Part shown: positions 1 to 64,000 of the stretch, one piece after another
Layout: the number at the start of each line of letters is the position of its first letter
How positions within the stretch are numbered: position 1 is the stretch's first letter
Assembly: GCA_044892505.1 (NCBI GenBank)
Contig: CM097882.1
Coordinates: forward strand, 574,182,001-574,246,000
Direction of reading: 5' to 3'
DNA from: Schmidtea nova
Taxonomy: Eukaryota
DNA length: 64,000 nt
Program-made: the position numbers and the translations under genes
The notes under the pieces: model-generated
What the model saw: the letters and a program-made list of their open reading frames with translations, nothing else
What the model was told of the DNA's origin: nothing
Database searches by the model: none

Positions 1-555
1 TAAAAGACTACAAAGTTTTGATCGAAAAAATATCCACTCGTCATATAAGACTCCTTTACTTTATATTATATTTTTATCTTTTACTACACATAAGTTGAAT
101 TGATTATAGTTGGATGTGTCCAATAGTTTATCATGGATCATTGCCTTTAGCAACATTTCCTTGTTTTAGGATCTAAATTTCCGAGAAGAGTGAATCATTG
201 GAATCATTTTCTGTACATTAATTGAACAATAATTTGGATATAAATCACCTTACAGCTTTTCTTAATAAAAATGGTTCATTTATAGGCAGTCATTCTACAA
301 AGTTGTATAAGAAACAAATCACTTTTAAAGAAAATTCAAAATGGAATTTGATAATTCAAATACATGGTTAGAAAATATCACAAACTGATGTAATTTTACC
401 TGTTTGGAAGATTAAGAACGGAAAACTGGATACAGATTTTAATTTTTTTTTAAATAAAATTGTTCAAATTAAATGTTTTTTAATTAAAATCTTTAGGAAT
501 ATTTTGGTTGTCATAAAAATATTCAAATTATTTAATAAATAAATTAGTTACATTA

Positions 556-960
556 ATTGTGATAAACATTAATTACAAACGGGAAGTTCCTACGAAAATT
601 ATACACAACATGAAGTTTCCAACAGGAAAACCCCAACAAATTAAAAATAAAAATGATAATTATACAATCATATTTTTCATGCAGGGAAATGTCGAATAAT
701 GAGTTGTAAGAAACCTCTTGAAAGCATACATTATAATATTAAAGATGTTTGTCTTCAATCATGTACAATCACTATTGATATCGAACAAAGAATTAACTTG
801 TATTATTTGTCAAAGATAACAAAATTAGTATATGAATCAGAAATGTTCCCTGTATTGAGACTTAAATCTAATAAACCATTGTGTGTAAATATATTTTCTA
901 GAGGAAAATAGTTGTTCTTGGATTAAAATCTTTCAATTCTGATTATTTGGTAAAAAAAGT
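556..960 (+). pseudogene. Frameshifted TATA-binding-protein (TBP)-fold-like ORF, possibly of DNA-virus or mobile origin
   Basis: Joining frames across two 1-nt shifts (~686 and ~908) gives NINYK...KPQQI...TIIFF/GKCRIMSCKKPL...LQSCTITIDIEQRINL...YESEMFPVLRLKSNKPLCVNIFSRGK/IVVLGLK. This parallels the TBP repeat motif YEPELFPGLIY...LLIFVSGKVVLTGAK. Confidence 0.55.
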
Positions 961-2959
961 TATTCATGAGGTAAAAGATTTAATAAGTTCACCATTACTA
1001 TAAATACAGCAAATATTTTCTTTCGACAATGACAAAAATTTCGGAAACTAGTAAAATTTGTTTTGAGTAAATATTTGCTCCACTATTTTCTCATTAATTT
1101 TTTTTAGCATTTAGAGTTGAAGTTCTTGTTAATAAAATTTATCCAGATTTATCCAGAAATAAAAGATGAAATCTTGAATTGTACTCCAGAAATCGCTGCT
1201 CTAAAATTATATCAATCTACTGGAATCAATATATAACGCATTATATTCCATCATAGTTTTCGGATATATGGTTACGAAAAAAAATTAATATACTCAAGAA
1301 ATTAAATTGTACGTACAAAATGTCAAGAATGTGTTGATAACAAACTAAAAGAAACTGTAAGTATTTTAGTTAACAAACTTTACAAATATCCTGAATACGT
1401 GTGTTTTGATTATCCTAGTTATTAGTTAAAAATTATTGTCTTTATATGTTGTTGTTGTAAAAAATAAATTATTAACATGAGATTGATTCAAAAGTTATTA
1501 TCAGAGTTTTGTAGAGAAATACATTATAATTTGAATCATGTAAAAATTAACTTGAAAAGTTGTGAAAAAAAATCAAATTGCAGTGAGTGTAAAATATAAA
1601 ATTTAATATTATATGAAAAATTAAACAAGATTTGTAGAGAATAATATTTCAAATAAAATGAAATATAAATTCCATGAAAATAATTTCAAGTACTTATAAA
1701 ACGCTTAAATGTATAAAGCAACAAAAATAAAATAAATATTATAACAAATATTTATCGGATACGAAAGGCAAAACAAATTACTCAAGACATTTGTTTGTCC
1801 TTTCAATTGACGATAATGTATCGATGACAAACGAAAACAAGCTGTTAATATTTCAGTAAATAAACTCTTATTCTTTTTAATTATTGTTATTGATTAGTTA
1901 ATGTTTACAAGAAATTTTGTAATATATTAACTTGTTGAATAAATTGATGTAAAAATATTTTGGAAATAATTAAAATTAGTAAATGAAAATTGAAAATTTT
2001 GAAAATAAATAATTTCATAAAACTAATGACATAACTTTGTAGTATAGACAATTACGAGTTGAATGATATAAAGATATGTTGAAAAATATTTAGAGAACTT
2101 GTAAACAGTCAAAGTGCAAAATGTGAAAAACTCAAAAATCAATATTTACCCAAAAATATATACAAGTCCTTGAAAAGAATTTAATTACGAGTCTAATGAA
2201 TTATAATATTCATGAAAATAGTTTAGAGCACCTATAATAAACTAAAAGTGCAGTGTGTGAAAAATTAAAATCAATACTTTTTTGCAAAGTTTTTATATCA
2301 GCTCAAAGTTCATTTGATCATGAGTTTAACAATGTAAAAATTATTTTGATATAATGTTTCTGTCATTGGGAAAAACAAGCTATTTATAATCGATATTTTT
2401 ACAAAGTATTTTTGATCAAAAGATGAGGCACATGTTTTAGAGTCTAGTGATATGCATCATCTTGAAATTGGTCAAGTAGTTTACTTGGAATTTTGAGTTT
2501 ATTGGAGATCGATAATCGACTCGTAAACTCATTTCCAATAAAATATTTTATGGTAATTTTCTTTTGAAGAAAGATCTTGAAAAATCTACACAAAATTAAT
2601 TTTTCATACAAAAAATGTCACTGGGATAACTGGACATACTGCCCCCATAAGTTAATGCAACAAAAGTCTCCTAAAAACTGAGAAACCCTATGGAAAAACT
2701 CTGATTTCTGCATAAAAATGACCATTTTGCACAGTTTAGCACTTTAAAATCAATAGATGCACTTTAAAATAATGTGCAGAACTTTTTAAAACATATTGGC
2801 ACTTGAAAATATGTAGTAGAACCTTTTAATAAAAAGTTATACTTAATTATCTGCTTGCACTTTATTTGCACTTTAAATTCAATGATATTTTTTAAAAGAC
2901 ACTTTTGAACGATATTTCGATACATTGAGTTGACCAAAAAGAAATTATTTTGCAAATAT

Positions 2960-3295
2960 AATGTGTGGATCGTCAATACCTACAACTTTTGTCTTGGACG
3001 TTTTCTCATATCTATTTTAGAAATCGTATATTTCTTTAAACGAAACATTGGAACACGATTTTGAAACACAATGGTTAAGAAAAATAAAAGGTTTTTAAAG
3101 CTTAAATGTGTGTCTTGTCATTACCTACAACTTTTGTCTTGGAAGTTTTCTCATATCTATCTTAGAAATCGTATATTTCTTAAAACGAAACATTGGAACA
3201 TGATTTTGGAACATGAGGGTTAGGAAAAATAAAATTTCTTTTTAGCTGAAATGTGCGTCTCGATATGATCTACATTTTTTGTCTTGGAAGATTTC
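2960..3295. repeat. ~145-bp tandem repeat, about 2.3 copies
   Basis: TACCTACAACTTTTGTCTTGGA...AGAAATCGTATATTTC...CGAAACATTGGAACA starts at 2977 and 3122, with a partial third copy near 3268. Confidence 0.85.
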
Positions 3296-3360
3296 TATTA
3301 ACTTTATTATTTCTCGTTCTGTGCTCATTTAAAAAAACTCAAAAAAATCAATATTCAAAA

Positions 3361-3855
3361 ATTAAAACAAAAAGAAATACCCGCCTCTCCCCGGGGGGGC
3401 TAAAAATTTTATTTTAATCGGGGATGCGCGATAACTCATCCTGTGTTGGGGGCTCACACGTGTTTTTAGGTGCTTTCCGCACATCCTATGAAAAGGTTTC
3501 CAAAACAAAAAATGTGCAGCTCATTGTGATCTAACCTGCACCGTTGAGAAAATTTTAAAAATTTTTATTCTAACTGTGCAAAATAGTGAAAAACTAAAAA
3601 TATCAATAATCTGTGACTTGTGCGCATCCAATGAAAAATTTTCAGACATAGAAATGTGCAGCACATTGTGCTCTACCATATTGCGTTGAGAAAATTTGAA
3701 AAAATCGATTTGCACTGTGAAAAAATGTGAAAAAACAAAAAGTCAATAATCAAATATTAAAACAAAAAAAATAGCCCCACACTCCTCCCGGGGGGGTTTA
3801 AAATTTTGTTTTAATCGGCGGTGTGCGATAACTCATCCTGTGCTGGGGGCTCACA
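3361..3855. repeat. Pair of ~100-bp direct repeats (3361-3458 and 3756-3855), probably parts of a non-autonomous element
   Basis: Both copies contain ATTAAAACAAAA...CCCGGGGGGG...TTTTAATCGG...GCGATAACTCATCCTGTG(T/C)TGGGGGCTCACA. Confidence 0.7.
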
Positions 3856-3869
3856 TCCCCCTACTCATT

Positions 3870-5815
3870 ACGCGTACATAGTGCTTTATATAGGTCTTGA
3901 GCCAATGGACGATTATCGCCTTCCATATTTTCGATCATGAGCATCCAACCTGCTTCAGCTTTCAATATATATTTGAGTTTTCTGTACAAATATCTGTAAG
4001 TACTATTTCAATTGGCTTTAAAATATTATGTATTGCCTCAACTCGCATCCAATCAATTTCATGAAAAACCAGATTTGATTCTACGGCTACCAAAGCTAAA
4101 TTAATGCATGGCTTCAATTTTAAAAATCTTTCAATCATATACAATAATGAGTTCCATCTTGTCTTTTCATCGAGTATTAAATTAAGTTCAGTTCCACCAA
4201 ACTTTTGAATAACAAACTATTGAAGTTTAGAATTTTTCGTTGGACTTTTTCTAAATAATCTGCAAATATTTCGAACTTTATCAATGAAATCTTTTAAATT
4301 TTCACACAAATCAGGGACTAAAGCAGAGTTTTTATCAATGGTAAAAAATAAATCAAATTCTCCATTTTCCTTTTCTCCCATATCATCTTCAAATGATTCC
4401 TCGAGGCATGAGACTGATGTTTTCGGTTTCGTATATAAAACGTCACAAATTGCCAGATTTAATCCATGTGCAAAGCATTGTTGATGCTCAATTCCTGAAA
4501 TCATTCCATATCCAATCATCATGCTGACACCATCTGTTGTTGACATACGATATCTGTCGCGAGGTACAATCCGAATTTCAGTAAATGATTGTTGACCATG
4601 ATTTTTGTTTTTTCACTATTCAATGAGCCATCAATAAACACAAGTTCTAATGACCAATGCTTTGATTCACTATGAACATTAATGTTCATATATCTTTTGT
4701 TGTTTAAGGCGTTGTATTCATCGAGTGTCAAAGAAAATCTTACACCTTTGGAAATTTCTTTTTTTAAAAATGTTGTCAACTCATCTTTTTTCTTATAATA
4801 AAATCTAAAAGGAATAACACGAACAGTTTTTTCACAACCTGAAGGATCTTCATCAAAAAGGTCTCTCTGAATTTTAAAACCTTCACGAATGAACACACTT
4901 TCAACGATGACTCTGAAAATAATCATATCTATGCAAACCATTTTTGACACAGTTTCGATCATTGATTTCTTTAATACCACATTCATTTAAACAAGAGTTT
5001 TTTGTTTTTTCAATTTCGATTCAAATTCTTCATTTTGATCTGTTTTGTAAATATTCCTCAAATAATTCAATAAGCTTGTAGTCGAACCTCCATACAACTT
5101 CAGACTTTTCCCACATTTTAAGCACTTGCAAAGTTCAGAAGTACATTTTTCGAAAAAAATCCAAAAATTCGACTTTCCTTTATTAAAATACATGATAAAT
5201 TTGTTGGGAAAAAATTATAAAAGGTCAATTCAATCCAATTTTAAAATTATTGACACGTGTTTTTGAAATAATTTAGATATATAGTATATACTACATATTA
5301 TGTAGTATATATGTTGTCTCCATGTAAATCTCAGGTCTGAAGGAAATATTTTGCCTAATGTTATTTGTATTATTTATACAGTGTACTACATACTGTACTC
5401 AAATGCGCTCTTATTGGATCATCGTCGAATAGTTCCAGTCATGCGTAGCGAGCATGAATGAATCATAAAACACATTGACGTCTTGAGATAGTCGCAGTCG
5501 GCGGGAATTTTGAAAATCTGATTATCAATAACATGACCTCAAACGTTATTCGATAGCTGAAAGATTCTCGTTGATTTGGGAATCCATCTGCTTGAAGTGA
5601 AAAGGCTGTAAATACCAAGCACATAGGAAAACTGATCTAAACATATCAGAAAACATTTTAAAATATTAGACGTAAAAGCGTTAATTCTTAAATTATACCT
5701 TTATTAAAGAAATTTTATATATTTATTATTTAAGAAAAACTCGAGTTTTTATTATTAACTCGAGTTTATGTGATTTTTCAAACTCGAGTTTTTTTAACTC
5801 TGAGTCCAAACCCTA
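3870..5815 (-). mobile_element. Degenerate hAT (Ac-type, BED-finger) DNA transposon, 3'-truncated
   Basis: Fragmented minus-strand ORFs: BED finger (FW.FF...CKCLKC...GSTTSL, 4987-5193), FSLTLDE, TTDGVSMM, CFAHGLNLA, RWNSLLYM. The left end TAGGGTTTGGACTC is at ~5815, with CTCGAG subterminal repeats at 5740-5790. Confidence 0.85.
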
Positions 5816-6629
5816 CAATACTCTGACTCTTTACACCGTTCAATTAAATTATTTCGATCTCGGTTCCCCACAAAATCACGAAATTATACAATTTCAATCT
5901 TCTACCGTTTTCCAATTATCGCTCAACTTTCAAATCCAATTTTAATACCACATAATTTCTGCTTTAATTCAGATTATTTTTGCATTTATAGTTTATCATC
6001 GTCCGGCACTCATAATAATTTGTTTTTTGCATTCCTGTCTCTGGCATTTTCCATTTTCTTTTCAACTCATGTGTTGCCTCTGACTGTTCGGCACTCAGGA
6101 TAATTTATTTTTTTCTCATTTCTGCTTTTGGCATTTTTCATACTTTTTTCTTAGTTCCCACGTTACCTATGACAGATGTGAAGATGCCGATTTTGTTTTC
6201 GTGTTTTGTTTTTGTTTTTGAATTTTGAAATTCCACTTTGTTTTCTTGAACTTATTAATCATAAGTGACCCTTTTCTGTTTTATTGTTTTATTTCTTTTA
6301 TTTTTGTTACCCTTTCCTCCTTTTTCAATTTTTTGCTTTTGCTTTTTCTTCTCCAAGGTTCCGAATGTTCTCTCAATCACCTTATCGGTTTTCCCCTAAG
6401 TTATTCAATTTATTGAAAATATTATTTATTGTTTAGGTATCCTCAGCATATTTTATTTATAAGAATTACTAGTTAAATATTGAGTAAAAGATTTAGGTAT
6501 TACCATTAAAGGGTTTTTGCATAATAATTATTTAAAGAAATATCTTAATAATGATTAAAGTATTATATAGTATAATTTAATATTTAAATTGATTTTCTTT
6601 TCGCAAATATAGGTTGTGATTTAGCATTA

Positions 6630-7525
6630 AAGATAAAGGGATCGTGGGATGAAATGAGCGTAAGTTTTCTATCCACAGCTCTTGAACCCATTGATATACT
6701 CGGCCAATTATAGTTCGACTTACAGAAGTTGTACCTAGCAAAGAAACAATCTAACCAGGGTGGAAGACTTGGCTCCACAAAATATAGAAGATGCGAATAT
6801 GAAAAAGAAACCAGTCCCATGTGCTAAATTACTGCAATCATAGAGACCGACTAAGAACAAACAAACACAATGAAGTACAAAAAATCCTGACAGAAATGCT
6901 AAAGCAGAAAAATATTAACTTCGAAACAGAAACCAGGCCAAAACAATCTTCAATAATGTTAAAACCAAACATCATCATCATACAGGCCAATAAAATCACA
7001 GTGCTAGATTATAAATGTTCATTCGATGATGAATCCGCAGTTGAAGCAGCACGATTTGCCAATGAAGATAAATATCGAGAACTAGCCAGAGAAATTCAAG
7101 GAAGCACGCATACTCCAACCACAGTAGAAACATTCGTAGTAAAATCACTAGGCACATGGGACAAAAGAAACACCACGGTTCTAAAAAACCTAGGTTTCAA
7201 ATACAAAAAATACCAAGCGAATAAAAAAAAAGATTGAGAAAGTAATCAAAGGATCCAGAAAGTCCTTTGAAAGCCATAGAGGGTTATATACCTAGCAGAA
7301 AACAAACATGAACAAAAATTGTTCAAAAATCCACAAGTAACCAAGAGAATATCGGCAAATATTTCCACAAGTCCAATCAAAAGAGATAACAGTAAAAAAC
7401 TCTATAAAATATCACACTTGAACCGAAAAGTACCAAGAGGTAGGGGATATCCCGGACTTATGGGGAGAACCTACCTCTGTCTTTGCATGCTAATCATGCC
7501 TTGTTTGTTGTAATTAATAAAATTT
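6630..7525 (+). mobile_element. 5'-truncated non-LTR retrotransposon with restriction-like endonuclease (R2/NeSL-type), degenerate
   Basis: Frameshifted zinc-knuckle remnant RRCEYEKET/HVLNYC, then KHNEV...KPNII...VLDYKC...KYREL...LGTW...N..VLKNLG (ORF 6821-7237). The catalytic PD reads PN. The 3' UTR ends near AATAAA at ~7515. Confidence 0.75.
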
Positions 7526-9995
7526 TGACTTACTTGTTCATTGTGACTATTCACCGGTAAGTTACATTACCAACGTTGCTTTGTGACAGGTTACGTAATG
7601 ATTATGGGTTTGCTTGTTGATAACGAGATGACCTTGATTGTTAATATGGTTCAAAACATTAACAACTCAACACAAAACATTAGTTGACTATATTTTTATT
7701 AGCTACAATGTGATGTTGGTACTGTAACAAATGGGTGGACATTCGCAAAAAGTGAGCGTTAAATGAATCAAAACTATGATTGACCGAATGTCGTGGGTGT
7801 GTTCAAGGGCAACTGATAGAAGGTGTAATGTCCGTTTTTAGTCCCATAATGTATCATAACTATGTCTGATTTATCAACCAAAATTACTTTAGCTCATTTA
7901 TAACTCAAATAAATTCTTTCAAAATTAATCACTGTGAAATTTGTTATTTCCTCTCCCCACGTACTACTTATATATGAAAATTATTAATCTTAATATATGA
8001 AATTAAGTTGAATATTCTAAATATAAATAAGGAAAAGACGAAAAATCAATGAAGTAATATAATAATATGACATTTAAAACAAAATGTTATAATAAAATTA
8101 TTAATATATAAGTGTTATTATAACCTTTTAGGCACATCAATTTCACTATTACCACAAATAAAATGGAAAACGAACATATTCGGTCTACTCCAAAATCAAT
8201 TTTACATATAGACAATAAATGCATAATTGAAAAACAAGCATCATAATCTTCGTTAGCCAAGCCTCAAATTACTGGGAAACTTTTAAAAAAATCGGCTTCA
8301 ACTTTTCGCTTTAGACGACTCGATTTTGGATGAAGCACGAGGTTTTTACCGGGTTTATTGTCCGGTCGGAGAGAAAAAGTAGTGCAAGGATCTGAAAATC
8401 GAGCTTCGAAAAACTTACTTAGCGTCCAATCGAGTGGGGAAATAAGCTGAAACGTAAAATTGAAGTCGAGAAATTTTTTCAAGAAATACAGGCAGAATCA
8501 TGCGAAAACTATTTCATTAAGTAAATAAAAATATAAGAATTCAAACCTAATTTGAGATTTTGAGTGGAACGCTATTCAAATCGTCGAAGAATCAATTGCT
8601 GTATAATGCATATGAATTTGGTGTAAATGTCTAATAATATTATGCGATGTTCTAGAAAGAAACAAATCGATGATGGATGGCACTTTAAAATATAAAGAAA
8701 TTATGAGTGGGATACCTTCTATCGGCAACTAGGAACCCGAAAGAAGGATGTAGTGAGGAGTAGTTTCGACAACGAAGCTCATCTGCTCATTGATTCTTGT
8801 ACCACCGTGTACATTACCAACATAATTATTGGAAAGTAATTATGGTTACACGAATGAGGTTAGTTGTATTTCATGAAAGAATTATGGTTATATTAACCTA
8901 AAACTATACAATCTTTACATCAGCAGAACTAAGGTTAGGCATTTTCTTTAGATAGTGAGTTAAGTATAAAGGATCTACAATCATTTTAATTCAATCACTA
9001 ACTCGATTCTAGTTAAATAATCCTAAGGACTTAATGGTGTTTGAGATTCCAGTTGACTTTGTCGATAAGGACTAAATATACCTATCTTAAGTTTTTATTC
9101 CTGGAAATTTTTGCCAGGAAATAATGCAAATTCCTGTGAAGATTTTTTGAATATCAAAAATTATTTAAAAATTTTTTAATAGTAACTTTAAAATAAGTAC
9201 AGAACACTAGTCAAATTATTGGAAGATAATTGGTATTAATGATAAAGAAATATCAGTGCTAAGATAAATGTATAATGTTAACGAAATGAATCAGGTGAAG
9301 ATCAAGCATGTTCTATGAAACTATAGTTGAAAGAAAAGTGCAAGACATTCTATCGGCATCATATAAATTTGGAAAAGAAGATGCGACAAAAAGTTTTAGT
9401 AACTAAGCTCACATGTTCAATGGTGCTCATATGTGAATATGTGTGCATAAAATGTAGTCATTAAAAATTTTTGAGGGTTATAAATGTTTATAATAACTGT
9501 AGCTATAATAACACATTAATTTAAAGACCTCGATATCAACAATATTCGAATCCTCTATGTAGCCCTACACCATTATTGTTCTTATATAATTTATTGTTGG
9601 ATAAGAAAAAACATCAATTAAACTAATTTTAAATCAATTTTCATATTAATTTTAAATATACTTAATATTTATTCAAATTAATTAAATTATATTTCATTAT
9701 CACAATTTAATATTGATATTCAGTAAAAATTAAACTAAAAATTAATTTAAATGTTAATACAATTATTATAAATATCTAAAAATTTATTAATATTATTTTA
9801 TTTAACGAAATTTTTTATTTAAACGATTTAGCAAGTTAAGTGAAAATTTTCAATATTTACACTTAAAAATTATCAATATATAAATAATCTAAATTGTTTA
9901 AAACAGATAGTTTCTGTTGTTAAGACTGACCACACTTTTATAACAAAGAAAATATAAATACTCACGTCCCCCATTAAAATTATTCAAAAATCAAA

Positions 9996-11379
<1,384 letters not shown>

Positions 11380-13821
11380 TAATAATAATAATAGATTTTT
11401 TGTTTTGAAATTCAATAAAATTTTGGTTTTATATTGAATTATTTTAGTTTTGTATTATATTTTAATATTACCATAAATATCTTTTGGTTTCATCTTTAAT
11501 CTTTTTACTTAGATCAAAATTTTTTTTGGGTTTTATGTTCGGCAGTCTTTATCAAATGTACAAATACATGGGGATAAAGGCTGTCCTAATATATCATTTA
11601 CTTAACCAAAAAACCCAAAAAAAATTTTAACTAGTCATACAATTAATAAAATTATTTATAGATATTAATTTTGTTTTTTTCATGAAATTATTTTATTTAC
11701 GAAACAAAATTTTAAATATGAAAAAAGGTTATTTTTTTATGAGACTGTTTTTATCTAATTACTTTAGGTTAAATTATTGATTTGTGCATTTCATGTTTAA
11801 TTCAATAAACAAGTAAATTAATTCATTTGGAATAGAAATTTTAGTTTAGCTTTGAATGAATGTCATTGTTATGTTGTTTAGACTAACTTTCATTCCATTT
11901 TTCAATTTTAGACTTAGTGTATTTATACAGATGTGCATATTGTGTATTGATTTAGAAAGGAAATGGTCTGATTAATAACAAATGAATGTAATGTCTATTC
12001 AAATTTTCACTAATGTTTTAAACAGGAAATAAATTTGTTTTATCAATTTTTCATGAATGACATTGTCTTTAAACTTTGAATAATCAAATTTTTTCGAATA
12101 AACTTAAGTTGTACTAATAACTAATTTTATTTTAATATTACAAATTCCATTAACTTGAATACGATTTTATTCGTCATAATCTGCTATGTAGTGTCAATGA
12201 ATAATTTTTAGTTAGACTTGAGTGTGGGTTAAATGTATAAGTGGGTCATAATATTTAAGTTGATAATGCTACAAAGCTTACGTTTGAAAATATGAGCAGC
12301 TATTTAGAACATATTACTAATACATTTATAAAACTGATAAAATTAGTCATAATAAAAACAGTATAGATTTTGTGAAATTGCATACTTTGTTCTGTTTGTT
12401 ACATATTTTCGTATTCTCAAATTTGATTTTTTTATTTACAATTATTATGAAATCTAATTATTATTTAATAGATAAACTAAAATGAGATGATGTAATTGTT
12501 TGATTGATCGCTGTATATGCAAATACACGTTAGCTCATCTGTTAGTATTATTATTGGGCAATGGGATCGAGGGTGACATAATGAATATCATGAACATGTT
12601 TAATTGAGAATTAAATTAAATTAAATTAAAAAATTAATTGATGTTAAATTAGCGAAGCAGCGAAAGAAGAAATGTTTTTAGTTTTACCACTTGTTTGCAT
12701 TTCTTGGTGTAATTAAATTGCATGTGATTGCTGTCATTGATTGTTTAAATCTATCTTTAAAACGTGTCGGGTAAATACGGCAAATGATCATGGAATTGCA
12801 TTAGGTATTTTATAGTTGTATTTATAAAATAGTACAACAGCAACTATTCTCATTTCATTGCTCATTTCAATGTTCACTAGAAAAAAAGTAAATGCTTCAA
12901 AAATCTAAATTTTGTAATCAGTGATTAAATGAGAAAAATGCGATTGCATTGAAAATATAATTTGAAATAACATAAAATTTTATACTTTAATGCAATTTAA
13001 GTTCAGTGCTAAAAAAAAAATAAAGATTTCTGATAGCCCTTCGAACGGATTATGTGATTTTTCGTCTATTAAATAATTAAGTATAGTATACATTCGATAT
13101 AGTGACAGTGGGTTAAAAATTTCATACAATTTATTTATTTATTAAATGACACCCAATAATTATTAAGTAGTCAATAAATTTTAACAAACTGTTAATCTTA
13201 GTTTTACATTTACAATTTAAAATATAATCATATATATTGTAATAAATTGTATTAAAGGTGACTATATCTAATGTATACTGTAATTGATTTTCCAGGCAAA
13301 TGAGTCATAACTTATTTTGGCATAGAAATTGACGAAATCTTATTGGCTGAATTCTATTAGTCACTGTTCAAATTTTCAGACAATGTTAAATCAAAATATT
13401 ATATAAATTTTAAATAAAAATATATTATGTATATTTCACTTTTTTATATTAAATAAAAATAAGATTACCATGATAAAAAATGTATATTTTATTACATGTG
13501 GTATGTTACTTTTTGAGAAAGTTAAAATAAGAGAACTCTTCATATGAATTCCGTTTATCCAATACAGGTAACATCTTTGGGTTGAGTTATTTCCTGTAGG
13601 TGAAATTTAAACTGAACAGTAAATGTTAAACTTCAAAATGATACTTTTCTGATGTTATTGAAGCAGTCTAAATTATAATGGAAAATTAAATATAAAAGCA
13701 ATAATATTAAATAGGAAAAATGAGGATTTTGAATTTTAAGTATCTTAGAAGGATAATTGCCAAGACTATCAGAAAGGTAGAAAAATAAATTGTATACAAT
13801 AAAATGAGAAATTTTTTGTTT

Positions 13822-13941
13822 AGTTGGATATGTAAATTAACTGGTGTTTTAATAATTGAGTATTTTGGCACTTTTATAAAATTTTAATTAAATAAATCTA
13901 TGAAGGAATTGCAGTCTCTTAAAACCGAGTTTGATTTAACT
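13822..13941 (+). repeat. 5' LTR of the Gypsy element
   Basis: Direct repeat of 18310-18429, 119/120 identical. Confidence 0.93.
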
Positions 13942-15021
13942 GGCGACCACGCCGAAAATCAGAATGTCAATGCAGTTTCGAAGTCAACAAAGACGTTAAT
14001 GGAATGCCTACCAAAATCATGTCAAGATATGCTCACGCTGAATATCAGACGATATGATGGAAGAGGATCGAAAGAAGCAGAAGAATGGATCAGAGACATA
14101 GAAGAATGGCTGTTGACAAATGGACAGCGATTGACAAGCACCTTCGATGTGTTATTAGTGGCAGAAGCTAAGACATTGTGGGGAAATGTCAGAGAAACAG
14201 AAACAACAGATATGAAAGCCAAAACTTGGTTCTTAAATACGGTTACAATTACGAAATCAATAACTGAAAAAATCAGAGAATTGGCAGTTCTGGAACAGGA
14301 AGATGATGAACGGCTTGCAGCTTTTGAGATTCGATTAAGGAAAGCTTTAGCTGAAGTTATAAATTCAGGACGATCAGAAGAAGATATTGTTCAAGATCTC
14401 ATCGCAAATAAAGCACGTGATGCGAGATTGATGGAGATAATATTGACGAAATCAGAAACAAAAATTGAAGAAACGAGATCATTGGCAAAGATTTTTGAGA
14501 GTAACAAAAATGGAAGCAATAAAACTGAATTTATTAAAGCAATTGGTAAAAGAACATATGCTAGCGTGATTGAGGGAGGGCAAATGAGAATTCAACAGAA
14601 TACTCAAGATACCAGGCCTACATCATCACAAAGAAGACTATCAGAAGACTCATTTAGTCATCACAGACCAAGAAGAGACAAACATCCGATACAAAACGAA
14701 GAAAATAACCGCGGTCGACGAGAACAATTCCCAAAAGAACAATTTTTGAGAAATGTGAGAATCCAAGATGGCTCAGAAAGGAAACTGCCAACAATTTCCA
14801 TGAAGGATATAGCAAGAAGGATCTATAACGAAAGTAGAGGACTACCACAAGTACCAGCTCCGAAATTAACAGTAGATGATTGTTTTTGCTGTGGCGAAAG
14901 GGGACACAAAAGATATGAGTGCCCACTGAGAAAAAAATGCCTGATATGTGGTAAGGAGGGACACGGGTTCCGAAATTGTTTTTTTTACGGAAAGAGGTTC
15001 CCCGTCGATATCAAAGAATAG
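13900..15021 (+). CDS. gag: Gag with two CCHC zinc knuckles; the true start is probably downstream of the LTR/PBS
   Basis: RYDGRGSKEAEEWI capsid-like motif; CFCCGERGHKRYEC and CLICGKEGHGFRNC. Confidence 0.85.
   Translation: MKELQSLKTEFDLTGDHAENQNVNAVSKSTKTLMECLPKSCQDMLTLNIRRYDGRGSKEAEEWIRDIEEWLLTNGQRLTSTFDVLLVAEAKTLWGNVRETETTDMKAKTWFLNTVTITKSITEKIRELAVLEQEDDERLAAFEIRLRKALAEVINSGRSEEDIVQDLIANKARDARLMEIILTKSETKIEETRSLAKIFESNKNGSNKTEFIKAIGKRTYASVIEGGQMRIQQNTQDTRPTSSQRRLSEDSFSHHRPRRDKHPIQNEENNRGRREQFPKEQFLRNVRIQDGSERKLPTISMKDIARRIYNESRGLPQVPAPKLTVDDCFCCGERGHKRYECPLRKKCLICGKEGHGFRNCFFYGKRFPVDIKE
13941..13951 (+). promoter_or_regulatory. Primer binding site, tRNA-Arg-like (TGGCGACCACG)
   Basis: Directly abuts the 5' LTR and is complementary to a tRNA 3' end ...CGUGGUCGCCA. 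The isoacceptor assignment is from memory. Confidence 0.7.
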
Positions 15022-15298
15022 CCTGCATAGAAGAAGAAGATTCCAAATCTGAAAAAAGAGATTACACCGAAAGCAGCCAGGATTTCAGAATGACTCACAG
15101 CGATATAGAAGATAGATACAATGTTCCTGAAAAATATACTACATTTAGAGAAGACGGAAAAAACATCAGCGACTCCATGGGTTTCATTTCGTCAGTGGAG
15201 TCAAGACAATAAAGTATGAAAGAAGAAATGAACGAAGAAGAGACGAGGCAGAAGAAGAGATATATCAGACGAAGGATGGAAGAAGTTGGAGTAAAATA

Positions 15299-18200
15299 TT
15301 GTTGAATAATACAGAAGTAGATATGTTATGGGACTCTGGAGCGTCAGTAATAGTCATGAGCAAGAATTTGTGGGTGAGAATAGGCAAACCAGACCTTCAA
15401 TGTAACACTATATTATTATGCGGCGTGTTTTCAACTGGAGGCGAAGGAGCAATGGGATATATGAATATATCGGCCACATGGAATCAGAAGACCAAAAATA
15501 TGACAGTAGTGGTTGTAAAAGAGATCAAGCTTGAATTCATAGGGAGTATTGATACAATGAAAGAGTTTGGAGTAAAGTTAGTGAAGATCAATAATATAGA
15601 AACTTCATACATAAACAAAATCCACACTGATGAAGAAAGAATAAATAAAGCATTATTGGCGATAACAAGTGAAAATAATGAAGACATTGAAGGAATGATC
15701 AGGAAATACGGCGGAATCTTTATGGCGTCGAAATTTGATTTGGGATTTACAAATTTAGTTCAACATGAGATGCGGATAACAGGAGGCCCGATAATGCAAC
15801 ATCCTCGACGTCAACCAATGCACATGGAGAAAAAGATTGAAGAACTGATAAAAGAATTAATAAAAGCAAATTTTATTCAGTGTTGCAAGAGTCCTTGGAA
15901 TGCCCCATTAGTTATAGTAGGGAAGAAAGATGGATCCATCAGGATGTCTGTAGACTATCGTGGATTGAATGCCATAACAGAAAAGGAATCATTTCCTATG
16001 CTTAATACCAAATTCTTACTAGACTGTCTCGCGAATGCAAAAATATTTTCGTCAATTGATTTAGGCCAGGAGTACTATCATGTAGAGTTGGCCCCAGAAA
16101 TTCAAGAAATGACTGCATTCAGTACAAGAGAAGGACAATTTTGCTTAAACAGACTACCGTTTGACTTAGCAACAGCTCCTGCGACATTCCAGAGACTGAT
16201 GCACAAAGTTTTAGAAGGAATGCTATTCAAAGGGGTAGTTGTTTATTTAGATGATATTTTGATTTATGGGAAAAGTCAAAAAGACCACGATGAGCTACTA
16301 GGCGAAATATTTAGAAGAATTCGAATGGCAGGATTGAAGATAAATCCAGAAAAATGCAAATTCAATAAAACAGAATTGTGTTTCCTTGGCCACACAGTTA
16401 ACGAGAAGGGTATCCAGACAAACAGAAAGAAAGTTGAAGAGATCGATAAAGCAATTCAGATCGTTTCTCGGATTAACGAACTATTATAGAAGATTTATTA
16501 AAGACTATGCCAGAATCGCAGAGCCACTATATGCCGCAACATCTGGATGCGCGAAAGATATAATTTGGACTAAAGAATGCAATGAGAGTTTCCAAACACT
16601 GAAGGAACGGTTGTACGAGACACCTATCCTTGATTATCCAAGAGAAGATAGGACATTTATCTTAGACACAGACGCTAGCTTTGGTGCTATTGGTGCAGTT
16701 TTGAGCCAAATTAAAGAAGATGGAGAAGAATCTGTTATAGCTTATGGTTCGAGACATATGACATCATATGAAAAGGTTACTGTGTAACCAGGAAAGAACT
16801 GCTCGCTGTACATGAGTATGTCATAGATTTTAGAGAATATCTTTACGGAAAGAAATTCATAATTCGCACCGACCACAAAGCATTGGTTTTCATGAACACT
16901 ACAAAAACACCAATCAGTCCGCAGTTTCAAACATGGTTAGTTAACTTGTCTGAATATGATTTTGAACTAAAATATCGAAAAGGTGAAGAACATTCGAATG
17001 CAGATGGGCTATCAAGATTAAAAAGTATGATTTGTTCCCAGTGTCAAACAAGACATGAAGATGCCAAGGAAGAAAAGTCAAAAATCAGATTTATATATAC
17101 TATCCAAAGAACAGAAGCTATGGAAAAAGTATTGGAGCAACAGCAGAAGGACATTAGGTTTCGAGAGTTACGAGAGATATTAGAAAATGGATGCGCACGG
17201 GAAAAAAGAATTGTTTCCCATTTAACGTAAAAAATACAAGAATTGATGGAGGATTAATAACAGTCGAAAAGAACGAAAATATTTTAATGTTAGTTCCAGA
17301 ATCCTTTGCAGGCGTATTAACAACAACTCTACATGAAGAATTATGTCATATTGGAGTTAAGAAACTATTCCATTATATGGAAAAGATATTTTACTGGCCG
17401 AAGATGCAAGAATCAATTCAGCTCTGTTTACGATGTTGCGATATCTGCTCTAAGAGAAAGATCGATCAGACAAGAACCAAGGAAATATTTATCCCTATAT
17501 GTAGTTCTGAATTCCTATAACAGATTGTAATGGATGTGGCCTACATGGAAAAAACACCATTAAAAATATATGTTAGTAATTGTGGACCGGTTTAGTAAAT
17601 TGATATCTTTGACCGCAATCCCGAAACAAGACGAAGGCACAATTTTCAAAACTATACTTAACAATTGGATCTATCGATTCGAAAAACCAAAGAGCATTTT
17701 AACAGATAGAGGACGCAATTTCGAAGGGAATTTTCTAAGACAGAGACTACAGAAACTTAGAATCAAACAGGAATTCAGCTCACCTTACCAGCACAATCAA
17801 ATGTATTAGCCAAATGAGCCATACGAACAGTAAGAGATCTTATTACAGCGACATTGGCAGGTGGGTGTGAAGAGAGAAACTGGCATGAACTTCTACCTAG
17901 AATAGAGTTCAGTATAAATAGCAGTCGACAGAGTGCTACAGATTTATCACCATTTGAGATAATTTATGGACGGAGTGTTAACCTACATTCAAACCTGAAA
18001 CAAGCAGAGATATCAAGAAGCGAATGGATAGAAGACGCAAGATATAACTCGAGTAAAGCCGCAGTCACTATGAGAGCTATAGATCTATAAGCTATGAGAG
18101 CTATAGGAACTCGTGTTTTTGAGGTGGGGGAGGAGGTACTCGTACGCAAAGAACCGCAGAACAGACACAAAGATGGTATGCAGTACGATGGCCCATATAA

Positions 18201-18300
18201 AATCATCAGATTTCTATCACCTCATCAAGTCGAACTACATTCGCAAGAAGGAACGAAAGAAAGAAGAATCGAGTGGCTGAAGAAGTGGAAAAGTTCTTAT
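15299..18300 (+). pseudogene. pol: Gypsy pol (protease, RT, RNase H, integrase) broken by several frameshifts and stops
   Basis: LWDSGAS (PR), YLDD (RT), LDTDAS (RH), HEELCH..CDIC and ILTDRG (IN), DGPY, spread over ORFs 15299-16489, 16386-16787, 16883-17230, 17191-17520, 17570-17809, 17854-18375. Confidence 0.9.
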
Positions 18301-18309
18301 GAAGGGGAG
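18301..18309 (+). promoter_or_regulatory. Polypurine tract GAAGGGGAG
   Basis: Lies immediately 5' of the 3' LTR. Confidence 0.85.
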
Positions 18310-18429
18310 AGTTGGATATTTAAATTAACTGGTGTTTTAATAATTGAGTATTTTGGCACTTTTATAAAATTTTAATTAAATAAATCTATGAAGGAATTGC
18401 AGTCTCTTAAAACCGAGTTTGATTTAACT
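18310..18429 (+). repeat. 3' LTR of the Gypsy element
   Basis: Direct repeat of 13822-13941, followed by the TGTTT TSD. Confidence 0.93.
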
Positions 18430-18551
18430 TGTTTACTAAGAGTTTCGGATCTTTTTTTAAAATGCTTAGTGTTTGTGTTCAAATATATTTTTCTATCCCT
18501 TTTCTACGACAAATGCTTTTACCGAGATAAACAACAATGAATAACGTAGAG

Positions 18552-21224
18552 CAGTGGTTCCAAACCTGTCGCCCGCGGGCCAGAAGTGGCCCGCCGGACA
18601 TAAAAAAGTGGCCCTCGGCTTCTCAACAAAGAACACTAAAAATATATCACAATTACACCTTCCATGGAAAACGTTTGCCCTAAATTTAGTTTAAAACTAT
18701 GATATATCAGTATAGTTAAATAAACCATTGACGTCGGACAAACATGCCCCCCTCTCTTACTATTTCCATGGCAAAGCAGGAGAGAGGGCGCGTTCAGCCT
18801 TACAAGAGAGAGGGGTCGTTTGCATTCACCAAATTAATATATTTCAGTAGCTAAATGGGCATATAATAGTAAAATCTGTGTTTAGATAAACTTTTAGTAG
18901 TTTTTCACTAACAATCTGATTTCATTTCCGCTCTTCTGAAATTTTTTTATAATAATTGTTTAATAATTAAACAATTATTATAAAAAAATTAATTAAACTT
19001 TAATTATATAAATTTGTTTAAAAACGAGTTCAGAATTTCAAATCATGAACAAAAGAAAGTTTGAACAAAATAAAAACTTAGCCTGCCGGGAATTTAACGA
19101 CGAATGGAAAGAGATGTATATGTTTACTCTTGGTCGTAACAGAAAGCCAGTCTGCTTGGTTTGTGGATTTAGCGTTTCAGTTGTAAAGAAATATAATATG
19201 GAAAGACATTTCAACAGCAGCCATGCAGATTTGGTCGATAAATATCCAATGGCCTCTGATTGAATGAATGCCCAGCAATCCTTATTTACTAAGATACACG
19301 AGCAAAACAAAAGTATGGTAGTTGCATCGTATGAAGTGGCCCTTCTTTTAGCAAAGAAAAAAAAGCCCTTTACCGATGGAGAAGAGATTGTGAAACCAGT
19401 TCTTGAAATAGCCGCTAGAATGTTAGGAGATAAAAATATTCAAGCCAAGTTTAAAGACATTCCACTATCAAACAATACAATGACAAGACGGATTGAAGAA
19501 CTTGCTGATAACGTTAGTGAGCAAATTGCATTTCACGCAAGTTTTTCTCACTTGCAATGGACGAGTCAACTGACATTAGCAATACCGCTCAGGTATCAAT
19601 TTTTATTCGCGCGGTGAGTAACACTTTAGAGGTTATCGAAGAGCTGCTTGGACTTGAGTCGATACAAGGGACAACCAAAGGCACAGATTTGTTTCGGATT
19701 TTAAAAACATGCGTTGAAAAAAATAAATTGGATTGGGAAAGGTTGGATAGCAATTGCACAGATGGTGCACCAGCTCTGACAGGCAAACATGTTGGATGTT
19801 TGTCTTTGCTAGAAAAATTTCTTGCACGTCCACTTTTAAAATATCACTGCATTATTCATCAGGAGTCGCTTTGTGGGAAAGCCATGAATATGAAGCATGT
19901 TATGGATGTAGTAGTGAAGTGTGTGAACAAAATTCGAGCAAATTCATTGAATAGGCGAGAATTTAGACAGTTTATTTCAGAATTAGATGCTGAATATGGT
20001 GAACTATTGCTGCACTGTGAGGTCAGATGGCTGTCAAAAGGTAAAGTTCTGTCTCGATTCTGGGATTTAAAAAGGAGTATTTTGGAGTTTTTAACGGAAA
20101 TTAATGAGTTGCCTATAGAACGGGAATATCTGGCAAATAATGAATGGCTGAATGATTTAGCATTCTTGGTGGACATTACAGGGCATCTAAACAATTTAAA
20201 TTTGAAGTTGCAGGCAAGTAACAATCTGTTTGCAAATTTGTGTAACTGTGTTGCTTCTTTCAAAATGAAATTACAATTATTTGTTATTCAGTTATCTGAA
20301 AAAAAATTTGACAATTTTCAACACTTACAAGAAAGAATGACAGATAATGACTTTGATGAAGACAAATATAGGAGTAACGTTGTCGAACTTTTGACCAATT
20401 TTCAGTCACGATTTAGTGAATTTGCAGATCAGACTGACAATGTGGCTCTTTTTACAAATCCCTTCAACTTTCCAGATGAGAGGATCAACTGCCTAGATGA
20501 GAATTTGCATCTAGAAATTATAGATCTGAAATGTAACTCGGTTTTGAAAAGTCGATTCGCCGAGCTTCCTGTTATTCCAACTGCAGATGATGTGATATCA
20601 TTTTGGTGCCTGCTCCCAGAGAGTGGATTTGAACATCTGCGATCTTTTGCACAACGTTATGTTTGTCGTTTTGGTAGCACATACAGATGCCAGCAGTCAT
20701 TTTCTGCAATGAAATTGATTAAAAGCAAAAATCGTTCACGCCTCACTGATTCAAACTTGAATGGACTTATGATTTTGGCAACAACTAAACTTCAACCTGA
20801 CATTGAAAAACTGGCTTCTAATATTCAGCCACAAAATTCACATTAAATCCAAATGCCTGGGAATATATTTATTGAAGAATAAAAATATCTTTTAACTACA
20901 AAAATGGTTTATTCCAGAAATCACTATCTCTGGACTTTATTGACGTTCCATTGAATCCACAATTTCTTTATCAAAGTTAAACACCAATAATTATCACTGG
21001 AAATTAATAACTAAACTAAAGTTATTAATCAGGAATTTGTCCATTGTAAAATATTATTGTAAATTGTGTCATGTAAAAAACGTATCCTTGATTTTTTCAT
21101 ATAGAGTATAGACTCATCATAGAGATTTTATCTTCGTAATTTTTAGTTATTTTAACCTTTTTGCCCTTCGTTCCCTCCAACTAAACAAAAGTGGCCCTAA
21201 GCCAAAATAGGTTGGGAATCACTG
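18552..21224 (+). mobile_element. Complete hAT Buster/Charlie-type DNA transposon
   Basis: 16-bp TIRs CAGTGGTTCCAAACCT / CAGTGATTCCCAACCT; perfect 8-bp TSD ACGTAGAG (18544-18551, 21225-21232) with the central TA typical of Buster elements. Confidence 0.95.
19045..20846 (+). pseudogene. Buster/Charlie (SPIN/GTF2IRD2-like) transposase with one in-frame stop (19261) and a frameshift (~19545)
   Basis: PVCLVCG...YNMERHF zinc finger, DESTD, CTDGAPAL, HCIIHQE, VRWLS, FGSTYRCQQSFS. Confidence 0.9.
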
Positions 21225-21449
21225 ACGTAGAGGTAGGTGTGTATTTTTAATACTGTAAGATTGTTGATTTTTTTATGTATTATATAATTAAATAAGACAA
21301 TTAGTTGCTTTGCAAAAACTAAAAATTTATATAATTTGTTTTAATAATTTGAAAAACCTAAAACTGAACATGTACACAAACTCAATTTAAAATCTGAAAC
21401 AGGCACATAATAAGCCCCCTCAAATAAATGCCGATAAATACATAATTAA

Positions 21450-21531
21450 CCCTTTCGCGGACAATGACGTGTATACACGTCATACTACTGCAAAAAAGTA
21501 ATACTACTAAAAAAGTGCGTCCGCGAAAGGG
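21450..21531. mobile_element. 82-bp piggyBac-type MITE
   Basis: Perfect 13-bp TIRs CCCTTTCGCGGAC / GTCCGCGAAAGGG flanked by TTAA on both sides (21446-21449, 21532-21535). Confidence 0.9.
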
Positions 21532-21999
21532 TTAAACTAAAACACATTTAAATTTAAAATAAAACCAAAAAATTGCACGAAGTAAAAAGAAGTAAAAAAA
21601 TAACATGAAACCCCCTAGATGGCTAAGAAAAAGCATAGAGCATGAAAAAATAAAATATTTTTTTTTGAAAAAATATGAAAAGTTAATTTGAAAAATATTT
21701 TATATTGTTATTTATTATAGAAAACCGCCAACTCAGTAAGTTCAACATAAATGCGATATATTTCGATTGTATAACAATCTTCGTCAGGACAATCAATAAT
21801 AAAATAGAAAATATGCTAAATTTAAACAAATTAATCAATAATAATCATCTCCATACTATATCAAAATTTTAATTTAAAAATTTAATTTATTTTATTTTAT
21901 TTTATTACATAAAAAATTTTTTAAATTTAATTAAAAACAAACATTTTACATAGAACAACATACGTATTATTTTAAAAAATAAAATTTAATTTAATAAAA

Positions 22000-23514
22000 A
22001 AACCGAAAGGATCTCAACCTGCAAAGCTTTATGGACTTCCAAAAGTACATAAAGCAGGTATGCCTATGAGACCAGTGTTATCGATGGTAGGAACTGCTCA
22101 ATATAAAATAGCCAAATTTTTGGATGGGTTATTAAAACCTTTAATGATTTCTGAGTTTGAATGTAAGGATAGCTTTGAATTTGCTTCATTTATTGCTGCG
22201 TTGAAGAAAAGTTCTGATGATGAAATTATGGTTTCGTTTGATGTTTGTAGTCTTTTTACTAATGTTCCATTGGCGGAAACAATTGATTTATGTTGTGAAA
22301 TGTGGAATCACAATGAGTCCGAACATAAGAATGTTGATAAAATTGCGTTTCGCAAATTGCTTGAATTTGCAACGTCGAATGTTAATTTTTTGTTTAACAA
22401 TGAATGGTATAAACAAGTGGATGGTGTTGCTATGGGTTCTCCATTAGCCCCAACTATGGCTTCCATTTTTATGTCTAGTTTGGAAAAGAAAATGTCTTCA
22501 TGCCATCTTGTTAAACCAACTGTGTGCAAACGGTATGTTGATGATATTTTTTTAGTGTTTGAGAGTCGTGAACATGTAATGCCTTTTTTAAATTTTATGA
22601 ATGATTTGCATGGGAATATTAAATTCACCTGTGAAGAAGAAAAAATGTCATCGATTGCGTTTTTAGATTTACTCATTCAACGCAAATCGAAACATTATGA
22701 GACTGAAATATACAGAAAGTCGACTGATACTGGTTTGTATACAACGCCTGAGAGTTTTTGTGAATTTAAATATAAAAGGAATATGGTGAGAGGATTAGTG
22801 TTTCGTGCTTGGTCACTATCTTCTACGTTTGTGAATTCAGTAAAAAGTATTGATGTATTGATTGAGTTGCTACTTAAAAACGGTTACTCTAAATCTTTTC
22901 TTGAGAAAATGACAAAAGTGACCGTGGATAAGTTAATGTTGAAATCTGATAATGTTGGTATGCGTATGTCTGAATCTGAGGTACCTATTGATCCTGATAA
23001 AAGTACTGTGTTAATTTCGGAAAGTGACAAAAATCGATCTAATCGCACGGAGCCGAAATATGTGTTGGTATTGCCTTATTCTGAGGGCTTCAGAGAATTT
23101 AAGCATAAGATTCTCAAACATGTAGACAAGGATCAATTTAGGATTGTTTCCACGTCTTGCAAAGTTAGCAGTATGTTCACTAGTAAATGTCCAACGCCAA
23201 TTGGTTTGTGTTCTGAGCTCGTGTATCAATTTTCATGTAATGGGTGTAATGCCACATACATTGGAGAGACTGCCCGTCATCTCTGCACCCGAGTTCTTGA
23301 GCATTGCCGACCAAAAGGATTGACTAATATTAGTGATCATTTTAGGAAATGTGTCAGTAAAAAAATAGGTATCTCTGATTTTAAAATTATTTCAAAGGGT
23401 TTAAGTAATTATTGGGAACGAGTAACTTGTGAGGCATTGTTGATTAGATATTTTAATCCAAAAATAAATGATCAAGTTGCCCGTTCCACTGTTATTTTGA
23501 ATGTGTTTAAGTAA
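22000..23514 (+). CDS. Penelope-type reverse transcriptase plus GIY-YIG endonuclease (5'-truncated; frame open from ~22000)
   Basis: KLYGLPKVHK..PMRP, SFDVCSLFTNVP, MGSPLAP, RYVDD, LVYQFSC..C...YIGET.R. Confidence 0.92.
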   Translation, partial: KPKGSQPAKLYGLPKVHKAGMPMRPVLSMVGTAQYKIAKFLDGLLKPLMISEFECKDSFEFASFIAALKKSSDDEIMVSFDVCSLFTNVPLAETIDLCCEMWNHNESEHKNVDKIAFRKLLEFATSNVNFLFNNEWYKQVDGVAMGSPLAPTMASIFMSSLEKKMSSCHLVKPTVCKRYVDDIFLVFESREHVMPFLNFMNDLHGNIKFTCEEEKMSSIAFLDLLIQRKSKHYETEIYRKSTDTGLYTTPESFCEFKYKRNMVRGLVFRAWSLSSTFVNSVKSIDVLIELLLKNGYSKSFLEKMTKVTVDKLMLKSDNVGMRMSESEVPIDPDKSTVLISESDKNRSNRTEPKYVLVLPYSEGFREFKHKILKHVDKDQFRIVSTSCKVSSMFTSKCPTPIGLCSELVYQFSCNGCNATYIGETARHLCTRVLEHCRPKGLTNISDHFRKCVSKKIGISDFKIISKGLSNYWERVTCEALLIRYFNPKINDQVARSTVILNVFK

Positions 23515-23835
23515 CCGAAGGTTGAATGTTGCGAATTATGTTTGTGGTATAATTATGTTTGTTTTTTTGTAAAAATTTTAATTTTTTAAAATTTTAAAAT
23601 TTGTAAATTTTATGTTGATTGTTAAAATTTTATTAAATTTTATTTTATTTTTTAAAATAATACGTATGTTGTTCTATGTAAAATGTTTGTTTTTAATTAA
23701 ATTTAAAAAATTTTTTATGTAATAAAATAAAATAAATTTTTAAATTAAAATTTTGATATAGTATGGAGATGATTATTATTGATTAATTTGTTTAAATTTA
23801 GCATATTTTCTATTTTATTATTGATTGTCCTGATT

Positions 23836-23878
23836 GCTGCCTGACGAAGATTGTTATACAATCGAAATATATCGCGTT
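23836..23878 (+). ncRNA. Minimal hammerhead-ribozyme-like core in the Penelope pLTR (second copy on minus strand ~21751-21790)
   Basis: CTGACGA-A-[GATTGT TAT ACAATC]-GAAA-TATATC: conserved core, perfect stem II and a palindromic stem III. Stem I pairing is weak. Confidence 0.6.
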
Positions 23879-24149
23879 TATGTTGAACTTACTGAGTTGG
23901 CGTTTTTCTATAATTAAATCATTGCCACGTTTTTTTGATTATTGTTATTTATAATGAAAATTTCTAATTGTAAATAGTTTTTAATTGTTTATAAAATTTT
24001 AATAAAATAAATAGAAAATTAGTTAAATTATAAAATTATTATAAATAATTTATAAATGTTTTGTAAGAATTTAATTTTGAAAGAAAAATTAACAAAAGTT
24101 ATTTATAGAATAAATGACGTCAGGAAACTTGTTTAGATACGATAATTCA

Positions 24150-25580
24150 AAGTCATCTAAAAATGGCTATATATGCTGACGTTAAAACACTCCAAATAAC
24201 ATCGTTTTTGAAGCAACAATTTTTCTGGACAGAGCTTCTGTGCACTTGACTTGGGTTAGTGTTCACCATTTTTATTCGACCCAGTCGATCATGTCCAGAC
24301 TGGTGACCATTTTTGTTCATTGATGTAGCTTGTTTGTTCCAGACAAATGCCATTGTAAGGTATATATTTTTACTGCTGATTATATTTTTTAGAGCCTTCG
24401 GATTTTTCTTTATGTTGATATTTTGAAAATGACTCATCAATCGCATGCACGGTCAACAAGCAAAAATTAAACTCCACTACATATGACCAAATTCACAGAA
24501 GACTTGAACGGTAGTAAATCGGCGCGAGAATTTTTTGTGGCCCGTGCTCAGGATGCATAATGAGCAGCTGATGCCAACGGACAGCCTCCTTGAATAACGT
24601 GGTAACCCAGAACTTAACAGGACCTACCAAGCGGAATTAGAGAAAAATTCCGTGTGGAAACATATTTGCCATTAATTGATAAATTGTCAGTTGGATTGGA
24701 CAGTTTAACAAAAGCTTATAATTCAGTGTACAACTTATTTGGTGTTCTAACATAATTTTGGAAACTTTCAACAAATGATGTGGCTGTTCGAGCTGATTTA
24801 CTCCAACAACGGTATCCAAATGGTCTAGAAAGTTCTTTTTCGGAAGAGATACAACATTTTAAACTTTTCATTCAGAATTTCCTTAAAAGTAAAAATCAAG
24901 AAGAAAATCAATTAGTTCACAGGTTGTATAGCTTATTATTTGACTTGAATCTTGGCAGTTCATTTCCAAACATCGAAGTTGCATTTAGAATATATATCAG
25001 CTTGATGGTTAGTAATGCTAGTGGAGACAGGACATTTTTAAAATTGAAGTTCATTAAAAATGAACTTAGAACATGTATGCTGCAAGAACGGCTAAACAAC
25101 TTGTCTTTAATGTCAATTAAAGAAGGAACTCCTACAAAAAATTGATTTTGATGACGTCATCAATGATTTCATTTTAGCAAAGCGTCGAAAAATTAACATC
25201 TAATAAATAACACTATATAAGTTTTAAATTACGAATATCAATAAGTATGGTCATTGTGATGGAGACGTTATAACTAACAGTAACACCCAAGAAGACCGAA
25301 GAAGCGATTGAATTTAATAAATAATTTATTTTTTAGTTAATTTATTTTTATCAATGATCAATCATTCTAAATAAATATTTTTCTCATTTCTTTGCTCATT
25401 ATAAATTTATTCAAATTATTCTATTGATCTCAAATTTGACTAAATACCTATAGGAAAGATTCTTTAAAAATGAAGTTTTCAGAGGTTTAATTTTTGAGAT
25501 AAAATTATGCCCGACAAGAAGGGTCCCAGATATTTTTGGCACAGCTGCACATGGCCACCTAAATGTTTAATCCGGCACTG
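24150..25580 (+). mobile_element. Degenerate hAT (ZMYM1-like) transposon, 3' portion
   Basis: ORF 24780-25145 has the hAT dimerisation motif FPNIEVAFRIYISLMVSNASGDRTF.KLK.IKN.LR..M.QERLN.LSLMSI. The right TIR TTAATCCGGCACTG ends at 25580. Confidence 0.75.
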
Positions 25581-26183
25581 CGTTTCCAACTTATCGTCGA
25601 TGAAAATTCTGGCGGCATGTTTAGTCTATTGAACATATAAAAATGCTACAAATTTCGTGTAATTGATAGGCTTTTACGCTTTCAGTATTCTTATTCACAT
25701 GGATTTTATTTACGGGTAGCTTATCGCACTGTTCACTCGGTTAAAATTCATGTCTATCACGCTGCTAACATTCGAATTTACTCGTTATTTTGTATATGCT
25801 TCTTTCATCAGAATTTTTGTCGTAACGGGTCATTTATCTCATTTTAACTAATCACTCTTCACTCGATGATTTCTTTGTAAAAGTTAAATTACTCTTCAGT
25901 TTAATTTTGGATTTGTGGGAATTAATCAAAAATTTGTTATTTTCCGCTGACATCAGATGCCTATTAACCCATACTACTGCCACCATAATCTCGACATTCC
26001 GCTGCTTGTATCACGATTGTCTCACCATCCGCTCGAAACCCAATGTGCGAAGTTAATGGCCGGGCCATCGGAAAGCCGGCGACCGGTTTAGTCGTACATG
26101 ACTCTCAAGAACAAGAGCGTCTCAAAAATTTCCAGAAATATTCAAAGTCAAAATTGAAAAACAAATTTATGATGATATAAACA

Positions 26184-29100
26184 CAGGCCTGGATTAACCA
26201 TTAGGCAAAAAAGGCACGTGCCTTGGGCACCACAAGTCCTCAAGAAATTTTTTTTGAACAAATTTAAGTCCAGAAACAACTGAAAATTGAACAAGGGCTA
26301 TAAAAATGAAGATATACATTATAATAAAAATTCACATTCTAGTTTGGTACAATCTTGAATGCTTAAAAATTAAGCGCATAAAAAAGTTTAAAAACTCCTG
26401 GTAAATGGTAATGTTAAAGTAGAAAATCTTTACTATAAACTTGTTATAATTATAAATAATGAATCATAAAATTTTGTTTTAATTTAAATGGTTTTATCAT
26501 TTATTCATTTTTATTTACATCTTTTCACATACTTTTTTCAAATTCAGACCCCAAAATGAAACGTGTTCAGTTAAGTGGTGCACAAAAGAGAAAACTAGCT
26601 AAAGAGAAACAGCACACTATTTCTGTTGTGAAAGCTTCGAGCAGAAAATTAACAAGTTATTTAGTTTTAGATAAGCAACAGGAAAAACAGGATTTTACTG
26701 ACACCATCGGCCCTCTTGAAGAGTCTACTATAGGCTGTTCTGCAAATCCAGACACTGCAATAGAGCTTGATAATGAAATTTGTTGGAAGTGTAACCCACT
26801 TCAGTCTGCTGAAGCTGAAGATGATGATAAAGATGCAGATGATAAAGATGCAGATGATAAAGATGAAAATAATAAAATTAATCAAGCAATAGATCCAGGA
26901 CTGTGGATTGACTTTTCCGCTGATGATGTGGCTTACTGGGTTGACTGTAGGCCCTCTAACTGTCAGCATCATTATAGTCCCTTTGATAAATCTTGCCGTA
27001 TTTATGCTGGAGGAAAAATAACAAGATATTGTTCCCAAAAACTTTTCTATTCTAAGAGAATGCTTATTGTATTCACCATCCACGGGATCTGTGTACTGCT
27101 TTGTTTGTAAACATTTTGCGCTTACAGGTTCCAAAAGTTTTGCTGATAAAAATGGGTTCAGTGACTGGAAAAATAACATTTATGTTGATAATAACGAACA
27201 AAGCGCTACTCATAAAGACTGCATGTTAATATACCTAACTCGTCGACAAGGCTCCGGTCTACTACAAAAGCTAGAAGAGCATATAAATGAAGAGTATAGT
27301 TACTGGGAACATGTTTTGAGGCGAGCAGTAGCGGTTATTTGCACTATAGCTGAGCGTGGTCTGGCTTTTAGAGGGACAAATGAAAAATTTGGATCTTTAC
27401 AAAATGGAAATTATTTAGAGTTGCTGGAGTTGGTCAGCCAGCTTGATCCATTTTTAGCATCACACATTGCGAAATATGGAAATTCTGGAAAAGGAAATCC
27501 TTCTTATTTATCCAAAACTATATGTGAAGAACTGATTGAAATTATGTCCAAAAAAGTCCGTGAAGTAATTGTAGATGAAGTAAAGGCTTCCGGTTATTTC
27601 AGCTTGTCAGTAGACTCAACACCCGATATTTCACATATAGATCAGTTAAGCGTTGTTCTTCGATATGTAGCAGATGGAGAGCCCATTGAACGCTTTTTGA
27701 CTTTCTTGGAGCTGCAAAATCACACCAGTGAAGATATGGCTAAGCAAGTGCTGCAGTACTTACGTGAAGTTTGCAATATTGATTTTTCGAAATGCAGAGG
27801 TGTATCCTACGATAATGCAACTATTATGTCCGGGTGCTAAAAGGGCATGCAAAAAAAAATTCTAGAGGAAAATGAGTTTGCTTTATACATACCCTGTGCT
27901 GCCCATTCACTAAATATTGTAGGCAGAAATGCCGTTGACTCCTGTTTAGAGGCAGTAAACTTCTTCTATATAGTGCAACTTATCTATACTTTTTTATCAG
28001 CTTCAACCAAAAGATGGAAGATTCTGAAAGGATGCTTTGTGAATGAAACGCTAGTAAAGTCTCTTTCCGATACCAGATGGGAAGCACATGCTGTTGCAAC
28101 TAAAGCTATCCTAAAGTCTCATTCTCAGATTTTAAAAGCATTAGAATGTATACATGAAGATCAGTCACAGAAAGGAGACACCAGAAGAGAAGCAGAAAAC
28201 ATTGCAAAGAAGATGCAAGAATTAGAATTTGCTTTCATGCTTGTTTTTTGGGAAGAGGTATTACAGCATTTTCACAGGGTTAGTCAAGCTCTACAAAATG
28301 AGCATGTGAACTTGAAAACGTGTGCTGATTTGTATTCTTCACTAGCAGATTACTTGCATAAATCTAGGAATGAATTTGAAAGATTTGAAGAAGCTGCTAA
28401 AATAATAACACCAGATGTAGATTATAAGTCAACTTTGACCCGTAATCGTAAACGAAAGACACTGGTCATTGATGGTATCTCTGAATGCCATAGACAAATT
28501 TCGTTTATCTGCATTCTTCGCCATTGTTGACAAACTTGAGACAGAAATGACTAAACGAGGACAAGTATATAATGATGTTGCAGTTCGATTTTCTTGTTTG
28601 GTCGATGTATCACTATCACAAACATCTCAGTGTTGTGAAGAACTAATAAATGCTTATCCTAAAGATCTGAGCAATAATTTTTATACTGCACTACAACAAT
28701 TTTATTCATATATTCGCCACAAGTTTCCTGCATCAAAATTGGAAACCAACATGTAAAATCATGGAGAATTATACAAAGTAATAGTTAGAGACAACATCGA
28801 GTGTGCCTTTCCAAATATTGAAATCGCTTTGCGCATATTTTTAACATTAATGGTTACTAACTGTTCAACTGAGCGCTCTTTTTCTCAGTTGAAACGTACA
28901 AAAAATCCAAATAGATCAACAATGAAACAAGAAAGGCTCGATTCCTTATCTCTGCTTATGATTGAGGCAGATATGTTTCGCAAAATTAACTTTGACGATA
29001 TACTAAAAAACTTTGCTAGATGTAAATCTAGAAAAAACAACTTTAAAATGTAAATGACAATATCTTTTTGATTTTTTCATCTAATAAAAAATAAAGTATT

Positions 29101-29341
29101 TTTGTCTATTATTATTTCAAAATATATTTAACTATTAATTTTAATACAGAAATACTTTATTGTATGTTATATATGAGTGATAGTAGTACAAACTACAAAT
29201 ATATTTGTTAACAACTGTTTTCTTTGCATAATATTGAACATACCAGCGGCCACGGTCAGTGCAAGATCAGGGGCCCCGGCCAGTAGGGGGCACCCATGTT
29301 GGTTTGTGCCTTGGGTACTAAAATGGCTTAATCCGGCCCTG
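26184..29341 (+). mobile_element. Complete but degenerate hAT (ZMYM1/TTF-finger-type) DNA transposon
   Basis: TIRs CAGGCCTGGATTAA / CAGGGCCGGATTAA; 8-bp TSD TATAAACA / TCTAAACA with 1 mismatch. Confidence 0.9.
26556..29053 (+). pseudogene. hAT transposase fragmented by frameshifts and stops
   Basis: VYCFVCKHF, ERGLAFRG, VDSTPDISH, SYDNA, PCAAHSLN, DTRWEA, TNCSTERSFSQLKR. Includes a 15-bp (DDKDA)n microrepeat at ~26818-26865. Confidence 0.88.
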
Positions 29342-29942
29342 TCTAAACATTTTTATTAAACGAAGAATTGCTTAAAACTTATTCTGAATGGTACAAAGTC
29401 TTTCTGCTGGATCACAATAAACAAATGTAAGCGATTAAATATTGCGAAATGCAAGCGTTAATCAAAGCGTAGTAACAAAATTGTAAGTTAGTTAGTTAAT
29501 AGAAAAAGTTTGAATCAACTGATTGAGTGTCCTTTATATACTGTTTTCGGCGCCCAATAAGCCAATCAGAATATTTGTTTATTCCCCATTGCTTAATTAA
29601 TTTCATTTGATATTCTATTAATATTTTTCTTTAATTTTTAATTATTCTTCTTGTTTTATATATTTTACAGCTATGATTAAAAAGATTTAATTTATTTCTT
29701 GATTCTTTTCACTTTTTCTGTGTATTTAAAATTTTCGGGGGATTTTCTGATTAAATTCTGTTTTATTTACTTTCATTGTTGTTCTTATTTTTTGTTTTAC
29801 TTTTAACTCATTTATTTTTATTTATTATCGTTTTATTTCTCTTCCTAATTAATTTCTATTTTATAATTTTTCAATTTCCTATCTGTTTTCGCAATTGTGC
29901 TAACCCAACAATTATAAAATATTTATTGTAGAATGATGAGGG

Positions 29943-32175
29943 TGTTGGGCCAGCCAAATCGAGCAGCATCTGAAAATAATATACAATCAATAAAATAAAG
30001 CTACAAAAAATAACAACAAAATAAATTACCAACATAAAAAGTAGCAAATGAGCGGCAACATCTAAAAGAAATAAAGTATTAATCAAAACAAAATAAATCT
30101 TCAAAACTCACTCATGCGAAGCAGATAAAATCTGAATATGACAGCGCGTGGGCGGATGTCACCAAAGACCTAAAACAAAATAGAATAAAAATTAAATCAC
30201 ACAAAAATAAACTTACCGCATGATTAAACAAATAAATCAGTGAGTTAAGTTAGGTAGCAAAAAGCCGACAACATGAAAAAATGAATCAAACATACACACA
30301 TACTCGATGCTGATTGGCTAACCAACAACACCGGTTGAGTATAAATACTGAAGTCAAATCAGTATTTGACAATGTCATTTTTACTGAAGGTAAATCAGTA
30401 CAACAGTCACTTTTACGGAAGACATTGTAAAACCGATTGGAAGCCAAATACAAGTATGGTTGAGTTTTATTGTTAATTATTTAAACCCTCATAATAATCA
30501 TAATCATGTTAAAATCAATAAGGTTTTCCGGAGGCCTAACAGCCTGACGGATTCTTGGGCCTCTCAGCGCAACACATTTTCATGTGAGGTGCTGATGCGG
30601 CGGGACCATAGGTGTACTAAATATTTGGTAAGCGGAGGGGATTAGATGCACATAGGGTATCGAGTAAGACCTAATGATCATGAACTAAATCAAAGTAGAG
30701 ACGGTCTAGTACAAACGCTATGCATCACGATAATAGGGTATCTAGAAAAGTAAAGATAATTGAGCACAAATGTCATGTGTCGTAGTAATACCGTAATGAA
30801 GGGTAGGTATATGTAACAAGGAACATCGGTGACGACGATAGTAGGGTCATGCAAGCCATAAGTAAAACGAGTTAAGAGGCGAATAATACCAGTGTCGGAG
30901 GTTAATAATAAATAACAATGGTTTTTTCAACACCAGCTTGCAACCCTCGAAAGGTACGAGAGGTAAGCACCCCTAACAAGAAACGATAGTGTGACCAGTC
31001 TCAAATCAGTCTGAGTAAGTGATTGCTCGTATTCCCCGGATAATATGATCATTGGTAGTTAATGATGATGTTTGAGAATAAACCTGATGAATGATTGCGA
31101 ATGATCACTAAAAACATAAACATAAAATTGATCGTAAATAGTGACGTCCAAACATAAGAAACGGTTGAATGAATACGGTTGATGAAACCAAAATTTAATA
31201 TCACAAACGACTAAGTAAATTATGCGTGGCCAATCAGCTGGAGCAAACCGGTAGAGTAAATGCATTCACCAACAAAATGGTAAAACACGACCTACATTGT
31301 ATCACAAACATCTGTCCGGTACAACACTGAACTACCTACTGAGACCTATAGAAAATTAGACACTAAGTCGAGTGGGTCGACTGAAATATATAACGATGCT
31401 CACTGATAAGGACTGTCAATTGATCCAGTCATACTATTCAGAACGATATGATGAAAATTGAAAGAGACCTAATGAACCCGGTAGTTCCCCCAACCGTCAA
31501 GGCGGAAGAGTATATCTTTCGGAGAAAACGGCGCATCCGCTCCGTCATCAGACCCAAAGCGCATTTTGAAATTCAAGGAGAAAGAGAGGCTCCACGCCGG
31601 ATTCTCGAGTTAGCACGCCGTCATCTGCGCCGATGGATGAGGACCTACATGAGTGCAGCCGCCGATATTCCAGCCTGCGCCTTCAAAATACAATTGAGGT
31701 GGGAAGGCGACACCGATTGGGTGTATTCCTCGGATCCTGCCGAGCCAAGAACCGACCGATGGTTCTACCAATTCCTCGATGAACAGAATCGACCCCGTTG
31801 GTTACTGAGTACTGGAATGATGTCGGGAAGGGCTCTACATCAATTAGGATACGTGCTGCTAGACAGGCCTCGGTGTCGCTACACTGAGGAAGTCTTCGTC
31901 TACTCGAACGCTCCAGGAAGCGTCTCCACGGAACCCTATCTGGAGCCCAAGGATCTTCGTCTCTGGGAGGTGTTTATCTACCGCGATAAACTGAGTTGGA
32001 ACCCGGCCCCAGAGATGTATTTGGAAAACGGAATTCGCCGCGACGAGAATCCTGCCGATCAGGAATTGCGAGCATTCAGTTGATCGACACAGCCCGAGAA
32101 AGAATGTTTGTTGTAAATATAAAAATAAATGTATTTGTGTGAGAATGGTCTTGTTTTGGTTTCGAGCGTATGAGA
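29943..32175 (+). mobile_element. Divergent, partial sister copy of the giant element's LTR, in the opposite orientation
   Basis: Begins TGTTGGGCCAGCCAAATCGAGCAGCATCTG, identical to the reverse complement of the sequence ending at 38147. The first ~450 bp are highly similar, and similarity fades after the ORF-A paralogue's AATAAA. Confidence 0.85.
31448..32083 (+). CDS. LTR-encoded ORF-A paralogue, 211 aa, unknown function
   Basis: Gapless alignment to 35980-36615 gives about 140/211 (66%) identity by manual count. Confidence 0.8.
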   Translation: MMKIERDLMNPVVPPTVKAEEYIFRRKRRIRSVIRPKAHFEIQGEREAPRRILELARRHLRRWMRTYMSAAADIPACAFKIQLRWEGDTDWVYSSDPAEPRTDRWFYQFLDEQNRPRWLLSTGMMSGRALHQLGYVLLDRPRCRYTEEVFVYSNAPGSVSTEPYLEPKDLRLWEVFIYRDKLSWNPAPEMYLENGIRRDENPADQELRAFS

Positions 32176-34084
32176 ACATCATGATGATGAGGTATAGTTG
32201 TGTTGGGCAAAAACCACAATTTGTTTTAAACAAACGATAACCCCATAGGTAGAGAGCGCGCAAGATTCAGTTTTAACCCAAATATCCTATAAAAATCGAA
32301 ACGATTAAGTGAAAAACAACAAAAAGGAAGTGGACTCAAAACACATCAACCAGTAGAGAACGCGCTAGCTGTGACTCTGAAAGCCCTTACATTGAAACCT
32401 AGAGAAAAATCAAATGCCATCAAAAGAAGAACGTTTAAAAGTTAGAATAGGCGGAAAACCCATTGAAAATACCTATAAAAAACGAAATTGTGTTATAAAA
32501 CCTTCATGCAGAAAAATTTAACAAAGATTTTAGCCGAAAATCGTGATTTTATCAAAATATTTCACATTAACCATAAAAAGAATTAATATTAATCGAAATA
32601 TCGTAAATTAAATCAAATCGAACAAACTTCTATTCAAAAACAAAAATTTGGAATTAAAATAAATTATTTGTGTTTTATAAAAAATTATTACACAAAAATA
32701 TGGATTTAATTTTCGGAAAATCATTAGAATTAATTTAGAAAAATTAAATGGAAAATTCTAGAACAATTTGTTTTATTACACTGGTGAAGGTGACGAAAAT
32801 CGACGGTATATATACCGCCATCAAAATGGCAAGAATCAGAATTTGTTGAGTTTTTGTGAAAAATTTTCGGTCTAAAAATTTTACAAAATTATTGTTTATT
32901 AAACTTTATTAATTTTTGAGAAGAAACCACACGAAGCGTAAGGTTTATTTTTTTTATTATTATCATCTTAATTTTGTATACGCGTTATCGGCATGGGATG
33001 CCCAAGAGTCATGCCCTTTGGACCTCCCATGTCGGCACAGTTCTTATTTATTTTTATGTCATTTAATTCATTTATTGTATTCTTTTATCACTGATAATAT
33101 AGGATTATATCAAAAAAATTTGTTTTTATTTTATTTATTATTATCATTATTATTTTATACTTCACAAATTCCCATAATAAACAAAAAAAAATTTTTAGTA
33201 ACTCAAACTATTAAATAAATAAATAAATTTTTTTTTATTTACTTCCTTACCCCCTGAAGCCTGTGTCTGGCCTTGCGCCGATCGGGTGGAAGTAGCCTGA
33301 GCGGATCGCTGGTTCGATACGTAAATTGATCAGTCCATTCGTCCGAGTTCAGGTGATTAGCCTAACCATCCATGCTCACTTCATCCCAACTGGGGAACAG
33401 TGGCTTGGCCCAAGGCAAGGTGTTATATTAATGATATTTATTTATAATAAATGTAGCTTATCCGAATTTATAAATTTTAATATATTGAAAAGTAATACCA
33501 CATGAAAACGTAAAGACAAATCTCTCCAACAATGTCTTTTCCATTAGGAAAATTAATTATGCAAAAACATTTTACTCGTCCTTCGCCTTCACCTTCACAA
33601 TAATTTTCTTCTCATCCAAGATCCAGAATATTAAAAACCGATATAAAAAAGTAAATCGTTCGAATTAATGCTCAAATCCGATGGAATAATAATGAAACCG
33701 AAATTAACTTTATTCGATGTCGAAAAAATTTCGTTGAAAAATTTATAACTTATTTTTATTTAGCATATAAAATTTTTTAGATTAAATGCTTATTTAGATT
33801 TCGGAAAATACGGATGAAAAATTTACTATTATGTGAATTTCGTTCCGATCAAAAAATGAAAATTTACTTTTTATTATATTGGAAAAATTTTTATAATGAA
33901 AAATTGTGAACCAAAAATTCTCCGAATATTGTTATGATATAAAAGATTTTGTTATTTTATAAAATTCCTAAGAATTTATAAATCAAAATTTATCTTTGAA
34001 ACCCATAAAAATTTTTTAAAATCAAAAATATTATTATTATAATGAAAATTTTATCATTTCAGAAAATCCAAAATTTCAAAATTT

Positions 34085-34561
34085 TATAGGAAAAATTTTT
34101 ACTATGTATATATATATACTTAAAATATAAAAATTCGAATATAAAAATTCATATTATAAAAATTAGAAATGGTATTATTATATTATTAAAATTATAAAAA
34201 GCATTATAAAAATTTATAATATAAAATTGGGAATTCTATTAGTATATCATTTTCATAAAATTATAAATTTAAAACTTATAAAAAGTATTGTAAAAATTTA
34301 TATTATAAAAATTAGAAATTATATTACTTTCATAAAATTATAAATTAAAAAATTTATAAAAGTATTATAAAAGTGTATATTATGAAAATTATCAATTTTA
34401 TTATCATATTCATAAAATTATAAATTATTGTAAAAATGTGTATTATAAAAATTAGAAGTTTTATTATCATATTTTTATAAAATTATTTATGAAAAGTATT
34501 ATAAAAACTTATAATTTAAAAATTGGAAATTTTATTATTGTATTATTTTCGTAAAATTATA
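34085..34561. repeat. AT-rich degenerate satellite next to an assembly gap
   Basis: Repeated TATTATAAAA(A)TTAGAA / CATAAAATTATAAAT units running into the N run. Confidence 0.75.
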
Positions 34562-34693
34562 NNNNNNNNNNNNNNNNNNNNNNNNNNNNNNNNNNNNNNN
34601 NNNNNNNNNNNNNNNNNNNNNNNNNNNNNNNNNNNNNNNNNNNNNNNNNNNNNNNNNNNNNNNNNNNNNNNNNNNNNNNNNNNNNNNNNNNNN
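34562..34693. other. Assembly gap (132 N)
   Basis: Run of N. Confidence 1.
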
Positions 34694-35224
34694 TATCTCA
34701 AAAATCATATTGCATCCCTATTTGCAAAAAATTACATCCATTTCATTCAATAACATTTCCCATACTAATACACAAGCAACATATATTTAAAATACAATAT
34801 ACACACATACACAGTATCATTTATTAGCATTCAATAGTTATGCTGGTGTGTTGGTTAGATTGACAACTGAGATCATTAGGATTTTATCTGTTAGGGTGAT
34901 CTCGCCAACATAAAAACATTTCCCCCGCTGACACCCATGATGTATCCCTAACTACTCATCATGTTGGTGCTGTGTCAACGTTGTGAAATGACAAGGCAGG
35001 TGAGCAACCTTTCGGCTACTATTCCCTTGTTTATTCACGGGTCCACCACTACCGATAGAAGGTGTTTGTGGCTTTCTTTCGGTCCCACTTATGCTCTTTA
35101 CTTTGCTCTAGGGTAAGTTAATTTCAGCGCATCTGCAGTTTAAATGAATCCGGGTTTTATCTACCTTCAATTTTCAGACATTCCACAAACAAACAAGACA
35201 AGTCAAATCATTCATTTTATACAT

Positions 35225-35788
35225 TTATTTATAGTTTAATAATACCGAGGGTCGGATTACATTTAGTAGTTCTTGCTCGGATAGACCACTGAGCAAGTCT
35301 ACCTCTATCCCTACGCGATCCGCATATGCGCGTCTCTCCCTACGCTTTTTCGCTCCCAAGCGATTCCGTCTCTTTGTTCGTTTCGAGCCTTCCAGAATTA
35401 TTGGGGACGTTGGGGTAGTTGTGATTGGGATGGTTTCTATTTCCGTTTGGGTACTTGTTGTCATCGATATGGTGTCCACCCACCGATTAAAGGTGCTAGC
35501 CCTGATCACTGGGCGTAATTGCTCGGTGATAAACTCCTGGGTTGATGCCCTCAAGTAATTCGACAGCTCCATCTTTAGTGCTGCTACCTCCCTAGCTTGC
35601 TCGTCGATTGTTCGTTCCGCCCTGTATCTGGCTTGCAGGATGGTTTTAACCCTCTCTGGGTTGAACCACGTGGCTTTAATTCGCTGGTGCTCGTCGTTTA
35701 GCTGCCGCAAGCGGTTTTCTAGGACTCGCGATCGTGCTTTATGCTCTTTTGCCTCTTGTTTGTAGTTCCTAGTTGGATGTTCACTCAT
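35225..35788 (-). CDS. LTR ORF-B (187 aa from ATG MSEHP): coiled coil plus Arg/Lys-rich C-terminal motif
   Basis: Intact in both LTR copies; YAG acceptor 2 nt before the ATG; AATAAA overlaps the stop. The ORF track's start at 35860 is a TTG. Confidence 0.7.
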   Translation of the reverse strand: MSEHPTRNYKQEAKEHKARSRVLENRLRQLNDEHQRIKATWFNPERVKTILQARYRAERTIDEQAREVAALKMELSNYLRASTQEFITEQLRPVIRASTFNRWVDTISMTTSTQTEIETIPITTTPTSPIILEGSKRTKRRNRLGAKKRRERRAYADRVGIEVDLLSGLSEQELLNVIRPSVLLNYK

Positions 35789-35979
35789 CTCTGTAAAATG
35801 TATCATTAATCGGGTTATGTATGGTTTGTCTGTTCTCTCAGTCACTATCTTTATTATCAAACAGGTGTTTCACTCTCAGATCGCCTCATACATTCAAAGA
35901 CATAACAAAACCCAAAAATTAATACATTTATTTTTAATACACATCAAATATTCCTTCGATGGATCGGTTTCCTTGCGAT

Positions 35980-36615
35980 TTAAATGAAGGGTCGTAATTC
36001 CTGATCGGCCGTGTTCTCGTTACGACGGATTCCGCTTTCATAGTATAACTCCGGGGCGGGGCTCCAACTTAACTTGTCCCGAAAGATGAATACCTCCCAG
36101 AGGCGTAGATCCTTGGGCTCGGGATGTTGATCTAGTGATACGCTTCCTGGCGCGTTTGAGTAGGCGAAGACTTCCCCAGTGTCGCCACACCGAGGCCTGT
36201 CTAGCAGTATGTATCCGAGTTGATGTAGCTCTTTTCCGGACGTCATTCCGGTACTTAGTAACCAGCGGGGTTGCTTTAACTCATCGAGGAATTGATAAAA
36301 CCATCGGGTATTTTCCGGCTTGATACGACCCGAGGAGGGTACCCAATCGGTATCTCCTTCCCACCGCAACTGTAGTCCAAACGCGCAAGCTGGGGTGCTA
36401 GCTGCTGAGCTCATATGGGCCCTCATCCATCGTCGTAGGTGGCGACGTGACACTTCGACAACTTTTCGGGGTGCTTCGTTCTCTCCTCTGATATTTGGGT
36501 TCGTATTTGGTCTGAGGACGGAGCGGGTGCGCCGTTTCTTACGGAGGATGGTATTCTCTATCTTTATAGGGTACGCGACCATCGGCTTCTCTTGATAACT
36601 CTCCAGTTTCACCAT
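35980..36615 (-). CDS. LTR ORF-A, 211 aa, unknown function, basic N-terminal motif RKKRRTRS
   Basis: Intact in both LTRs and conserved in the sister LTR. TATAAATA at 36673-36680, acceptor TTCTTTAG 7 nt before the ATG, AATAAA at 35927-35932. Confidence 0.8.
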   Translation of the reverse strand: MVKLESYQEKPMVAYPIKIENTILRKKRRTRSVLRPNTNPNIRGENEAPRKVVEVSRRHLRRWMRAHMSSAASTPACAFGLQLRWEGDTDWVPSSGRIKPENTRWFYQFLDELKQPRWLLSTGMTSGKELHQLGYILLDRPRCGDTGEVFAYSNAPGSVSLDQHPEPKDLRLWEVFIFRDKLSWSPAPELYYESGIRRNENTADQELRPFI

Positions 36616-37738
36616 GGTATTTCTAAAGAAGATGGTTGTTTTTAATCTACGGATTCTACGGCAGAACGGACCTATTTATATTAGTCAACCCACCCGTCTT
36701 AATTATGAAATTTTGTAGGTCCGAGGGGTACCTTCTGTGGTTTTGCCGGATCATTGTTGGTGGCTGGACGTGGGTCGTGTTAGATGATAGCTTGAACTAA
36801 TGTACTCCGCTTTTTATTTCGACGATTCAGCTACGCACGATTTGTTACAGTTGTTAATCATATCGCTATTATACTTAATATTCATCAATCAGGTTCAATC
36901 ACTCAACTACAACCGGTTTTATTTATTGGTAATACTATTTATCACATTCAATCTCATCAGTCGTTTTCGATTACTTCCTCATTTAACTAGTAATGATCAT
37001 GCCATGTCGGGTAATCCCCGTAAGTTCCTGGGGTCCTTACTCCCTGGGGTTCATCATTTTATCGGTTCTCAATGCCTGTAGTTTATTTATCATCTCTCCT
37101 GGCGACTAAACACAGCTGACAGAGGTTATCGATTATCCTTAACCCTTGATACTAGGTTCACTATGCTCGAACTCGTACGCGCTAATGTTGACATATACCT
37201 ACCCTCGTCGTCACCTAATTCATCTGCACTAATATTATTCACTGCACGTATATCCCTCGTCTAGACTTCGCCACGATATATATCCTTCCCATAAAACGGG
37301 CTTCACTTTGCGCTCGTTTACGACTACTAGTTTATACTCGATACCCTATCATTGTGATGCCAAACGTTTATATTAGATCATCTCTACCTTGATTTCGTTC
37401 ACGATCATTAGGTCTTACTCGATACCCTATGTGCATTCAACCCCTTCCGCTTTCCAAATATTTAATACACCTATGGTCCCGCCGCATCAGCACCTCACAA
37501 CCGAAAGGTTGTGTTGCGCTGAGAGGCCCCAAGAATCCGTCAGGCTGTTAGGCCTCCGGAAAACCTTATGGATTTTAATATGATTAACAATTATAATTAT
37601 GAGGGTTTAAAGCAACAATCGAACACACAACAATTACCTTTTATTTTTTCTCCAAGTTGGTTTTACAATGTTCTCAGTGCTCAACTGCAAGTCACACTTG
37701 GTAAAAAATGGCATTGTCAAATACTGATTTGACTTCAG

Positions 37739-37746
37739 TATTTATA
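37739..37746 (-). promoter_or_regulatory. Candidate LTR TATA box (TATAAATA); copy in the 5' LTR at 63893-63900
   Basis: Identical in the sister LTR (~30339-30346). A CCAAT in reverse orientation lies ~25 nt upstream, and a candidate donor AAAG|GTAATT follows at 37637 (63791). Confidence 0.55.
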
Positions 37747-38351
37747 CTCAACCGGTGTTGTTGGTTAGCCAATCAGCATCGAGTATGTGTGTATGTTTGC
37801 TTCATTTTTCATGTTGTCGGCTTTTTGCTGCCTAACTTAACTTGCCGATTTGTTTGGTTAATCATGCGGTAAGTTTTTCTTTGTCATCAATTTATTTTAT
37901 TTTATTTTTGTTTTTAGGTCTTTGGTGACATCCGCCCACGCGCTGTCATATTCAGATTTTATCTGCTTCGCATGAGTGAGTTTTGAAGATTTTTGTTGTT
38001 TTGATTAATATTTTATTTCTTTTAGATGTTGCCGCCTATTTTGTTACGCTTTGGTGTTGGTAATTTATTTTGTTGTTATTCTGTATTTAATTTATTTTAT
38101 TGATTGTATATTATTTTCAGATGCTGCTCGATTTGGCTGGCCCAACATCACTCGGGGTCCCCTAAAATTGCGTCCCGCAATTACATGCATATACCTATAT
38201 CAACATACATAAAAAGTTCGTGACAGAACTTACATGCAAAACCACATAAGGTGGTAGCTGTTATACCCATTTTTACACAAAGTCACACATTGTCATTGTC
38301 ATGTTTATATTGTTACACAGTTCAATGTTTCTGGCTCATAGGGGTTGATTT

Positions 38352-38876
38352 TCAGGTCCTTTCACTGGTTGCCTGCATTTCGTATCGGGCTTGGATTTGT
38401 CGTAGATGACTTCTCATCCTTTGTTGGGTTTTTGCTTCTCTTTTAGCACATCTACACATTATCGTTTGTTGTTGTTTGAGGCTTCTGATTCGATATAGGG
38501 TATACGTAATCACGATGATCAGGATGATTGTTAATATTGTCATTGTGACTATTCCAACGATGATCCATCTGTTTCGGATTTCGGATTCGATTTGGGTTTG
38601 ACCTTTGATTGGCTTTAGGTGATCTTGAAAGGTTTTATGGATTTCTCGGATCTTCTCGATTTGATTGAATAGGGTTTGTAAGGGTTTGCGATGATCATGA
38701 CTGATTCGCATTTGCCGGATCAATTGTTTCAAGTCTTCTCTGACTTCGTTTAGTTGTTTTTCGATTTCTTGGGATATCTCGTTTGACAGGGTTCTTTGGA
38801 TTTCGGTTGTTGAGCAGTTCATTATTGTTGTAGTTAACATAATCGTTAGGACTGATAGGGTTTTGAGCCAGATCAT
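38352..38876 (-). CDS. 174-aa accessory membrane protein (signal peptide, coiled coil, TM)
   Basis: Hydrophobic N-terminus MIWLKTLSVLTIMLTTTIM; TM WIIVGIVTMTILTIILIIVITYTLY followed by a basic tail. Confidence 0.75.
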   Translation of the reverse strand: MIWLKTLSVLTIMLTTTIMNCSTTEIQRTLSNEISQEIEKQLNEVREDLKQLIRQMRISHDHRKPLQTLFNQIEKIREIHKTFQDHLKPIKGQTQIESEIRNRWIIVGIVTMTILTIILIIVITYTLYRIRSLKQQQTIMCRCAKREAKTQQRMRSHLRQIQARYEMQATSERT

Positions 38877-38949
38877 TTCTGATTATTCTACTGATTAATA
38901 CCTGTTACATCGATTTGTACATTTTTACACACGGATTTTTCGCCTCTTT

Positions 38950-40110
38950 TTACACATCCGTTTCCTCTGGTTCATGGTACCCTTCGTCTTGGAGCTCTAT
39001 TGGTGGTGGTGGTATAAACGGTAACCATACCACTCTACTTCTCCACATTGCAATTTCATCTTGATACGTTCGAGAGATTTGTATCTCTTCATCTAACAGA
39101 TACTCCATATAGTCCGATTGTTCGCTCAGAGTTTCGATTTGTCTTTCCATCTCTTCCACTTTTCTCTTCAGGGCTTCTGTTTCTGTTGGTTCGGTTTCTA
39201 CTTCTATGGTTTCTTTCTCTGCTTTCAGGGTTATTATCTGCTGTTTCAGTTCTTCGTTTTCTTTCGTCAAATTCGTTATATTTTCCTCATACGCTCGGTT
39301 TGATTCCGCATGTCTTTCCTTCACAGCTTTCAGTTCCATTTTCTTTTGGGTCACCACCCCTTGATAACCATTTACATCTCTTTCTAGGCTTTCTTTTTCC
39401 CTGATCAACTTTTGTCTTTCCGCTTCCTCTTTCTGTCTAATACCTCGCATTTCTCCATTTATCATCTGTATTTGCCATTGCGTTTTCTTTAGTTCCTTTG
39501 CCTGTTCTCGAATAAATCGCTGTCGTTTTCGACTCCATTCTTTGTTTGCTTGTTCTTGTCGCTTTCTCTGTTCCAATTCCTCTTTCAATTCGTCTATCTC
39601 TTGATACAATTTCCAATCTTCGCTGTATGCTGTCTTTCTGATTATCTCTTTGGCTTCTTTATACACTCGTTTCGACTCCATTTTCCAATGTCTCGCTTGA
39701 GCCTTGATTGCTAGTATTTTTACCTCCATCTTTTCCTCTTGTTTCTCCCTCTCTTCTCTTCGCGTTTTCATCATATTTTTATAATGTTCTGCTTGTTTCC
39801 TCATTAACTGATATACCTCTTCTATCTTCTGTCGACTTCGTACATTCGTTCCTTTTAGCTTCTCTATTTGTGTTGTCAGTTGTACTATCTCTTTATTTAC
39901 TTCCTCGAGTTCTAGTTGATATAATTCCATTCGTCTTTCGCATTTCAGTTTTTCGTAGAAATTATTTGTCATCACTTCGTGCAGTTCTCTGGTTTTTTGT
40001 TCCACTTCCACTTTACATCTCCTTTCGATCTCCCTTTCTATTTCTTCTCGTTCGTTCGACATCTCGTTTCTCGTTTCATCTTCGATTACGTGTTCATTTG
40101 CGTTTTCCAT
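38950..40110 (-). CDS. 386-aa long coiled-coil (SMC/myosin-tail-like) accessory protein
   Basis: E/K/Q/R-rich helical heptads along the whole length; C-terminal WLPFIPPPP. Confidence 0.75.
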   Translation of the reverse strand: MENANEHVIEDETRNEMSNEREEIEREIERRCKVEVEQKTRELHEVMTNNFYEKLKCERRMELYQLELEEVNKEIVQLTTQIEKLKGTNVRSRQKIEEVYQLMRKQAEHYKNMMKTRREEREKQEEKMEVKILAIKAQARHWKMESKRVYKEAKEIIRKTAYSEDWKLYQEIDELKEELEQRKRQEQANKEWSRKRQRFIREQAKELKKTQWQIQMINGEMRGIRQKEEAERQKLIREKESLERDVNGYQGVVTQKKMELKAVKERHAESNRAYEENITNLTKENEELKQQIITLKAEKETIEVETEPTETEALKRKVEEMERQIETLSEQSDYMEYLLDEEIQISRTYQDEIAMWRSRVVWLPFIPPPPIELQDEGYHEPEETDV

Positions 40111-40199
40111 TCTGCAATTTACAAATTTACACTTGTTACACTATGCGTTTATTGTTGTTGTCGATTTTTACAATTTATTTACAGGGTCGTTCACTCTGA

Positions 40200-41612
40200 C
40201 TACTCTAACCATCCTTTCGTTGACTTCGTGTTCATCACTGTTGTACTTGCTTTCTTTTCGATCTCCAACTCTACATATAGGTTGTCGTCGTACAACATCT
40301 CCCACATTGTTTGGTGTGGTATGAATTTTGGTTCTCCTGTTGCTATTGAACATTCTGTGGTTGGTCTTTTGTAAGCTTCGTGCTTACCATCAATTTTGAA
40401 TACTCTCGCTATTGTTTCTTTCGAGTTTTTCACTCTCATTATAGCCTTTGTTTCTAGTGGCCATTCTAATATGTCGTCGTAACCAACTTTACACAACGCA
40501 AAGAATAATGACACATGCGTTTCCTTTCCTGATCCATCTCCATTTGGATAAATTCTCATTCGAACTTTGTATCCGTTTTTCCACAGATAAAATGGTGGAC
40601 TTGTTACCGACACTTGACTTCCTGCTTTTGCTGCTGCGAACTTGTCGTTGAAGTTCTTGATTTTCCATACATATGGTGCGACCGGTAAATTCTCGATATC
40701 CTCTGTATCTCGTATCCACATTTGATGTCGCACGTTTACTTCTTTTACCAATGTCTCTATGACTTTGATTTTCTCCATCATTTTCTCTCTGGTGAGCTCG
40801 AATTGCTCTCTCGTTTCCAGTAATAACTCCGTCATTACCCTCTGAGATTCGATTTCTTTTCCCAGCTTCTGTATGGTTTGTTCCATCCCGTTCAAATTTT
40901 CTGTTAACATCTCGGCGTGTTGTAACGTTTCCGTTTCCAAATGCTCTTTCATCTCTTTGTTCGTTTTCTTTACTGCACATCCTTGTTTACTCCATACGCA
41001 CTTTCTTGGTCTTGATTCGCATTGTTCCCAATGTTCTCTCAACATCACTTCTTCTCCGGTTCCGCAATTACTCGGACAAATTCCTCTGCATTTTCCACAC
41101 ACTTTCTCTTCTGTTACGTTGAGATGTTCTGTTTCGATTACTTCTCTCGTCTCTCTCTGTTCGCAGTATTGACACTCTATTATCTCTGCTTTGCACTCAT
41201 CCTTGTGATTTTTCGACTGCTTGATGGTTATCGTCTGTTGACACTTTTCACATATCGCTTTCTTGTTTTCACATTTCTCCAGATGTTGTCTTAACTCGAT
41301 TATTGGTCCTTTCCATTCACATGGTGGGTTTATACACTCTGTTTTTATCTTCCAGATCTCCTTTTGGATTGCTTTGTCTGATTTCGTCTCGTTGATTAGT
41401 AGTTTATCGTCACACTCTGGACACTTTCTTGTCTCACTTTCACTGATTATTTGCAATATACACTTGGTGCACATCCTGCATCCACATTCCGTTTGTCTCG
41501 GTTTTAACAGTAAATTTTTACACTTTACACACGTCACATTTACTCCCCATTGTCGATTTTCTCCTCTTAGAATCTCGATGGTTTGGTAATCTGCTTCACT
41601 TTCTGCTCTCAT
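40200..41612 (-). CDS. Full-length TRAF-like protein (RING, TRAF zinc fingers, coiled coil, MATH)
   Basis: CVKC...TECGCRMCTKC...CPEC RING; CINPPCEWKG...HLEKC fingers; MATH YVWKIKNF...SPPFY...GYKVRMRIYPNGDGSGKETHVSLFF...DDILEWP. Confidence 0.92.
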   Translation of the reverse strand: MRAESEADYQTIEILRGENRQWGVNVTCVKCKNLLLKPRQTECGCRMCTKCILQIISESETRKCPECDDKLLINETKSDKAIQKEIWKIKTECINPPCEWKGPIIELRQHLEKCENKKAICEKCQQTITIKQSKNHKDECKAEIIECQYCEQRETREVIETEHLNVTEEKVCGKCRGICPSNCGTGEEVMLREHWEQCESRPRKCVWSKQGCAVKKTNKEMKEHLETETLQHAEMLTENLNGMEQTIQKLGKEIESQRVMTELLLETREQFELTREKMMEKIKVIETLVKEVNVRHQMWIRDTEDIENLPVAPYVWKIKNFNDKFAAAKAGSQVSVTSPPFYLWKNGYKVRMRIYPNGDGSGKETHVSLFFALCKVGYDDILEWPLETKAIMRVKNSKETIARVFKIDGKHEAYKRPTTECSIATGEPKFIPHQTMWEMLYDDNLYVELEIEKKASTTVMNTKSTKGWLE

Positions 41613-41702
41613 TCTACAACAATATTTACATCAATTTCCCCATATTTTTGATTTTTTCTGGTTCTTTATTTACACGTATTTACACAATTTTCCGCTTATT
41701 CA

Positions 41703-42053
41703 CTATACATCCTCAGTTGAATCTGGCTCTGGATACACGTCTATCTCATTTACAATCCAGCTCGTCCAGCTATCTGGTATCTCTTCCTCTTCATGTCTCG
41801 TTAATCTGTCAATTTCCTCTGCTTGCCAGTTGTTCACTTCATTCAATGTTCGGTTCTCGTTCTGTAATTCGTTTATCTGTAGTTGTTGAATCTCGATTTT
41901 GTTCATTGCTTCGAAATTACAGTTGTAACTCTCGGTTAATAATTGCGTTTTTGCCGTCAGCTGGCTCTGTAATTCATTTACTGTTCTGGCTAGCAGGTCA
42001 CATTGCACTTTCCATCTTGCCATCATCGACATCTCGATATTTTCTTGATTCAT
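41703..42053 (-). CDS. 116-aa acidic coiled-coil accessory protein
   Basis: Same strand and composition as its neighbours; YAG 6 nt upstream of the ATG and AATAAA downstream. Confidence 0.6.
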   Translation of the reverse strand: MNQENIEMSMMARWKVQCDLLARTVNELQSQLTAKTQLLTESYNCNFEAMNKIEIQQLQINELQNENRTLNEVNNWQAEEIDRLTRHEEEEIPDSWTSWIVNEIDVYPEPDSTEDV

Positions 42054-42174
42054 CGTTTTCTAGATTATATACATCATTCTCTTTTTCTGTTTTTATGTTT
42101 TATAATATTTATACCCATACGTATACGGTTATGCATTGGTTTTTACACTACTATTTACACTCATATTCCACCCT

Positions 42175-45100
42175 CTATACGACTATCACTGGTTTTCCTT
42201 CGTACAGTTCCTCGTCTTCGATCTGTACCCACATCTCTTCGTGTTTCGATCGTCTTTTCAGCTCTTCTCGTACTTCTTTTGGTAGTTTTATGTTATAATT
42301 CATGACCTTTACGTCTGGCCATTTTACTGCTATGGTCTTATTTCTCATGCCATATCTCCAACATACTATCATGATCGTTATCAGTGGTATACACGCTATG
42401 AATACTCCCATGCTGATTAATCCCATTACTGTTTTTCCAATGCTCATTCTTGGAGTCTCACTTTGGTTTATCATCACGCCATATTGACCTTTCCATTCTG
42501 CTTCCCATTGTTCGTATTGTTGTTGTCTCCGTCTGACTTTTTCGATCACTTTCTCTGGTTCCCATTTTTCTTGTTGATTTGGTATTGTTTCTTCCTTCTC
42601 GTTTTGTTCTCTCTTCTGACTCAATTCTCGGAATTCTAACTTTTTGATTCTCCTCTTTATCGGTGTGTAGTAGGTTTCGCACCTTTCTTGTGGATTTCCT
42701 TGTGTATCCACTTCTTCAATTGCACACACCTCGTATTCTGCGTTTGTTTTCAACTTCCTCATTTCTACCTCGATTATTTCCTTTTTGTCATTTGATGTCT
42801 TTTGACAGTTTCGTGGAGACTTTCCCATACTGTTTGGCATTAATGTCCAACAGATTTCTAGGACCTTTTTATGGATCTTCCATATTATCAACGTTGTTGA
42901 TTCCGGTTCGTTTTCTATTGTCGTTCTTTCCGTTGTTGCCTGTTGAACTCCTTGACTGTTTGTTGTCGTGGTTCTTTTTGACTTTCTTTTCCTCTGTCGA
43001 CTTCCTCCCATTTCAATCGTTCTCGTTCCGTTAATTTGCTCTGGCGTCTTGTATAGTTTACATTCCGAGCTTCTTTGTATTATTTCTCTTATTCTTCGGA
43101 TTACGCAGATTTCGTAGGTTTGTCCGACTTCGAATCCATTTAGTTGAAACGGGATTCCTCGTTCTCTCGTTCTGCATTGCGGTATTATGTTGTTGGTCGA
43201 TACTCCGATGTATTTTCTCCAACACATCCCAATTGTTCTCCGACCAATATTTTTTATCTCCACGGTTACTACTTCATTCGCAATCGTTTCTTGATCTTGT
43301 TTCTTTCTTTTTGGGAACTCAATTATCTCCTTTGCTTGGAACACTTTACACTCGCTTGTTCCTGGTCTGTTTCCGTTTGCTGCCTTTTCCATGAGACATA
43401 GTTCATATTTTTTATCTGTCTCTATTTCTGTTATTTCGATTTCTTCATTTGTCTCTGCTTTTCGACTTTCTCTTGTTTCGCTGATTCCAATTACTTCATT
43501 GTTTCGTCCCCAACATCTTCCATTCGTTGTTCGTTGATCTTGGATGTTTACTAACGTCATCACGCTGATATCTATGTCCTCCATGATTCTCTTAATGAGG
43601 ATTAATATTAATGCTACACATATCAATTCTGGTTGGAATGTTAATTTGCCCGCTGGATTTTTGGTTATTCTTTCTTTCTCTGTTCGGTTTCTGATTCCTT
43701 CTTCTGCTTCAGATTGATTCTTCCCTTTCTCTGATTCCACTTCTGTTCTTCTCGTTGTCTCTTCGCTTCTTTTCTCAATCCATTTCTGTATCTTCAGCGC
43801 TTCCGTTGCTTTGTATAATTGGCATGCAGTTACTTGAGGTGCTTTTGGTTCTCCTCTCTGCTTTATTGCGCATATTATGTATGACTTTTCTTTCTCCAAT
43901 CCTTTGATTTGGATGACGTCTCGCTTCAGATCTGACAATATACACTTCAGCGTATCGTTTTTCTTCAGGTTTTCTTTCCAGCATATTCTTTCGTATACTT
44001 CGTTTCCTCTGATTATCTCTAGCGTGACGTATTGTTTCTTGGCTTCTCCTTGTCCGATGATTGTTATCAATATCGCGATACACAACATTTCTGGTCTCAA
44101 AAGTAGACTTCCTGTCCGTTTTCCATAATTCGTACGTTCGTCTTTTGTTCCACTGTTCTCTCGTTCTTCGGCTTCTCCTTTCTTGTCGTTTCTTGTTGGC
44201 TTTGGTTCTTCTTGTCTTTCTTTTTCATTATCCTCTGTTCTTTTGTTGTCATTGTCTTCGTTGTTCTTTTCGTTGTTACTTTTGTCGTCGAAGTCTCTGT
44301 AACCACCCCCTGGTCCTTTGAAAATGTCGTCCTCGACATTAATTCCTTCAATCAATCTTTCATACGTTTGAACCGCGAGTGTGCTAGACTCGAATTCCCG
44401 TATTTCCATGTCTTTGGATGGTTCTATGTCTTTTAGTCTACTTTGCTTGATCGCTTCTTTGGCATTTGCCCATTCATTCACATATTTTCTGAACAAGTCT
44501 TTCCATCTTCCCATTCGTTCCTGTTCCCTTGGGTTGTTCGTGAATTTCAAATCTCTTCTCTTCAAGAATTCTTCTACTATCTCTGGCTTTTTGTGTCTTA
44601 ATAACGCGCTTCTGATACACCAATTCTGATTCTGTTCCATATGGTCGTTGATCTTGAACACTGGTTCCTTGGTGATCGGATTCACCCATGTTAGTAATGC
44701 TCTCGTTTTCTCTATGTCGTGTATCATTACCGTCAGACTGAAATTCTTTACGTTATTTGCCAGGTATTCGATATCATCTTGTTTCTTGATGGACTTCATG
44801 AACTTGATCATCTCGAAGTTGTTCCACTGTATTGCGATATCTATGATGGAATTATTCTTTCCATTCTTCCCTTCGATTTTTGCTCCTGCTTCGTATAATT
44901 CATTTAGCACTTTCAACTTCGTCTTCTTTCTTGCTGCGATTATCATGATTGTATCTCCATTATCATCAACCGTATTCATATCTGCTTCGCACTTGACCAT
45001 TGTTTTCGTTATTTCTAACACTTCGTTTTCTTTCTTTCGACGTAATGCCCAGTGTATCGGCAATCTCCCATCCTTCGATAATAGGAATGCTACTGGTATT

Positions 45101-48100
45101 TGATTTTTGATCGTTTCTATGTCGATCTCGTTATAATCCCCTTGTGCATATCTGTGCATTTTCTCTGTAATCGCTCCTAATATTTCCAACGAGTTTTTAT
45201 TCTCTTTGAATTCCGATAATTTTTCCTGTGCTTTTGCTACGATTGCGTCTAATCTCTCTTGATGATCAGCTTTTGCATTGAACAACACTGCCTTGCTTCT
45301 TATTCGTGTTTGCATCTGTTTCATCCGTTGGTCTTGATACACTGCTTGTCTGAAGAATTGTCCATACTTCAATGCTTCCACCAGCTCTTTATATCGCTTG
45401 CTTATTTCTTTGTGCTGCTTTTGGATGTCATAAAAATGTTCGAAGCTCATATCCGGATTCCATTGCTTATCACACCATTTCTTGATTAATCCGAATAATT
45501 CTTTCTTTCTGTCTTCCAGCTTGTATTCTCTTGGGTTCTCGCTGACCCGTAGCGTATCTCTCGCTATCAACACTGCAAGTGTTTTTGGATCGTATGTTAC
45601 TTCTAGTAGATGTTTCAGTAACGTATTTTCTCCCTTTGTGAATACTTCATTACAATCTATGACCCACGAATCTCCTTCTGGTCTTTTCCACTTTAGCAAT
45701 ATCCTCCAGGTTTTACTGTTCTTTACCCCGATTGCTTGTTTCATGATCGATCCTCTAGTTAGTTCATCGATTTCCCACGTGGCATTTTCCGTAATATACT
45801 TCAGTATTCGGTGATTCGCTCTGTCAATTGCATGATTCAAGAATGTTCGTCCTTCTTTATCTTTTGTCATCCAATTCGATCTGGTGTTTCCGAATAGCTT
45901 GATTATTTCATTGTTTCTTCCGTGAATTGTCATCATCATAAGTGGAGTGATTCCTTCCCAATTCACTTTGTCAATTTCTCCTCCACCTTCGAGTATCATC
46001 TCCATGATCTCTTTCACTTTTTCGTTTCCACCGTGCTTGATTGCATTGTGCAACGCTGTGTTACCGTCTTTATCCTGTAAATTCAATGTTTGAGGGATTT
46101 CTTCCAGTAACGTTCTTGTAATTGGATGCGCTGTTCTGTCTTTTGCATACTCCATTACATTCTTTCGAACTTCTGACAGTATATGGAAATCGTGCCACCA
46201 TCTCCATTCCGGTATGATTTCTCTGGTTTTCTTTGCCAGTTCTTTGATGTCTATTATCTCCCTTCGGTTGTCCTCTAGACTGGTTTGCGGCTTTTGTTGT
46301 ACTCGTAACATATTAATTCTCGCCGTCTGTGATCTTGTCATCACCCGTTTCTCTGGTGATAGAGTTGCTGTCTTTGGTATTTTTCTGCATCGACATGCAT
46401 TCACGTATATTGGTCTTACCAATGGATTGTTCACCAATCGTACTCGCACATTATTTTCATTTACTGTTGTTATTTCGTATGGCCCTTTGCCTGGTCGTTG
46501 GAGTTTCTTGACCGTACCGGGTATTATCTCTGGTGTCTCAATTATCACCCAATCTCCAACTTTTAACTCATGTGCTTTCACATTCTTTTTCTGGTCATGC
46601 AGATCCTTGTAACTCTCTTGATAGAACTTGATGTTTAGTTCCGCCGTTTTCCAGATCTCTTGCATTCTTTCTTTGAACTTCGTCACGTAATCGTCAACCT
46701 CCATGTACTGTGATAATGGTGGTTGGTATTCTAAATCGATTGGTAAGTTGCAATCTCTTCCGTACATCAGTTGGAATGGACTTAGCTTTGTTGCCGCATG
46801 TATTGACATTCTATATGCCATTAAGCACAAGTTGATATATTCATCCCAGTCAGTTTGATGTTTACTGACGTAATTTGACAACATGCGTATCAATGTTCCA
46901 TTGAACCTTTCTGTTTGATCGTTCGTTTGTGGATGGTATGGGGATGTTCGTAATTTCGCAATTCGGAAGTAATTCGTGACCTCGTCTAATATTTCACTCA
47001 TGAAGTTCGTTCCTTGGTCCGTTAGGATTTTCTTTGGTGTTCCGTATCTGCAGCATATCTCTTCTACCAATATTCTCGCGACTGTTTTTGCTTTTTGATC
47101 TGGTATTGCGAACGCTTCTGGGAACTTTGTTAGATAGTCCGTGACTACTAAGATATATTGATTCCCTTTTAAACTTTCCGGCAATGGCCCAACTACATCC
47201 ATTGCTATCGTCGCCATAGGTTCCGCAGGTATTGGCATAGGTTTTAGTGGTGTTTTCCACTTCGTTCCTACGTTCTTTCTTGTCGCACAGGTTAAGCAGT
47301 TCTTTATCCATTCCTTCACATCATCTTCCATGGTTGGCCAAAAATACTTTTGTCTCAATCTCCCGATTGTCTTTTTCGCTGACATATGTCCGCCTAATTT
47401 TCCGTCATGATATTGAGTCATGATTTCCTTTCGCCTATTCGCAGGTAAGCACATCAATCTCCGTTCTCCATCCTGTATCAATAACCATCCTTTTTCCATC
47501 ACGTATCTATGTTGATATTTCTGCATATGTTCACGCAACACTTGGTTCTTGCCGAATATTTCCATTTCCCTTTCTTTCAAATACTTGCTGATCAATCCCA
47601 ACTCCTCATCTTCGAGTTGATCTTTCCTTAGTTCGCTGAAATCCAAATCCTCCGCTATTAATGCACATATTTTCAGAGCATTCAGGTTCACCAATTCTGG
47701 AAATGTAAACCTTGACATGCAATCCGCATTTGCATTTGCTTTTCCTGCTTTAAACTTTATGAACGGCGAGTATTCCTGTAACTGCATCGCCCAACGCATC
47801 AATCTACTTGATGATTCTTTATGTTGGCCTAACCATACTAGTGGTTGATGATCCGTCGTGATATATATTTCATGACCCCACAATAGGTATTTGAAATGCT
47901 TGATTGCCAATATTATCGCATAGGCTTCTCTTTCTGTGACTGAGTAATTCCTTTCATGTTTCCTGAACGTTCGACTATAATATCCGATTACTCTCTCTTT
48001 GCCTCCTTCATCAAATTGGCCTAGTACTGCTCCTGCTGCGTATCCACTTGCATCTGTTGCCAACAGAAATGGCTTCTTAAAATCTGGATGGACTAGTATT

Positions 48101-51100
48101 GGTGCTGTAATCAGCTTATCTCGCAATGTTTCAAATGCTGCTTGCTGTTCTATTCCCCATATAAACGACACATCTTGTCTTACCAATTCTTGCATTGGCT
48201 TTGATATTCCTGCATAGTCCTTGATAAACTTTCGATAATATCCACACAATCCCAAAAATTCTTGTATTTGAGTCACTGTCTTTGGTGGTGGACATTCTTT
48301 GACTTTCTCGATATTCCTTGGATCTGGTTCTTTTCCTTTTGCTGATACAATGTGACCTAAAAATGTCACTTTCTCTTTTGCCCAATCGCACTTTGACGGC
48401 TTCAATTTCAGTTTCCACTGTCTTAATTTCACGAACACATTTCTGATGTCTTGTAAGTGATCTTCGAATGTTGCGGAGTAGATCAATAGATCGTCGATAT
48501 ACACCATGCATTGCTTTATGCCATGTGTTACGAAATTCATGCATCTCTGGAATGATGCTGGCGCGTTTGTTAACCCAAACGGCATTTTCTTGAATTGGTA
48601 CAGATCTCGTCCGATTGTAAATGCTGTCTTCTCTTTATCCTCATCTTTCATTTTGATCTGCCAATATCCGCTTTTTAAATCCAGTGACGTGAAATAAGCT
48701 GCTCCTTGTAACGTCAATAACATTTCATTTATGTCTGGCAGTGGGTACGTATCTCTTTTCGTAACTGCATTCAATCGTCTGTAATCGATACAGAATCTCT
48801 GAGTTCCATCCTTCTTTTTCACCATCACCACTGGGAATTGCCAGGGTGAGCAACTAGGTTCGATGACCTCTGCATCTAACATCTTTTGTACCTCTTCTTC
48901 TGCCACTGCTTTTTGAGCTTCTGCCAATTTGTATGGTCGTAATGCTATTGGCGTTTCGTCCGTCAACGGTATCGTGTGTAATGTTACATCACATGTTCCC
49001 AGATCTAAATCTGATGCTGCGAATATATCTTTATATTCCATCAACAGTTTCTGTAACTGTTCTTTTTGTCGTTCGTCTAACAACACACTGTCGATTTTCC
49101 ATGGTAATTCGTCTTTGCTTTTCTCGTTCTTGTCTGGTATTTCGATTTCGGACATGGGTGTCAATTTACCCAATCTCTCATTCTCGTATATTATCTTGTC
49201 CTCTTCGTCGAAGTTTACCAGATTAATTGGTATCTCACCTTCTTGGTTTATCGTAACCAATTCTCTTGCCATTGGTAATTCTTTCTTTGCTTCGAACTTC
49301 TTACTGGGTTCGAATATCATATCTCCTTTGATTGTCGAATCGATCTTGACATAACACATCATTTCGTGTCTCGCTGGCACTACTATTTGTTCCGCACTTG
49401 CCACTTTAACTTTCATTCTGCAGATTTTTCCGGTTCTGTCTTTTAGCTTCATTGCTCCTAGATCAATTACGATTTCCTTGAACAGGTCTGGCATCAGGTC
49501 AGTTCCAATAATACATGGTACACTCAGCGATGGTATTACAGCGATGTACGTGTTGATTTCTGCACCTCGATGCTTAATTTTTACAAACCATCTTCCGGCT
49601 ACTTCTACTGTCTCTTGACTGCACGCGATTACATGTACATTCGTTTTCTCGATTTCTCCTTGGTTTTTCTCTGGTATATAGTTGATGTCGATTGCCGAAA
49701 TATTCGCGCCTGTATCGATCATAGCTTCAATTTCTCTTCCGTTTATTTCTACGGTTGTTGTTAAAATCGGTCCCATATTTGTGGACATAACTGCTATCGT
49801 GTGCGTGTCTTCTAACGAGTCTACGCTTTTACCTCGTTTTACTTTGCATCCTTCGGGAATTATCGGGTATATACTTGTCATCGGCATCATCTGCATCATA
49901 TTCGGCTTTGCTTTGTATATCGGTTCGTTATACATTGACTGAGGTGGAGCGCTGTATCTCCAATTCTCAACTGCACTCTTTTCAGTGTATTGTGGAATCT
50001 GGTTTATATTCGCTTGTCCTCCTCGATCGTCATCATCATCATCATCATTGCTTGAGTCATCCTGCGTTCGATATCCTCTCATTCTTTCCCATAATCCTTT
50101 CCTTTCTTTCTTTAGTTGTCGCCTTGCTTGTTCATCTTGCATTATCTTTTTGAATTTCCTTCCGACATCTTCATTTGTTCCTCTCATTTTTGCAAGTATC
50201 TTCAACAACCTCTTTATTCGATGTATGTCTTTTGAGTGTCCATGTAACACCATCGTTTTCGCAAGGAATGGTAAAAACCCTACTACCATTTTCCAATTCA
50301 CTTTCTTCTCTCTCTTGTAGATATCGAAACACGCTAACATCTGCGTTATTATCACTCTGACGATTTGTATTATCAATATAACTCCCAGTATTCCAGCCAT
50401 CATTTGTCCAAATATCAGGAATCTTCCCCACATTGCCTTCATCATATTTTCTGTGGCTTTCTTGAAATGTGCCGGTGACAACAACAGTTCGTAATTCGGT
50501 CCTTCTCGATAATTCGTTCCTCCCGTTATCGTTACGATATTTGACAGTAATGCTTCTCTTCTTGCCGGAAATAGTATATTCTGCCTTGCTGCCTCCAGAT
50601 CTTTTGGACTATAGATTCCGTTGTTTGAGACATCTACGTCACTGAACTGTCTATCCTTTGACAACTGCATTAGCTCAAATTCTCTTGGTGCTAATACTTC
50701 GGTTCTTCCTGGGAACATAACCCATTTGCCATCTGGCTTCTGATAAAGCGGTCCGTACGCATTACTACAGTTGAATGGATTTGGTTCAAATCCTGGTGGA
50801 TTGATGATTCTCGTCACCGGTTGAACGTATCGTACTTTTCCTTTATAATCGATTTCTAGTTCGTTTGTACATTGTCCAGGTTTCAACTGCGTTGTTGCTG
50901 CTAGCGATGCATGTGTCTTTTCGCAAATGTATACATACATTGCCTCTCCAACCACTCTTCCGAAATGTCCTTCTCTCAGTGGTAATAATGGCATCGCGCT
51001 ATCTGGATTCGTAATCGCTACGGCCAACTTTGTCTTTAATATTTCCCGATTCAGTATACAATCGTTATTTATCAGATCATAGTACACTTTTTGCAATGAG

Positions 51101-54100
51101 GCTTGTCCTCTATGGAATAAGAAATCCATTTTATTATTCACATACAAGTGTAGCTTGATATCCATTGTGTCGATCTTGGGTTTCGCATTCGGCACTTCTT
51201 GTTTCGACACGTATATTCCTGGATAGTTTGTTTCGTATACTGTTGTACTGCACTTAAGGGTTGCTTTCCCTTTTATGAATCTCATTCCCACATCCTGATT
51301 TGTGGTTATCAACACTGTTGGTGTGGTTCTCATCTCTATCCGTTTTTCTCTATGATCCGGTTTCAATTGTCTTTTATTCTCTAAAGCCTCTTTGAGATGT
51401 TTTGCTCTAGCTTTGTCATCATCGTCTTCTTCTTGGAATGTTTTCCCTTGAATTTCGTCAAACTTTGCTCCTTGTAGCAGTTGTAATTGACATTCGTTCA
51501 CTTTCGGTTTGTATATCAATGTTGACATTCCCGTTTGACACATGCTCCTGTCAATTTTACACATGGATAACGTTTTCATTTCTCCTGTTGTCGGTTCGAA
51601 GAATGCTTCGTAGCTTTTCAGTTCGACTATGTATGTGTCCATTACCACTAAGTTGGTTGCAGGTACTCCAAATATTGGGTAGGTTTCTCCTTGACAATAT
51701 CCTTCTCCTCCCGTAATCCGTCCTGCTACATAATATGTCTGCTGTAACATCATTCCTGGCTTTCCTCTTATCTTGATTTTATCTCTTGTTGTTACTTCTC
51801 CATGTTTGAATAATGCTTCACAGTCTTCTCCTTGCAACACGATTGGTTCTCTTTCCGTTCCTGGCATGACAATTGCTGAATAATGTCCTCTCCCGCAATA
51901 GAATGCGAATCTCGTCTTTTGCACTTTGCATTCATTCACCATTGTCTTTATTAGTTCTGCCTCTTGATACACGTGGTACCATTGTTCCTTTTTAATCTCT
52001 CTCAACTCTACTGGAGTTGCATCTTTGCATTGCTCCGTACCTCTCAATGAGTACTTTTCTCCTAACTTCATTTGATCACAATCAAATACCTCAAATGTTG
52101 TTACACCTTCCGTGCTTAACAACCATACTAACATCATCATGATTATCGAGTTTAAATTCAACGTCGATCTTCCGTTTCCTTGCATCGTTTGTCTATTCTC
52201 CATTTCCCTCAATACTCCTTCGAGTTTCTTTCTCATCACGTTAGCACCTTCTTTTGTCTGGTTTTCTTTTACAAATTTTTCCCATCCTCCTTTTCTGAGG
52301 ATATATGGTTCAATTTCCTTCTCCATAATCATCGCCGTATTTTTGATATGTCTTCCCATCGGACTTGACTTCGGACTCCCTCGGCTTAGCGTTAGTAGAT
52401 TGTATATCGTATACGAGATTGCTACCAGATATTTGCTATCCGTCTCTGCTCCGTTAAGTAGCCTTTTTATTAACATCGTGGTTCCTTGCCAATCTAGATG
52501 ATTCGCTTTTGTTTTTGCCTTTATCAATTCTGGCATAATCGGTGCTATCGCATTGTGTAGCATCCTTGCCTTTGTACTGGGTTCGTTTATCCGCCACAAA
52601 TTCTTTAATTCTGGATCAATTATCGCTAACACATCCATTATCGTTTTGGTGAGCCATTCCTCTCCTTGGCAGACTTGATTCTCCTCTTTTCCTCTGGTCT
52701 CTGCGATTTTATCCAGTTTCTTCAAGCAAATCTCCCATTGCTCTTGTCTCCTTTCTTCTCTTGACTTTGGAATTGCTGTTGCTGGATCTATCTTTGGTCT
52801 TCCTCTTGGTCGTTTTTCCATTCCAGTTCCGGTTTCTACAAATCTCGTTGCTCTTCCTGTTTCTTCCGTAACATCCCTTCCTTCGTTTGCTCGTTGTTCT
52901 AACCATCTTTCCATTTCTTGAGTAAACTGTGGTTGTTCTTGCTCGTCTTCCGAATCGTTTACCATTTCTATGACTACCTCCTGTTCCACTCCTTGATCGT
53001 CGATTTCTGCTGGTGACGTTATTGGCATCTCTATTATTCTGTCGAAAATATTCGCCGTTGGTTTTTGAGTCAACTTCGTTAGTTCTTCTATCGCTTCGTC
53101 ACTGTCTGTTAGTATCTCATCGACGTCATACGCTTCTGGCGGTGTTCTCTCTCTCGTTTTGATTGGTGTTGTCCTTGTTTGTCCCGAACTTGTTCCTGGG
53201 GTCATTGTTGACTTCATCGGACTTGGTGTACTCATGCTTCCTTTCGCTTTCTTTTCCTCTTTAAACTTCAGTGGTTGACCCACTATTTGTGCCACTGTTA
53301 GCGTATTCATTAGATCCAATTGCACTGGTGTCAGCCAGATTTCCAAACTATTATCCAACGATCGTCCTTGATGTTGCAGGTGGAATGGTAGTTCGTACAT
53401 CAGTTTCTCTTTAACACTTTTCACTTTTTCTGTTAGCATCACCCAAAACTCTTCTTTTCTCTGATTCGGATACATTATCCTCAAATGTATTTTTTGTGGC
53501 GTTTCCTCCGCAAACTCTTTGTTTCTCCACTTTTTTATTACATCGTCTAGTTGCTCTGGACACCACTCGTTAACTCTCTTGTATTCTGCTATCGCTTTAG
53601 CTACTTTTCTCAAGTTCGTTATGTCTTCTCCATTTGAGATTATAAATTGTGCTAAGCCTTTTATTGCTTGTCTTTTTCCCCGAGTATTTCCTCTCAACAG
53701 CTCGATCAATTCACTCGTTTTCTGTTTCTCCAGTTCTGCCCATATTACTGCAGTTTCTGGTCCGTCTAAGTCCGTTGGTAATAACCTCCTTGTTACCATA
53801 CATATCCGTTTCGTATTCCGTTCATGTCTGTCTTCTCCTTCCGGATCTTCTTCATACACGCCTCTTTTCACTTTCCAACATTTCTCTTTGTTATCCCATT
53901 GCTTCTCTACTGGCGTCAATCGTCGTCTGTTAAGATCCAATTCTCCCAATATTGTCTCCCATTCTGGCTTCATCTGCCAGTTCCGATAGATTTCTACTAT
54001 CTGTCTCAACTTGCGCATAACGTCCTCTTGTCGTGCCTTTTTCCTTTCCTCATCTTTTGGTGTTGCTCTTGGCACATCATCCATTCTGATGACATGTATT

Positions 54101-57060
54101 GTCTGATAATTATCCCATATGCCGATTTTATACGCTCGTCTTTCATCGCGTTCATTCAGTAGATGTTCTTTGTATTTTATAGCGATGTCATCCTCAAATT
54201 CGTCTTCCCGTTCTCGTTGTAATATCGTCTCATTGATGACATCTACTATTTCTCCCACTTTACTATCTGGTATTACCTCAATTTGTTTTGTCTCTTCGTT
54301 TGGTAATCTCACGGTAATCTTCAGATCTGATACCTCTCCTCGTTTAAACATTTCTTTTCCCATCTTTGCGATTAGCTTATCCGTTTTGAAATTTGAATGT
54401 CTCGTTTGACTTGTATCTCGTATGTTCTCGATACACTGTTTCAAATTCTCATACTCGCTTTTCGTCAATTCCTTTCGATGTTTCTTGATTTGTTGGATGA
54501 TCTGTTCTATCATCGTATTCAAATTCTCCGCCAAGATTCTTTCCTTTGCCTCCATCAACTGAGGTTTTATTCTCATCTCATAACACGTATTCGCTTCTTT
54601 GACGATTCCTTGTAAGTTCTCTTCCTTCTTGGTGTTGCATATTGATAACGTTGTTATTTCTCCTGGCCATATGCCTGTGTCTATCATATGCGTTCCTTTT
54701 CTCACCAATCCGTTTTCCGAATATATGAACTTGTCTTTGTACGAGCTTCCCAATCTGTCCTCAACCCATCGGTAAATTCCGTCTGTCATTGGGTTCCTTA
54801 TCCAGATTCTCGGTGAACACTCGTTTATCCATATCTGTATTATGTATTCGTTGAGTGGTTCTTTTAGAAGCTTCTCAATCAATTCTTGTATTACTCTCAC
54901 TTCTCTTTCTTGTAACCACTCTTTATACTTCATCTGCCATACTGCTCGTATGAACTTTCGGTATCGTTTCTTGTCAATAAACTCCTCGTTATGAATTACT
55001 TCCAACGCGTTATCCATCAGCTTCTGAATTTCGTCTTCCTTTACTGACATCGTTTCTATCGTCTCGACTACTTCCATCTTTTTATCCTCGTTTTCCGGTT
55101 CCTTTAGCATGTCTCCTGCCAGACTGCTAACTTCGCTGTCGTCTTCTTCATCTGACAACTCTTGTCTTGGGTGTCTCAGCATCCCAATATGCGCGGTTGG
55201 TCTCGCTTTGTTTTTGCTAACTTCTTGTATTAGTTCATTCTCGTTTCCTGTTACTTCAGCTTTTCCCATTCTTTTCTCCAATTCGTCTATTTCTTCCAAC
55301 CGTCTTCGTCTTATTTTTCCCTTGAATATTCGACTGATCCGAGTTTGGTGTTTCACTGGTGGTGGGATTTTTTCCGGTTCCACCTCTCTGATGATCATCA
55401 CGTTTATTTTCGTTTCTGTTACTCCCATATCTTCCCATATATCAGTCATCTTTAACTTCACTTCCGGTAAATCTTCTGTTTGTAGGAAGGCTTCTCTGGG
55501 CAGTTTCGTCACTCCCGGGATCATCTCATTTACTTTATTGAACAATCTTCCCACTTCTTCTTTTACATCGTACTTGAATCGCCACACGTGATCATTCGGC
55601 ATGATCACCAACATTCCTCTTTGTTTGATTCTCACCTCCTCTTCTTGATTCGTTTCTTTTTCTGTTTCTTTTTCTTTTTCTACTTCTTCATCCTTTTGAT
55701 TCTGCTCTGCGGCTTCTACTTCCTGATTCACTTCTTCTTGTTTCTGCTCTTCGTTTCTTTTCTCTTTAATTTCTAACTCGTCTGATTCATCCTGCTGCTT
55801 CTCTTCCATCATTGCTCGCATCATGTTGATCCTTGGATTTCCCTTTTTTAACTGTTGTAATCGTTGTTGTCTGACTTGTTCTTCTTCTCGTCGTACTCTA
55901 GCCCATTCTTGATTATGTTTCTGTTGGCTTTCTCTATTCTCCCTTTCGGCTTCAGCTTCTATTAACTGGATCATGTTTATCTTTGGTTGAGCAGCTTGCT
56001 GGCTTCCTTTTGCCATGCTTTCTATTATCTCGTGTAATCTGGATACCTCTTGTCTCAACTTTGCTTCTTTCATACTGGCTTCGTTTGCACTGCTGTTTGG
56101 GTTGTTCCGTTGTTGACCTTGATTCCCATAGCTTGGTCGATTCCCGTAATTCTGTCTATTTCCATTGTTTGACCAACTTCTCTGCTGATTACACTCTCTT
56201 GACATGTGTCCCGTTTTCCCACATGTATAACACGTTTTCACATAACATCGATTTTCTGAGTGACCTTTTTGTCCACACAGTTTACAGGCTACATTCTGAA
56301 AACAATCTTGTTGCCAATGTCCGTTTTTCCCACACGTCTGACATTGCCTATTCTGCCTGTCATTGTAACTATTTCCTCCATTCGTATTCACCGTAATATA
56401 TCCGTTATTCTTCCTCGCTGGCGGTTCTTTGAACAATCTCTGCGAATGGGGAATACTTTGATTCATGTTTCTTTTTCCTTGTTCTTCATCTTCTGTCGTT
56501 TTTCCCATTACCGCCGTAATTCTCATGTCATTCATTGCCATATGCAATTCGAATAGGTTGGCTGCTTCCAACGCTTCATCTACTGTTTTACATCCTTTGC
56601 ATCCCACTTGTGCTCTGATGTCAGGTCTCCTGAGACCTCGTACAAATAACGCTGTCATCAATTCCTCATCTACTGGGCTTCCTCTATTGAATGCCAGTTT
56701 CGCCAACTTCCTTAATTCACTTGCGTACACCGCATTTGACTCATTTCTCCTCTGTTTTCTTGCTGAGAACTCATCGAACGCTTCATTCAGCACTTTGTTT
56801 ATCCCAAACGTCTGTTGGAAGAATTCCTTGATCGCTTCCCACGTTCTGGGTGGATTACTTCCCGATCTCTTCTCAATATACAGATCCAACGCGCTATCTT
56901 TCAAGTATAGCGGGATTCGATTCGCTAACGTTTCTGCACTCCATCCGCATATATCCACGAATATGTCAAATTCCTTCAGAAACGTATCCAATCTACTGGC
57001 GTCTCCATTGAATGGTTCGCCCTTGAATTTTTCTCTCAGATCCTCTCTGTGTTCACTCAT
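42175..57060 (-). CDS. 4961-aa polyprotein: Gag, Ubl x2, Bcl-2-like, Env (class III), PR, RT, RH, IN, ANK, FN3-like x4, TM
   Basis: CCHC knuckles at 56191-56343; AMIDTGA at ~49710; YIDD at ~48495; LATDASG (RH); HDGKLGGH..CLTC, MDVVG, LTDQG, ERFN, GPY (IN). No stop or frameshift in 14.9 kb. Confidence 0.96.
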   Translation of the reverse strand: MSEHREDLREKFKGEPFNGDASRLDTFLKEFDIFVDICGWSAETLANRIPLYLKDSALDLYIEKRSGSNPPRTWEAIKEFFQQTFGINKVLNEAFDEFSARKQRRNESNAVYASELRKLAKLAFNRGSPVDEELMTALFVRGLRRPDIRAQVGCKGCKTVDEALEAANLFELHMAMNDMRITAVMGKTTEDEEQGKRNMNQSIPHSQRLFKEPPARKNNGYITVNTNGGNSYNDRQNRQCQTCGKNGHWQQDCFQNVACKLCGQKGHSENRCYVKTCYTCGKTGHMSRECNQQRSWSNNGNRQNYGNRPSYGNQGQQRNNPNSSANEASMKEAKLRQEVSRLHEIIESMAKGSQQAAQPKINMIQLIEAEAERENRESQQKHNQEWARVRREEEQVRQQRLQQLKKGNPRINMMRAMMEEKQQDESDELEIKEKRNEEQKQEEVNQEVEAAEQNQKDEEVEKEKETEKETNQEEEVRIKQRGMLVIMPNDHVWRFKYDVKEEVGRLFNKVNEMIPGVTKLPREAFLQTEDLPEVKLKMTDIWEDMGVTETKINVMIIREVEPEKIPPPVKHQTRISRIFKGKIRRRRLEEIDELEKRMGKAEVTGNENELIQEVSKNKARPTAHIGMLRHPRQELSDEEDDSEVSSLAGDMLKEPENEDKKMEVVETIETMSVKEDEIQKLMDNALEVIHNEEFIDKKRYRKFIRAVWQMKYKEWLQEREVRVIQELIEKLLKEPLNEYIIQIWINECSPRIWIRNPMTDGIYRWVEDRLGSSYKDKFIYSENGLVRKGTHMIDTGIWPGEITTLSICNTKKEENLQGIVKEANTCYEMRIKPQLMEAKERILAENLNTMIEQIIQQIKKHRKELTKSEYENLKQCIENIRDTSQTRHSNFKTDKLIAKMGKEMFKRGEVSDLKITVRLPNEETKQIEVIPDSKVGEIVDVINETILQREREDEFEDDIAIKYKEHLLNERDERRAYKIGIWDNYQTIHVIRMDDVPRATPKDEERKKARQEDVMRKLRQIVEIYRNWQMKPEWETILGELDLNRRRLTPVEKQWDNKEKCWKVKRGVYEEDPEGEDRHERNTKRICMVTRRLLPTDLDGPETAVIWAELEKQKTSELIELLRGNTRGKRQAIKGLAQFIISNGEDITNLRKVAKAIAEYKRVNEWCPEQLDDVIKKWRNKEFAEETPQKIHLRIMYPNQRKEEFWVMLTEKVKSVKEKLMYELPFHLQHQGRSLDNSLEIWLTPVQLDLMNTLTVAQIVGQPLKFKEEKKAKGSMSTPSPMKSTMTPGTSSGQTRTTPIKTRERTPPEAYDVDEILTDSDEAIEELTKLTQKPTANIFDRIIEMPITSPAEIDDQGVEQEVVIEMVNDSEDEQEQPQFTQEMERWLEQRANEGRDVTEETGRATRFVETGTGMEKRPRGRPKIDPATAIPKSREERRQEQWEICLKKLDKIAETRGKEENQVCQGEEWLTKTIMDVLAIIDPELKNLWRINEPSTKARMLHNAIAPIMPELIKAKTKANHLDWQGTTMLIKRLLNGAETDSKYLVAISYTIYNLLTLSRGSPKSSPMGRHIKNTAMIMEKEIEPYILRKGGWEKFVKENQTKEGANVMRKKLEGVLREMENRQTMQGNGRSTLNLNSIIMMMLVWLLSTEGVTTFEVFDCDQMKLGEKYSLRGTEQCKDATPVELREIKKEQWYHVYQEAELIKTMVNECKVQKTRFAFYCGRGHYSAIVMPGTEREPIVLQGEDCEALFKHGEVTTRDKIKIRGKPGMMLQQTYYVAGRITGGEGYCQGETYPIFGVPATNLVVMDTYIVELKSYEAFFEPTTGEMKTLSMCKIDRSMCQTGMSTLIYKPKVNECQLQLLQGAKFDEIQGKTFQEEDDDDKARAKHLKEALENKRQLKPDHREKRIEMRTTPTVLITTNQDVGMRFIKGKATLKCSTTVYETNYPGIYVSKQEVPNAKPKIDTMDIKLHLYVNNKMDFLFHRGQASLQKVYYDLINNDCILNREILKTKLAVAITNPDSAMPLLPLREGHFGRVVGEAMYVYICEKTHASLAATTQLKPGQCTNELEIDYKGKVRYVQPVTRIINPPGFEPNPFNCSNAYGPLYQKPDGKWVMFPGRTEVLAPREFELMQLSKDRQFSDVDVSNNGIYSPKDLEAARQNILFPARREALLSNIVTITGGTNYREGPNYELLLSPAHFKKATENMMKAMWGRFLIFGQMMAGILGVILIIQIVRVIITQMLACFDIYKREKKVNWKMVVGFLPFLAKTMVLHGHSKDIHRIKRLLKILAKMRGTNEDVGRKFKKIMQDEQARRQLKKERKGLWERMRGYRTQDDSSNDDDDDDDRGGQANINQIPQYTEKSAVENWRYSAPPQSMYNEPIYKAKPNMMQMMPMTSIYPIIPEGCKVKRGKSVDSLEDTHTIAVMSTNMGPILTTTVEINGREIEAMIDTGANISAIDINYIPEKNQGEIEKTNVHVIACSQETVEVAGRWFVKIKHRGAEINTYIAVIPSLSVPCIIGTDLMPDLFKEIVIDLGAMKLKDRTGKICRMKVKVASAEQIVVPARHEMMCYVKIDSTIKGDMIFEPSKKFEAKKELPMARELVTINQEGEIPINLVNFDEEDKIIYENERLGKLTPMSEIEIPDKNEKSKDELPWKIDSVLLDERQKEQLQKLLMEYKDIFAASDLDLGTCDVTLHTIPLTDETPIALRPYKLAEAQKAVAEEEVQKMLDAEVIEPSCSPWQFPVVMVKKKDGTQRFCIDYRRLNAVTKRDTYPLPDINEMLLTLQGAAYFTSLDLKSGYWQIKMKDEDKEKTAFTIGRDLYQFKKMPFGLTNAPASFQRCMNFVTHGIKQCMVYIDDLLIYSATFEDHLQDIRNVFVKLRQWKLKLKPSKCDWAKEKVTFLGHIVSAKGKEPDPRNIEKVKECPPPKTVTQIQEFLGLCGYYRKFIKDYAGISKPMQELVRQDVSFIWGIEQQAAFETLRDKLITAPILVHPDFKKPFLLATDASGYAAGAVLGQFDEGGKERVIGYYSRTFRKHERNYSVTEREAYAIILAIKHFKYLLWGHEIYITTDHQPLVWLGQHKESSSRLMRWAMQLQEYSPFIKFKAGKANANADCMSRFTFPELVNLNALKICALIAEDLDFSELRKDQLEDEELGLISKYLKEREMEIFGKNQVLREHMQKYQHRYVMEKGWLLIQDGERRLMCLPANRRKEIMTQYHDGKLGGHMSAKKTIGRLRQKYFWPTMEDDVKEWIKNCLTCATRKNVGTKWKTPLKPMPIPAEPMATIAMDVVGPLPESLKGNQYILVVTDYLTKFPEAFAIPDQKAKTVARILVEEICCRYGTPKKILTDQGTNFMSEILDEVTNYFRIAKLRTSPYHPQTNDQTERFNGTLIRMLSNYVSKHQTDWDEYINLCLMAYRMSIHAATKLSPFQLMYGRDCNLPIDLEYQPPLSQYMEVDDYVTKFKERMQEIWKTAELNIKFYQESYKDLHDQKKNVKAHELKVGDWVIIETPEIIPGTVKKLQRPGKGPYEITTVNENNVRVRLVNNPLVRPIYVNACRCRKIPKTATLSPEKRVMTRSQTARINMLRVQQKPQTSLEDNRREIIDIKELAKKTREIIPEWRWWHDFHILSEVRKNVMEYAKDRTAHPITRTLLEEIPQTLNLQDKDGNTALHNAIKHGGNEKVKEIMEMILEGGGEIDKVNWEGITPLMMMTIHGRNNEIIKLFGNTRSNWMTKDKEGRTFLNHAIDRANHRILKYITENATWEIDELTRGSIMKQAIGVKNSKTWRILLKWKRPEGDSWVIDCNEVFTKGENTLLKHLLEVTYDPKTLAVLIARDTLRVSENPREYKLEDRKKELFGLIKKWCDKQWNPDMSFEHFYDIQKQHKEISKRYKELVEALKYGQFFRQAVYQDQRMKQMQTRIRSKAVLFNAKADHQERLDAIVAKAQEKLSEFKENKNSLEILGAITEKMHRYAQGDYNEIDIETIKNQIPVAFLLSKDGRLPIHWALRRKKENEVLEITKTMVKCEADMNTVDDNGDTIMIIAARKKTKLKVLNELYEAGAKIEGKNGKNNSIIDIAIQWNNFEMIKFMKSIKKQDDIEYLANNVKNFSLTVMIHDIEKTRALLTWVNPITKEPVFKINDHMEQNQNWCIRSALLRHKKPEIVEEFLKRRDLKFTNNPREQERMGRWKDLFRKYVNEWANAKEAIKQSRLKDIEPSKDMEIREFESSTLAVQTYERLIEGINVEDDIFKGPGGGYRDFDDKSNNEKNNEDNDNKRTEDNEKERQEEPKPTRNDKKGEAEERENSGTKDERTNYGKRTGSLLLRPEMLCIAILITIIGQGEAKKQYVTLEIIRGNEVYERICWKENLKKNDTLKCILSDLKRDVIQIKGLEKEKSYIICAIKQRGEPKAPQVTACQLYKATEALKIQKWIEKRSEETTRRTEVESEKGKNQSEAEEGIRNRTEKERITKNPAGKLTFQPELICVALILILIKRIMEDIDISVMTLVNIQDQRTTNGRCWGRNNEVIGISETRESRKAETNEEIEITEIETDKKYELCLMEKAANGNRPGTSECKVFQAKEIIEFPKRKKQDQETIANEVVTVEIKNIGRRTIGMCWRKYIGVSTNNIIPQCRTRERGIPFQLNGFEVGQTYEICVIRRIREIIQRSSECKLYKTPEQINGTRTIEMGGSRQRKRKSKRTTTTNSQGVQQATTERTTIENEPESTTLIIWKIHKKVLEICWTLMPNSMGKSPRNCQKTSNDKKEIIEVEMRKLKTNAEYEVCAIEEVDTQGNPQERCETYYTPIKRRIKKLEFRELSQKREQNEKEETIPNQQEKWEPEKVIEKVRRRQQQYEQWEAEWKGQYGVMINQSETPRMSIGKTVMGLISMGVFIACIPLITIMIVCWRYGMRNKTIAVKWPDVKVMNYNIKLPKEVREELKRRSKHEEMWVQIEDEELYEGKPVIVV
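50245..52160 (-). other. env: Envelope domain: chuvirus/Monjiviricetes-type class III fusion glycoprotein
   Basis: Internal signal LNSIIMMMLVWLLSTEG; FEVFDC..YSL...C; CGRGHYSAIV; LAVAITNPD; GEAMYVYIC; CTNELEIDY...YVQPVTRII; GIYS..DL..ARQNILFP; TM at ~50345-50425 followed by an amphipathic segment. Confidence 0.8.
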
Positions 57061-57938
57061 CCCGATTCCACTGTCTTGGAATACTGTACTAATTTTCTTT
57101 GCTTCTAGTTCACCACTTGTTTCTGAATTTGACTTTTCTTCTTCACTACTCTCTGTTTCGTTATCTCTTGATTCGTTTCTTGTTCTGTTTTCCCTGACTA
57201 GTTCACTGTCTATCGTCTCTACTTCGTTTTGTACTGCTAGATCTTCTGGGGTTTCTTCTTGGTTCTCTTTATTACTCGAATTATCGCTGATCTCTACTTG
57301 TTTGTTCTTTTGTTGCTTCGGCTTGTTACCTGTTCTTGTCCTTTTTGCTGCTTTTCTTTCTGCTTCCGTTAAGATTGGTATTATACCTGATCTTGTTTCT
57401 CGTCCCTCAATTTTGTCTATTCCTCAACTGCTTATATTCTCAACTGCTTTTCTACTCCGCTTTTGCTTTGCTTCTTCTTTGATTTGTTTCTTTTGATTGC
57501 TCTGACTGCTAGATTGCTTTGAATTGCTTGATTGATTTGTTTCCTTAAAACAAATAATCACTTACACGATACGTCCCCGTTATCGTGTTTCTCGTCCCTC
57601 TCACGGGTGTAGTCATAATTCATGAAGATCCCCATTTTTCCCATTTCCCTTGATTTTAAGTCTATTTAAATTATCTATGCAGTCGTATCAATTATCTATT
57701 CTTTATCAAATGCACCAATTACTTTTCCCCAGTTTCCCAATTACTTTGTCGCTCAGCGCTCTTATTATTCCCTTTACTTTTTCTCAGGCTTCTCTGGCTC
57801 TGAGTTCAAATCTCCCCTTATCTGTCAACTACTCTATTTCTCAACTATTCGCTTTATCTCTTGTTCGCACTACGTTTACTACTTCATTTCAATTCTCCTC
57901 TCTACTCACCTTTAATTTCAACTGACATCTCTCGTTGG

Positions 57939-58404
57939 CCTGTTGGGCTTTCCAATCAGCGCCTTTCATCTCACCTTTTATCTCGAACTCTGTTTCTCTC
58001 AACTTCACTCATTATCTCATTAGCCTGCTGGGTTTTCCAGTCAGCGCTTTTAATCTCACCTTTTACTTCTGCTTCATTATTCTCGACCTCAATTGTCGTT
58101 TCATTAGCCTGCTGGGTTTTTCCAGTCAGCGCTCTTATTATCCACCCTTTATCTCTTCACTGTCGACTTTTACCTGTTCTTTGCTCCGATGATCATCACT
58201 TTTGACCTGCTGGGTCTTCCAGTCAGCGTCCTCAATTTCACCACTTTATTGTTACTCCCTTTTATTCTCTCGATCTTTCCTGATCGTTTCCATTGACCTG
58301 CTGGGTTTTTCCAGCTAGCGTCTTTACCCCTTTACCTGTCTTAACAAACCGGTTTCATTTTACTCCCGTCGAATCTCATGGTCTGCTGGGTTTTCCAGTC
58401 AGCA
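57939..58404 (-). repeat. Six dispersed ~24-bp hairpin motifs (consensus RNA GCUGACUGGAAAACCCAGCAG) with unique ~60-75-bp spacers
   Basis: Copies start at 57939, 58024, 58108, 58206, 58297 and 58382 on the plus strand. Confidence 0.85.
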
Positions 58405-58730
58405 CCCTTCACTTACTCACTTTACTTTATTACTCCTTTGTATGCATACTTTATCATCATTAGGCCACATAATCAGCTTTACTCGCATTTATCAATACCC
58501 AGGTGCGCACCTTCAACTCTCACATTATTATCTCGGTTTCTTTCAACCCTTATTCCTCATTATTCGCTATTCATTTTCACTATTCATCATTTATCCTCAT
58601 TATCATTTATTCATCTCCATTATCGCTTATTGATCTTCACTATCCGGATAGTTTTATGCTTTATTTAGTCCTCATCTGCCTCACTTCGTCGTCTTTCTCG
58701 TGGGCTTTTACTCGATATTTTATTTCAAAC

Positions 58731-58958
58731 GAGAACTATGCTCACTGCTGAGAACTATGCTCACTAACGAGAACTATGCTCAATGACGAGAACTATGCTC
58801 ACTGACGAGAACTATGCTCACTGACGAGAACTATGCTCACTGACGAGAACTATGCTCACTGACGAGAACTATGCTCACTGACGAGAACTATGCTCACTGA
58901 CGAGAACTATGCTCACTGACGAGAACTATGCTCACTGACGAGAACTATGCTCACTGGC
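58731..58958. repeat. Tandem array of 12 x 19-bp GAGAACTATGCTCACTGAC; degenerate interspersed copies continue to ~59290
   Basis: Exact 19-nt period from 58731, then about nine further variant copies separated by short spacers. Confidence 0.95.
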
Positions 58959-59982
58959 AAAACATGGTTGTTATGATGGTTTTGCTTACTGATGGAAACT
59001 CTTTGCTCCGGGGCTTATGTTCCCCGATGAGAACTATGCTCACTGATGGTGACTACAGGAATTATGTTTCCTGATGAGAACTAAGCTCACTACGATGACT
59101 ATGTTTATTAATGAGAACTACGCTCCCTGATGAGGACTATGTTCGCTTGTCTTGTGTTTATTAATGAGAACTCTGCTCACTACGAGAACTATGCTCACTA
59201 TGGTGTTGTGTTTTATGACGAGACCTACGCTCACTAGGATGTTACGTTTTATGACGAGACCTATGCTCACTATGAGACCTATGCTCACGAACGAAAACTC
59301 GAAATATCATCTCTCAGTGGTTGCATGTGTTGCTTCGGGATGTTCCTCCCAGTGGTCACTTATGCTTCTTCGGAGAATCTATTGTCGCGTTTCGTTAAGT
59401 TCTATCTTTCAAGAACTATGGGCAAATCCTTTCTCTCTAGGACCCCTTTTATCATTTCCTTTCTTTCAAGGATTTCCTTTAACCTCGAGTTTTCCATTGA
59501 CTCGGTTCATCTGTTATACCCCTTTATTCTATTATCGATTCGTCAACCTTTCTACTTGATTTTACCTTATGCGAGCTGATTACGTGCCTTTCATCATATA
59601 CCACATTTATCCACTTTTAATATTCATTTCCTCACTCTCCTTCTCTACTGATCAGTTTATCTTCCTATTTTTATAGTTTTTCTGCGCGCGCCTAACCTCA
59701 TTGAGTTGTCCCTACCTTTCACCCCAACCAAAATATATAAAAAGATCGCATTGGTCCACTGATGCACGATGTGGTGATCAGTCACATCACAAGAGCTTTC
59801 CAATATCCGCGATTGGATCCCTTTCTACACATCTCGGGTGAGTTGATCAGTTGGTTCCCCCCAATGGGTGCTTAACGGACTACTCGTAGGTAGCTCATAA
59901 TTACTTAGGTCATTTTTACCAAATCATTTTTAAACCCTCATAATTTCAATAACAACTGCACTTGTTCCAAACTTTATTTCTA

Positions 59983-60441
59983 TTACAAGTACACTGTTAT
60001 TTTCTCGGATACGGGAAGGTTGCACATAGGACATCGTTCGTTTATTTTACATTCATTACAGAATCGAAAATGCCCACACGGCAACAACATTATCTGTATT
60101 TTGTTTATTTCACAGATGTAACACGTCAAATACTGTCTCGTATATTCGGTTGTCGTTCTTATCCACTCATCGTGTTTTGTTGCAATCTGTTGTTCTAGCC
60201 TGTGGCACTCGATATTCATTTCAGGGTTGTTTAATCGCTCTCTATACCACTGATATCGTGTTGCTGTATCCACTGTTATCTTATTCTCGCTTATGCTCAT
60301 CATTATTTCAGCTCTTTCTGTGTTGTTTGTCGGTTCGTGATATCCTCCTACCTCGAGTTGTTTTAACTTTCTCATTACTGTCTCCACCGCCTCGTTGTTT
60401 GTCTCGAAAAACGTTTGCATTTCTTTTATTTTGTTCTCCAT
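59983..60441 (-). CDS. 152-aa protein with a C-terminal IAP/MDM2-type C3HC4 RING
   Basis: CYICEINKIQIMLLPCGHFRFCNEC...CPMCNLPVSEKITVYL at the extreme C-terminus; CAG 3 nt before the ATG; AATAAA 5 nt after the stop. Confidence 0.85.
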   Translation of the reverse strand: MENKIKEMQTFFETNNEAVETVMRKLKQLEVGGYHEPTNNTERAEIMMSISENKITVDTATRYQWYRERLNNPEMNIECHRLEQQIATKHDEWIRTTTEYTRQYLTCYICEINKIQIMLLPCGHFRFCNECKINERCPMCNLPVSEKITVYL

Positions 60442-60970
60442 CCCCTGAATGGATTCTCATTAATTTTGTTATCGATTTTTATTTATCATTTATTATTCCT
60501 ATTCTATGGTAGCCCTACTGTTCGGTTTTTGTTGTTCTATTTCGCGCCACTGCGTATCCCCCCGTGTTCTTGAATGTCGCCCCGACATGATCATTGTTAG
60601 TTGCTCACACTCATACCATTTTCATGCACACTTTTCAGCATACTTTTACCTTACGTCATGCATACTTTTCATCACTTTTCATACTGTTATTCCACATACT
60701 ATTCCTCATACTTCATTCATCCCCATACTTACATTCCATTATCATTCATACTTTCATTCTCATGCATACTTTCATCACGTTCATCAATCTCATTATTTTG
60801 CACTCATACTTTTATTTATTATTTTTCAACCCGATTCGTTCTTGCTTCAGGACCCTCAAACCCTCTATTATTTACTTTACTTTTCCTCGCTAAATTCAAT
60901 TCATCCCGGTTCAGGCGCTCTAAACTGTCCGCAGATATCGAATTCACTTTTTCCCACAAAGATCGATTTA

Positions 60971-60988
60971 ATCCCGGCTGAGCCCCCA
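60971..60988 (-). promoter_or_regulatory. Primer binding site, tRNA-Pro type (TGGGGGCTCAGCCGGGAT)
   Basis: 6 nt from the 5' LTR end; 16/18 match to the known MLV tRNA-Pro PBS TGGGGGCTCGTCCGGGAT. Confidence 0.88.
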
Positions 60989-61378
60989 AATTTATGCTGG
61001 TGTGTTGGTTAGATTGACAACTGAGATCATTAGGATTTTATCTGTTAGGGTGATCTCGCCAACATAAAAACATTTCCCCCGCTGACACCCATGATGTATC
61101 CCTAACTACTCATCATGTTGGTGCTGTGTCAACGTTGTGAAATGACAAGGCAGGTGAGCAACCTTTCGGCTACTATTCCCTTGTTTATTCACGGGTCCAC
61201 CACTACCGATAGAAGGTGTTTGTGGCTTTCTTTCGGTCCCACTTATGCTCTTTACTTTGCTCTAGGGTAAGTTAATTTCAGCGCATCTGCAGTTTAAATG
61301 AATCCGGGTTTTATCTACCTTCAATTTTCAGACATTCCACAAACAAACAAGACAAGTCAAATCATTCATTTTATACAT

Positions 61379-61942
61379 TTATTTATAGTTTAATAATACC
61401 GAGGGTCGGATTACATTTAGTAGTTCTTGCTCGGATAGACCACTGAGCAAGTCTACCTCTATCCCTACGCGATCCGCATATGCGCGTCTCTCCCTACGCT
61501 TTTTCGCTCCCAAGCGATTCCGTCTCTTTGTTCGTTTCGAGCCTTCCAGAATTATTGGGGACGTTGGGGTAGTTGTGATTGGGATGGTTTCTATTTCCGT
61601 TTGGGTACTTGTTGTCATCGATATGGTGTCCACCCACCGATTAAAGGTGCTAGCCCTGATCACTGGGCGTAATTGCTCGGTGATAAACTCCTGGGTTGAT
61701 GCCCTCAAGTAATTCGACAGCTCCATCTTTAGTGCTGCTACCTCCCTAGCTTGCTCGTCGATTGTTCGTTCCGCCCTGTATCTGGCTTGCAGGATGGTTT
61801 TAACCCTCTCTGGGTTGAACCACGTGGCTTTAATTCGCTGGTGCTCGTCGTTTAGCTGCCGCAAGCGGTTTTCTAGGACTCGCGATCGTGCTTTATGCTC
61901 TTTTGCCTCTTGTTTGTAGTTCCTAGTTGGATGTTCACTCAT
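61379..61942 (-). CDS. LTR ORF-B copy in the 5' LTR
   Basis: Translation identical to 35225-35788. Confidence 0.7.
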   Translation of the reverse strand: MSEHPTRNYKQEAKEHKARSRVLENRLRQLNDEHQRIKATWFNPERVKTILQARYRAERTIDEQAREVAALKMELSNYLRASTQEFITEQLRPVIRASTFNRWVDTISMTTSTQTEIETIPITTTPTSPIILEGSKRTKRRNRLGAKKRRERRAYADRVGIEVDLLSGLSEQELLNVIRPSVLLNYK

Positions 61943-62133
61943 CTCTGTAAAATGTATCATTAATCGGGTTATGTATGGTTTGTCTGTTCTCTCAGTCACT
62001 ATCTTTATTATCAAACAGGTGTTTCACTCTCAGATCGCCTCATACATTCAAAGACATAACAAAACCCAAAAATTAATACATTTATTTTTAATACACATCA
62101 AATATTCCTTCGATGGATCGGTTTCCTTGCGAT

Positions 62134-62769
62134 TTAAATGAAGGGTCGTAATTCCTGATCGGCCGTGTTCTCGTTACGACGGATTCCGCTTTCATAGTAT
62201 AACTCCGGGGCGGGGCTCCAACTTAACTTGTCCCGAAAGATGAATACCTCCCAGAGGCGTAGATCCTTGGGCTCGGGATGTTGATCTAGTGATACGCTTC
62301 CTGGCGCGTTTGAGTAGGCGAAGACTTCCCCAGTGTCGCCACACCGAGGCCTGTCTAGCAGTATGTATCCGAGTTGATGTAGCTCTTTTCCGGACGTCAT
62401 TCCGGTACTTAGTAACCAGCGGGGTTGCTTTAACTCATCGAGGAATTGATAAAACCATCGGGTATTTTCCGGCTTGATACGACCCGAGGAGGGTACCCAA
62501 TCGGTATCTCCTTCCCACCGCAACTGTAGTCCAAACGCGCAAGCTGGGGTGCTAGCTGCTGAGCTCATATGGGCCCTCATCCATCGTCGTAGGTGGCGAC
62601 GTGACACTTCGACAACTTTTCGGGGTGCTTCGTTCTCTCCTCTGATATTTGGGTTCGTATTTGGTCTGAGGACGGAGCGGGTGCGCCGTTTCTTACGGAG
62701 GATGGTATTCTCTATCTTTATAGGGTACGCGACCATCGGCTTCTCTTGATAACTCTCCAGTTTCACCAT
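62134..62769 (-). CDS. LTR ORF-A copy in the 5' LTR
   Basis: Translation identical to 35980-36615. Confidence 0.8.
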   Translation of the reverse strand: MVKLESYQEKPMVAYPIKIENTILRKKRRTRSVLRPNTNPNIRGENEAPRKVVEVSRRHLRRWMRAHMSSAASTPACAFGLQLRWEGDTDWVPSSGRIKPENTRWFYQFLDELKQPRWLLSTGMTSGKELHQLGYILLDRPRCGDTGEVFAYSNAPGSVSLDQHPEPKDLRLWEVFIFRDKLSWSPAPELYYESGIRRNENTADQELRPFI

Positions 62770-64000
62770 GGTATTTCTAAAGAAGATGGTTGTTTTTAAT
62801 CTACGGATTCTACGGCAGAACGGACCTATTTATATTAGTCAACCCACCCGTCTTAATTATGAAATTTTGTAGGTCCGAGGGGTACCTTCTGTGGTTTTGC
62901 CGGATCATTGTTGGTGGCTGGACGTGGGTCGTGTTAGATGATAGCTTGAACTAATGTACTCCGCTTTTTATTTCGACGATTCAGCTACGCACGATTTGTT
63001 ACAGTTGTTAATCATATCGCTATTATACTTAATATTCATCAATCAGGTTCAATCACTCAACTACAACCGGTTTTATTTATTGGTAATACTATTTATCACA
63101 TTCAATCTCATCAGTCGTTTTCGATTACTTCCTCATTTAACTAGTAATGATCATGCCATGTCGGGTAATCCCCGTAAGTTCCTGGGGTCCTTACTCCCTG
63201 GGGTTCATCATTTTATCGGTTCTCAATGCCTGTAGTTTATTTATCATCTCTCCTGGCGACTAAACACAGCTGACAGAGGTTATCGATTATCCTTAACCCT
63301 TGATACTAGGTTCACTATGCTCGAACTCGTACGCGCTAATGTTGACATATACCTACCCTCGTCGTCACCTAATTCATCTGCACTAATATTATTCACTGCA
63401 CGTATATCCCTCGTCTAGACTTCGCCACGATATATATCCTTCCCATAAAACGGGCTTCACTTTGCGCTCGTTTACGACTACTAGTTTATACTCGATACCC
63501 TATCATTGTGATGCCAAACGTTTATATTAGATCATCTCTACCTTGATTTCGTTCACGATCATTAGGTCTTACTCGATACCCTATGTGCATTCAACCCCTT
63601 CCGCTTTCCAAATATTTAATACACCTATGGTCCCGCCGCATCAGCACCTCACAACCGAAAGGTTGTGTTGCGCTGAGAGGCCCCAAGAATCCGTCAGGCT
63701 GTTAGGCCTCCGGAAAACCTTATGGATTTTAATATGATTAACAATTATAATTATGAGGGTTTAAAGCAACAATCGAACACACAACAATTACCTTTTATTT
63801 TTTCTCCAAGTTGGTTTTACAATGTTCTCAGTGCTCAACTGCAAGTCACACTTGGTAAAAAATGGCATTGTCAAATACTGATTTGACTTCAGTATTTATA
63901 CTCAACCGGTGTTGTTGGTTAGCCAATCAGCATCGAGTATGTGTGTATGTTTGCTTCATTTTTCATGTTGTCGGCTTTTTGCTGCCTAACTTAACTTGCC

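Follow-up and report, generated by a model that had tools for sequence, protein, structure and literature searches.

Candidate splice acceptors ahead of the accessory start codons of a giant Burro-like retroelement in Schmidtea nova

The stretch of Schmidtea nova DNA analyzed here (the window, 64,000 nucleotides) contains an intact Burro-like Ty3/gypsy element, 29,461 bp between its LTR ends, in which a single gag-env-pol-ankyrin ORF of 4,961 aa is accompanied by seven accessory ORFs. More than a thousand Burro-like candidate copies were found in the genome. The two LTRs of this copy were 100% identical across the 3,009 nt compared, the target duplication at the 3' LTR is the 4-bp TAAC, and the insertion site is an LTR of family B/D; empty-site contigs at 34841 were found in sequencing runs of unrecorded library type. 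The LTR start, TGTTGG, was read in L001. The main features are as follows, with gaps counted from AG to ATG.

60995..64000, minus strand: 5' LTR, 3,307 bp, extending 301 bp beyond the window end
62134..62779, minus strand: ORF-A, 211 aa, within the LTR (ATG 62769; TAG, gap 7 nt; copy at 35980-36625, ATG 36615)
61379..61947, minus strand: ORF-B, 187 aa from its second ATG (61942; CAG, gap 2 nt), within the LTR; copy at 35225-35793
60971..60988, minus strand: primer-binding site, which we take to be tRNA-Pro-like; the identical 18-mer follows the family B LTR
59973..60447, minus strand: RING ORF, 152 aa, in the leader (ATG 60441; CAG, gap 3 nt)
42175..57423, minus strand: polyprotein ORF, open from 57423, with its first ATG at 57060 giving 4,961 aa
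41703..42053, minus strand: 116-aa ORF (ATG 42053; gap 6 nt)
40200..41612, minus strand: TRAF-like ORF, 470 aa, with RING, TRAF zinc finger and MATH (gap 1 nt)
38950..40110, minus strand: coiled-coil ORF (name from the first-pass annotation), 386 aa (ATG 40110; gap 1 nt)
38352..38876, minus strand: predicted membrane protein, 174 aa, hydrophobic stretches by eye (gap 2 nt)
34841..38147, minus strand: 3' LTR
29943..32200, plus strand: truncated LTR of a sister variant, S1
31448-32083, plus strand: ORF-A', in the S1 LTR, with CAG 6 nt 5' of its ATG

Pfam searches identified a CCHC Gag, a fusion glycoprotein, protease, RT, RNase H, integrase and ankyrin repeats in the polyprotein, with the env domain (PF24664, aa 1908-2249) in frame ahead of the protease at aa 2435; the YAG nearest to its first ATG is 10 nt away. 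Burro (GYPSM1) comprises giant Ty3/gypsy elements of dugesiid planarians, and, in the portion of PMC6431247 available, shares with the window element a polyprotein of ~5,000 aa with Gag, PR-RT-RH-IN and ankyrin repeats, an in-frame env between gag and pol, and MATH/TRAF, its accessory domains being either fused or separate ORFs. Unlike in that description, the present element measures 29.5 kb (close to the mark of >30 kb), its TRAF gene is a separate ORF 3' of the polyprotein, and two ORFs sit within the LTR. BIR and Bcl-2, both features of Burro, had no Pfam match at E 0.01 in the window element; BIR is present in family B, and the six Bcl-2 matches trace to family E only. The class label is Burro-like, not one of the named families Burro-1 to -4. 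Burro-like elements belong to the largest LTR retroelements, and their cargo includes apoptosis and ubiquitin genes; the papers found give no account of how these genes are expressed, and the same portion of PMC6431247 contains none for the accessory ORFs of Burro. Nine env-bearing elements were set aside as relatives, being smaller and without accessory arrays, and a derivation of family B from family D by splicing was unsupported, with patchy identity of 71-87%. ORF-A fell into no Pfam family and its homologue search was blank, while a look-alike search with ORF-B, which has an Arg-rich stretch close to its C-terminus, gave nothing significant and nothing >0.79.

The first-pass annotation had reported a YAG directly ahead of eight out of eight accessory ATGs. 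All eight contexts are present in the sequence, but the count was overstated. ORF-A' is homologous to ORF-A (nucleotide identity 75%) and so a duplicate. In ORF-B the quoted site lies ahead of the second ATG, the first in-frame one (61960) lacking any YAG in the nearest 22 nt. The strict count is therefore 6/7 first ATGs with a YAG 1-7 nt upstream. Against a background of 128/642 sense-strand ATGs of the element (20%), this gives a binomial p = 3.7e-4. By alignment, the second ATG of ORF-B is common to two LTR variants, with differing upstream ATGs, and the RING CAG was present in 9/9 other copies.

The same layout was found in diverged elements. Family B has no blastn match to the window element and 28-41% protein identity (38% between the 116-aa ORF and a 211-aa ORF, 28% between the 386-aa coiled-coil ORF and a 515-aa ORF), and there a YAG stood at 0-7 nt in 7/8 ORFs versus 85/452 background ATGs. 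All four scored ORFs of lineage F (background 124/488) and the one ORF of family E also had a YAG, and families A, B and E pooled gave 14/16 first ATGs (binomial p = 5e-8). These counts omit an ORF-A homologue in L115, whose start was unplaceable through decay, and an ORF-B homologue in L116, where the YAG fits only at the second Met. As the homologous sites of A, B and F have a common origin, their recurrence reflects conservation and not independent origin. Chance combined with a choice of convenient ATGs is suggested by the one second ATG and one duplicate among the eight quoted starts and by the ~20% background, yet it is hardly credible in view of the pooled count, the 4/4 in lineage F and the independent acceptor score below; the out-of-sample families had already largely refuted it.

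The distance between AG and ATG varied between homologues (RING 3/2/0, with 0 in family B and 2 in lineage F; 116-aa ORF 6/7/3; TRAF 1/2/1), and only 5/16 gaps were divisible by three. Because the gaps shift out of frame, no upstream AUG would be read in frame. The AGs might instead be gene-capture relics or translation-start context, with small internal promoters driving the genes, and TATA-like words do occur 60-75 nt upstream of ORF-A and of the 116-aa ORF. We regard this as improbable: YAG, T at -5 and the upstream T-rich tract persist while the gap and the surrounding sequence vary across lineages, and they are wanting in other ORFs of the fetched loci (6/47 with YAG, or 4/45 when two family B genes are removed) and in tubulin genes (2/11, by eye).

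An acceptor matrix was built from 17 host introns of 42-61 nt, all from tubulin, a single gene family; left out were three putative introns at unconserved positions, two whose alignment scored low and one not ending in YAG. Ranked among 781 YAGs, none of the seven window AGs fell below the 86th percentile (p = 5e-5); compared with 187 non-coding YAGs, p was 2e-4. ORF-B had the top score of the element's set. The same matrix gave p = 1.5e-4 for the AGs of family B and the 92nd-99th percentile of 638 for lineage F, with weak scores for ORF-A' (71st percentile) and the family B BIR site (55th). T at -5 was found in 11/17 host introns, 6/7 window and 6/8 family B sites, versus 119/781 and 131/485 controls. 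Owing to the repetition in diverged, out-of-sample elements and the host-trained score, the reading of the AGs as selected splice acceptors, as first proposed, appears well supported.

Sequences that could supply a leader to such acceptors were found in and next to the LTR:

63877..63930, minus strand: candidate promoter, with an inverted CCAAT box CTGATTGG at 63930, TATAAA at 63900 and TCAGT at 63881; its function is presumed
63786..63799, minus strand: candidate major donor AAAAG|GTAATT, GT at 63791, directly after AATAAA at 63799
60644..60652, minus strand: second candidate donor AAG|GTAAAA, GT at 60649, 3' of the primer-binding site

The donor predicted ~100 nt past the LTR TATA was confirmed as a candidate, its GT (63791) lying 109 nt from TATAAA (63900), and it ranks first among the 168 GT sites of the LTR by a host donor matrix. 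CTGATTGG with a TATA 29-30 nt downstream was present in 5/7 LTRs examined; a similarly placed donor occurs in S1, L115 and L116 and, weakly (score 1.4), in L111, so that five LTRs combine the candidate promoter with a donor that lies 108-150 nt downstream of the TATA and is followed by T-richer sequence. The LTRs examined of families B and E had no CCAAT-TATA-donor layout, though their genes have acceptors. A third candidate donor, at 59565, is with 60649 the top-scoring in the 5' region; the former keeps its GT in 9/9 other copies and the latter is intact in 7/9. A GTAAGT at 60733 was dropped, as it is not conserved among copies. On the strength of the layout in five LTRs, we favor cis-splicing over spliced-leader trans-splicing: the YAGs are probably true 3' splice sites, and, on balance, the accessory genes are likely to be cis-spliced to a short, non-coding LTR leader exon.

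The ends of the ORFs bear on this choice. As the first-pass annotation had noted, several have AATAAA near the stop, and within -12..+70 nt of it the signal was found in 5/8 ORFs of the window element and in 14/18 ORF ends of three families, versus 12-26% of non-coding windows. In the RING ORF it lies 4 nt past the stop. Spacers between adjacent ORFs, all on the same strand, measured 71-265 nt from stop to acceptor (12/12); 9/12 contain AATAAA, and a U/GU-rich tract was clear, by eye, only after ORF-A, ORF-B and RING.

62040..62086, minus strand: predicted poly(A) site after ORF-A, AATAAA with a U/GU-rich tract, kept in S1 and L111
61330..61383, minus strand: predicted poly(A) site at ORF-B, AATAAA overlapping the stop, GU-rich tract
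42060..42174, minus strand: spacer 1, TGTA at +15 and +27 from the stop, candidate TAG acceptor at 42060
41614..41702, minus strand: spacer 2, TGTA at +18 and +28, AATAAA, candidate TAG acceptor at 41614
40112..40199, minus strand: spacer 3, TGTA at +16 and +27, AATAAA, candidate CAG acceptor at 40112
38879..38949, minus strand: spacer 4, TGTA at +20 and +28, candidate CAG acceptor at 38879

Such short spacers and frequent AATAAA are what would be expected if the AGs were host spliced-leader acceptors and a long transcript were cut at internal poly(A) sites, perhaps alongside cis-splicing. Planarians have spliced-leader trans-splicing, and the available part of PMC12582326 describes flatworm acceptors as often serving both cis- and trans-splicing and cistrons of Schistosoma operons as a median of 99 bp apart; an SL1-trans-spliced subgenomic mRNA is described for the gypsy element Cer1 in the text available of PMC3315495, and the family B acceptors exist without the LTR donor layout. 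On the other hand, a strong candidate donor is conserved upstream in five LTRs, and cis donors reportedly win over the leader (PMC4558846); spacers of the 3' array are rich in A, and the polyprotein, coiled-coil and membrane ORF ends lack AATAAA. Flatworm leaders end in AUG, which would be in frame at only those 5/16 gaps, and no retro-copies with an ATG before the TRAF exon were found. Trans-splicing is thus a possible but rather unlikely reading, and we are just as tentative about the fuller picture of an env-bearing giant retroelement whose 7-8 accessory genes form a spliced-leader-cut operon, each with a PUF-type element, the unspliced RNA being the genome.

The TGTA pairs have a fixed position, the first lying 14-20 nt past the stop in 10/11 spacers of 3' arrays (0/20,000 permutations). 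Their RNA form, UGUA(A/U)AUA, is presumably the PUF-type consensus. In the 71-265 nt spacers a GTAAAT occurs 15-21 nt past the stop, and the spacer could itself be a short intron (GTAAAT donor, AG acceptor) that leaves stop and ATG ~20 nt apart for re-initiation on a polycistronic RNA; host introns of 42-61 nt that start GTAA or GTTA are compatible with this. It is very improbable, however, as T precedes the GT in 47/47 motifs versus G or A in 17/17 host donors, the acceptors of ORF-A, ORF-B and RING have no GTAAAT motif, and the TGTA and GTAAAT are also present past the polyprotein stop of family D, where no ORF comes next. A role of UGUA as CFIm poly(A) enhancer was doubted, since planarian poly(A) sites are without UGUA (PMC5068929) and the motif also follows AATAAA-less stops. 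Its fixed stop distance points to an mRNA-level control element, undescribed for planarian poly(A) sites (PMC5068929).

Under the preferred reading, cis-splicing from one LTR leader, transcription would start near 63880 and the leader exon would end at donor 63791, although the donors at 60649 and 59565 may serve too. The leader would be joined to one of seven acceptors, placing that gene's ATG ≤7 nt from the junction and so making it the first suitable start codon. The mRNAs of ORF-A, ORF-B and RING would terminate at their own AATAAA, whereas a common end in the 3' LTR would serve the polyprotein and the four 3' genes and so leave them with long 3' UTRs. The UGUA(A/U)AUA pairs, 14-30 nt past the stops, are likely protein-binding sites acting on the mRNA, and possibly protect it against nonsense-mediated decay. 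All acceptors and poly(A) sites would have to be bypassed in the full-length RNA; our guess for a candidate export factor is the Arg-rich ORF-B. The layout thus predicts seven junctions, three internal poly(A) sites and one leader exon. Cis-splicing would involve introns of up to 25 kb, across several acceptors and AATAAA, while the training introns measured 42-61 nt, and the 71-265 nt spacers with AATAAA before the acceptor would also fit a trans-spliced operon.

Genomic retro-copies were searched for spliced products, all with weakly negative outcomes: the LTR donor joined to a purine-starting exon gave three matches, all unrelated (control 4), donor 60649 so joined gave 0, and donor 59565 gave two, both diverged elements with no junction. 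TRAF exons with altered upstream bases numbered 0, and no copy had a poly(A) tail after ORF-B. In four runs (library unrecorded, DNA-like), no splice-type ends fell at the AGs among the joints listed (15/22; 14). As these runs behave like DNA, given their empty-site contigs, the missing junctions speak neither for nor against splicing. Summed over contigs, depth peaked at the 3' end of the LTR (61027-61340), with a lesser peak at 63539-64000; with the library type unrecorded, this profile is given no weight.

We conclude that the YAG-ATG layout is a real feature and, as far as the sequence indicates, a probable variant form of complex-retrovirus-like expression. Complex retroviruses, HIV and HTLV among them, have one LTR promoter, a major donor and many acceptors ahead of the accessory genes. 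The window element differs from complex retroviruses, as far as the available excerpts describe them, in being Ty3/gypsy and not Retroviridae, in having 7-8 candidate acceptors across 25 kb, each ≤7 nt from an ATG, and in carrying accessory genes on either side of gag-env-pol. The adenovirus major late unit also joins one leader to many acceptors near start codons and has several poly(A) sites; the likeness is in layout only, to an unrelated DNA virus. Foamy viruses, in the portion of PMC3694450 available, have an LTR promoter, an in-LTR major donor beside a poly(A) signal and many accessory-gene acceptors, which the candidate sites here would resemble, but their donor lies upstream of the signal, whereas AATAAA precedes the candidate donor here. 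Cer1 of C. elegans, in the available parts of PMC3315495 and PMC10309623, is also a gypsy element; its subgenomic mRNA is spliced, occurs with and without SL1, and codes for a factor that exports unspliced RNA. Unlike the present element, Cer1 is an 8-kb unit with a single ORF, makes just one spliced mRNA and has no acceptor-headed gene array. Flatworm and nematode spliced-leader operons, from the available part of PMC12582326, share same-strand ORFs <300 nt apart and have a poly(A) signal followed by an acceptor, which the AATAAA in 9/12 spacers here may resemble, but those are host genes with proven leader junctions, while the present case is read from sequence and has a conserved candidate cis donor upstream. 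If splicing is in cis, a Ty3/gypsy lineage would have independently reached splicing of complex-retrovirus grade; if in trans, the host leader would be resolving an operon carried by a retroelement.

The window minus strand carries a single LTR retroelement, intact and 29,461 bp long, with LTRs of 3,307 bp each (100% identity over the 3,009 nt compared) and a TAAC target duplication. Its 4,961-aa polyprotein ORF encodes, in order, a CCHC Gag, a fusion glycoprotein, protease, RT, RNase H, integrase, and ankyrin repeats. This layout fits the description of Burro elements of dugesiid planarians in the available part of PMC6431247, and the host is therefore probably a planarian. A genome search with the accessory region gave 1,255 candidates, and the 37 that were scored had identities of 94 to 100%. 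The accessory ORFs are arranged as follows:

Within the LTR, same strand as the polyprotein: ORF-A and ORF-B
In the leader, same strand as the polyprotein: RING ORF
Past the polyprotein and ahead of the 3′ LTR, same strand as the polyprotein: 116-aa, TRAF, 386-aa (coiled-coil), and 174-aa (predicted membrane protein) ORFs

The element lies inside an LTR of families B and D (other giant elements of this genome), which itself interrupts a sister LTR at 29943, making three nested insertions (window 32201-34841, and beyond 64301 in the fetched locus L001). Two LTR variants (window 34841-38147 and locus L021) have both ends in common (87 to 97%) while the middle differs (ORF-A, 75%), and both were found on the same internal sequence, which points to old variants having recombined. 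Repeats in the leader comprise 12 copies of a 19-bp unit as well as an 85-bp repeat (window 58729-58956 and 57926-58423), and families B and D have another short tandem array at the matching place. Elsewhere (window 21710-23919), a reverse-transcriptase ORF of 484 aa has inverted repeats of 290 bp (91%) on either side.

A YAG, the candidate splice acceptor, was found 1 to 7 nt upstream of 6 of the 7 first ATGs of the accessory ORFs, compared to 128 of 642 ATGs on the sense strand of the element (p = 3.7e-4). The first-pass annotation had counted eight of eight; all the contexts it quoted are present, but the count itself did not stand. ORF-B has the spacing at its second ATG only, and ORF-A′, in the sister LTR, is homologous to ORF-A, has CAG where ORF-A has TAG, and does not count as a separate case. 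In an alignment, the second ATG of ORF-B and its TTTACAG were common to the window and sister LTR variants, while the upstream ATGs were not. The first ATG of the polyprotein, with a YAG at 10 nt, falls outside the pattern.

Acceptor quality was scored with a matrix from 17 host introns inferred at conserved tubulin-gene positions, a small set of short introns only. None of the seven window AGs fell below the 86th percentile among the element's 781 YAGs (p = 5e-5), and with the same matrix all seven also stood out against 187 non-coding YAGs (p = 2e-4). Acceptor scores were likewise high in family B (p = 1.5e-4) and in the related lineage F (92nd to 99th percentile); lower scores were seen for ORF-A′ (71st percentile) and the family B BIR site (55th). 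Furthermore, the gap between YAG and ATG shifts out of frame between homologues and is a multiple of three in only 5 of 16 cases, and the AG is therefore retained without an in-frame upstream AUG. Among the tubulin loci, intronless, decayed beta-tubulin copies (L082, L083, L086, L087, L091, and L096) have >100 nt of upstream sequence in common, as if co-amplified.

The spacing was also found in diverged relatives. Family B, reached via a BIR search, has 28 to 41% protein identity to the window element and no blastn match; its accessory gaps are 0, 2, 1, 5, 1, 3, 3, and 17 nt, i.e., 0 to 7 nt in 7/8 ORFs and 1 to 7 nt in 6/8 (background, 85/452). Four of its genes are without a full-length counterpart in the window, and the TRAF start in some copies has an in-frame ATG upstream. 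In the decayed copies of lineage F (61 to 74% identity over the central polyprotein), the homologues of RING, 116-aa, TRAF (start placed by homology), and ORF-B have gaps of 2, 3, 2, and 1 nt (background, 124/488). Family E contributes one LTR ORF, with a gap of 4:

Loci L067/L068, family E: 2.7-kb LTR with a 230- to 239-aa RING ORF, CAG 4 nt before the ATG

Among the fetched loci, ORFs of other types had the spacing in 6/47 cases (two being family B genes), as did 2/11 host tubulin genes (by eye). As homologous acceptor sites have common ancestry, what they show is conservation. We judge the YAG before accessory ATGs to be a real, conserved feature.

The high-copy family B (L025-L048) has a gag-protease-ankyrin ORF, with no RT, integrase, or env match, and eight accessory genes, one of them BIR-RING (IAP-like). 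It has its LTR in common with the autonomous family D, whose MATH domain lies inside the polyprotein. The family E RING ORF has TGTAAATAAA 40 nt past its stop.

In five LTRs (window, the sister variant S1, L115, L116, and L111), CTGATTGG is followed 29 to 30 nt on by a TATA box, and the top donor within the next 300 nt lies 108 to 150 nt beyond the TATA, with T-richer sequence downstream. In the window, this candidate is the common donor proposed earlier, at 63791, which outscores every other one of the 168 GT sites of the LTR; the donor in L111 is weak. In the window, S1, and L115, AATAAA immediately precedes the donor, recalling the donor-linked poly(A) suppression of foamy viruses (PMC3694450, in the part available). 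The promoter-donor layout was absent from the family B and E LTRs examined. Further candidate donors lie past the primer site, at 60649 and 59565.

Near the LTR 3′ end, CCTTCTATCGG(T/C)AG is kept in the window (61217-61203, minus strand), L044, L051, and L116, in LTRs of families A (that of the window element), B, and D and lineage F that are otherwise unalignable. Contig depth of unlabelled runs was highest over this region. A donor sequence of perfect AAG|GTGAGT form was noted by eye antisense to the family B LTR (L044, reverse strand, near 2155).

Judging from these sequence features, we lean slightly toward cis-splicing from the LTR leader as the way the accessory genes would be expressed. 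Spliced-leader trans-splicing at the same AGs, alone or mixed with it, seems rather unlikely. The short spacers from stop to next acceptor would suit it, as would the spliced leaders of planarians and flatworm acceptors with dual cis and trans use (PMC12582326, partial text), and the Cer1 mRNA is spliced to SL1 (PMC3315495, partial text); the conserved upstream donor, however, argues against it (PMC4558846, partial text). AATAAA lies near 14/18 stops, which favors trans-splicing, but its lack after 3 of the 5 3′ ORFs counts against it. No splice-type joints were found in four runs of unlabelled type, which are uninformative on splicing, and genome searches for retro-copies, whether spliced or polyadenylated, turned up nothing or chance matches only.

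The 3′ spacers contain 47 TGTA motifs, the first lying 14 to 20 nt past the stop in 10/11 spacers (0/20,000 permutations) and the second usually at +21 to +28. Thirteen match TGTAHATA, which we take to be the Pumilio consensus, compared to 2.7 expected. The pair also follows the polyprotein stops of lineage F and of family D, the latter with no ORF downstream, and is therefore linked to stops and not to acceptors. UGUA is reported absent from planarian poly(A) sites (PMC5068929, in the part available). We infer that the pair acts on the mRNA, e.g., by protecting long 3′ UTRs.

Ahead of its first ATG, the polyprotein frame is open for 100 to 150 codons without an ATG in families A and D and lineage F. 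The regions bearing on this and on the motif below are:

Window 57423-57061, minus strand
L021
L050, 8224-8523
L116, 7511-7969
L034, family B

I-D-K/N (ATA/ATT GAY AAN) stands at or near the head of the stretch in families A, D, and B, a candidate for a conserved non-AUG initiation site of Gag.

That Burro-like elements exist and carry accessory ORFs is already known, and Burro RNA is reported to rise on piwi knockdown (PMC8532177). Our literature search, including the available parts of PMC6431247, PMC8532177, and PMC11410931, found no account of their splicing, and the original Burro paper or its supplements may bear on the point; PMC6880638 and PMC10309623 (both in part) and PMC7346339 (supplements) added little. 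What appears new is a predicted variant, within a Ty3/gypsy lineage, of the expression layout of complex retroviruses.

What the first reader, a model, noticed from the sequence alone, without database searches (positions are those of the whole stretch)
34841..64000. Giant virus-like retroelement: enveloped Gypsy with a DNA-virus-style host-manipulation toolkit
Seen: one ~29.5-kb LTR element encodes the retro-machinery, a fusion glycoprotein and modules resembling Bcl-2, TRAF, IAP-type RING, ankyrin repeats, ubiquitin-like and FN3 surface domains. Known: these families control apoptosis and TNF/Toll-NF-kB signalling, and poxviruses, herpesviruses and baculoviruses capture such genes. Inference: a complex, possibly infectious endogenous retrovirus-like agent that blocks cell death and innate signalling. 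Caveat: size and layout recall the planarian 'Burro' elements, so the family may be partly described; the Env and expression features may still be unreported.
Basis: partly seen in the sequence, partly recalled or inferred. Interest (0 to 1): 0.95.

Follow-up and report, generated by a model that had tools for sequence, protein, structure and literature searches.

The report
Intact copy of giant Burro retroelement
This is an apparently intact, very recently inserted copy of the giant 'Burro' Gypsy-type retrovirus-like element already described in planarian flatworms, carrying an in-frame viral fusion glycoprotein and TRAF-, IAP-RING- and ankyrin-type modules; it is striking biology, but its architecture and expression are already published.

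Summary
A minus-strand LTR element starts at 34841 and runs off the window end. Its LTRs are about 3.3 kb and are 100% identical over the 3009 bp visible, giving a predicted length of about 29.46 kb. One uninterrupted 4961-codon ORF encodes, in order: Gag with three CCHC knuckles, a long spacer, a signal-like segment, a fusion glycoprotein (Pfam PF24664, E 1.7e-67), a membrane anchor, PR, RT, RNase H, IN, two ankyrin blocks, and an 870-aa tail with a C-terminal membrane segment. All catalytic motifs are present. Separate ORFs encode an IAP-type RING protein upstream and a full TRAF (RING, TRAF zinc finger, MATH) downstream. Bcl-2, ubiquitin-like and FN3 modules could not be demonstrated with any tool here. 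Arkhipova and Yushenova 2019 already described the in-frame env, TRAF, Ubl, BCL2 and ankyrin modules, and expression was reported in 2019 and 2021. New leads here are small. The main one is a 211-aa ORF inside the LTR under purifying selection (dN/dS 0.17). TRAF is also a separate downstream gene rather than a domain within ORF1. Infectivity and host manipulation remain inference.

The parts
60995..64000 (-). 5' LTR, cut by the window end (predicted to extend about 300 bp beyond base 64000)
   Evidence: 100% identical to 34838-37846 over 3009 bp; ends ...CCAGCA at 60995
60971..60988 (-). PBS-like site, 18 nt beginning TGG, 6 nt downstream of the LTR end
   Evidence: unique in the window; 0.01 matches expected by chance
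57061..60970 (-). 3.9-kb leader holding the RING ORF and arrays of tandem repeats (19-mer x12 at 58729-58956; 85-mer x2.7 at 57926-58155); 29 ATGs lie before the RING ORF and 48 before the gag ATG
59983..60441 (-). Accessory ORF of 152 aa with a C-terminal IAP-type RING; no BIR detected
   Evidence: Pfam zf-C3HC4_3 4.7e-9; PDB cIAP2/cIAP1/XIAP/ML-IAP RING domains 4e-6 to 1e-5
42175..57060 (-). ORF1, an uninterrupted 4961-aa polyprotein
56161..57060 (-). Gag (aa 1-300): Retrotrans_gag domain plus three CCHC zinc knuckles
53575..55380 (-). Conserved charged spacer (aa 561-1162). It is colinear, at 32-33% identity, with P0008, whose MATH domain sits where this copy has only about 12 residues
52183..53496 (-). 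Pre-env region (aa 1189-1626). It lies at the position where Ubl and BCL2 are published for relatives. Here there is only a low-confidence secondary-structure pattern: beta-beta-alpha-beta-alpha-beta at aa 1189-1268, and all-helical at aa 1434-1626
   Evidence: pLDDT 42.5; no Pfam, PDB or Foldseek support
50347..52149 (-). Env module (aa 1638-2238): signal-like hydrophobic segment, a 563-aa ectodomain with 14 Cys, and a membrane anchor
   Evidence: Pfam PF24664 Monjiviricetes_fusion 1.7e-67, profile positions 4-579 of 653; hydropathy
49486..49758 (-). Aspartic protease (DTG present)
   Evidence: RVP 1.2e-8
47770..48945 (-). Reverse transcriptase (YIDD) and RNase H
   Evidence: (Ty3 Gag-Pol 4e-115)
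46735..47445 (-). Integrase (HHCC zinc finger and DD35E core)
44794..46194 (-). Two ankyrin-repeat blocks (aa 3623-3790 and aa 3966-4089)
42178..44793 (-). 870-aa C-terminal region with no recognised family. It has an internal repeat of a hydrophobic motif and a strong C-terminal membrane segment (aa 4881-4899)
41703..42053 (-). orf116, acidic and coiled-coil-like, with no recognised family
40200..41612 (-). TRAF-like accessory gene of 470 aa: RING, TRAF zinc fingers, coiled coil and MATH/TRAF-C
38950..40110 (-). orf386, highly charged and coiled-coil-like, with no recognised family
38352..38876 (-). orf174, a small protein predicted to be type-I membrane: N-terminal signal-like segment plus a membrane segment (hydropathy 3.16)
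34841..38147 (-). 3' LTR, about 3307 bp, with termini TGTTGG...CCAGCA
35980..36615 (-). 211-aa ORF embedded in the LTR (second copy at 62134-62769). It is conserved with the ORF at 31448-32083(+) in a diverged neighbouring LTR
   Evidence: 67% identity without gaps; dN/dS 0.17 and codon-position bias 48/37/96, p=8e-8

Best explanation
The region is a coding-complete-looking, very young provirus-like copy of the Burro family of giant Ty3/Gypsy (Metaviridae-type) LTR retroelements, a family described from dugesiid planarians.

Shown by sequence:
- LTRs and a PBS-like site.
- One 4961-aa polyprotein in the order Gag-NC, spacer, Env, PR, RT, RH, IN, ankyrin, tail, with all catalytic motifs present.
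- Six further sense-strand ORFs, including an IAP-type RING protein, a full TRAF and a conserved ORF inside the LTR.

Inferred mechanism:
- A full-length A-rich RNA is transcribed from the 5' LTR.
- The leader carries 77 upstream ATGs, and four accessory ORFs are tightly packed after ORF1. I therefore expect spliced or internally initiated subgenomic messages, as in complex retroviruses.
- In ORF1, the signal-like segment (aa 1638-1656) and the anchor (aa 2220-2238) would place the Env ectodomain in the ER lumen while Gag and Pol stay cytosolic. Signal peptidase and the element's protease would then release the parts.
- Replication is by tRNA-primed reverse transcription and integration.
- The RING, TRAF and ankyrin modules most plausibly act on host ubiquitin, apoptosis and NF-kB-type signalling.
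- Env most plausibly serves transfer between cells of the animal, for example from differentiated tissue into stem cells, as Drosophila errantiviruses move from soma to germline.
For: - Anatomy.
- Family assignment from PMC6431247 section 7, which describes Burro as more than 30 kb with a 4873-5140-aa ORF1; Gag with three CCHC knuckles in S. mediterranea; env in frame between gag and PR, with hits to mononegavirus glycoproteins; MATH_TRAF_C either inside ORF1 or as an accessory ORF; ankyrin; and tandem repeats. All of these are matched here.
- The only relative of the gag-env spacer among 1.84 billion representative proteins is P0008. It is colinear with this copy and carries MATH inside the polyprotein.
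- Youth: 0 differences in 3009 bp of LTR.
- Single unit: GC and strand skews are homogeneous across 36-64 kb.
- Expression of Burro in stem cells and gut, and its control by SMEDWI-2: PMC6884822 and PMC8532177.
Against: - No named Burro reference sequence was compared directly. Grohme 2018 is not held, and DNA of other copies was not fetched.
- The host species is inferred only from the AT-rich flanks and the family's known range.
- BCL2, Ubl, BIR and dUTPase, published for relatives, were not detectable here.
- TRAF lies downstream of pol here. It is inside ORF1 in Burro-1 and upstream in the Girardia element.
- The 5' LTR end and the target-site duplication lie outside the window.
- An assembly gap lies 145 bp from the 3' end, and perfect LTR identity could partly reflect assembly polishing.
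- Every functional step (polyprotein topology, splicing, host manipulation, cell-to-cell transfer) is inference.
Confidence: 0.85

Rival explanations
1. Strictly intragenomic retrotransposon. The env and host-like modules would be inherited baggage with no role in transfer between cells or in manipulating the host, and the element would spread only by retrotransposition inside the stem-cell lineage.
For: - Thousands of genomic copies are reported (PMC6431247).
- In smedwi-2(RNAi) animals, Burro1 RNAi and RT inhibitors did not change the phenotype (PMC8532177).
- No particle or transfer data exist in the papers I could read.
- The env ectodomain has a single N-glycosylation sequon.
Against: - Env is kept open and scores 228 bits against a viral fusion glycoprotein profile, with a signal-like segment and an anchor in the right places.
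- All accessory ORFs are open in a copy whose LTRs are identical.
- The modules are kept across diverged lineages, although in different positions (PMC6431247).
Confidence: 0.3
2. Assembly chimera or nested insertions: an ordinary Gypsy element into which host TRAF, RING and ankyrin genes or other repeats were joined by misassembly.
For: - There is an N run at 34562-34693, 145 bp from the element.
- Burro-rich regions are known to be hard to assemble (PMC11410931).
- Perfect LTR identity is compatible with collapsed or polished repeats.
Against: - The ankyrin blocks and Env lie inside one 14.9-kb ORF with no stop.
- Composition is uniform across the element.
- All ORFs are on one strand and packed 73-121 nt apart.
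- The same module set is published for independently assembled Burro elements.
- blastn at E<=1e-5 against the rest of the window matches only the neighbouring LTR fragment, with nothing matching the element's interior.
Confidence: 0.04
3. A domesticated or dead locus: a fixed, immobile remnant whose ORFs are kept for a host function.
For: None specific. Host co-option of env and gag genes is common in animals (general knowledge).
Against: - The LTRs are identical, the PBS-like site is intact and all catalytic motifs are present.
- The family is reported as highly abundant and transcriptionally active.
Confidence: 0.03

Closest known systems
[quoted passage not shown] 2018; Arkhipova and Yushenova 2019, PMC6431247)
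   Same: - A Gypsy-type LTR element of about 30 kb with multi-kb LTRs and tandem repeats.
- A single ORF1 of about 4.9 thousand aa.
- Gag with three CCHC knuckles.
- Env in frame between gag and PR, related to mononegavirus glycoproteins.
- TRAF/MATH, RING and ankyrin modules.
   Different: - MATH is not inside ORF1 here. A full TRAF (RING, zinc fingers, MATH) is a separate gene downstream of pol.
- ORF1 is 4961 aa here against 4873 aa.
- BIR, dUTPase, Ubl and BCL2 were not detectable with my tools.
- The one relative found, P0008, is only about 33% identical in the spacer, so this copy belongs to a different subfamily or to a different host species.
Burro-like element of Girardia (Dugesia) tigrina (PMC6431247)
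   Same: MATH/TRAF is encoded by an accessory ORF rather than within ORF1, and the polyprotein is giant (5140 aa).
   Different: - The accessory TRAF ORF is upstream there and downstream here.
- There are two CCHC knuckles there and three here.
- Midasin homology is reported there and was not seen here.
Insect errantiviruses (gypsy, ZAM) and the mosquito BEL/Pao element Anakin, which carries a chuvirus-derived glycoprotein (PMC7642597, PMC12440569)
   Same: These are LTR retroelements that captured a viral fusion glycoprotein. Anakin's comes from the same virus class (Monjiviricetes) as the Pfam family hit here.
   Different: - In those elements env is a separate ORF downstream of pol, expressed from a spliced RNA. 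Here it is in frame between gag and pol.
- They are 7-10 kb and have no TRAF, RING or ankyrin modules.
Complex retroviruses with accessory genes, including an ORF inside the LTR (the MMTV superantigen gene); general knowledge
   Same: There are several accessory ORFs between pol and the 3' LTR, and a protein-coding ORF lies inside the LTR.
   Different: - There is no sequence relationship.
- The function of the LTR ORF here is unknown.
- The pol is of Metaviridae type, not Retroviridae type.
IAP, TRAF-binding, ankyrin and Bcl-2 homologues of large DNA viruses (baculoviruses, poxviruses, herpesviruses); general knowledge
   Same: The same host-derived domain families are carried by a mobile or viral genome.
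   Different: The carrier here is a retroelement. None of the activities has been tested, and Bcl-2 is not demonstrated in this copy.

Membership tests
Ty3/Gypsy LTR retroelements (Metaviridae) | Long terminal direct repeats with TG...CA ends | tested here: met
   100% identity over 3009 bp; termini TGTTGG...CCAGCA
Ty3/Gypsy LTR retroelements (Metaviridae) | Primer binding site next to the 5' LTR, polypurine tract next to the 3' LTR, and a target-site duplication | tested here: inconclusive
   The PBS-like TGG 18-mer is present. The PPT is only a short purine run. The duplication cannot be tested because the 5' end lies outside the window.
Ty3/Gypsy LTR retroelements (Metaviridae) | Pol domain order PR-RT-RH-IN, and RT closest to Ty3-type | tested here: met
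   Pfam domain order; Ty3 Gag-Pol 7q5b at 4e-115 over aa 2706-3543; catalytic motifs
Burro giant retroelements | Total length of about 30 kb with one ORF1 of about 4.9-5.1 thousand aa | tested here: met
   about 29.46 kb; 4961 aa against PMC6431247
Burro giant retroelements | Env in frame between gag and PR, related to mononegavirus glycoproteins | tested here: met
   PF24664 1.7e-67 at aa 1639-2249, between the CCHC knuckles (aa 240-291) and PR (aa 2435)
Burro giant retroelements | MATH/TRAF and ankyrin modules | tested here: met
   TRAF is a separate downstream ORF here
Burro giant retroelements | BCL2-like and Ubi2/SUMO-like modules upstream of env | tested here: inconclusive
   No Pfam, PDB or Foldseek hit. 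There is only a compatible low-confidence secondary-structure pattern at the equivalent position.
Burro giant retroelements | BIR and dUTPase-like motifs | tested here: not met
   No hit at E<=10. These motifs are reported for some members only, so they are not strictly defining.
Burro giant retroelements | Direct sequence homology to a named Burro reference, and a dugesiid host | not tested
   No reference was fetched (see the steps left out). P0008 is colinear but carries no name.
Errantivirus-type enveloped Gypsy elements | Env as a separate ORF3 after pol, of baculovirus F type | tested here: not met
   Env is inside ORF1 and matches PF24664, not an F-type family
TRAF family | N-terminal RING, TRAF zinc fingers and a C-terminal MATH/TRAF-C domain | tested here: met
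IAP family | At least one BIR domain; a C-terminal RING is optional | tested here: not met
   The RING is IAP-like, but there is no BIR. It is therefore an IAP-type RING protein, not an IAP.
Bcl-2 family | Bcl-2 helical bundle with BH motifs | tested here: inconclusive
   Pfam Bcl-2 was not reported anywhere in ORF1 or in the accessory ORFs scanned, at E<=1 over aa 1751-4961 and those ORFs and at E<=10 in the tiles. Profile-profile comparison and fold tests need an alignment of natural copies.
Fibronectin type III | Seven-strand beta sandwich matching fn3 profiles | tested here: not met
   Only Fn3_ELFN at 0.05-0.17, below the cut-off. Foldseek on the low-confidence model gave nothing.

The most novel reading that the evidence does not exclude
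Burro elements would be the Metaviridae counterpart of complex retroviruses. On this reading, the 211-aa arginine-rich protein encoded inside the LTR and kept under purifying selection (dN/dS 0.17) acts as a regulator of the element's own RNA or transcription. The giant polyprotein would use a signal/anchor pair to thread Env through the ER membrane in the manner of a flavivirus polyprotein, a way of expressing env not known from other retroelements. I found neither point in the papers I could read.
Probability: 0.2. Interest if true: 0.6.

Novelty: already known. Interest (0 to 1): 0.25.

Why it matters
Burro elements are the largest known LTR retroelements and a rare case of a retroelement that combines a captured RNA-virus fusion glycoprotein with host-type ubiquitin, apoptosis and signalling modules. 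A copy with identical LTRs and every reading frame open is a good natural template for describing how such an element is organised and expressed. It is also useful for annotating planarian assemblies, where these repeats break contigs. The family, its in-frame env, its accessory domains and its expression are already in the literature, so the finding adds one member and a few details rather than a new kind of system.

Tried and rejected
1. Close relatives in protein databases.
- The whole ORF1 found only generic Gypsy pol hits.
- The env word search found nothing.
- aa 301-1500 against 1.84 billion representatives gave a single hit, P0008.
- Exact look-ups of seven proteins: six window ORFs were absent; P0008 is held, as a nameless UniParc entry.

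2. Bcl-2, Ubl, FN3, BIR, dUTPase and midasin.
- Pfam tiling at E<=10, PDB phmmer searches and a two-sequence profile were all negative.
- A weak GP41 hit on orf174 and weak DOCK_N, BSD and MIT hits are below the cut-offs and are rejected.

3. Structure route.
- Two single-sequence AlphaFold jobs gave pLDDT 33.6 and 42.5.
- Foldseek on them gave no match below E 0.1.
- No alignment could be built because no homologues are available.

4. The second LTR ORF (35225-35860) is not conserved in the neighbouring LTR and has no ATG at its start, so I treated it as probably not a gene.

5. Antisense ORFs of 120-343 aa have no family and are rejected as by-products of strand composition.

6. tRNA and Rfam scans of the window were empty.

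7. Grohme 2018 could not be read.

Full report
**1. Observation**

The window splits into an AT-rich left part (23-36% GC) and, from about 36 kb, a block of 38-43% GC. That block has a strong and uniform strand bias: the sense (minus) strand is 41% A.

Direct repeats at 34838-37846 and 60992-64000 are identical at all 3009 positions, and the right-hand one is cut by the window end. A diverged LTR fragment at 29943-32174(+) aligns from LTR position 4 onward. Together with the terminal sequences this fixes the LTR as TGTTGG...CCAGCA, running from 38147 down to 34841, about 3307 bp. The element is therefore on the minus strand. The target-site duplication cannot be checked.

Six nucleotides inside the 5' LTR there is an 18-nt stretch beginning TGG. 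It is unique in the window, as expected for a tRNA primer binding site. The window holds no tRNA gene or Rfam family.

**2. Coding content**

ORF 42175-57060(-) has 4961 codons and no stop. The other two sense frames of the same stretch carry 476 and 226 stops, so chance is excluded.

Pfam and PDB searches place the following along the ORF:
- Retrotrans_gag at aa 50-145.
- Three CCHC knuckles at aa 240-291.
- A viral fusion glycoprotein at aa 1639-2249 (PF24664 Monjiviricetes_fusion, 1.7e-67, profile positions 4-579 of 653).
- Retroviral protease at aa 2435-2525.
- RT and RNase H at aa 2706-3097. Ty3 Gag-Pol gives 4e-115 over aa 2706-3543.
- Integrase at aa 3206-3442.
- Ankyrin blocks at aa 3623-3790 and aa 3966-4089.

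Short textbook motifs are all present: DTG, YIDD, TDAS, HHCC, DD35E and CCHC. I took these patterns from general knowledge, not from a tool.

Hydropathy shows three features: a signal-like segment at aa 1638-1656 immediately before the glycoprotein match; a strong membrane segment at aa 2220-2238 right after it; and another strong membrane segment at aa 4881-4899, near the C-terminus.

The other sense-strand ORFs are:
- A 152-aa protein upstream of gag. Its C-terminal RING is closest to the RINGs of cIAP2, cIAP1, XIAP and ML-IAP, and it has no BIR.
- Four ORFs packed 73-121 nt apart after ORF1.
  - orf116.
  - A 470-aa full TRAF with RING, TRAF zinc fingers and MATH.
  - A charged 386-aa protein with no family.
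  - A 174-aa protein with a signal-like N-terminus and one membrane segment.

**3. What could not be confirmed**

- Pfam in 250-aa tiles at E<=10 reports none of them. The only trace is Fn3_ELFN at 0.05-0.17, below the cut-off.
- PDB sequence searches of aa 1101-1640 and aa 4090-4961 are empty or insignificant.
- The region has essentially no homologues, so only single-sequence AlphaFold was possible. Both models are of low confidence (pLDDT 42.5 and 33.6), and Foldseek finds nothing below E 0.1.

One point is suggestive only. The low-confidence model has a beta-beta-alpha-beta-alpha-beta stretch at aa 1189-1268 and an all-helical stretch at aa 1434-1626. These lie in the order and position (after the MATH site, before env) where PMC6431247 places Ubi2/SUMO and BCL2 in Burro-1.

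**4. What it is**

PMC6431247, section 7, summarises Jurka's GYPSM1 (2007) and Grohme et al.'s Burro-1 to Burro-4 (2018) and adds HHpred annotation. It describes:
- Gypsy-like elements of more than 30 kb, in thousands of copies.
- An ORF1 of 4873 aa in S. mediterranea and 5140 aa in the Girardia (Dugesia) tigrina element.
- A typical Gag with three (Schmidtea) or two (Girardia) CCHC knuckles.
- MATH_TRAF_C, Ubi2/SUMO, BCL2, BIR and ankyrin modules, and a dUTPase-like motif.
[quoted passage not shown] The element here fits that description point by point.

Independent support comes from the single relative of the gag-env spacer found among 1.84 billion representative proteins. This is P0008, an 882-aa protein carrying no name. 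It is colinear with aa 561-1065 and aa 1078-1162 at 32-33% identity, but it carries a MATH domain where this copy has about 12 residues. Its MATH is 31% identical to that of the downstream TRAF gene here. So the same module is an ORF1 domain in one lineage and a separate gene in another.

Expression is also published. Burro elements are among the most active elements in stem cells (PMC6884822). BURRO1 RNA is gut-enriched and is de-repressed on smedwi-2 knock-down (PMC8532177).

The statement that Env and expression may be unreported is therefore not supported.

**5. How it most likely works**

Shown: the anatomy above, and the absence of any LTR difference. The latter means either a very recent insertion or homogenised repeats in the assembly.

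Inferred:
- The 3.9-kb leader has 29 ATGs before the RING ORF and 48 more before the gag ATG, and four ORFs follow ORF1. Simple scanning of the full-length RNA can hardly serve them all. I expect spliced or internally initiated messages, as in complex retroviruses.
- The signal-like segment and the anchor that bracket Env give an even number of membrane crossings. The Env ectodomain would therefore face the ER lumen while Gag and PR-RT-IN stay in the cytosol, with signal peptidase and the element's protease separating them.
- From what their families do, the RING, TRAF and ankyrin modules would act on ubiquitin-dependent cell-death and NF-kB-type signalling.
- By analogy with Drosophila errantiviruses, Env may carry the element from differentiated cells, where Burro RNA is seen, into stem cells, where an insertion must occur to persist.

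None of these steps has been tested.

**6. Rivals**

- A purely intragenomic life with functionless env and accessory genes is possible (0.3). It is disfavoured because all frames are open and the modules are retained across diverged lineages.
- Misassembly or nested host genes is unlikely (0.04). Env and the ankyrin blocks sit inside one 14.9-kb ORF, composition is uniform, and the module set recurs in independently assembled elements. An N run at 34562-34693, 145 bp from the element, does show that the assembly struggled nearby. I did not try to fill it.
- A domesticated locus is unlikely (0.03).

**7. New leads**

- The LTR holds a 211-aa ORF at 35980-36615(-), repeated at 62134-62769.
  - The diverged neighbouring LTR carries an ORF of exactly the same length.
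  - The two are 67% identical and 80% similar with no gap.
  - dN/dS is 0.17, and differences fall 48/37/96 by codon position, p=8e-8.
  - By contrast, the LTR-wide alignment, at 70.7% identity, takes 2321 columns for spans of 2232 and 2263 nt, so it holds many gap columns.
  - The protein is arginine-rich at its N-terminus and has no Pfam or PDB relative.
  - This is a real gene inside the LTR. Its function is unknown, and a regulatory role is a guess.
- TRAF as a complete downstream gene, the small membrane protein orf174 and the C-terminal membrane segment of ORF1 are details I did not find in the papers available to me. They may be in Grohme 2018, which is not held.

**8. Steps left out, and a slip**

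This is why copy-number, conservation and phylogeny tests are missing.
- No contig looked human.
- Slip: while planning I wrote out, from memory, a short signature pattern for a Bcl-2 homology motif. I stopped, used it in no call, and it appears in no note and nowhere in this report.

**9. Verdict**

This is a real and well-preserved member of a remarkable but already described family. Novelty is low and interest is 0.25. The most novel reading not excluded is a complex-retrovirus-like regulatory gene in the LTR together with membrane-threaded expression of Env from the polyprotein (probability 0.2).

Noticed in passing
window 35980-36615(-), 62134-62769(-) and 31448-32083(+): A 211-aa ORF embedded in the LTR is conserved between two diverged LTRs: 67% aa identity, no gaps, dN/dS 0.17. 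It has an arginine-rich N-terminus and no known family. It is a protein-coding gene inside an LTR.
   Followed up: partly
window 29943-32174(+): A diverged Burro-type LTR fragment (about 71% identity to LTR positions 4-2266). It converges on the main element and is preceded by a purine-rich run. The last ~1 kb of the LTR, and any internal part, are missing or unrecognisable.
   Followed up: partly
window 34562-34693: A run of 132 N lies 145 bp outside the 3' end of the element. I left it as it is.
   Followed up: no
window 57061-60970(-): The leader is unusually long (3.9 kb), with 77 upstream ATGs and several tandem arrays (19-mer x12, 85-mer x2.7, and related 36-54-mers). Their role is unknown.
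   Followed up: partly
window 38352-38876(-): orf174 has a signal-like N-terminus, a heptad-like stretch and one strong membrane segment. It may be a second small membrane protein of the element. A weak GP41 Pfam hit (0.004) is below the cut-off.
   Followed up: partly
window 42364-42420(-) and 43351-44373(-): ORF1 ends with a strong membrane segment (aa 4881-4899). It also has an internal duplication of a hydrophobic motif about 154 aa apart (E 8e-6 between the two halves).
   Followed up: partly
window 13822-18429(+): A small (4.6 kb) unrelated Gypsy-type LTR element with 120-bp LTRs that are 99% identical. Its protease, RT and RNase H matches lie on more than one ORF, so its pol is broken at least once.
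   Followed up: partly
window 10171-11379(+): An intron-less tubulin-like ORF of 402 aa (Tubulin 4.8e-52, Tubulin_C 1.4e-44). It lacks the first ~30 profile positions, so it is either a host gene exon or a retro-copy.
   Followed up: no
window 19557-20846(+), 22060-23514(+), 27067-27840(+): Other transposon remnants: a hAT dimerisation domain, a further reverse transcriptase, and DUF4371. The surroundings of the element are repeat-rich.
   Followed up: no
window 2929-3855(+): Direct repeats of 145 bp (two adjacent copies) and 95 bp (two copies 397 bp apart) in the AT-rich left flank.
   Followed up: no

Follow-up and report, generated by a model that had tools for sequence, protein, structure and literature searches.

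The question raised by this locus is what a retroelement encodes at the very end of its polyprotein, after every enzyme, and what that product may be for. The window (the whole 64,000-nt stretch of Schmidtea nova DNA that was analysed, from assembly GCA_044892505.1, contig CM097882.1) contains a 5,082-codon gag-env-pol ORF on the minus strand (57423-42175, with the first ATG at 57060), and the last 645 codons, also read on the minus strand, form the module that is the subject of this analysis. A preliminary description had seen in the module a second surface protein, released by signal peptidase and serving either as an attachment protein that complements the class III fusogen of the same element or as a cytokine-receptor decoy.

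All features of the element are on the minus strand. Based on Pfam, the ORF (42175..57423) is arranged as gag (zf-CCHC), fusogen, PR-RT-RH-IN, ankyrin repeats and surface module. An internal signal predicted from hydropathy (aa ~1755-1776, 52096..52161) precedes the class III (gB-type) fusogen ectodomain (50419..52095; Pfam Monjiviricetes_fusion, E = 1.4e-68) and the fusogen transmembrane segment (TM; aa 2341-2359, 50347..50403), which are followed by Pol with protease, RT, RNase H and integrase (46354..49761, bounds approximate) and by two blocks of ankyrin repeats (44794..46095). An accessory ORF encoding a TRAF protein with RING, zinc fingers and MATH (40200..41630; Pfam) lies downstream of the polyprotein ORF. 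The 3' LTR (3,310 bp, 34838..38147) is identical to the 5' LTR (60992..64000, extending ~300 bp beyond the window end), the identity being 100% over the 3009 bp that lie inside the window and likewise over 1302 bp that overlap these and extend beyond the window. Because the LTRs are identical, the insertion is very recent. The length of ~29.5 kb with long LTRs, the single ORF in which env lies between gag and PR-RT-RH-IN without a change of frame and the ankyrin and TRAF/MATH cargo are all Burro-type traits, and the element is a young Burro-type Ty3/gypsy element. In positions 52300-55500 of the window Pfam gave no match to the SUMO-like and BCL2-like domains that related families have ahead of env. 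Contigs of three runs of unknown kind span the whole stretch, which has no bearing on expression or splicing.

The four repeats that had been noticed in the module were confirmed at their positions: R1 (43786..44043, aa 4461-4546), R2 (43318..43575) and R4 (42655..42912), found with the repeat profile, and R3 (43027..43284), the repeat that was modelled. All six pairs scored above shuffled sequences (z 3.9-10.2, with 0-5 of 2000 shuffles reaching the score), and the remaining repeat was recovered by a profile of any three with E = 1e-7 to 1e-9, whereas elsewhere in the polyprotein the best score was just E = 0.004-0.007. Cysteines are present in all four repeats as described, four each in R1, R3 and R4 and three in R2, but the consensus CW...(I/L)xG(L/F)E that was given for them is complete in R1 and R3 only, R2 lacking the G and R4 both the G and the E. 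All 68 scored candidate copies of the module matched with 93-100% identity and all 150 scored copies of R3 with identity down to 50%, and both of these numbers are lower bounds.

An FN3 domain is recognized by a Trp in strand B and by L-x-x-x-x-x-Y before strand F, and this combination was found in 4/4 repeats. A 31-row repeat profile, in which three rows came from the related families D and E described below, retrieved 11 PDB sequences at E<=10 (best E = 4.5e-4), all of them FN3-containing as judged by name and including ELFN2/PPP1R29 (E = 0.78); a 16-row profile without the D/E rows was weaker, with fibronectin at E = 0.026 and 4/10 matches unrelated. Among 1.84e9 representatives the four-repeat profile matched two proteins, one of which is credible, the tandem fn3 protein P0003 (E = 1.8e-4); the other, P0002, was rejected as a spurious tandem repeat. 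The ten best families in the ESM Atlas all belonged to the FN3 clan, with scores (0.84-0.86) at the level of a lead. Pfam PF00041 (fn3) gave no match for any repeat at E<=1, so that its curated cut-off was not reached, R4 had a weak match to Pfam Fn3_ELFN (E = 0.038), and word-index protein searches with the module gave no match among proteins of 354-1129 or 1130-3225 aa.

The structural comparison that the preliminary description had proposed for each repeat was carried by R3, and R1, R2 and R4 are covered by their homology to it. An alignment-fed AF2 model of R3 (pLDDT 78.7) was all-beta with six DSSP strands, and an FN3 scaffold was the top Foldseek match (E = 0.017, prob 1.0), with nothing at E<=0.001 either in this search or against viral models. 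In VIA the best matches (Z 7.5, rmsd 2.7-2.8, 75-77 residues aligned) were the FN3 domains of sDscam, Tie2 and LAR, a Z under 8 being one that, according to the tool, may signify merely a common arrangement. A single-sequence AF2 model of the entire 645-aa module had a pLDDT of 35 and was not used. The profile, language-model and structure searches agree on a predicted FN3-like fold, each with a modest score and with shared input, and we regard the FN3-like nature of the repeats as well supported. Since identity to all structural matches was only 6-22%, a host donor gene cannot be named.

These matches also bear on which kind of receptor the module might resemble. WSxWS, CxW and Box1, the hallmarks of class I cytokine receptors, are all missing from the module and cytokine receptors do not stand out among the structural matches, which weakens the proposal of a cytokine-receptor decoy; Ifnar1 ranked 22nd among the structural matches of the single R3 model (Z 6.9), level with adhesion proteins. 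With FN3 adhesion and receptor proteins of the Dscam, NCAM, LAR, Tie2 and ELFN/LRFN type the module has in common the predicted FN3 fold, a TM with a short tail that often has a PDZ-type end, and the weak Fn3_ELFN match, but it differs from them in having no Ig, LRR or catalytic domain and in its extra Cys pairs.

The segments flanking the repeats suggest how such a protein would be made. By sequence rules H1 (44041..44112) is predicted to be an internal signal peptide that can be cleaved. It is flanked by basic residues and contains 14 uncharged residues in a row, and the (-3,-1) site immediately ahead of R1 was retained in 19/19 close copies; this supports, as a prediction, the suggested release by signal peptidase. 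At the other end, a charged stalk with a conserved sequon (N4986; 42439..42651) leads to the C-terminal TM (aa 5001-5021, 42361..42423), which has basic residues on its C-terminal side, and to a predicted cytosolic tail of 61 aa (42175..42360 including the stop codon); the terminal TM was described correctly, and the length of the tail qualifies its description as short. In all the polyproteins of this type described below, 14/14 first signals have a (-3,-1) site and 13/14 TMs have more K/R on the C-side, with one tie. No 2A ribosome-skipping or furin motif was found between R1 and the second hydrophobic segment, H2.

H2 (43588..43650) is indeed a paralog of H1, their likeness being reached by 0/5000 shuffles, and the idea of duplicated signals holds for H1 but not for H2. 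The uncharged core of H2 is just 11 residues long and is followed by a conserved KR, and among 15 signal-like segments H2 alone lacks a cleavage site. Two N-in signals need a membrane crossing between them; given that there is none between H1 and H2, where linker 1 (43651..43785) is highly charged, H2 is not a second signal in the chain. In linker 1, the Asn of the sequons N4569 and N4579 are two of only three invariant sites among 45 (16 older copies), and sequons beyond H2 were retained in 13/14 and 10/13 older copies; sequon conservation is no proof of topology, because conservation also extends to an N-K-T triplet in the tail, which is predicted to be cytosolic. The simplest reading of the sequence is that R1-R4 would all be lumenal with H2 non-crossing, and most likely H2 would pass into the lumen or dip into the membrane. 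Against a non-crossing H2 stand a constraint as strong as that on H1 and the KR, which is what a stop-transfer segment would keep, so while simple rules for a type I membrane protein fit H1 and the TM, H2 leaves the predicted topology ambiguous. The P-E motif before both H1 and H2 is a protein-level constraint. We also considered H1 and H2 as the starts of separate spliced mRNAs and rejected this, since the CAG that the P-E codons would supply as splice acceptor was lost synonymously in 12/35 (H1) and 8/35 (H2) copies and there is no in-frame ATG before the H2 core.

Selection on the module was estimated from single-base codon differences from the window copy, using ts/tv-weighted sites and variants common to at least two copies. 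The close set consisted of 19 copies chosen as best protein matches, a choice that lowers dN, and the older set of 13 of 20 low-identity R3 loci, four partial and the three most decayed loci being excluded from the rate count. The dN/dS of the module was 0.18 in the close and 0.22 in the older copies, with values of ~2 for two off-frame controls. Each repeat was constrained (0.08-0.29), as were H1, H2 and the TM (0-0.16; H1 0-0.1, H2 0-0.09) and the tail (0.12-0.16), and the value for linker 1 (~0.5) was not significant. The module is under purifying selection, and because it lies after every enzyme the constraint acts on the module itself.

Other families of the genome were found by searches with the fusogen and with Bcl-2, and family C via BIR. 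A signal, an ectodomain, a TM and a tail follow the integrase in 5/5 fusogen-bearing families of this genome, namely A (that of the window), B1, B2, D and E, the pol of the other families being 39-47% identical to that of A. Families B1 and B2 (~3,400 aa, pol 47% identical) end in a signal, a ~320-aa beta-rich ectodomain, a TM and a tail T-F-V, a layout present in 6/6 loci sampled, one of them broken upstream. Families D and E (~3,000-3,080 aa, pol 39%) carry at their ends a signal, a single FN3-like domain, a stalk that is either Thr-rich or basic, a TM and a tail, and 7/8 loci had both segments, one broken locus having the signal only. A fusogen search among long proteins gave 10 outside polyproteins from public assemblies, and 9/10 had the layout of signal, ectodomain, TM and tail, the one without the module being P0010. 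In seven of the outside polyproteins the ectodomain units are homologous to one another (leave-one-out, best unit E = 2e-8 to 1e-3) and carry an FN3-type L-x-x-x-T-x-Y, the best outside match being the fn3 protein P0003; the ectodomain of P0013 is Cys-rich and by eye not FN3-like. Overall the layout was present in 14/15 fusogen-bearing polyproteins examined. Our main result is that the module layout is general to a clade of fusogen-bearing elements.

The terminal hydrophobic segment was absent in 3/3 fusogen-less Gypsy control families, and no such end segment was found in the 24 of 30 integrase loci that were long enough to score, 29/30 loci being from one family. Family C, a fusogen-less derivative, has a ~1,050-aa ORF with SUMO-like, protease and ankyrin parts and no fusogen, RT or integrase match. 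It keeps a signal and a single domain homologous to R1 (E = 6.5e-7) without a TM; a Lys breaks the core of the signal in 13/22 copies (in a search seeded with such a copy), and dN/dS was 0.49 for the FN3 part, not significantly below 1, and 0.19 for the ankyrin part. We conclude that the module of the fusogen-less family C is a decaying stub, although retention of the R1 homolog in at least 150 matches counts against the coupling. The proposed link to the class III fusogen is supported by this pattern, the module being present with the fusogen, absent in fusogen-less controls and decaying in family C. The fusogen-bearing families cluster apart from the controls (100/99). Given that they group together, the co-occurrence may represent one event and not repeated co-evolution, and the controls amount to only three families.

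The ectodomains are far less uniform than the layout. For common descent of the A and B ectodomains the hhalign probability was 0.4%, for A/C versus D/E there was a weak link (9.8%, E = 0.003), and with a profile of 11 outside units the window repeats scored no better than shuffles. The family B ectodomain has Atlas features toward FN3 (0.90) with a low recognition score, and PDB and Pfam searches with it yielded nothing useful; a D/E profile gave weak LIFR and fibronectin matches that ranked below an unrelated top match, and profile iteration from one P0012 unit gave no expansion. In 6/6 sister pairs ectodomain identity was lower than fusogen identity (e.g. 58 vs 94% and 39 vs 94%). The common feature may be a slot that is refilled by different domains.

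The element type is already known. By their description the planarian Burro/GYPSM1 elements are alike: they are ~30 kb in size and have a ~5,000-aa polyprotein in which env lies between gag and pol in the same frame, as well as ankyrin repeats and a TRAF present as accessory ORF or domain (PMC6431247). The Burro/GYPSM1 section of that paper mentions neither an FN3 domain nor a second signal nor a TM at the C-terminus, and the word 'fibronectin' has 0 occurrences in its text. The GAG-ENV-POL errantiviruses reported in flatworms, nematodes and bryozoans have the same gene order and fusogen class (an ENV of HSV/gB type), and by eye family B shows close similarity in its fusogen stretch to the supplement row of Smed_errantivirus_1; the available parts of that report describe a single envelope protein, with 'fibronectin' absent from the text and 'fibronectin', 'FN3' and 'PDZ' absent from the seven supplement files searched (PMC13524379). 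The available parts of PMC11410931 and PMC11952523 add nothing on the module. In the literature searched the module is undescribed, and it is possible that the primary Burro papers (Grohme 2018, Lee 2026) already annotate the TM or FN3 part.

The ends of the tails add a second recurrent feature. A class I PDZ-binding motif is S/T-x-V/L at a free C-terminus. S/T-x-V ends 8/14 polyproteins (chance ~0.007 each), in four of eight lineages or five if older family A copies are included. Among these older copies, 10 of 14 readable ones end in S/T-x-V (9 T-V-V, 1 T-I-V) and 11 of 14 have a class I PDZ-type motif, with S or T at position -2, which is missing in the window copy (I-V-V) and in 19/19 close copies. 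The Env of HTLV-1 has a PDZ-binding motif that binds DLG1 and aids cell-cell fusion, and is similar in that a retroelement membrane protein carries, at its cytosolic end, a class I PDZ-type motif; it differs in that its motif is on the fusogen itself, whereas in the elements described here a second predicted protein bears the motif, the class I form having been lost in the lineage of the window copy (PMC4810129).

Taken together, we lean slightly towards the module being a second envelope glycoprotein, FN3-like, that acts as an attachment or adhesion partner of the class III fusogen. The one ORF would be threaded through the ER membrane, with Gag in the cytosol, the fusogen lumenal between its signal and TM, Pol and ankyrin repeats again cytosolic, and then, after H1, R1-R4 in the lumen, followed by the TM and a cytosolic tail. 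A cut by signal peptidase after H1 would release the FN3 protein in an amount equal to that of the fusogen. Its C-terminus is the sole encoded free C-terminus of the polyprotein, because the fusogen tail runs on into the protease, and the PDZ-type tail of many relatives would position the FN3 protein at cell junctions. Incorporated into particles, the FN3 protein would use its rapidly diverging ectodomain to bind a host partner on the surface of the target cell, and would help the fusogen to carry the element between cells. Viral entry with two components is found in herpesviruses (gD or gH/gL with gB) and in paramyxoviruses (HN/H/G with F). The arrangement here would share with these a conserved fusogen accompanied by a distinct type I glycoprotein that evolves faster, as a functional analogy only; no sequence or fold link was found, and here a single polyprotein gives both proteins with Pol between them. 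Counted against an attachment partner is that class III fusogens such as rhabdovirus G and baculovirus GP64 need no helper for either attachment or fusion. That the whole clade uses two-component entry, with a conserved fusogen, a swappable FN3 attachment glycoprotein and a junction-aiming PDZ-type tail, is a reading of these sequences that we put forward tentatively, at somewhat short of even chances.

The module might instead act on the producing cell, as a surface protein or ligand trap whose ectodomain binds a host signal (a growth factor or immune ligand) or whose tail engages PDZ or TRAF scaffolds, keeping that cell alive alongside the TRAF, ankyrin, BCL2-like and IAP cargo of these elements. 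The element has TRAF and ankyrin parts and related families have BIR and Bcl-2-like domains, family C keeps the signal and R1 without a fusogen, and rapid ectodomain evolution is equally compatible with such a role; the tail contains a P-x-E-x-x-E stretch, which looks similar to a TRAF6 site. Protection of stem cells by the IAP region of Burro1 has been reported (as cited in PMC13465017). However, this TRAF6-like stretch is often altered in older copies, families B, D and E all retain the module with no TRAF ORF seen downstream, the module decays after loss of the fusogen while ankyrin stays constrained, and the absence of the cytokine-receptor hallmarks noted above counts here as well, so that we consider host modulation unlikely.

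That topology, signal and tail motif are far better conserved than the ectodomain sequence, that there are between one and four domains and that one relative has a different ectodomain would also suit an assembly or trafficking factor, which would anchor the Pol end to the membrane, with a tail sorting the assembly site to a polarised domain and an ectodomain that is a folding or export unit without an outside partner. Purifying selection on every repeat with conserved Cys, and a repeated domain expansion that suggests that reach or avidity counts, make this quite unlikely. A block to superinfection, in which the protein on the producing cell stops re-entry or premature fusion by occupying or masking either the receptor or the fusogen, fits the equal amounts from one ORF, the tie to fusogen presence and the family-specific ectodomain, but selection at the level of the lineage would be better explained by a direct role in new insertions and we regard the block as improbable. 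A functionless captured host fragment, left without a stop codon for no other reason than its place in the polyprotein frame, is in keeping with the many host domains captured by such elements (PMC6431247) but highly improbable, being contradicted by the selection test, as after every enzyme a stop costs nothing and yet dN/dS is ~0.2, and by the recurrence of the layout in nearly all fusogen-bearing polyproteins.

Envelope-bearing LTR elements have been described with one envelope protein, and a conserved second membrane protein of the kind proposed, acting as attachment partner of the fusogen, would change the picture of how they spread. If two-component entry is true, these elements would hold a retroelement counterpart of the herpesvirus and paramyxovirus entry machines, and the attachment glycoprotein could set, family by family, which tissue or stem cell is infected. 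Movement of Burro-type elements from cell to cell, and the cause of their preference for a tissue, would become testable questions, with the ectodomain as a concrete soluble reagent for a host-receptor search; BURRO1 is described as intestinally enriched (PMC8532177). The polyprotein itself is predicted to make four passes through the ER membrane, and Pol would be tethered at each of its ends.

An extra aspartyl-protease-like domain was found between integrase and the signal segment in 8/10 of the outside fusogen-bearing polyproteins (P0004, P0005, P0006, P0008, P0009, P0010, P0011 and P0013), five of these being identified from the best Pfam stretch and three by eye. Additional aspartyl-protease-like copies were present after the fusogen in some of these eight. 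At the C-terminus of P0013 the post-integrase slot contained a short Cys-rich ectodomain that did not resemble FN3 in appearance, which suggests that the ectodomain is swappable.

Downstream of the polyprotein in the window element three ORFs were located on the minus strand, i.e. a TRAF ORF (40200-41630), a coiled-coil ORF (38950-40140) and a small ORF of 176 codons (38352-38882), and each of them had a YAG 1-2 nt ahead of its ATG. The 176-codon accessory ORF began with a signal-like segment at its N-terminus, followed by a helical stretch, a TM segment and a basic tail, and weakly matched GP41 in Pfam (E = 0.004); it is a possible candidate for a third surface protein.

A pair of ORFs, 214 and 231 codons long, was present in each LTR of the element (at 35225-36675 in the 3' LTR and at 61379-62829 in the 5' LTR, minus strand), and no real Pfam match was obtained for them; a diverged, inverted relic was located at 29943-32081 (75-87% identity). 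Family C, a high-copy family of related elements in the same genome, had ORFs of 275 and 297 codons that contained TM segments; these ORFs were repeated at both ends and probably lie in its LTRs. In the family C stretches read (L055, L057, L067 and L068) no fusogen, RT or integrase was found; the SUMO-like, protease, ankyrin, TRAF and BIR parts were all retained. In the fusogen-bearing family B, the ORF following the polyprotein (L041:4400-5848) had no Pfam hit at E≤1 and contained a stretch similar to a DEDDh exonuclease.

The 5' untranslated part of the window element included a tandem repeat with a 19-bp unit (58728-58956). Elsewhere in the window, the plus strand carried a stretch coding for tubulin (10105-11379), and fragmentary transposable elements lay at 15149-16489, 19521-20846, 21976-23514 and 27022-27840 of the same strand: a further Gypsy element, hAT elements and a Penelope-like element of the RT-GIY-YIG type.

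Follow-up and report, generated by a model that had tools for sequence, protein, structure and literature searches.

The window that we analysed, a 64,000-nucleotide stretch of the Schmidtea nova contig CM097882.1, contains a young, intact and recently inserted copy of a still-mobile LTR retroelement, in which one reading frame runs from Gag through an envelope glycoprotein (Env) to Pol. We hold it probable, at roughly 60%, that this Burro-type Ty3/gypsy element makes one multi-spanning Gag-Env-Pol polyprotein organised on a membrane. The gene order itself is already published (PMC6431247, PMC13524379) and, being in print since 2019, is no discovery. Added here are the register of the internal Env signal with the signal of viral G proteins, the selection on Env, its exchange as a cassette and a second module of signal, FN3 repeats and transmembrane (TM) helix. 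Precise predictions follow from this locus, with five membrane segments and two peptidase sites, Gag anchored on the Env signal and Pol placed between two anchors.

Identity and ends of the element

The element is 29,461 bp long (~29.5 kb) and lies on the minus strand, with LTRs of 3,307 bp each that are 100% identical (3,009 nt inside the window and 301 nt past its end). Its features outside the long frame, in window positions, are:

60995..64000 plus 301 bp beyond the window end, minus strand: 5' LTR, 3,307 bp, ends TG...CA
62134-62829 and 61379-62023, minus strand: ORFs of 231 aa and 214 aa within the 5' LTR
60971..60988, minus strand: PBS-like stretch called from the sequence, beginning TGG and lying 6 nt internal to the 5' LTR
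59983..60456, minus strand: accessory ORF with a C-terminal RING finger (PF13920 E 5e-9)
58718..58966, strand unassigned: tandem array of a 19-nt unit in the leader
40200..41630, minus strand: TRAF-like accessory ORF with RING, zinc fingers and MATH (PF22486 E 1e-25)
38352..40140, minus strand: two accessory ORFs, one of 396 aa, coiled-coil-like (38950-40140), and one of 176 aa, signal/TM-bearing (38352-38882)
34841..38147, minus strand: 3' LTR
34837-34840: 4-bp target-site duplication GTTA, adjoining the 3' LTR

The PBS-like stretch presumably resembles a tRNA-Pro site. Both the 396-aa and the 176-aa ORF are also present in a sister family (D, below); a GP41 match on the latter (E 0.004, below the cut-off) was put down to coiled-coil chance.

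The markers of Ty3/gypsy are present, namely Retrotrans_gag (PF03732), the order PR-RT-RH-IN and the GPY integrase motif. These positive matches make BEL/Pao membership unlikely, and profile searches of the element proteins listed none of the BEL/Pao-type Gag and Pol families. The BEL/Pao capture context raised in the preliminary description is therefore replaced by a Ty3/gypsy one.

We place the element in Burro by its architecture. Burro, or GYPSM1, comprises planarian Ty3/gypsy elements of giant size (PMC6431247, and through that review Grohme 2018 and Jurka 2007), for which Arkhipova & Yushenova (2019) reported an 'env in-frame between gag and pol', with an Env matching mononegaviral fusion proteins (PMC6431247). 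Shared with that account are a length of ~30 kb with long LTRs, one ORF of ~5,000 aa, a Gag with three CCHC knuckles, Env in frame between a candidate BCL2-like region (sub-threshold here) and the protease, and ankyrin repeats, MATH/TRAF, RING and tandem repeats. Burro exceeds 30 kb, whereas our copy is slightly shorter; TRAF has an ORF of its own here, beyond the end of the polyprotein, but lies inside the polyprotein in Burro1 and upstream in the D. tigrina element; and the Burro accessory domains are RING or BIR, of which the profile search of our element's ORFs matched RING and not BIR (PMC6431247). The Burro account in PMC6431247 is silent on signal peptides, topology, any FN3-TM module and env exchange.

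One frame from Gag to Pol

The domains follow each other in a single frame as Gag, long spacer, internal signal, class III glycoprotein, TM and PR-RT-RH-IN, with the first Met at codon 122 (57060):

42175..57423, minus strand: polyprotein frame, stop to stop, 5,082 codons, without N inside
56164..57060, minus strand: Gag, capsid-type domain and three CCHC knuckles (PF03732 E 3.8e-6; PF00098 E 2.1e-9)
52249..52656, minus strand: Bcl-2-like helical segment with a GGW motif, ending ~30 aa before the signal
52096..52161 (aa 1755-1776), minus strand: internal signal peptide 1, predicted cut after VTT and before FEVFDC, approximate dG -0.1
50407..52095 (aa 1777-2339), minus strand: class III (chuvirus-G / gB-like) ectodomain, by profile and predicted fold
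50350..50406 (aa 2340-2358), minus strand: Env transmembrane helix, approximate dG -0.36, a long helix in the model
50239..50301, minus strand: second hydrophobic segment, approximate dG +3.6, predicted non-crossing
49474..49767, minus strand: aspartic protease, DTG at 49716 (aa 2570) (PF00077 E 5e-9)
48346-48822, 47770-48159 and 46384-47445, minus strand: RT core, RNase H and integrase with GPY motif (PF00078, PF17917, PF17921, PF00665)
44794..46095, minus strand: ankyrin repeats (PF12796 E 1.5e-19)
44044..44100, minus strand: second internal signal-like segment, with a cut predicted after GEA
42655..44043, minus strand: four FN3-like repeats that contain Cys; a third signal-like h-region (43588-43638, aa 4596) separates repeats 1 and 2
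42358..42414, minus strand: C-terminal transmembrane helix, then a basic tail of 60 aa

The RT motif YIDD lies at aa 2975. Env and protease share the frame, as the preliminary description had stated. Its distance of ~180 aa from TM to DTG needs adjustment: the protease is downstream in frame, but 212 aa after the TM proper. From the second, weaker hydrophobic segment the distance is ~175 aa, probably the source of the earlier figure. Env does come after Gag, but not directly, the signal lying ~1,340 aa beyond the last CCHC knuckle (aa 411). Burro is also described with ubiquitin-like and dUTPase-like segments; profile searches of this polyprotein gave a weak RA_2 match in the spacer (E 0.09) and no dUTPase match. 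The Bcl-2 label comes mainly from the literature; all matches are sub-threshold (E 0.17-0.4, among them PF00452 at E 0.17 in a family C relative and BCL-2 in the PDB at E 0.33), and further searches of the segment gave no match.

The same arrangement recurs in other copies, in other families of the genome and in database relatives. We distinguish family A (the window's own), its sister family D, and two further families, C and one with a 3.4-kaa frame. Among 78 scored env matches in the genome, 20 sit in stop-free frames of 5,076-5,091 aa, so the frame is not an assembly artefact. Both junctions lie in one frame in all four families, and the frame is open throughout in 3/10 fetched stretches of family D and 2/3 of the 3.4-kaa family. 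It is kept in A and D even though these two families are close to saturation at synonymous sites outside env. Of 15 long database relatives scanned, 11 have a protease or RT domain downstream of Env on the same chain.

The Env glycoprotein

Profile and structure models support Env as a predicted class III, chuvirus-G-like fusion glycoprotein. It matches PF24664 (Monjiviricetes_fusion) at E 2.2e-73, far beyond chance, and its model (pLDDT 88) has a gB-like multi-domain fold with a long central helix (318-365). The model aligns with chuvirus G models in BFVD (E 4e-41, TM score 0.56-0.64) and with gB crystal structures in the PDB (E 1.9e-14, TM score 0.35-0.41); a sequence search of the ectodomain against the PDB gave no match (best E 0.57). 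The profile and fold are thus shared with chuvirus (Monjiviricetes) G and herpesvirus gB, and the signal, a YDC motif, the TM and the second hydrophobic segment are in register with viral G. Unlike viral G, to which identity is 16-21%, this Env is internal to a retroelement polyprotein and its tail runs into Pol. Mosquito BEL/Pao elements also carry a chuvirus-like glycoprotein (Dezordi 2020, cited in PMC13524379), so the same glycoprotein family sits on an LTR element there, whereas here the Gag is PF03732 and Pol has the GPY integrase motif.

The ectodomain has 563 aa, 14 Cys and one sequon. A signal-like hydrophobic stretch occurs in 23/23 aligned rows, four of which are stand-alone glycoproteins (645-679 aa) whose N-terminal signal is in register with the internal one; the second hydrophobic segment is conserved among relatives and stand-alone viral G proteins alike. 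The internal signal (called by hydrophobicity and homology), the Cys-rich ectodomain of ~560 aa, the TM and the chuvirus-like class III fold, all proposed in the preliminary description, therefore stand. A furin-like REKR in a flexible loop was rejected as a family trait, being found in 4 rows of A and D, with R-x-x-R in 1 more, and absent from the other 18/23.

A second membrane module after the integrase

Past the integrase and ankyrin repeats the frame encodes what is apparently an undescribed second surface protein. The one repeat folded (repeat 3; 87 aa, pLDDT 80, six strands called) fits the FN3 pattern of a ~90-aa beta-sandwich with an L-x-P-x-T-x-Y type motif, and FN3 chains filled its fold-comparison list (VIA Z 7.6, rmsd 2.8 A, 76 aligned); with Z under 8 we regard the support for the fold as moderate. 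Foldseek (E 0.02) and Pfam fn3 (3/22 repeats, best E 0.008) gave weak matches. The signal-ectodomain-TM arrangement follows the integrase in families A, C, D and 3.4-kaa, and in 3/3 database proteins reaching that far. A homologue search returned 0/6,248 candidates at near lengths, and the literature searched held no description of the module. Should it hold across the clade, the FN3-TM protein would be a second surface protein left out of current annotations. The preliminary description had missed this module, which would tether Pol's other end too.

Predicted topology and expression of the polyprotein

Topology was assessed with an approximate dG, a home-made score that uses approximate hydrophobicity scale values and no control set, and signals were called by hydrophobicity and homology. 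Five segments lie near dG 0 and every other segment above +3, which places Pol in the cytosol. With a single TM between ectodomain and protease, the earlier proposal of Pol on a cytosolic Env tail agrees with this predicted topology. The accompanying idea that signal peptidase releases Gag does not: the enzyme cuts on the luminal side, so Env would be freed and Gag would stay anchored by the signal.

In the polyprotein model, Gag and the 1,340-aa spacer would be synthesised in the cytosol until the signal peptide of the captured viral G gene, now internal, sends the translating ribosome to the ER, where signal peptidase would free the Env N-terminus and leave the Gag-spacer tail-anchored by the signal. 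The Env TM would then stop transfer, so that PR-RT-RH-IN-ANK is cytosolic on the Env tail, and the second internal signal would send the four FN3 domains into the lumen, where the last TM anchors them. Gag, Env and Pol would thus be brought together on one membrane, Pol may enter the budding particle via Env instead of by a Gag-Pol frameshift, and the parts could be released by the element's protease or an intramembrane peptidase. Gag has no Gly at position 2 for myristoylation.

Besides the home-made score behind the topology, four points weigh against this model. Gag:Env:Pol would be 1:1:1, which means that some regulation is probably missing from it; retroviral ratios are far from 1:1:1. 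For the FN3 repeats to be lumenal, the third h-region (aa 4596) has to cross the translocon; protease brought together by Env trimers in the ER could become active prematurely; and Met codons lie just before the signal in the window's family (aa 1741, 1747). The last point bears on a rather unlikely but serious alternative, in which the continuous frame is expressed in parts: spliced or internally started messages would give Gag alone and Env-Pol, with the full polyprotein minor. That would resolve the stoichiometry, and the 3' accessory ORFs (TRAF and others) probably need sub-genomic messages anyway. However, a Met within ~25 aa before the signal is found (by eye) in only 9/19 element rows and missing from the other 10, so no separate Env start is kept; Gag lacks its own stop in every intact copy seen; and a frameshift signal was rejected, the sole slippery heptamer near the signal (aa 1756) not being kept in family D.

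Purifying selection on Env and inter-family exchange

Env is under strong purifying selection, with dN/dS of 0.02-0.03 in the ectodomain and 0-0.01 in the TM region, as against 0.12-0.15 in the Gag spacer and 0.04 in RT. It was also exchanged recently, as a cassette, with sister family D:

50200..52090, minus strand: tract exchanged with family D, 5' crossover near 52090, 3' crossover diffuse (~50200-50080)

Between A and D, 14% of 4-fold sites differ in the env tract and 54-61% in the flanks, and the 5' crossover coincides with the predicted signal peptidase site. Synonymous constraint in env was rejected as the source of this likeness: between A and a 95% subfamily, env and flanks differ equally (24/225, 43/378 and 17/238 4-fold differences). 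An A-C exchange in the TM region (90% aa identity) was not supported, synonymous codons there differing as elsewhere.

Together, strong selection and inter-family exchange suggest that Env works in the replication cycle. Under the polyprotein model Env would be needed there, and its simplest role would be entry into another cell. It is improbable, by our estimate, that the polyprotein is made as proposed and Env works only intracellularly or between touching cells, with no free infectious particle. Routes for this would be budding into ER or endosomes followed by fusing back, or cell-cell fusion. Selection and exchange show use, not location, all copies examined are genomic, and co-packaging is possible within one cell; a predicted complete class III fusogen and a fast-evolving FN3 module would nevertheless fit an extracellular step better. 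A captured passenger that stays in frame simply because a stop codon would truncate Pol is largely refuted by dN/dS: position alone would purge stops and frameshifts but not amino-acid changes, yet Env evolves under more constraint than the Gag spacer and as much as RT, with 14 Cys and fold intact.

Taking the polyprotein model further, we suggest only tentatively that elements of the Gag-Env-Pol kind are infectious, retrovirus-like agents that enter cells by means of two glycoproteins, both cut from one multi-spanning polyprotein, and whose assembly the membrane organises. The class III fusogen would be conserved and traded between families, and the FN3 protein, a fast-evolving type I membrane protein located where env usually sits, may have an attachment or host-modulating role. 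Pol would have a tether at either end and Gag would be held by the Env signal, the membrane replacing the Gag-Pol frameshift.

Other close counterparts are the nematode NERVs (Sacco 2022, PMID 35550022) and the GAG-ENV-POL errantiviruses. The latter, with an HSV/gB-type Env, were described from Nematoda, Bryozoa and Platyhelminthes by Chary & Hayashi (2026; PMC13524379), and share with our element the gene order, a gB-type class III Env, a signal/TM-flanked ectodomain and multi-copy intact elements. The screen in PMC13524379 retained only LTRs 5-14 kb apart, a limit that leaves 26-kb elements beyond its LTR call, and its main text makes no mention of fibronectin, FN3, ankyrin or polyprotein. 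Env recombination is infrequent in those errantiviruses (PMC13524379), in contrast to the recent family-to-family exchange here.

In four runs (contigs of unrecorded kind, one study), depth was doubled over env; 24-mer searches gave 292 hits for env, 131 for gag and 124 for ankyrin. An env-only satellite was rejected as the source, since 10/10 fetched places, chosen for having no gag or ankyrin match nearby among the matches listed, were full family D elements. Between A and D, FN3 identity is 36-39%, against 98.6% for Env.

Gag, Env and Pol in a single reading frame

The element is 29,461 bp long and is bounded by two identical 3,307-bp LTRs with TG...CA ends; because of this identity and a 4-bp duplication, we consider the insertion very young. 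A single 5,082-codon frame (57423..42175, minus strand) contains Gag-Env-Pol, with the Pfam order Gag, Monjiviricetes_fusion, protease, RT, RNase H, integrase and ankyrin repeats. The accessory ORFs comprise one for a RING protein, upstream of the polyprotein, and three on its downstream side, of which one encodes a TRAF-like protein. The preliminary description, which had placed a glycoprotein with its own signal and TM between Gag and protease, was right in its anatomy, with the refinement that the protease motif lies 212 aa past the TM and that the signal lies ~1,340 aa beyond the last knuckle.

Features of the polyprotein (aa, codons of the 5,082-codon frame)
Minus strand: Gag, PF03732 (Pfam)
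aa 361-411, minus strand: three CCHC motifs
Minus strand: Env, Monjiviricetes_fusion, PF24664, E 2.2e-73 (Pfam)
Window 42175-44115, minus strand: signal peptide, four FN3-like repeats and TM, after integrase and ankyrin

A structure model of aa 1774-2410, built from 115 aligned sequences, reached a pLDDT of 88. Its best matches were herpesvirus gB ectodomains among solved structures (E 1.9e-14, TM 0.35-0.41) and chuvirus-type G among viral models (E 4e-41, TM 0.56-0.64), which supports the class III fold predicted earlier. A phmmer search with Env, at E up to 0.001, retrieved 792 representatives. Long polyproteins with 29-47% identity come nearest, and many proteins of 620-700 aa rank after them.

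Conservation of the order

The Gag-Env-Pol order, first read from this one copy, was borne out elsewhere. In G000, the genome searched for further copies, the 78 env matches scored out of 3,588 candidates were all 99-100% identical, 75 being stop-free within the match and 20 lying in frames of 5,076-5,091 aa, with the caveat that some of the 78 may belong to family D. The window's element belongs to family A, and the one-frame order was also found in three more families: D (77% nt; of ten 9.9-kb stretches fetched, three were open over their full length and the others had stops or frameshifts), C (46% aa) and a 3.4-kaa family (two of three fetched open, one with a stop). Among 15 long database relatives scanned, 11 had Env and, C-terminal to it within one chain, a protease or RT domain.

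In the copies closest by protein (L002-L010), amino-acid identity in Env is 99-100% but DNA identity only about 96%, which we read as probably reflecting many diverged, selected lineages and not one burst. Database relatives P0002, P0006, P0007, P0008, P0009 and P0020 have between two and four DTG/DSG motifs of protease type downstream of Env, and in P0008 one is located after integrase. Downstream of the 3.4-kaa family polyprotein in L022 lies a 483-aa ORF (2351-3799, plus strand) with motifs that we take to be DEDDh exonuclease-like.

The nematode elements of Sacco's work reportedly form one continuous ORF. PMC13524379 describes GAG-ENV-POL with a gB-type Env in Nematoda, Bryozoa and Platyhelminthes, citing Sacco 2022 for nematodes. 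For Burro, Arkhipova & Yushenova 2019 (PMC6431247) had already placed env, in frame, between gag and pol. The in-frame Gag-Env-Pol finding is real, well supported and already known, and the element is another of the Burro / Gag-Env-Pol kind. Neither our literature search nor a word search of PMC13524379 returned an account of the second membrane module (FN3-TM), the processing model or Burro env exchange; the search did not extend to Grohme 2018, Jurka 2007 or Sacco 2022, nor to figure panels and eLife supplements, all of which may bear on the point.

Internal signal and predicted processing

All 23 aligned rows show a hydrophobic stretch, then a small-x-small motif and then an [FY]DC ectodomain start. 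In the four stand-alone glycoproteins among them this stretch is the N-terminal signal, and since the internal signal is in register with it, it would be the captured gene's own. On an approximate membrane-insertion score, used with no control set, the segments at aa 1755, 2340, 4442, 4596 and 5004 came out near zero. All others exceeded +3, and the conserved second segment that follows the Env TM is one of these. With one predicted crossing between ectodomain and protease, Pol would lie in the cytosol, as had been proposed.

The proposed release of Gag by signal peptidase had to be corrected. The enzyme cleaves on the luminal side, so Gag and the spacer preceding the signal would remain tail-anchored in the membrane after the cut; flavivirus and hepacivirus capsid precursors are likewise tail-anchored. 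The mechanism of the preliminary description, co-translational ER insertion with Pol on the Env tail, is plausible in outline as a hypothesis, needs the Gag correction and faces a stoichiometry problem. It is possible that splicing splits the expression of gag, env and pol.

A weakly supported Bcl-2-like segment ends about 30 aa ahead of the signal anchor, a place that may correspond to where cellular Bcl-2 proteins carry their tail anchor; the corresponding Burro segment has been called BCL2-like (PMC6431247). Families A and C share 90% identity over the Env TM and the segment behind it (window aa 2332-2400 against L018 of family C) and 50% over the ectodomains, which suggests unusually tight constraint at the membrane.

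Selection on Env and its exchange between families

Against L015, a copy of a 95% subfamily of family A, dN/dS was 0.03 for the ectodomain, 0.04 for the signal region, 0 for the TM region, 0.04 for RT and 0.12 for the spacer. Between the window's element and three copies of family D the ectodomain has 98% amino-acid identity and a pS of 0.29-0.31; for spacer, signal, tail, PR, RT, RH and IN, pS is 0.63-0.91.

At four-fold sites the window's element differs from L026 of family D at 32/222 in env, 117/218 upstream and 191/314 downstream (Fisher p for env 1e-18 and 1e-28, respectively), and the other two family D copies agree. RNA constraint as the cause of this likeness is disfavoured because the same test against L015 gave no dip in env. 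Exchange of an env cassette between families A and D is well supported by these comparisons, and tree path lengths agree with it: 0.08 (A-D) and 0.13 (A-C) for RT, 0.011 and 0.89 for Env in a quick tree. On the 5' side the crossover maps to aa 1770-1780, where the peptidase cut is predicted, and each family retains its own signal. The window's element has the cassette (window 50200-52090) in common with its sister family D (L024-L033), by double crossover. Template switching once two RNAs were co-packaged would be the simplest route.

A putative second surface module

After the ankyrin repeats lie a signal-like segment, four ~90-aa repeats that contain paired Cys, and a TM whose tail is basic. 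The model of one repeat is a beta-sandwich (pLDDT 80), and FN3 chains fill its match list (Z 7.6, rmsd 2.8 A, 76 aligned); Foldseek gave E 0.02, Pfam fn3 matched 3 of 22 repeats and Atlas gave fn3 at 0.81, as a lead only. Each line is moderate and together they agree on a putative FN3 identity. Family D has two tandem copies of the module, family C one with four repeats, and the 3.4-kaa family a signal-330 aa-TM counterpart. Four database proteins were inspected, and all three extending beyond integrase have a signal-ectodomain-TM arrangement; in the P0014 counterpart inspection revealed no FN3 motif, and the last TM is weak. The module, moderately supported as a second surface module, diverges fast (36-39% between families A and D) and may serve in attachment or host modulation.

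Neighbouring sequence

A diverged LTR piece (29943-32100, plus strand) matches the window's LTR at 75-87% on the opposite strand and retains the LTR-internal ORF (219 aa). Through it we found L014 and L015, internally 95% identical to the window element, and this disparity suggests LTR exchange between subfamilies. The region 32198-34157 shows 68-90% matches to L020 and L023, two stretches of family C, at their 3' end and is probably a family C LTR remnant, in which case the young element adjoins older LTR debris. By eye, we also noted a Penelope-like 512-aa RT ORF with a GIY-YIG-like C-terminus (21710-23919), surrounded by ~290 bp, 91%-identical inverted repeats; a beta-tubulin-like open frame of 424 aa (10105-11379, plus strand); and an ordinary gypsy element, now broken, together with remnants of two hAT-like transposases (13888-17230, 19521-20846 and 26463-28530, plus strand).

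Follow-up and report, generated by a model that had tools for sequence, protein, structure and literature searches.

A predicted Bcl-2-fold domain beside the internal Env signal peptide of a giant planarian retroelement, a candidate for tethering at the ER

A giant Burro-type LTR retroelement of the planarian Schmidtea nova encodes, just ahead of the internal signal peptide of its envelope protein, a domain which structure modeling and profile comparison indicate to be a genuine member of the Bcl-2 fold. We posit, as an account that is on balance probable, that the Gag-to-Bcl-2 part of the polyprotein stays in the cytosol and is tethered to the ER, at least briefly, by the spent Env signal once signal peptidase has cut. 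A bolder version is offered only tentatively, and we would not expect it to hold in full: this clade of enveloped planarian retroelements may make an ER-anchored Bcl-2-fold survival or calcium factor, tail-anchored by the Env signal after cleavage, so that each Env would bring one membrane-bound Bcl-2 to the stressed ER, with Env swapped at the cleavage site and signal and Bcl-2 kept together.

The element is 29.5 kb long and extends from 34841 to 64301 of the window (the whole 64,000-nucleotide stretch analyzed here), the 5′ LTR running on beyond the window in locus L027. Pfam matches along its 5,082-aa frame come in the order Gag with CCHC knuckles, Monjiviricetes-type fusion glycoprotein, protease, RT, RNase H, integrase, and ankyrin repeats (Table 1); the C-terminal third of the polyprotein, beyond the integrase and ankyrin repeats, is by its sequence a probable surface protein. 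As described in PMC6431247, Burro/GYPSM1 elements are giant Gypsy-like LTR elements of dugesiid planarians, and F1, as we call the element of the window and its family, shares with them a length of ~30 kb with LTRs, an ORF1 of ~5,000 aa, a BCL2-like motif, a mononegavirus-like env lying in frame between BCL2 and PR, ankyrin, and MATH/TRAF; unlike Burro as described there, F1 has its TRAF in a separate downstream ORF. The Burro-type assignment rests on these described features, all of which are found here: length, LTRs, ORF order, BCL2 before env, ankyrin, and MATH/TRAF. Copies of the F1 domain are numerous in its own genome, 139 at 81-100% identity and 11 at 68-69% among the 150 scored of 1,011 candidates.

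Table 1. Positions in the window of the features discussed
Feature	Position	Strand	Basis or remark
5′ LTR	60995..64000, continuing to 64301 in L027	-	LTR comparison
Accessory RING-finger ORF, upstream of gag	59983..60456	-	zf-C3HC4_3, E 5e-9
Open frame, 5,082 aa: Gag ... Bcl-2, signal, Env, PR, RT, RH, IN, ankyrin repeats, membrane-bound C-terminal part	42175..57423	-	ORF and Pfam
Gag capsid-like region and CCHC zinc knuckles, in the 5,082-aa frame	56188..56913	-	Retrotrans_gag and zf-CCHC matches
AT-hook-like KRPRGRPK, preceding the Bcl-2 domain	52792..52815	-	sequence reading; weak AT_hook match in sister L045
Domain with predicted Bcl-2 fold (polyprotein aa 1587-1725; nine helical segments predicted)	52249..52665	-	model, VIA, leave-out profile
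NHLDWQGTTMLI, aa 1641-1652	52468..52503	-	loop before helix 4 plus helix 4
True BH1 region RLLNGAETDSKYLVAISY, directly after NHLDWQGTTMLI	52411..52464	-	A2 and profile alignment to Bcl-xL
BH2 motif EPYILRKGGWEKFV, aa 1705-1718	52270..52311	-	sequence and A2 alignment
Charged linker (36 residues) with little conservation; modeled as a helix at low confidence	52162..52269	-	pN 0.34-0.36 vs 0.155 for the domain
Internal Env signal peptide LNLNSIIMMMLVWLLSTEGVTT, candidate ER anchor	52096..52161	-	cleavage after VTT inferred from sister-family alignment
Mature Env, Monjiviricetes-type fusion glycoprotein, TM at 50403-50347	50104..52095	-	PF24664, E 3e-72
Protease, RT, RNase H, integrase, in the 5,082-aa frame, downstream of Env	46930..49758	-	Pfam
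Accessory TRAF-like ORF (RING, zf-TRAF, MATH), separate, downstream	40200..41630	-	Pfam
3′ LTR, 3,307 bp, TG...CA, GTTA target duplication	34841..38147	-	identical to 5′ LTR

The arrangement recurs in relatives of the element, and six families were compared: F1, F2 (L021), F3 (L045), F4 (L050), F5 (L060), and F6 (L064). A Pfam Bcl-2 search of the genome yielded 33 matches over the cut-off among the 150 scored of 1,679 candidates, many of them inside frames of ~3,000 aa, and the loci examined proved to be LTR elements of lesser size, 12-13 kb, that keep the Gag-Env-Pol order of F1; an Env-family search added F5 and F6, of 16-17 kb. In the RT-RNase H region, F2 is 93% identical to F1 and the sister families 48-51%. 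All six families, the 12-17-kb elements included, have the order Bcl-2, linker of 30-45 residues, signal, Env; since F3 and F4 were found through the Bcl-2 match and F2 through the domain, only F5 and F6, both of which have it, test this order without bias. The 12-17-kb elements (L044-L052, L060-L066) share a Gag-(ubiquitin-like)-Bcl-2-signal-Env-Pol core and carry a second ORF that looks by eye like a DEDD exonuclease. The ubiquitin-like stretch before Bcl-2 was likewise recognized by eye, in L045, L060, and L064; for BIR and ubiquitin/SUMO-like domains, which also belong to the Burro type, the scanned window frames gave no Pfam match.

The original prediction had described a Bcl-2-like helical region of ~135 residues before the Env signal and had quoted two motifs from it. 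Both motifs lie on the minus strand within the long frame, and the region is indeed predicted to adopt a Bcl-2 fold by a template-free model, by VIA, and by Foldseek. The final model was made with AlphaFold2 from nine element sequences, a set free of known Bcl-2s, and reached a pLDDT of 80 and a pTM of 0.78; it drew on the sister families and not on F1 alone. VIA ranks 1-37 are all Bcl-2-fold chains, headed by Hydra Bcl-2-4 (Z 13.8, rmsd 2.6 Å over 136 residues), and the first unrelated row stands at Z 5.6. The Foldseek comparison with the Bcl-2 family, proposed along with the original prediction, agreed in kind, all 45 listed rows belonging to the family, but not in significance, the best E being 2e-3 and none reaching E<=0.001. 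In a viral structure library, herpesvirus vBcl-2s rank at the top. An earlier model (A1, six sequences) had a pLDDT of 49, and fold searches with a model of such low confidence gave no clear assignment.

Taken alone, the F1 domain has no Bcl-2 match in Pfam, in PDB sequences, or in an atlas (whose scores of 0.81-0.84 are leads only), and among 1.84 billion representatives it drew two matches, neither of them Bcl-2; these, an ankyrin protein and a repeat protein, were discarded as unrelated. Neither alignment A1 (longer proteins) nor A2, used as a query for homologs, returned anything at E<=0.001, which is weak evidence. Another comparison is a leave-out profile, built without F1 and F2 from seven sequences of four distant sister families, which scores the F1 domain at 20.5 bits and finds its best match within the entire 5,082-aa frame at aa 1586-1724. 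None of 1,000 shuffles reaches that score, nor do any of 1,000 in which the BH2 part is kept fixed, and with BH2 removed the profile still gives 6.0 bits, as high as none of 1,000 shuffles; because the profile beats every shuffle, the similarity goes beyond chance. The A2 profile (nine element sequences) matches Bcl-xL at E 2.7e-8, with all 60 matches listed belonging to the Bcl-2 family, and host Bcl-2 exons at 92% probability. In the opposite direction, a profile from six host Bcl-2 exons sees the F1 domain weakly, at 4.9 bits, a score that 6 of 1,000 shuffles reach. The cut-off of Pfam PF00452 (31.4 bits) is passed by L045 (33.2), L048 (31.8), and L039 (35.2), with F3 and one F4 copy among those passing, and L050 (30 bits), F5 (19.9), and F6 (18.1) fall below it. 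A tree sets the nine element domains on one side and ten host rows on the other (support 82/97, not starred, with long branches) and would allow a single capture of Bcl-2 by the elements.

Of the two motifs quoted, the one read as BH2, EPYILRKGGWEKFV, is sound, its GGW being invariant in all nine element sequences, but the other, NHLDWQGTTMLI, is not BH1: the A2 alignment, the profile alignment, and the model all place it in the loop before helix 4 and in helix 4 itself, and the true BH1 region follows directly as RLLNGAETDSKYLVAISY. At the NWGR position of Bcl-xL, aligned through the sister families, F1 reads TDSK (52443-52432), and the canonical BH1 with its groove Gly and Arg is not found; the sisters have TDNK, DKDK, NRDR (NWDR in broken F4 copies), DKEV, and NREV, with S, N, D, D, E, and E replacing the groove glycine across all six families. 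F1 also differs from cellular Bcl-2 in that no BH3-type GD motif was seen in helix 2 of its domain. The NWGR Arg forms a salt bridge with the BH3 Asp (PMC10249625, excerpt), and the Gly-to-Ala mutants G138A/G145A do not bind the Beclin 1 BH3 (PMC2807451, excerpt); because Arg and Gly matter for the BH3 contact and TDSK replaces NWGR, BH3 binding of the classical kind is, from the sequence, doubtful, although viral Bcl-2s that have diverged can retain binding. The lost glycine, replaced in every family, weighs in particular against a stable, tail-anchored viral Bcl-2 that binds the BH3 of host Bak/Bok-like proteins and blocks apoptosis, with the signal selected for both roles, a scheme that we consider unlikely. 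The structural neighborhood is more favorable to it: the best matches are groove-bearing pro-survival proteins (Hydra Bcl-2-4, Bfl-1, and Bcl-xL), several viral Bcl-2s among the VIA neighbors bind BH3 peptides at low identity, BH2 is intact, and the NWGR Arg is retained as K or R in four of the six families, the broken F4 copies keeping NWDR.

The next hydrophobic segment, aa 1759-1777, has a 19-residue Kyte-Doolittle mean of 1.52 and adjoins the Env start FEVFDC. It had been said to lie where a Bcl-2 membrane anchor would be; the segment is present, but its place is only roughly that of an anchor, 45 residues after the BH2 Trp in F1 and 30-45 across the six families. By comparison, four of seven unannotated host-type Bcl-2 frames have an in-frame hydrophobic tail that starts 14-23 residues after BH2 and in three of the four ends in RK; host anchors guessed behind introns were left out of these counts, the exon guesses being too noisy. 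Element segments lie 7-31 residues further out than host anchors, end in polar c-regions, and lack a basic C-terminal flank. The uncharged run spans 13 residues in F1 and 19 in F5 and F6, where it has basic N-flanks, and the short cores of F1 and F2 contain Ser, Thr, Gly, and Asn; the 19-residue mean of F1 compares with 1.71-1.86 in host tails and 2.1-2.4 in the four distant families. As an anchor, the F1 segment looks marginal. Contigs of X1-X3 (of a kind not on record) span the stretch, with no joint near the signal among the 15 joints listed of 22. A separate Env start within the linker was considered and set aside as not general, since L045 and L064 lack a Met in the interval from BH2 to the hydrophobic core.

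In L060 (F5) and L064 (F6) the match to the viral glycoprotein profile PF24664 starts within the hydrophobic segment, at position 5 of the profile; this suggests that the segment arrived as Env's signal, a role that accounts for it and leaves no need of a second. The signal might then serve Env only and be quickly removed by SPP or the element protease, leaving a soluble Bcl-2 fold to act on innate signaling as A52 and B14 do, an explanation that we regard as possible but short of probable. A52 and B14 use the fold to inhibit innate signaling without a groove (PMC2494871, excerpt), and the element itself encodes TRAF and ankyrin domains; the short core in F1 and F2, the long, variable, charged linker, and two further signal-like segments in the frame (aa 4438 and 4592), by which internal signals look routine, fit it as well. 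The invariance of the BH2 GGW does not, and the model lies nearer cellular Bcl-2s (Z 12-13.8) than A52, A46, and B14 (Z 7.9, 6.4, and 5.8).

Nor does the segment suit a mitochondrial inhibitor of apoptosis. Targeting of Bcl-xL to mitochondria calls for basic residues on both sides of the anchor (PMC2172731, excerpt), and the elements have no basic C-flank; Bcl-xL restricted to the ER governed calcium and gave no protection from apoptosis (PMC3386223, excerpt). Both points count against the stable BH3-binding Bcl-2 introduced above, in favor of which stand the 19-residue uncharged segments and basic N-flanks of F5 and F6. What endures of the original prediction, in which the signal stays as the tail anchor of a viral Bcl-2, is the Bcl-2 fold together with its position ahead of the Env signal, in six of six families, and, on grounds of topology, a probable cut that would leave the domain on the spent signal; the loss of NWGR in all six, the missing basic C-flank, the expected insertion at the ER, the 13-residue run, and the presence of Gag in the same product speak against a classical tail-anchored anti-apoptotic viral Bcl-2.

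The border between signal and Env is also a border of exchange. Mature Env of F1 is 93% identical in DNA to that of F2 (L021, L022, and L024), both flanks being at ~70%. Against the three F2 copies, pS is near saturation, at 0.54-0.83, across Gag, the Bcl-2 domain, linker, signal, PR, and RT; around aa 1777-1785 it drops from the 0.67-0.83 of the signal to the 0.24-0.33 of the Env ectodomain. Because synonymous differences drop there, these sequences indicate that mature Env was swapped between F1 and F2 and that the signal remained on the Bcl-2 side; one border coincides with the predicted cleavage of the signal, and the other follows the Env cytoplasmic tail. The exchange is a single case, and its border may reflect no more than the onset of conserved sequence. 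That the signal co-segregates with Bcl-2 would nonetheless suit a signal selected for both roles. The domain itself, with pN 0.155 against pS 0.73-0.76 between F1 and F2, is under purifying selection, the linker less so (Table 1), but its constraint barely exceeds that of other non-enzymatic stretches of the frame (pN 0.19 for aa 900-1400).

Returning to the ER tether that we favor, we propose that the hydrophobic segment opens Env translocation and that signal peptidase would cut after VTT, so that Gag-to-Bcl-2 would stay cytosolic on the spent signal, which topology suggests would have the orientation of a tail anchor. HCV core provides the precedent: a cytosolic protein is left in the ER membrane on the E1 signal after signal-peptidase cleavage and is then released by SPP (PMC4068138, excerpt). 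The anchored protein there is the capsid, whereas the candidate in F1 is a Bcl-2 fold; as for core, the site of anchoring would be the ER and not mitochondria, perhaps briefly. The element protease would lie in the cytosol, following the Env TM, and could release the Bcl-2 module from Gag; the module may act at or near the ER as a modulator of host-cell survival or signaling, beside the TRAF, RING, and ankyrin products and most likely not via a classical BH3 groove. Probably the tether arose incidentally, through the fusion of a captured Bcl-2 to the signal belonging to Env, and was retained afterward. Gag, Bcl-2, and signal form one chain before the protease acts, and the spent signal could instead serve assembly, keeping the Gag precursor close to Env at the ER, with the Bcl-2 fold as a membrane-proximal, matrix-like domain. 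The fixed position in six of six families while other cargo varies and the decayed BH1 accord with such a role, but ~1,170 residues lie between the zinc knuckles and the domain in F1, and we judge it very unlikely, albeit compatible with, and not exclusive of, the ER tether.

With cellular Bcl-xL, Bfl-1, and Hydra Bcl-2-4, the F1 domain shares the predicted fold (Z 12.5-13.8), BH2, and a hydrophobic segment C-terminal of BH2; it differs in being part of a polyprotein, with that segment far past BH2 and followed by an envelope protein. With the Bcl-2s of DNA viruses (KSHV Bcl-2, BHRF1, A179L, and M11L; A52/B14/A46) it has in common a captured and strongly diverged fold. Those homologs are stand-alone genes, whereas the F1 domain is embedded between the Gag and Env of a retroelement. 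A preprint reportedly deals with a Burro-encoded apoptosis inhibitor. The BCL2-like motif and in-frame env of Burro are already in print (PMC6431247, excerpt, citing Grohme et al. 2018), and the same 2019 review calls the apoptosis domains of Burro a possibility worth testing; its Burro section, in the excerpt, makes no mention of a signal peptide, an anchor, BH1 decay, Env exchange, or 12-17-kb relatives. BURRO1 transcripts occur in planarian tissues, and SMEDWI-2 acts as a repressor of BURRO1 (PMC8532177, excerpt). A literature search for the anchor reading or for newer work on Burro turned up nothing further in print, and Grohme et al. 2018 may say more. What is new here is the support for the fold, the correction of BH1, the conservation of the arrangement in smaller elements, and, at the cleavage site, the exchange of Env.

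The domain limits, predicted fold, decayed BH1, and processing model now make a fragment of ~190 residues testable. If the spent signal is a lasting anchor, the element would couple envelope synthesis to host-cell protection in an economical way, and with at least 139 near-identical copies scored, this might matter for cell death in an animal used as a model of regeneration; if the anchor reading is false, what is left is a known domain in a known element.

The host genome has Bcl-2 genes of its own, one frame being 99% identical to Schmidtea Bcl2-2. A multi-copy host-type subfamily (L085-L087, L091-L093) has short introns or stops, and several members end in a hydrophobic tail followed by RK; L087 holds two inverted copies. 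Two Bak-like genes lie ~130 kb apart (L033, L035, L076; near 503.6-503.7 Mb), with a BH3-like exon in L076.

Several further features of the element deserve a brief record. Window positions 44112-42178 in the C-terminal third of the polyprotein show the two signal-like segments, similar to each other, a final TM at aa 5002, and repeated fibronectin-III-like blocks with one weak Pfam match (E 0.024). The LTRs contain two open frames of >200 aa each (61379-62023 and 62134-62829, with copies at 35225-35869 and 35980-36675), without a convincing Pfam match, and an accessory ORF of 396 aa after the TRAF ORF (38950-40140) is coiled-coil-like and of no Pfam family. The stretch 60970-60994 beside the 5′ LTR resembles a tRNA-Pro primer site and is a candidate primer-binding site, and upstream of gag, at 58672-58994, lies a tandem repeat with a 19-nt unit.

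What the first reader, a model, noticed from the sequence alone, without database searches (positions are those of the whole stretch)
57939..58404. Array of six regularly spaced bulged RNA hairpins with a compensatory base change in the 5' leader
Seen: motif CTG-CTGG-GTTTT-CCAG-T-CAG (RNA sense CUG-A-CUGG-AAAAC-CCAG-CAG) at 83-98-bp spacing with unrelated spacers. The 57939 copy reads TTGG...CCAA, changing both partners of one pair, and loop length varies between copies. Inference: repeated protein-binding stem-loops (packaging signal, RRE-like export element or IRES component), like a natural MS2-type array; candidate ligands are Gag NC or ORF-B.
Basis: partly seen in the sequence, partly recalled or inferred. 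Interest (0 to 1): 0.7.

Follow-up and report, generated by a model that had tools for sequence, protein, structure and literature searches.

The report
Covarying hairpin array in giant retroelement
Six copies of a small two-bulge hairpin, whose paired letters change together, sit in the untranslated leader of a giant envelope-bearing retrotransposon and likely act as repeated docking sites for an RNA-binding protein of the element itself, which would be a retrovirus-style control system not found described for this kind of element.

Summary
Six hairpins (57937-58406, minus strand) lie in the leader of a 29.5-kb Burro-like Ty3/gypsy element with an env domain. Each has 10 pairs: a 3-bp stem, bulged G, 3-bp stem, bulged A, 4-bp stem and a 5-6-nt loop. 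Four of 10 pairs change on both sides within the window, and 7 of 10 across copies in the genome. Stems are better conserved than spacers. All 40 landmark-picked copies carry the hairpin: 5-7 in most of this family, one in a sister family with 60% Gag identity. That family instead amplifies other covarying hairpins. The array lies upstream of an AUG-free zone before gag. Best reading (0.4): docking sites on the full-length RNA for an LTR-encoded protein whose arginine-rich motif is conserved, working like Rev/RRE. Rivals are a Gag packaging signal, internal initiation, and CP2-type DNA sites (the core fits CNRG-N5/6-CNRG). The strand was not resolved by G-U pairs, no RNA data were found, and binding is untested. 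ORF-B is a RING finger and a poor candidate ligand.

The parts
57937..58406 (-). Array of six two-bulge hairpins (module H) separated by purine-rich, mostly unpaired spacers of 57-70 nt
58380..58406 (-). H1, outer stem GGU/ACC, loop AAAAC
58295..58322 (-). H2, outer stem GAC/GUC, bulged A shifted by one place, 6-nt loop
58204..58230 (-). H3, outer stem GAC/GUC, loop AAGAC
58106..58133 (-). H4, outer stem AGC/GCU, 6-nt loop
58022..58048 (-). H5, outer stem AGC/GCU, loop AAAAC
57937..57963 (-). H6, outer stem GGC/GCC, upper stem UUGG/CCAA (double change), loop AAAGC
58468..58510 (-). Conserved single-copy landmark (palindrome plus a fixed 10-mer); the first hairpin starts 51-76 nt after the 10-mer in most copies examined; 431 matches in the genome
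58729..59299 (-). 19-nt tandem/dispersed unit array (13-25 units in most copies of this family); weak predicted hairpin
59457..59472 (-). Module X hairpin (2 regex matches per copy in this family, 3-16 in the sister family)
57530..57559 (-). Conserved hairpin with a T-rich 5' arm and AG in the loop (splice-acceptor-like); marks the start of the AUG-free zone
57061..57546 (-). AUG-free zone (486 nt) ending at the first Met of the polyprotein frame (57060)
42175..57423 (-). 5082-codon open frame: Gag with three CCHC knuckles, in-frame fusion glycoprotein (env), protease, RT, RNase H, integrase, ankyrin repeats
59983..60456 (-). Leader ORF ('ORF-B'), C3HC4 RING finger
60970..60988 (-). Primer-binding-site-like stretch next to the 5' LTR (tRNA-Pro assignment recalled, not tested)
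60995..64000 (-). 5' LTR (3307 nt; 301 nt lie beyond the window), identical to the 3' LTR
34841..38147 (-). 3' LTR; 4-bp target-site duplication GTTA
61379..62023 (-). LTR-encoded ORF (ltrB): predicted long helices, a disordered linker, an arginine-rich motif (61478-61537) and a short leucine-rich helix; candidate ligand
62134..62829 (-). Second LTR-encoded ORF (ltrA) with a basic patch; no family and no homologue found
40200..41630 (-). Accessory TRAF-like ORF (RING, zinc fingers, MATH)

Best explanation
The six repeats are conserved hairpins with paired letters that change together, and they likely work on the element's full-length RNA as repeated docking sites for an element-encoded RNA-binding protein, most likely the LTR-encoded arginine-rich protein, which would license that RNA for nuclear export and then packaging, as Rev does on the RRE. 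SHOWN: position between the primer site and gag; the 10-pair, two-bulge fold by computation; covariation; conservation above the spacers; presence in every landmark-bearing copy checked; a constant bulge-flanking stem with a free loop; an arginine-rich motif kept at 26-31% overall identity in a protein of the same element; an AUG-free zone that starts downstream of the array. INFERRED: that the fold acts in sense RNA; that the gag mRNA begins scanning downstream of the array (by splicing or internal entry), so that the array marks the unspliced RNA; the identity of the ligand; the export/packaging outcome; that six copies raise avidity where the sister family uses other hairpin modules.
For: Covariation: 4 of 10 pairs change on both sides among the six window copies, 59 of 60 cells pair, and 0 of 500 shuffles reach the covariation score. 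The figure is 5 of 10 with relatives, 6 of 10 over 81 distinct leaders, and a seventh pair changes in two older copies. The changes span two one-sided bulges that are kept. Constraint: 11 of 120 stem columns vary against 79 of 306 spacer columns over 27 distinct copies (Fisher p 1e-4); identity to eight older copies is 540 of 594 in hairpins against 647 of 832 in spacers. Presence: 40 of 40 landmark-picked loci carry at least one hit, on the element's sense strand. The middle stem CUG/CAG never shows a double change, while 20 loop sequences occur; this pattern suits stem-and-bulge reading by an arginine-rich motif. Rev's motif is a helix that targets the stem's major groove and binds multivalently (PMC9062085, passages). 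The ltrB motif R-x-G-x-x-x-R-R is invariant in 11 of 11 aligned copies and predicted helical after a disordered linker. The neighbouring modules X and Z also vary compensatorily. AUG-free zone: 46 of 49 usable loci have no AUG in the 478-653 nt before the gag Met, with 3 AUGs in all against 432 in equal stretches upstream; in the window, 0 against 9.
Against: There are no binding, probing or expression data. The G-U versus A-C test gives 16 against 16 events, so the working strand is not shown, and both strands fold about equally well. An arginine-rich motif can be a plain nuclear localisation signal. No nuclear export signal was tested. ltrB has no homologue or fold match. The acceptor-like site is also the arm of a hairpin and ends in AAG in this family, and a strict acceptor scan of the sense strand found none, so splicing is unproven. 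The core fits a CP2 DNA site in 360 of 392 hairpins, and 8 keep that site while breaking a pair. The sister family lacks the outer stem and has one copy only. Copies share ancestry, so the counts are not independent events.
Confidence: 0.4

Rival explanations
1. The array is the packaging signal (psi), read directly by the Gag nucleocapsid, and the repeated hairpins nucleate capsid assembly.
For: It lies between the primer site and gag. Gag has three CCHC knuckles. The spacers are unpaired and purine-rich, and several palindromes lie in the leader. A palindrome and single-stranded purines are needed for MPMV packaging (title of a reference in PMC5035971).
Against: The loops are A-rich with no fixed G, whereas nucleocapsids prefer exposed G (recalled). 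The array is 2.6 kb from the primer site. No amplified gag-less derivative that keeps the array was shown: the one deletion junction tested is unique among the 40 candidates scored.
Confidence: 0.2
2. The array is part of an internal ribosome entry or shunt device that places ribosomes on the AUG-free zone, possibly for a non-AUG start at a conserved AUU near 57411.
For: The 3.6-kb leader holds 89 AUGs and an upstream ORF. The AUG-free zone starts downstream of the array. The frame is open for 121 codons before the first Met. An AUU start in a shunt landing site is described for RTBV (PMC5902531, passages).
Against: The sister family has the same AUG-free zone with one truncated hairpin. The array ends about 390 nt before the zone begins. 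Splicing explains the zone equally well.
Confidence: 0.15
3. The repeats act as double-stranded DNA: an enhancer array for CP2/LSF-type factors, in a leader that also bears Grainyhead- and GATA-like words.
For: CP2 binds CNRG-N5/6-CNRG and Grainyhead binds AACCGGTT (PMC5829564, passages). 360 of 392 hairpins fit the first, including the 5/6 spacing (390 of 392 loops), and 8 keep it while breaking a pair, six of them by the same G-to-A change. AACCGGTT lies inside the array at 58347. BURRO1 expression is intestinally enriched (PMC8532177, passages).
Against: Three outer pairs covary across two bulges, outside any such site. Two separate double changes (TTGG/CCAA in 12 hairpins, CTGA/TCAG in 2) keep pairing and destroy both half-sites; 18 hairpins are paired without the site against 8 the other way round. 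Positions that are free in the CP2 consensus are nearly fixed (one is C in 386 of 392). A dual DNA/RNA role remains possible.
Confidence: 0.13
4. The array is a neutral old tandem duplication, and the complementary changes were made by template switching at quasi-palindromes.
For: The leader is prone to unit gain and loss, and two spacer pairs still show common descent.
Against: The hairpins are more conserved than the spacers. One copy persists in place at 60% Gag identity. Template correction would tend to erase the bulges, which are kept (inference).
Confidence: 0.04

Closest known systems
Burro / GYPSM1 giant gypsy-like elements of planarians (PMC6431247, section 7 read)
   Same: A polyprotein of about 5000 aa with Gag bearing three CCHC knuckles, env in frame between gag and pol, ankyrin repeats, a MATH/TRAF accessory ORF, long LTRs and tandem repeats.
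   Different: The review marks 'tandem repeats' in a figure legend but describes no RNA structure, hairpin array or arginine-rich LTR ORF in the text read. The TRAF ORF here lies downstream of the polyprotein. No BIR hit was found, and the total length is 29.5 kb. No direct sequence comparison with Burro was possible.
Rev/RRE, Rex/RxRE, Rem and Rej export systems of complex retroviruses (PMC3856414 and PMC9062085, passages)
   Same: A structured cis element, multivalent binding, and a small element-encoded protein with a helical arginine-rich motif.
   Different: The RRE is one folded domain of about 350 nt in env (PMC3342944, abstract start in a search listing). Here the sites are separate 27-nt hairpins in the leader. 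Binding, export signal and export are untested, and the passages list such proteins only for lenti-, delta- and betaretroviruses.
Retroviral psi packaging signals
   Same: Position between the primer site and gag, with palindromes and single-stranded purines nearby.
   Different: Six near-identical repeats, A-rich variable loops, and a position 2.6 kb from the primer site.
MS2 and PP7 operator hairpins and their engineered arrays (recalled; search found no paper)
   Same: A hairpin with a single bulged A, repeated with unstructured spacers; a 4-bp upper stem and a 5-6-nt loop resemble PP7 geometry.
   Different: The loop sequence is free here, there is a second bulge, and no coat-protein-like ligand is present.
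CP2/LSF DNA sites, CNRG-N5/6-CNRG (PMC5829564, passages)
   Same: The core words and their spacing.
   Different: They do not explain the outer covarying stem, the bulges or the double changes that destroy the site.

Membership tests
Burro-like giant Ty3/gypsy elements | env (mononegavirus-type fusion protein) in frame between gag and pol | tested here: met
   PF24664 at E 1e-68 between the zinc knuckles and the protease in one open frame
Burro-like giant Ty3/gypsy elements | About 5000-aa polyprotein with CCHC knuckles and ankyrin repeats; MATH/TRAF present | tested here: met
   5082 codons, three knuckles, ankyrin repeats, separate TRAF ORF
Burro-like giant Ty3/gypsy elements | Total length above 30 kb and a BIR domain | tested here: not met
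   29.5 kb; no BIR hit among the 8 proteins scanned. Filed as Burro-like, not as Burro1-4.
Burro-like giant Ty3/gypsy elements | Sequence identity to Burro1-4 | not testable with these tools
   No reference copy was available
Rev/RRE-type export system | Element-encoded protein with a helical arginine-rich motif | tested here: met
   Motif invariant in 11 of 11 aligned copies and predicted helical; a motif only, with no homology to Rev found
Rev/RRE-type export system | One large branched RNA domain within env | tested here: not met
   Separate hairpins in the leader; no Rfam family at a meaningful score
Rev/RRE-type export system | Element lies only on unspliced or partly spliced RNA | tested here: inconclusive
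   AUG-free zone and an acceptor-like site downstream, but no RNA run was listed
Rev/RRE-type export system | Specific binding, CRM1-dependent export signal, export activity | not testable with these tools
   Needs bench work
Retroviral psi | Located between the primer site and gag | tested here: met
Retroviral psi | Conserved exposed G in loops for nucleocapsid binding (feature recalled) | tested here: not met
   Loop census; the bulged G is A in 17 of 392 hairpins
Retroviral psi | Retained in trans-mobilised, gag-less derivatives | tested here: inconclusive
   The one junction tested is unique
MS2/PP7 operator | Single bulged A below a short upper stem | tested here: met
MS2/PP7 operator | Fixed loop identity (feature recalled) | tested here: not met
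   20 loop sequences over 81 leaders
CP2/LSF DNA site | CNRG-N5/6-CNRG | tested here: met
   5 of 6 window copies; 360 of 392 overall
CP2/LSF DNA site | Site is kept in preference to base pairing when the two conflict | tested here: not met
   18 paired without the site against 8 with the site and unpaired; copies are not independent
Any Rfam family | Score at the gathering threshold | tested here: not met
   One chance-level hit (E 1.5) outside the array in 57400-64000

The most novel reading that the evidence does not exclude
These giant Ty3/gypsy-type proviruses run a Rev/RRE-like switch outside the Retroviridae. A small LTR-encoded arginine-rich protein, which solo LTRs could also supply, binds a natural MS2-like array. 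The leader is a cassette of interchangeable hairpin modules (H, X, Y, Z, 19-mer) whose copy numbers trade off between families and tune avidity.
Probability: 0.25. Interest if true: 0.8.

Novelty: new variant of a known kind. Interest (0 to 1): 0.58.

Why it matters
How a 25-30-kb, A-rich retroelement RNA with 55 sense AATAAA words (within the window) is exported, translated and packaged is open for Burro-type elements. The array gives a small, precise handle: a 27-nt hairpin with natural compensatory variants and a named candidate ligand, so the question can be tested with short RNAs, peptides and reporters. If the partner is the arginine-rich protein, complex-retrovirus-style RNA regulation exists in a gypsy-type lineage, and the pair could be a new orthogonal RNA-tagging module. 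If it is only psi or an enhancer, it is a neat but more ordinary finding.

Tried and rejected
Rfam: nothing in the array. Strand test: one search's G-U/A-C numbers came from a register bug in my script and are discarded; the corrected one search shows no strand signal. Expression: no RNA holder listed. The three runs laid (3 of 4 listed; kind not on record; contigs) show no listed joint with clean splice ends, with 20 joints unlisted, and their depth was not used. U1/splice-donor idea: donor-like words lie ahead of several hairpins, but they vary among copies at the GT positions in several cases, so this is rejected as a conserved partner. NF-kB-type reading of GGGTTTTCC on the plus strand: not kept in the sister family; the planarian review passages said nothing on NF-kB absence. 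Hammerhead: the hairpin lacks the core (by eye, core recalled), and Rfam gave no hit. Non-autonomous-derivative test: inconclusive. Purine variants of the upper stem: 11 matches against 6 in the control, so none is evident. More distant env-bearing families: 0 of 11 upstream loci carry the hairpin. ltrB and ltrA searches were blank. The CP2 family search of the genome gave no match and is uninformative. In one search two of 51 rows (window, L089) were dropped because the Met pattern hit a wrong place; the window was redone. Earlier-finding look-ups gave nothing that bears on this. Literature: none of the ten searches (the first six were aimed at this question) listed a description of this array. 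The original Burro paper (Grohme 2018), its supplements and Repbase were not seen and may mention the repeats.

Full report
CONTEXT. The finding lies in a recently inserted LTR element on the minus strand. Its LTRs are 3307 nt and identical, with a 4-bp target duplication and a total length of 29.5 kb. From the 5' LTR it carries a primer-site-like stretch, a RING-finger ORF, a 19-nt repeat array, the six hairpins, a 5082-codon frame (Gag with three CCHC knuckles, in-frame fusion glycoprotein, protease, RT, RNase H, integrase, ankyrins) and a TRAF-like ORF. This layout matches the description of planarian Burro elements (PMC6431247, section 7 read). I file it as Burro-like, because size and BIR were not met and no reference sequence was at hand. 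H1 lies 2586 nt from the LTR end, and H6 lies 877 nt before the first Met of the polyprotein.

OBSERVATION. All six motifs are present, with spacings of 85, 84, 98, 91 and 85. Each folds into a 3-bp stem, bulged G, 3-bp stem, bulged A, 4-bp stem and a 5-6-nt loop, with a continuous 3' arm. Pair probabilities in the whole region are 0.79-1.0, and z-scores are -2.1 to -3.9. A letter-free descriptor finds only these six in the window, and none in 300 shuffles of the region. Spacers are purine-rich and mostly dissimilar, but 2 of 21 pairs are clearly related, which points to an old duplication.

COVARIATION AND CONSTRAINT. Among the six copies, 4 of 10 pairs change on both sides. 59 of 60 cells pair, and the one exception is the shifted bulge of H2. 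0 of 500 shuffles reach the covariation score, 7 of 500 reach the pair count, and slid controls show no double change. With relatives the figure is 5 of 10 (17 hand-picked sequences). Over 81 distinct leaders it is 6 of 10. A seventh pair, the loop-closing one, changes in two older copies (that alignment was fitted to the model). These controls ignore relatedness and are not probabilities. In the 30 best DNA matches (27 distinct), 11 of 120 stem columns vary against 79 of 306 spacer columns (p 1e-4). Against eight older copies, hairpins are 91% identical and spacers 78%. The G-U versus A-C count is 16 to 16, so the strand is not shown by sequence. Sense RNA is inferred from the element's biology.

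DISTRIBUTION. A degenerate core pattern has 714 matches in the genome and 0 in the reversed control. A neighbouring landmark has 431 matches. I fetched 40 of the first 100 listed landmark sites, chosen by hand (about half for diversity; at least six were also on earlier hairpin lists). All 40 carry at least one hit to the covariance model, the weakest single-copy one at E 0.058, on the element's sense strand. The window's family carries 5-7 copies, mostly six; truncated copies carry fewer. Older lineages carry 2-6. A sister family with about 60% Gag identity has one copy at the same place, with a CCGG/CCGG upper stem and no outer stem. Eleven upstream loci of distant env-bearing families have none. 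The sister family instead amplifies other hairpins: X (3-16 copies), Y (1-12) and Z (0-7). The window's family has two X matches, no Y or Z, and 13-25 19-mers in most copies. X and Z vary compensatorily (module tables). The leader is therefore a chain of hairpin modules whose numbers change independently; H is the stable one in this family.

CLUES TO MECHANISM. (1) The stem around the bulged A is nearly fixed and the loop is free, which suggests sequence-specific reading of the stem at a bulge (inference). (2) The leader has 89 AUGs, but a zone of about 480-650 nt before the gag Met is AUG-free in 46 of 49 usable loci (window). It begins at a conserved hairpin with an acceptor-like arm at 57547, downstream of the array. 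Scanning for gag therefore probably starts after the array, by splicing, internal entry or an internal promoter. (3) The LTR encodes a 214-codon ORF with an arginine-rich motif that is invariant in 11 of 11 aligned copies at down to 26% identity. It is predicted as a helix after a disordered linker, behind long helices (mean pLDDT 77, pTM 0.33). It has no homologue or fold match. Rev's motif is helical, binds the stem's major groove and acts multivalently (PMC9062085, passages). Rev-like proteins are listed for lenti-, delta- and betaretroviruses (PMC3856414, passages). (4) ORF-B is a RING finger.

VERDICT ON MECHANISM. I commit at 0.4 to repeated docking sites for the arginine-rich LTR protein on the full-length RNA, serving export and then packaging. 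Every step after the structure is inferred. Direct Gag recognition (0.2) fits the position, but not the G-poor variable loops (preference recalled); the test for gag-less derivatives was inconclusive. Internal initiation or shunting (0.15) fits the AUG pattern and the open frame ahead of the first Met, but the sister family manages with one short hairpin. A DNA enhancer (0.13) deserves weight: the core equals the CP2 site CNRG-N5/6-CNRG (PMC5829564, passages), 360 of 392 hairpins fit it, and 8 keep it while breaking a pair. Against it, 18 keep pairing without the site, two separate double changes destroy both half-sites, and the outer covariation lies outside it. A neutral origin (0.04) conflicts with the conservation. 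The remaining weight goes to host RNA-binding proteins.

COMPARISON AND NOVELTY. It would work like an RRE or psi, and it looks like a natural MS2/PP7 array, but it is a member of none. There is no Rfam match, it is not a single branched domain, and it has no fixed loop. Ten literature searches listed no description of it. The review marks tandem repeats in Burro only in a figure legend, and the original Burro paper and its supplements were not seen. Papers seen: PMC6431247 (section 7 and passages); PMC8532177, PMC3856414, PMC5035971, PMC5902531, PMC9062085, PMC5829564 and PMC7958881 (passages only); PMC3342944 (search listing). No RNA run was listed, so expression, splicing and strand remain open. 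Rating: new variant of a known kind, interest 0.58.

Noticed in passing
window 61379-62023 and 62134-62829 (minus); copies at 35225-35869 and 35980-36675: Two ORFs inside the LTR, each followed by AATAAA, with no family or homologue found. ltrB has a conserved arginine-rich motif. TATA-like words at LTR nt 402 and 2915-2927 allow two different U3/R/U5 partitions.
   Followed up: partly
window 37869-37917 and 37976-38025 (plus strand): Short GT-AG intron-like stretches antisense to the element near the LTR start (a third seen by eye near 38059-38121); they suggest a spliced antisense transcript from the LTR.
   Followed up: no
L032:5428-7106, L034:5544-7225, L056: Sister-family leaders hold arrays of three other hairpin modules (X, Y, Z) with highly variable copy number; Z has a 3x3 purine-rich internal loop and covarying outer pairs.
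   Followed up: partly
window 57406-57417 (minus): A conserved AAA-ATT-GA context opens the polyprotein frame about 120-190 codons before the first Met in both families; a possible AUU start.
   Followed up: partly
window 57663-57697, 58347-58354, 58503-58510, 58643-58650, 59683-59690: Single-copy palindromes and GATA- or Grainyhead-like words are conserved in order across families; they could be dimerisation loops or DNA factor sites.
   Followed up: partly
G000:C1:12094418-12094440 (L063) and five more listed: A recurrent motif with a hammerhead-like core (CTGATGAG...CGAA; core recalled) from another repeat family.
   Followed up: no
L044:5708-5772, L049:5777-5829: A distant env-bearing family has 3-4 copies of a 17-nt unit about 550 nt before its primer site, with a GGRAARCCC word like the loop region of the hairpin.
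   Followed up: no
window 29943-32174 (plus); L031:5462-6483: Diverged LTR remnants of related families (73-86% identical) on both sides of the element.
   Followed up: no
window 61047-61203: Summed contig depth in the three laid runs is far higher here than elsewhere in the LTR; the run kind is unknown and depth was not interpreted.
   Followed up: no
window 10105-11379 (plus): An intronless-looking stretch of a beta-tubulin gene (name recalled from the translation); other transposon fragments lie at 13888-17230, 19521-20846, 21976-23514 and 27022-28530.
   Followed up: no
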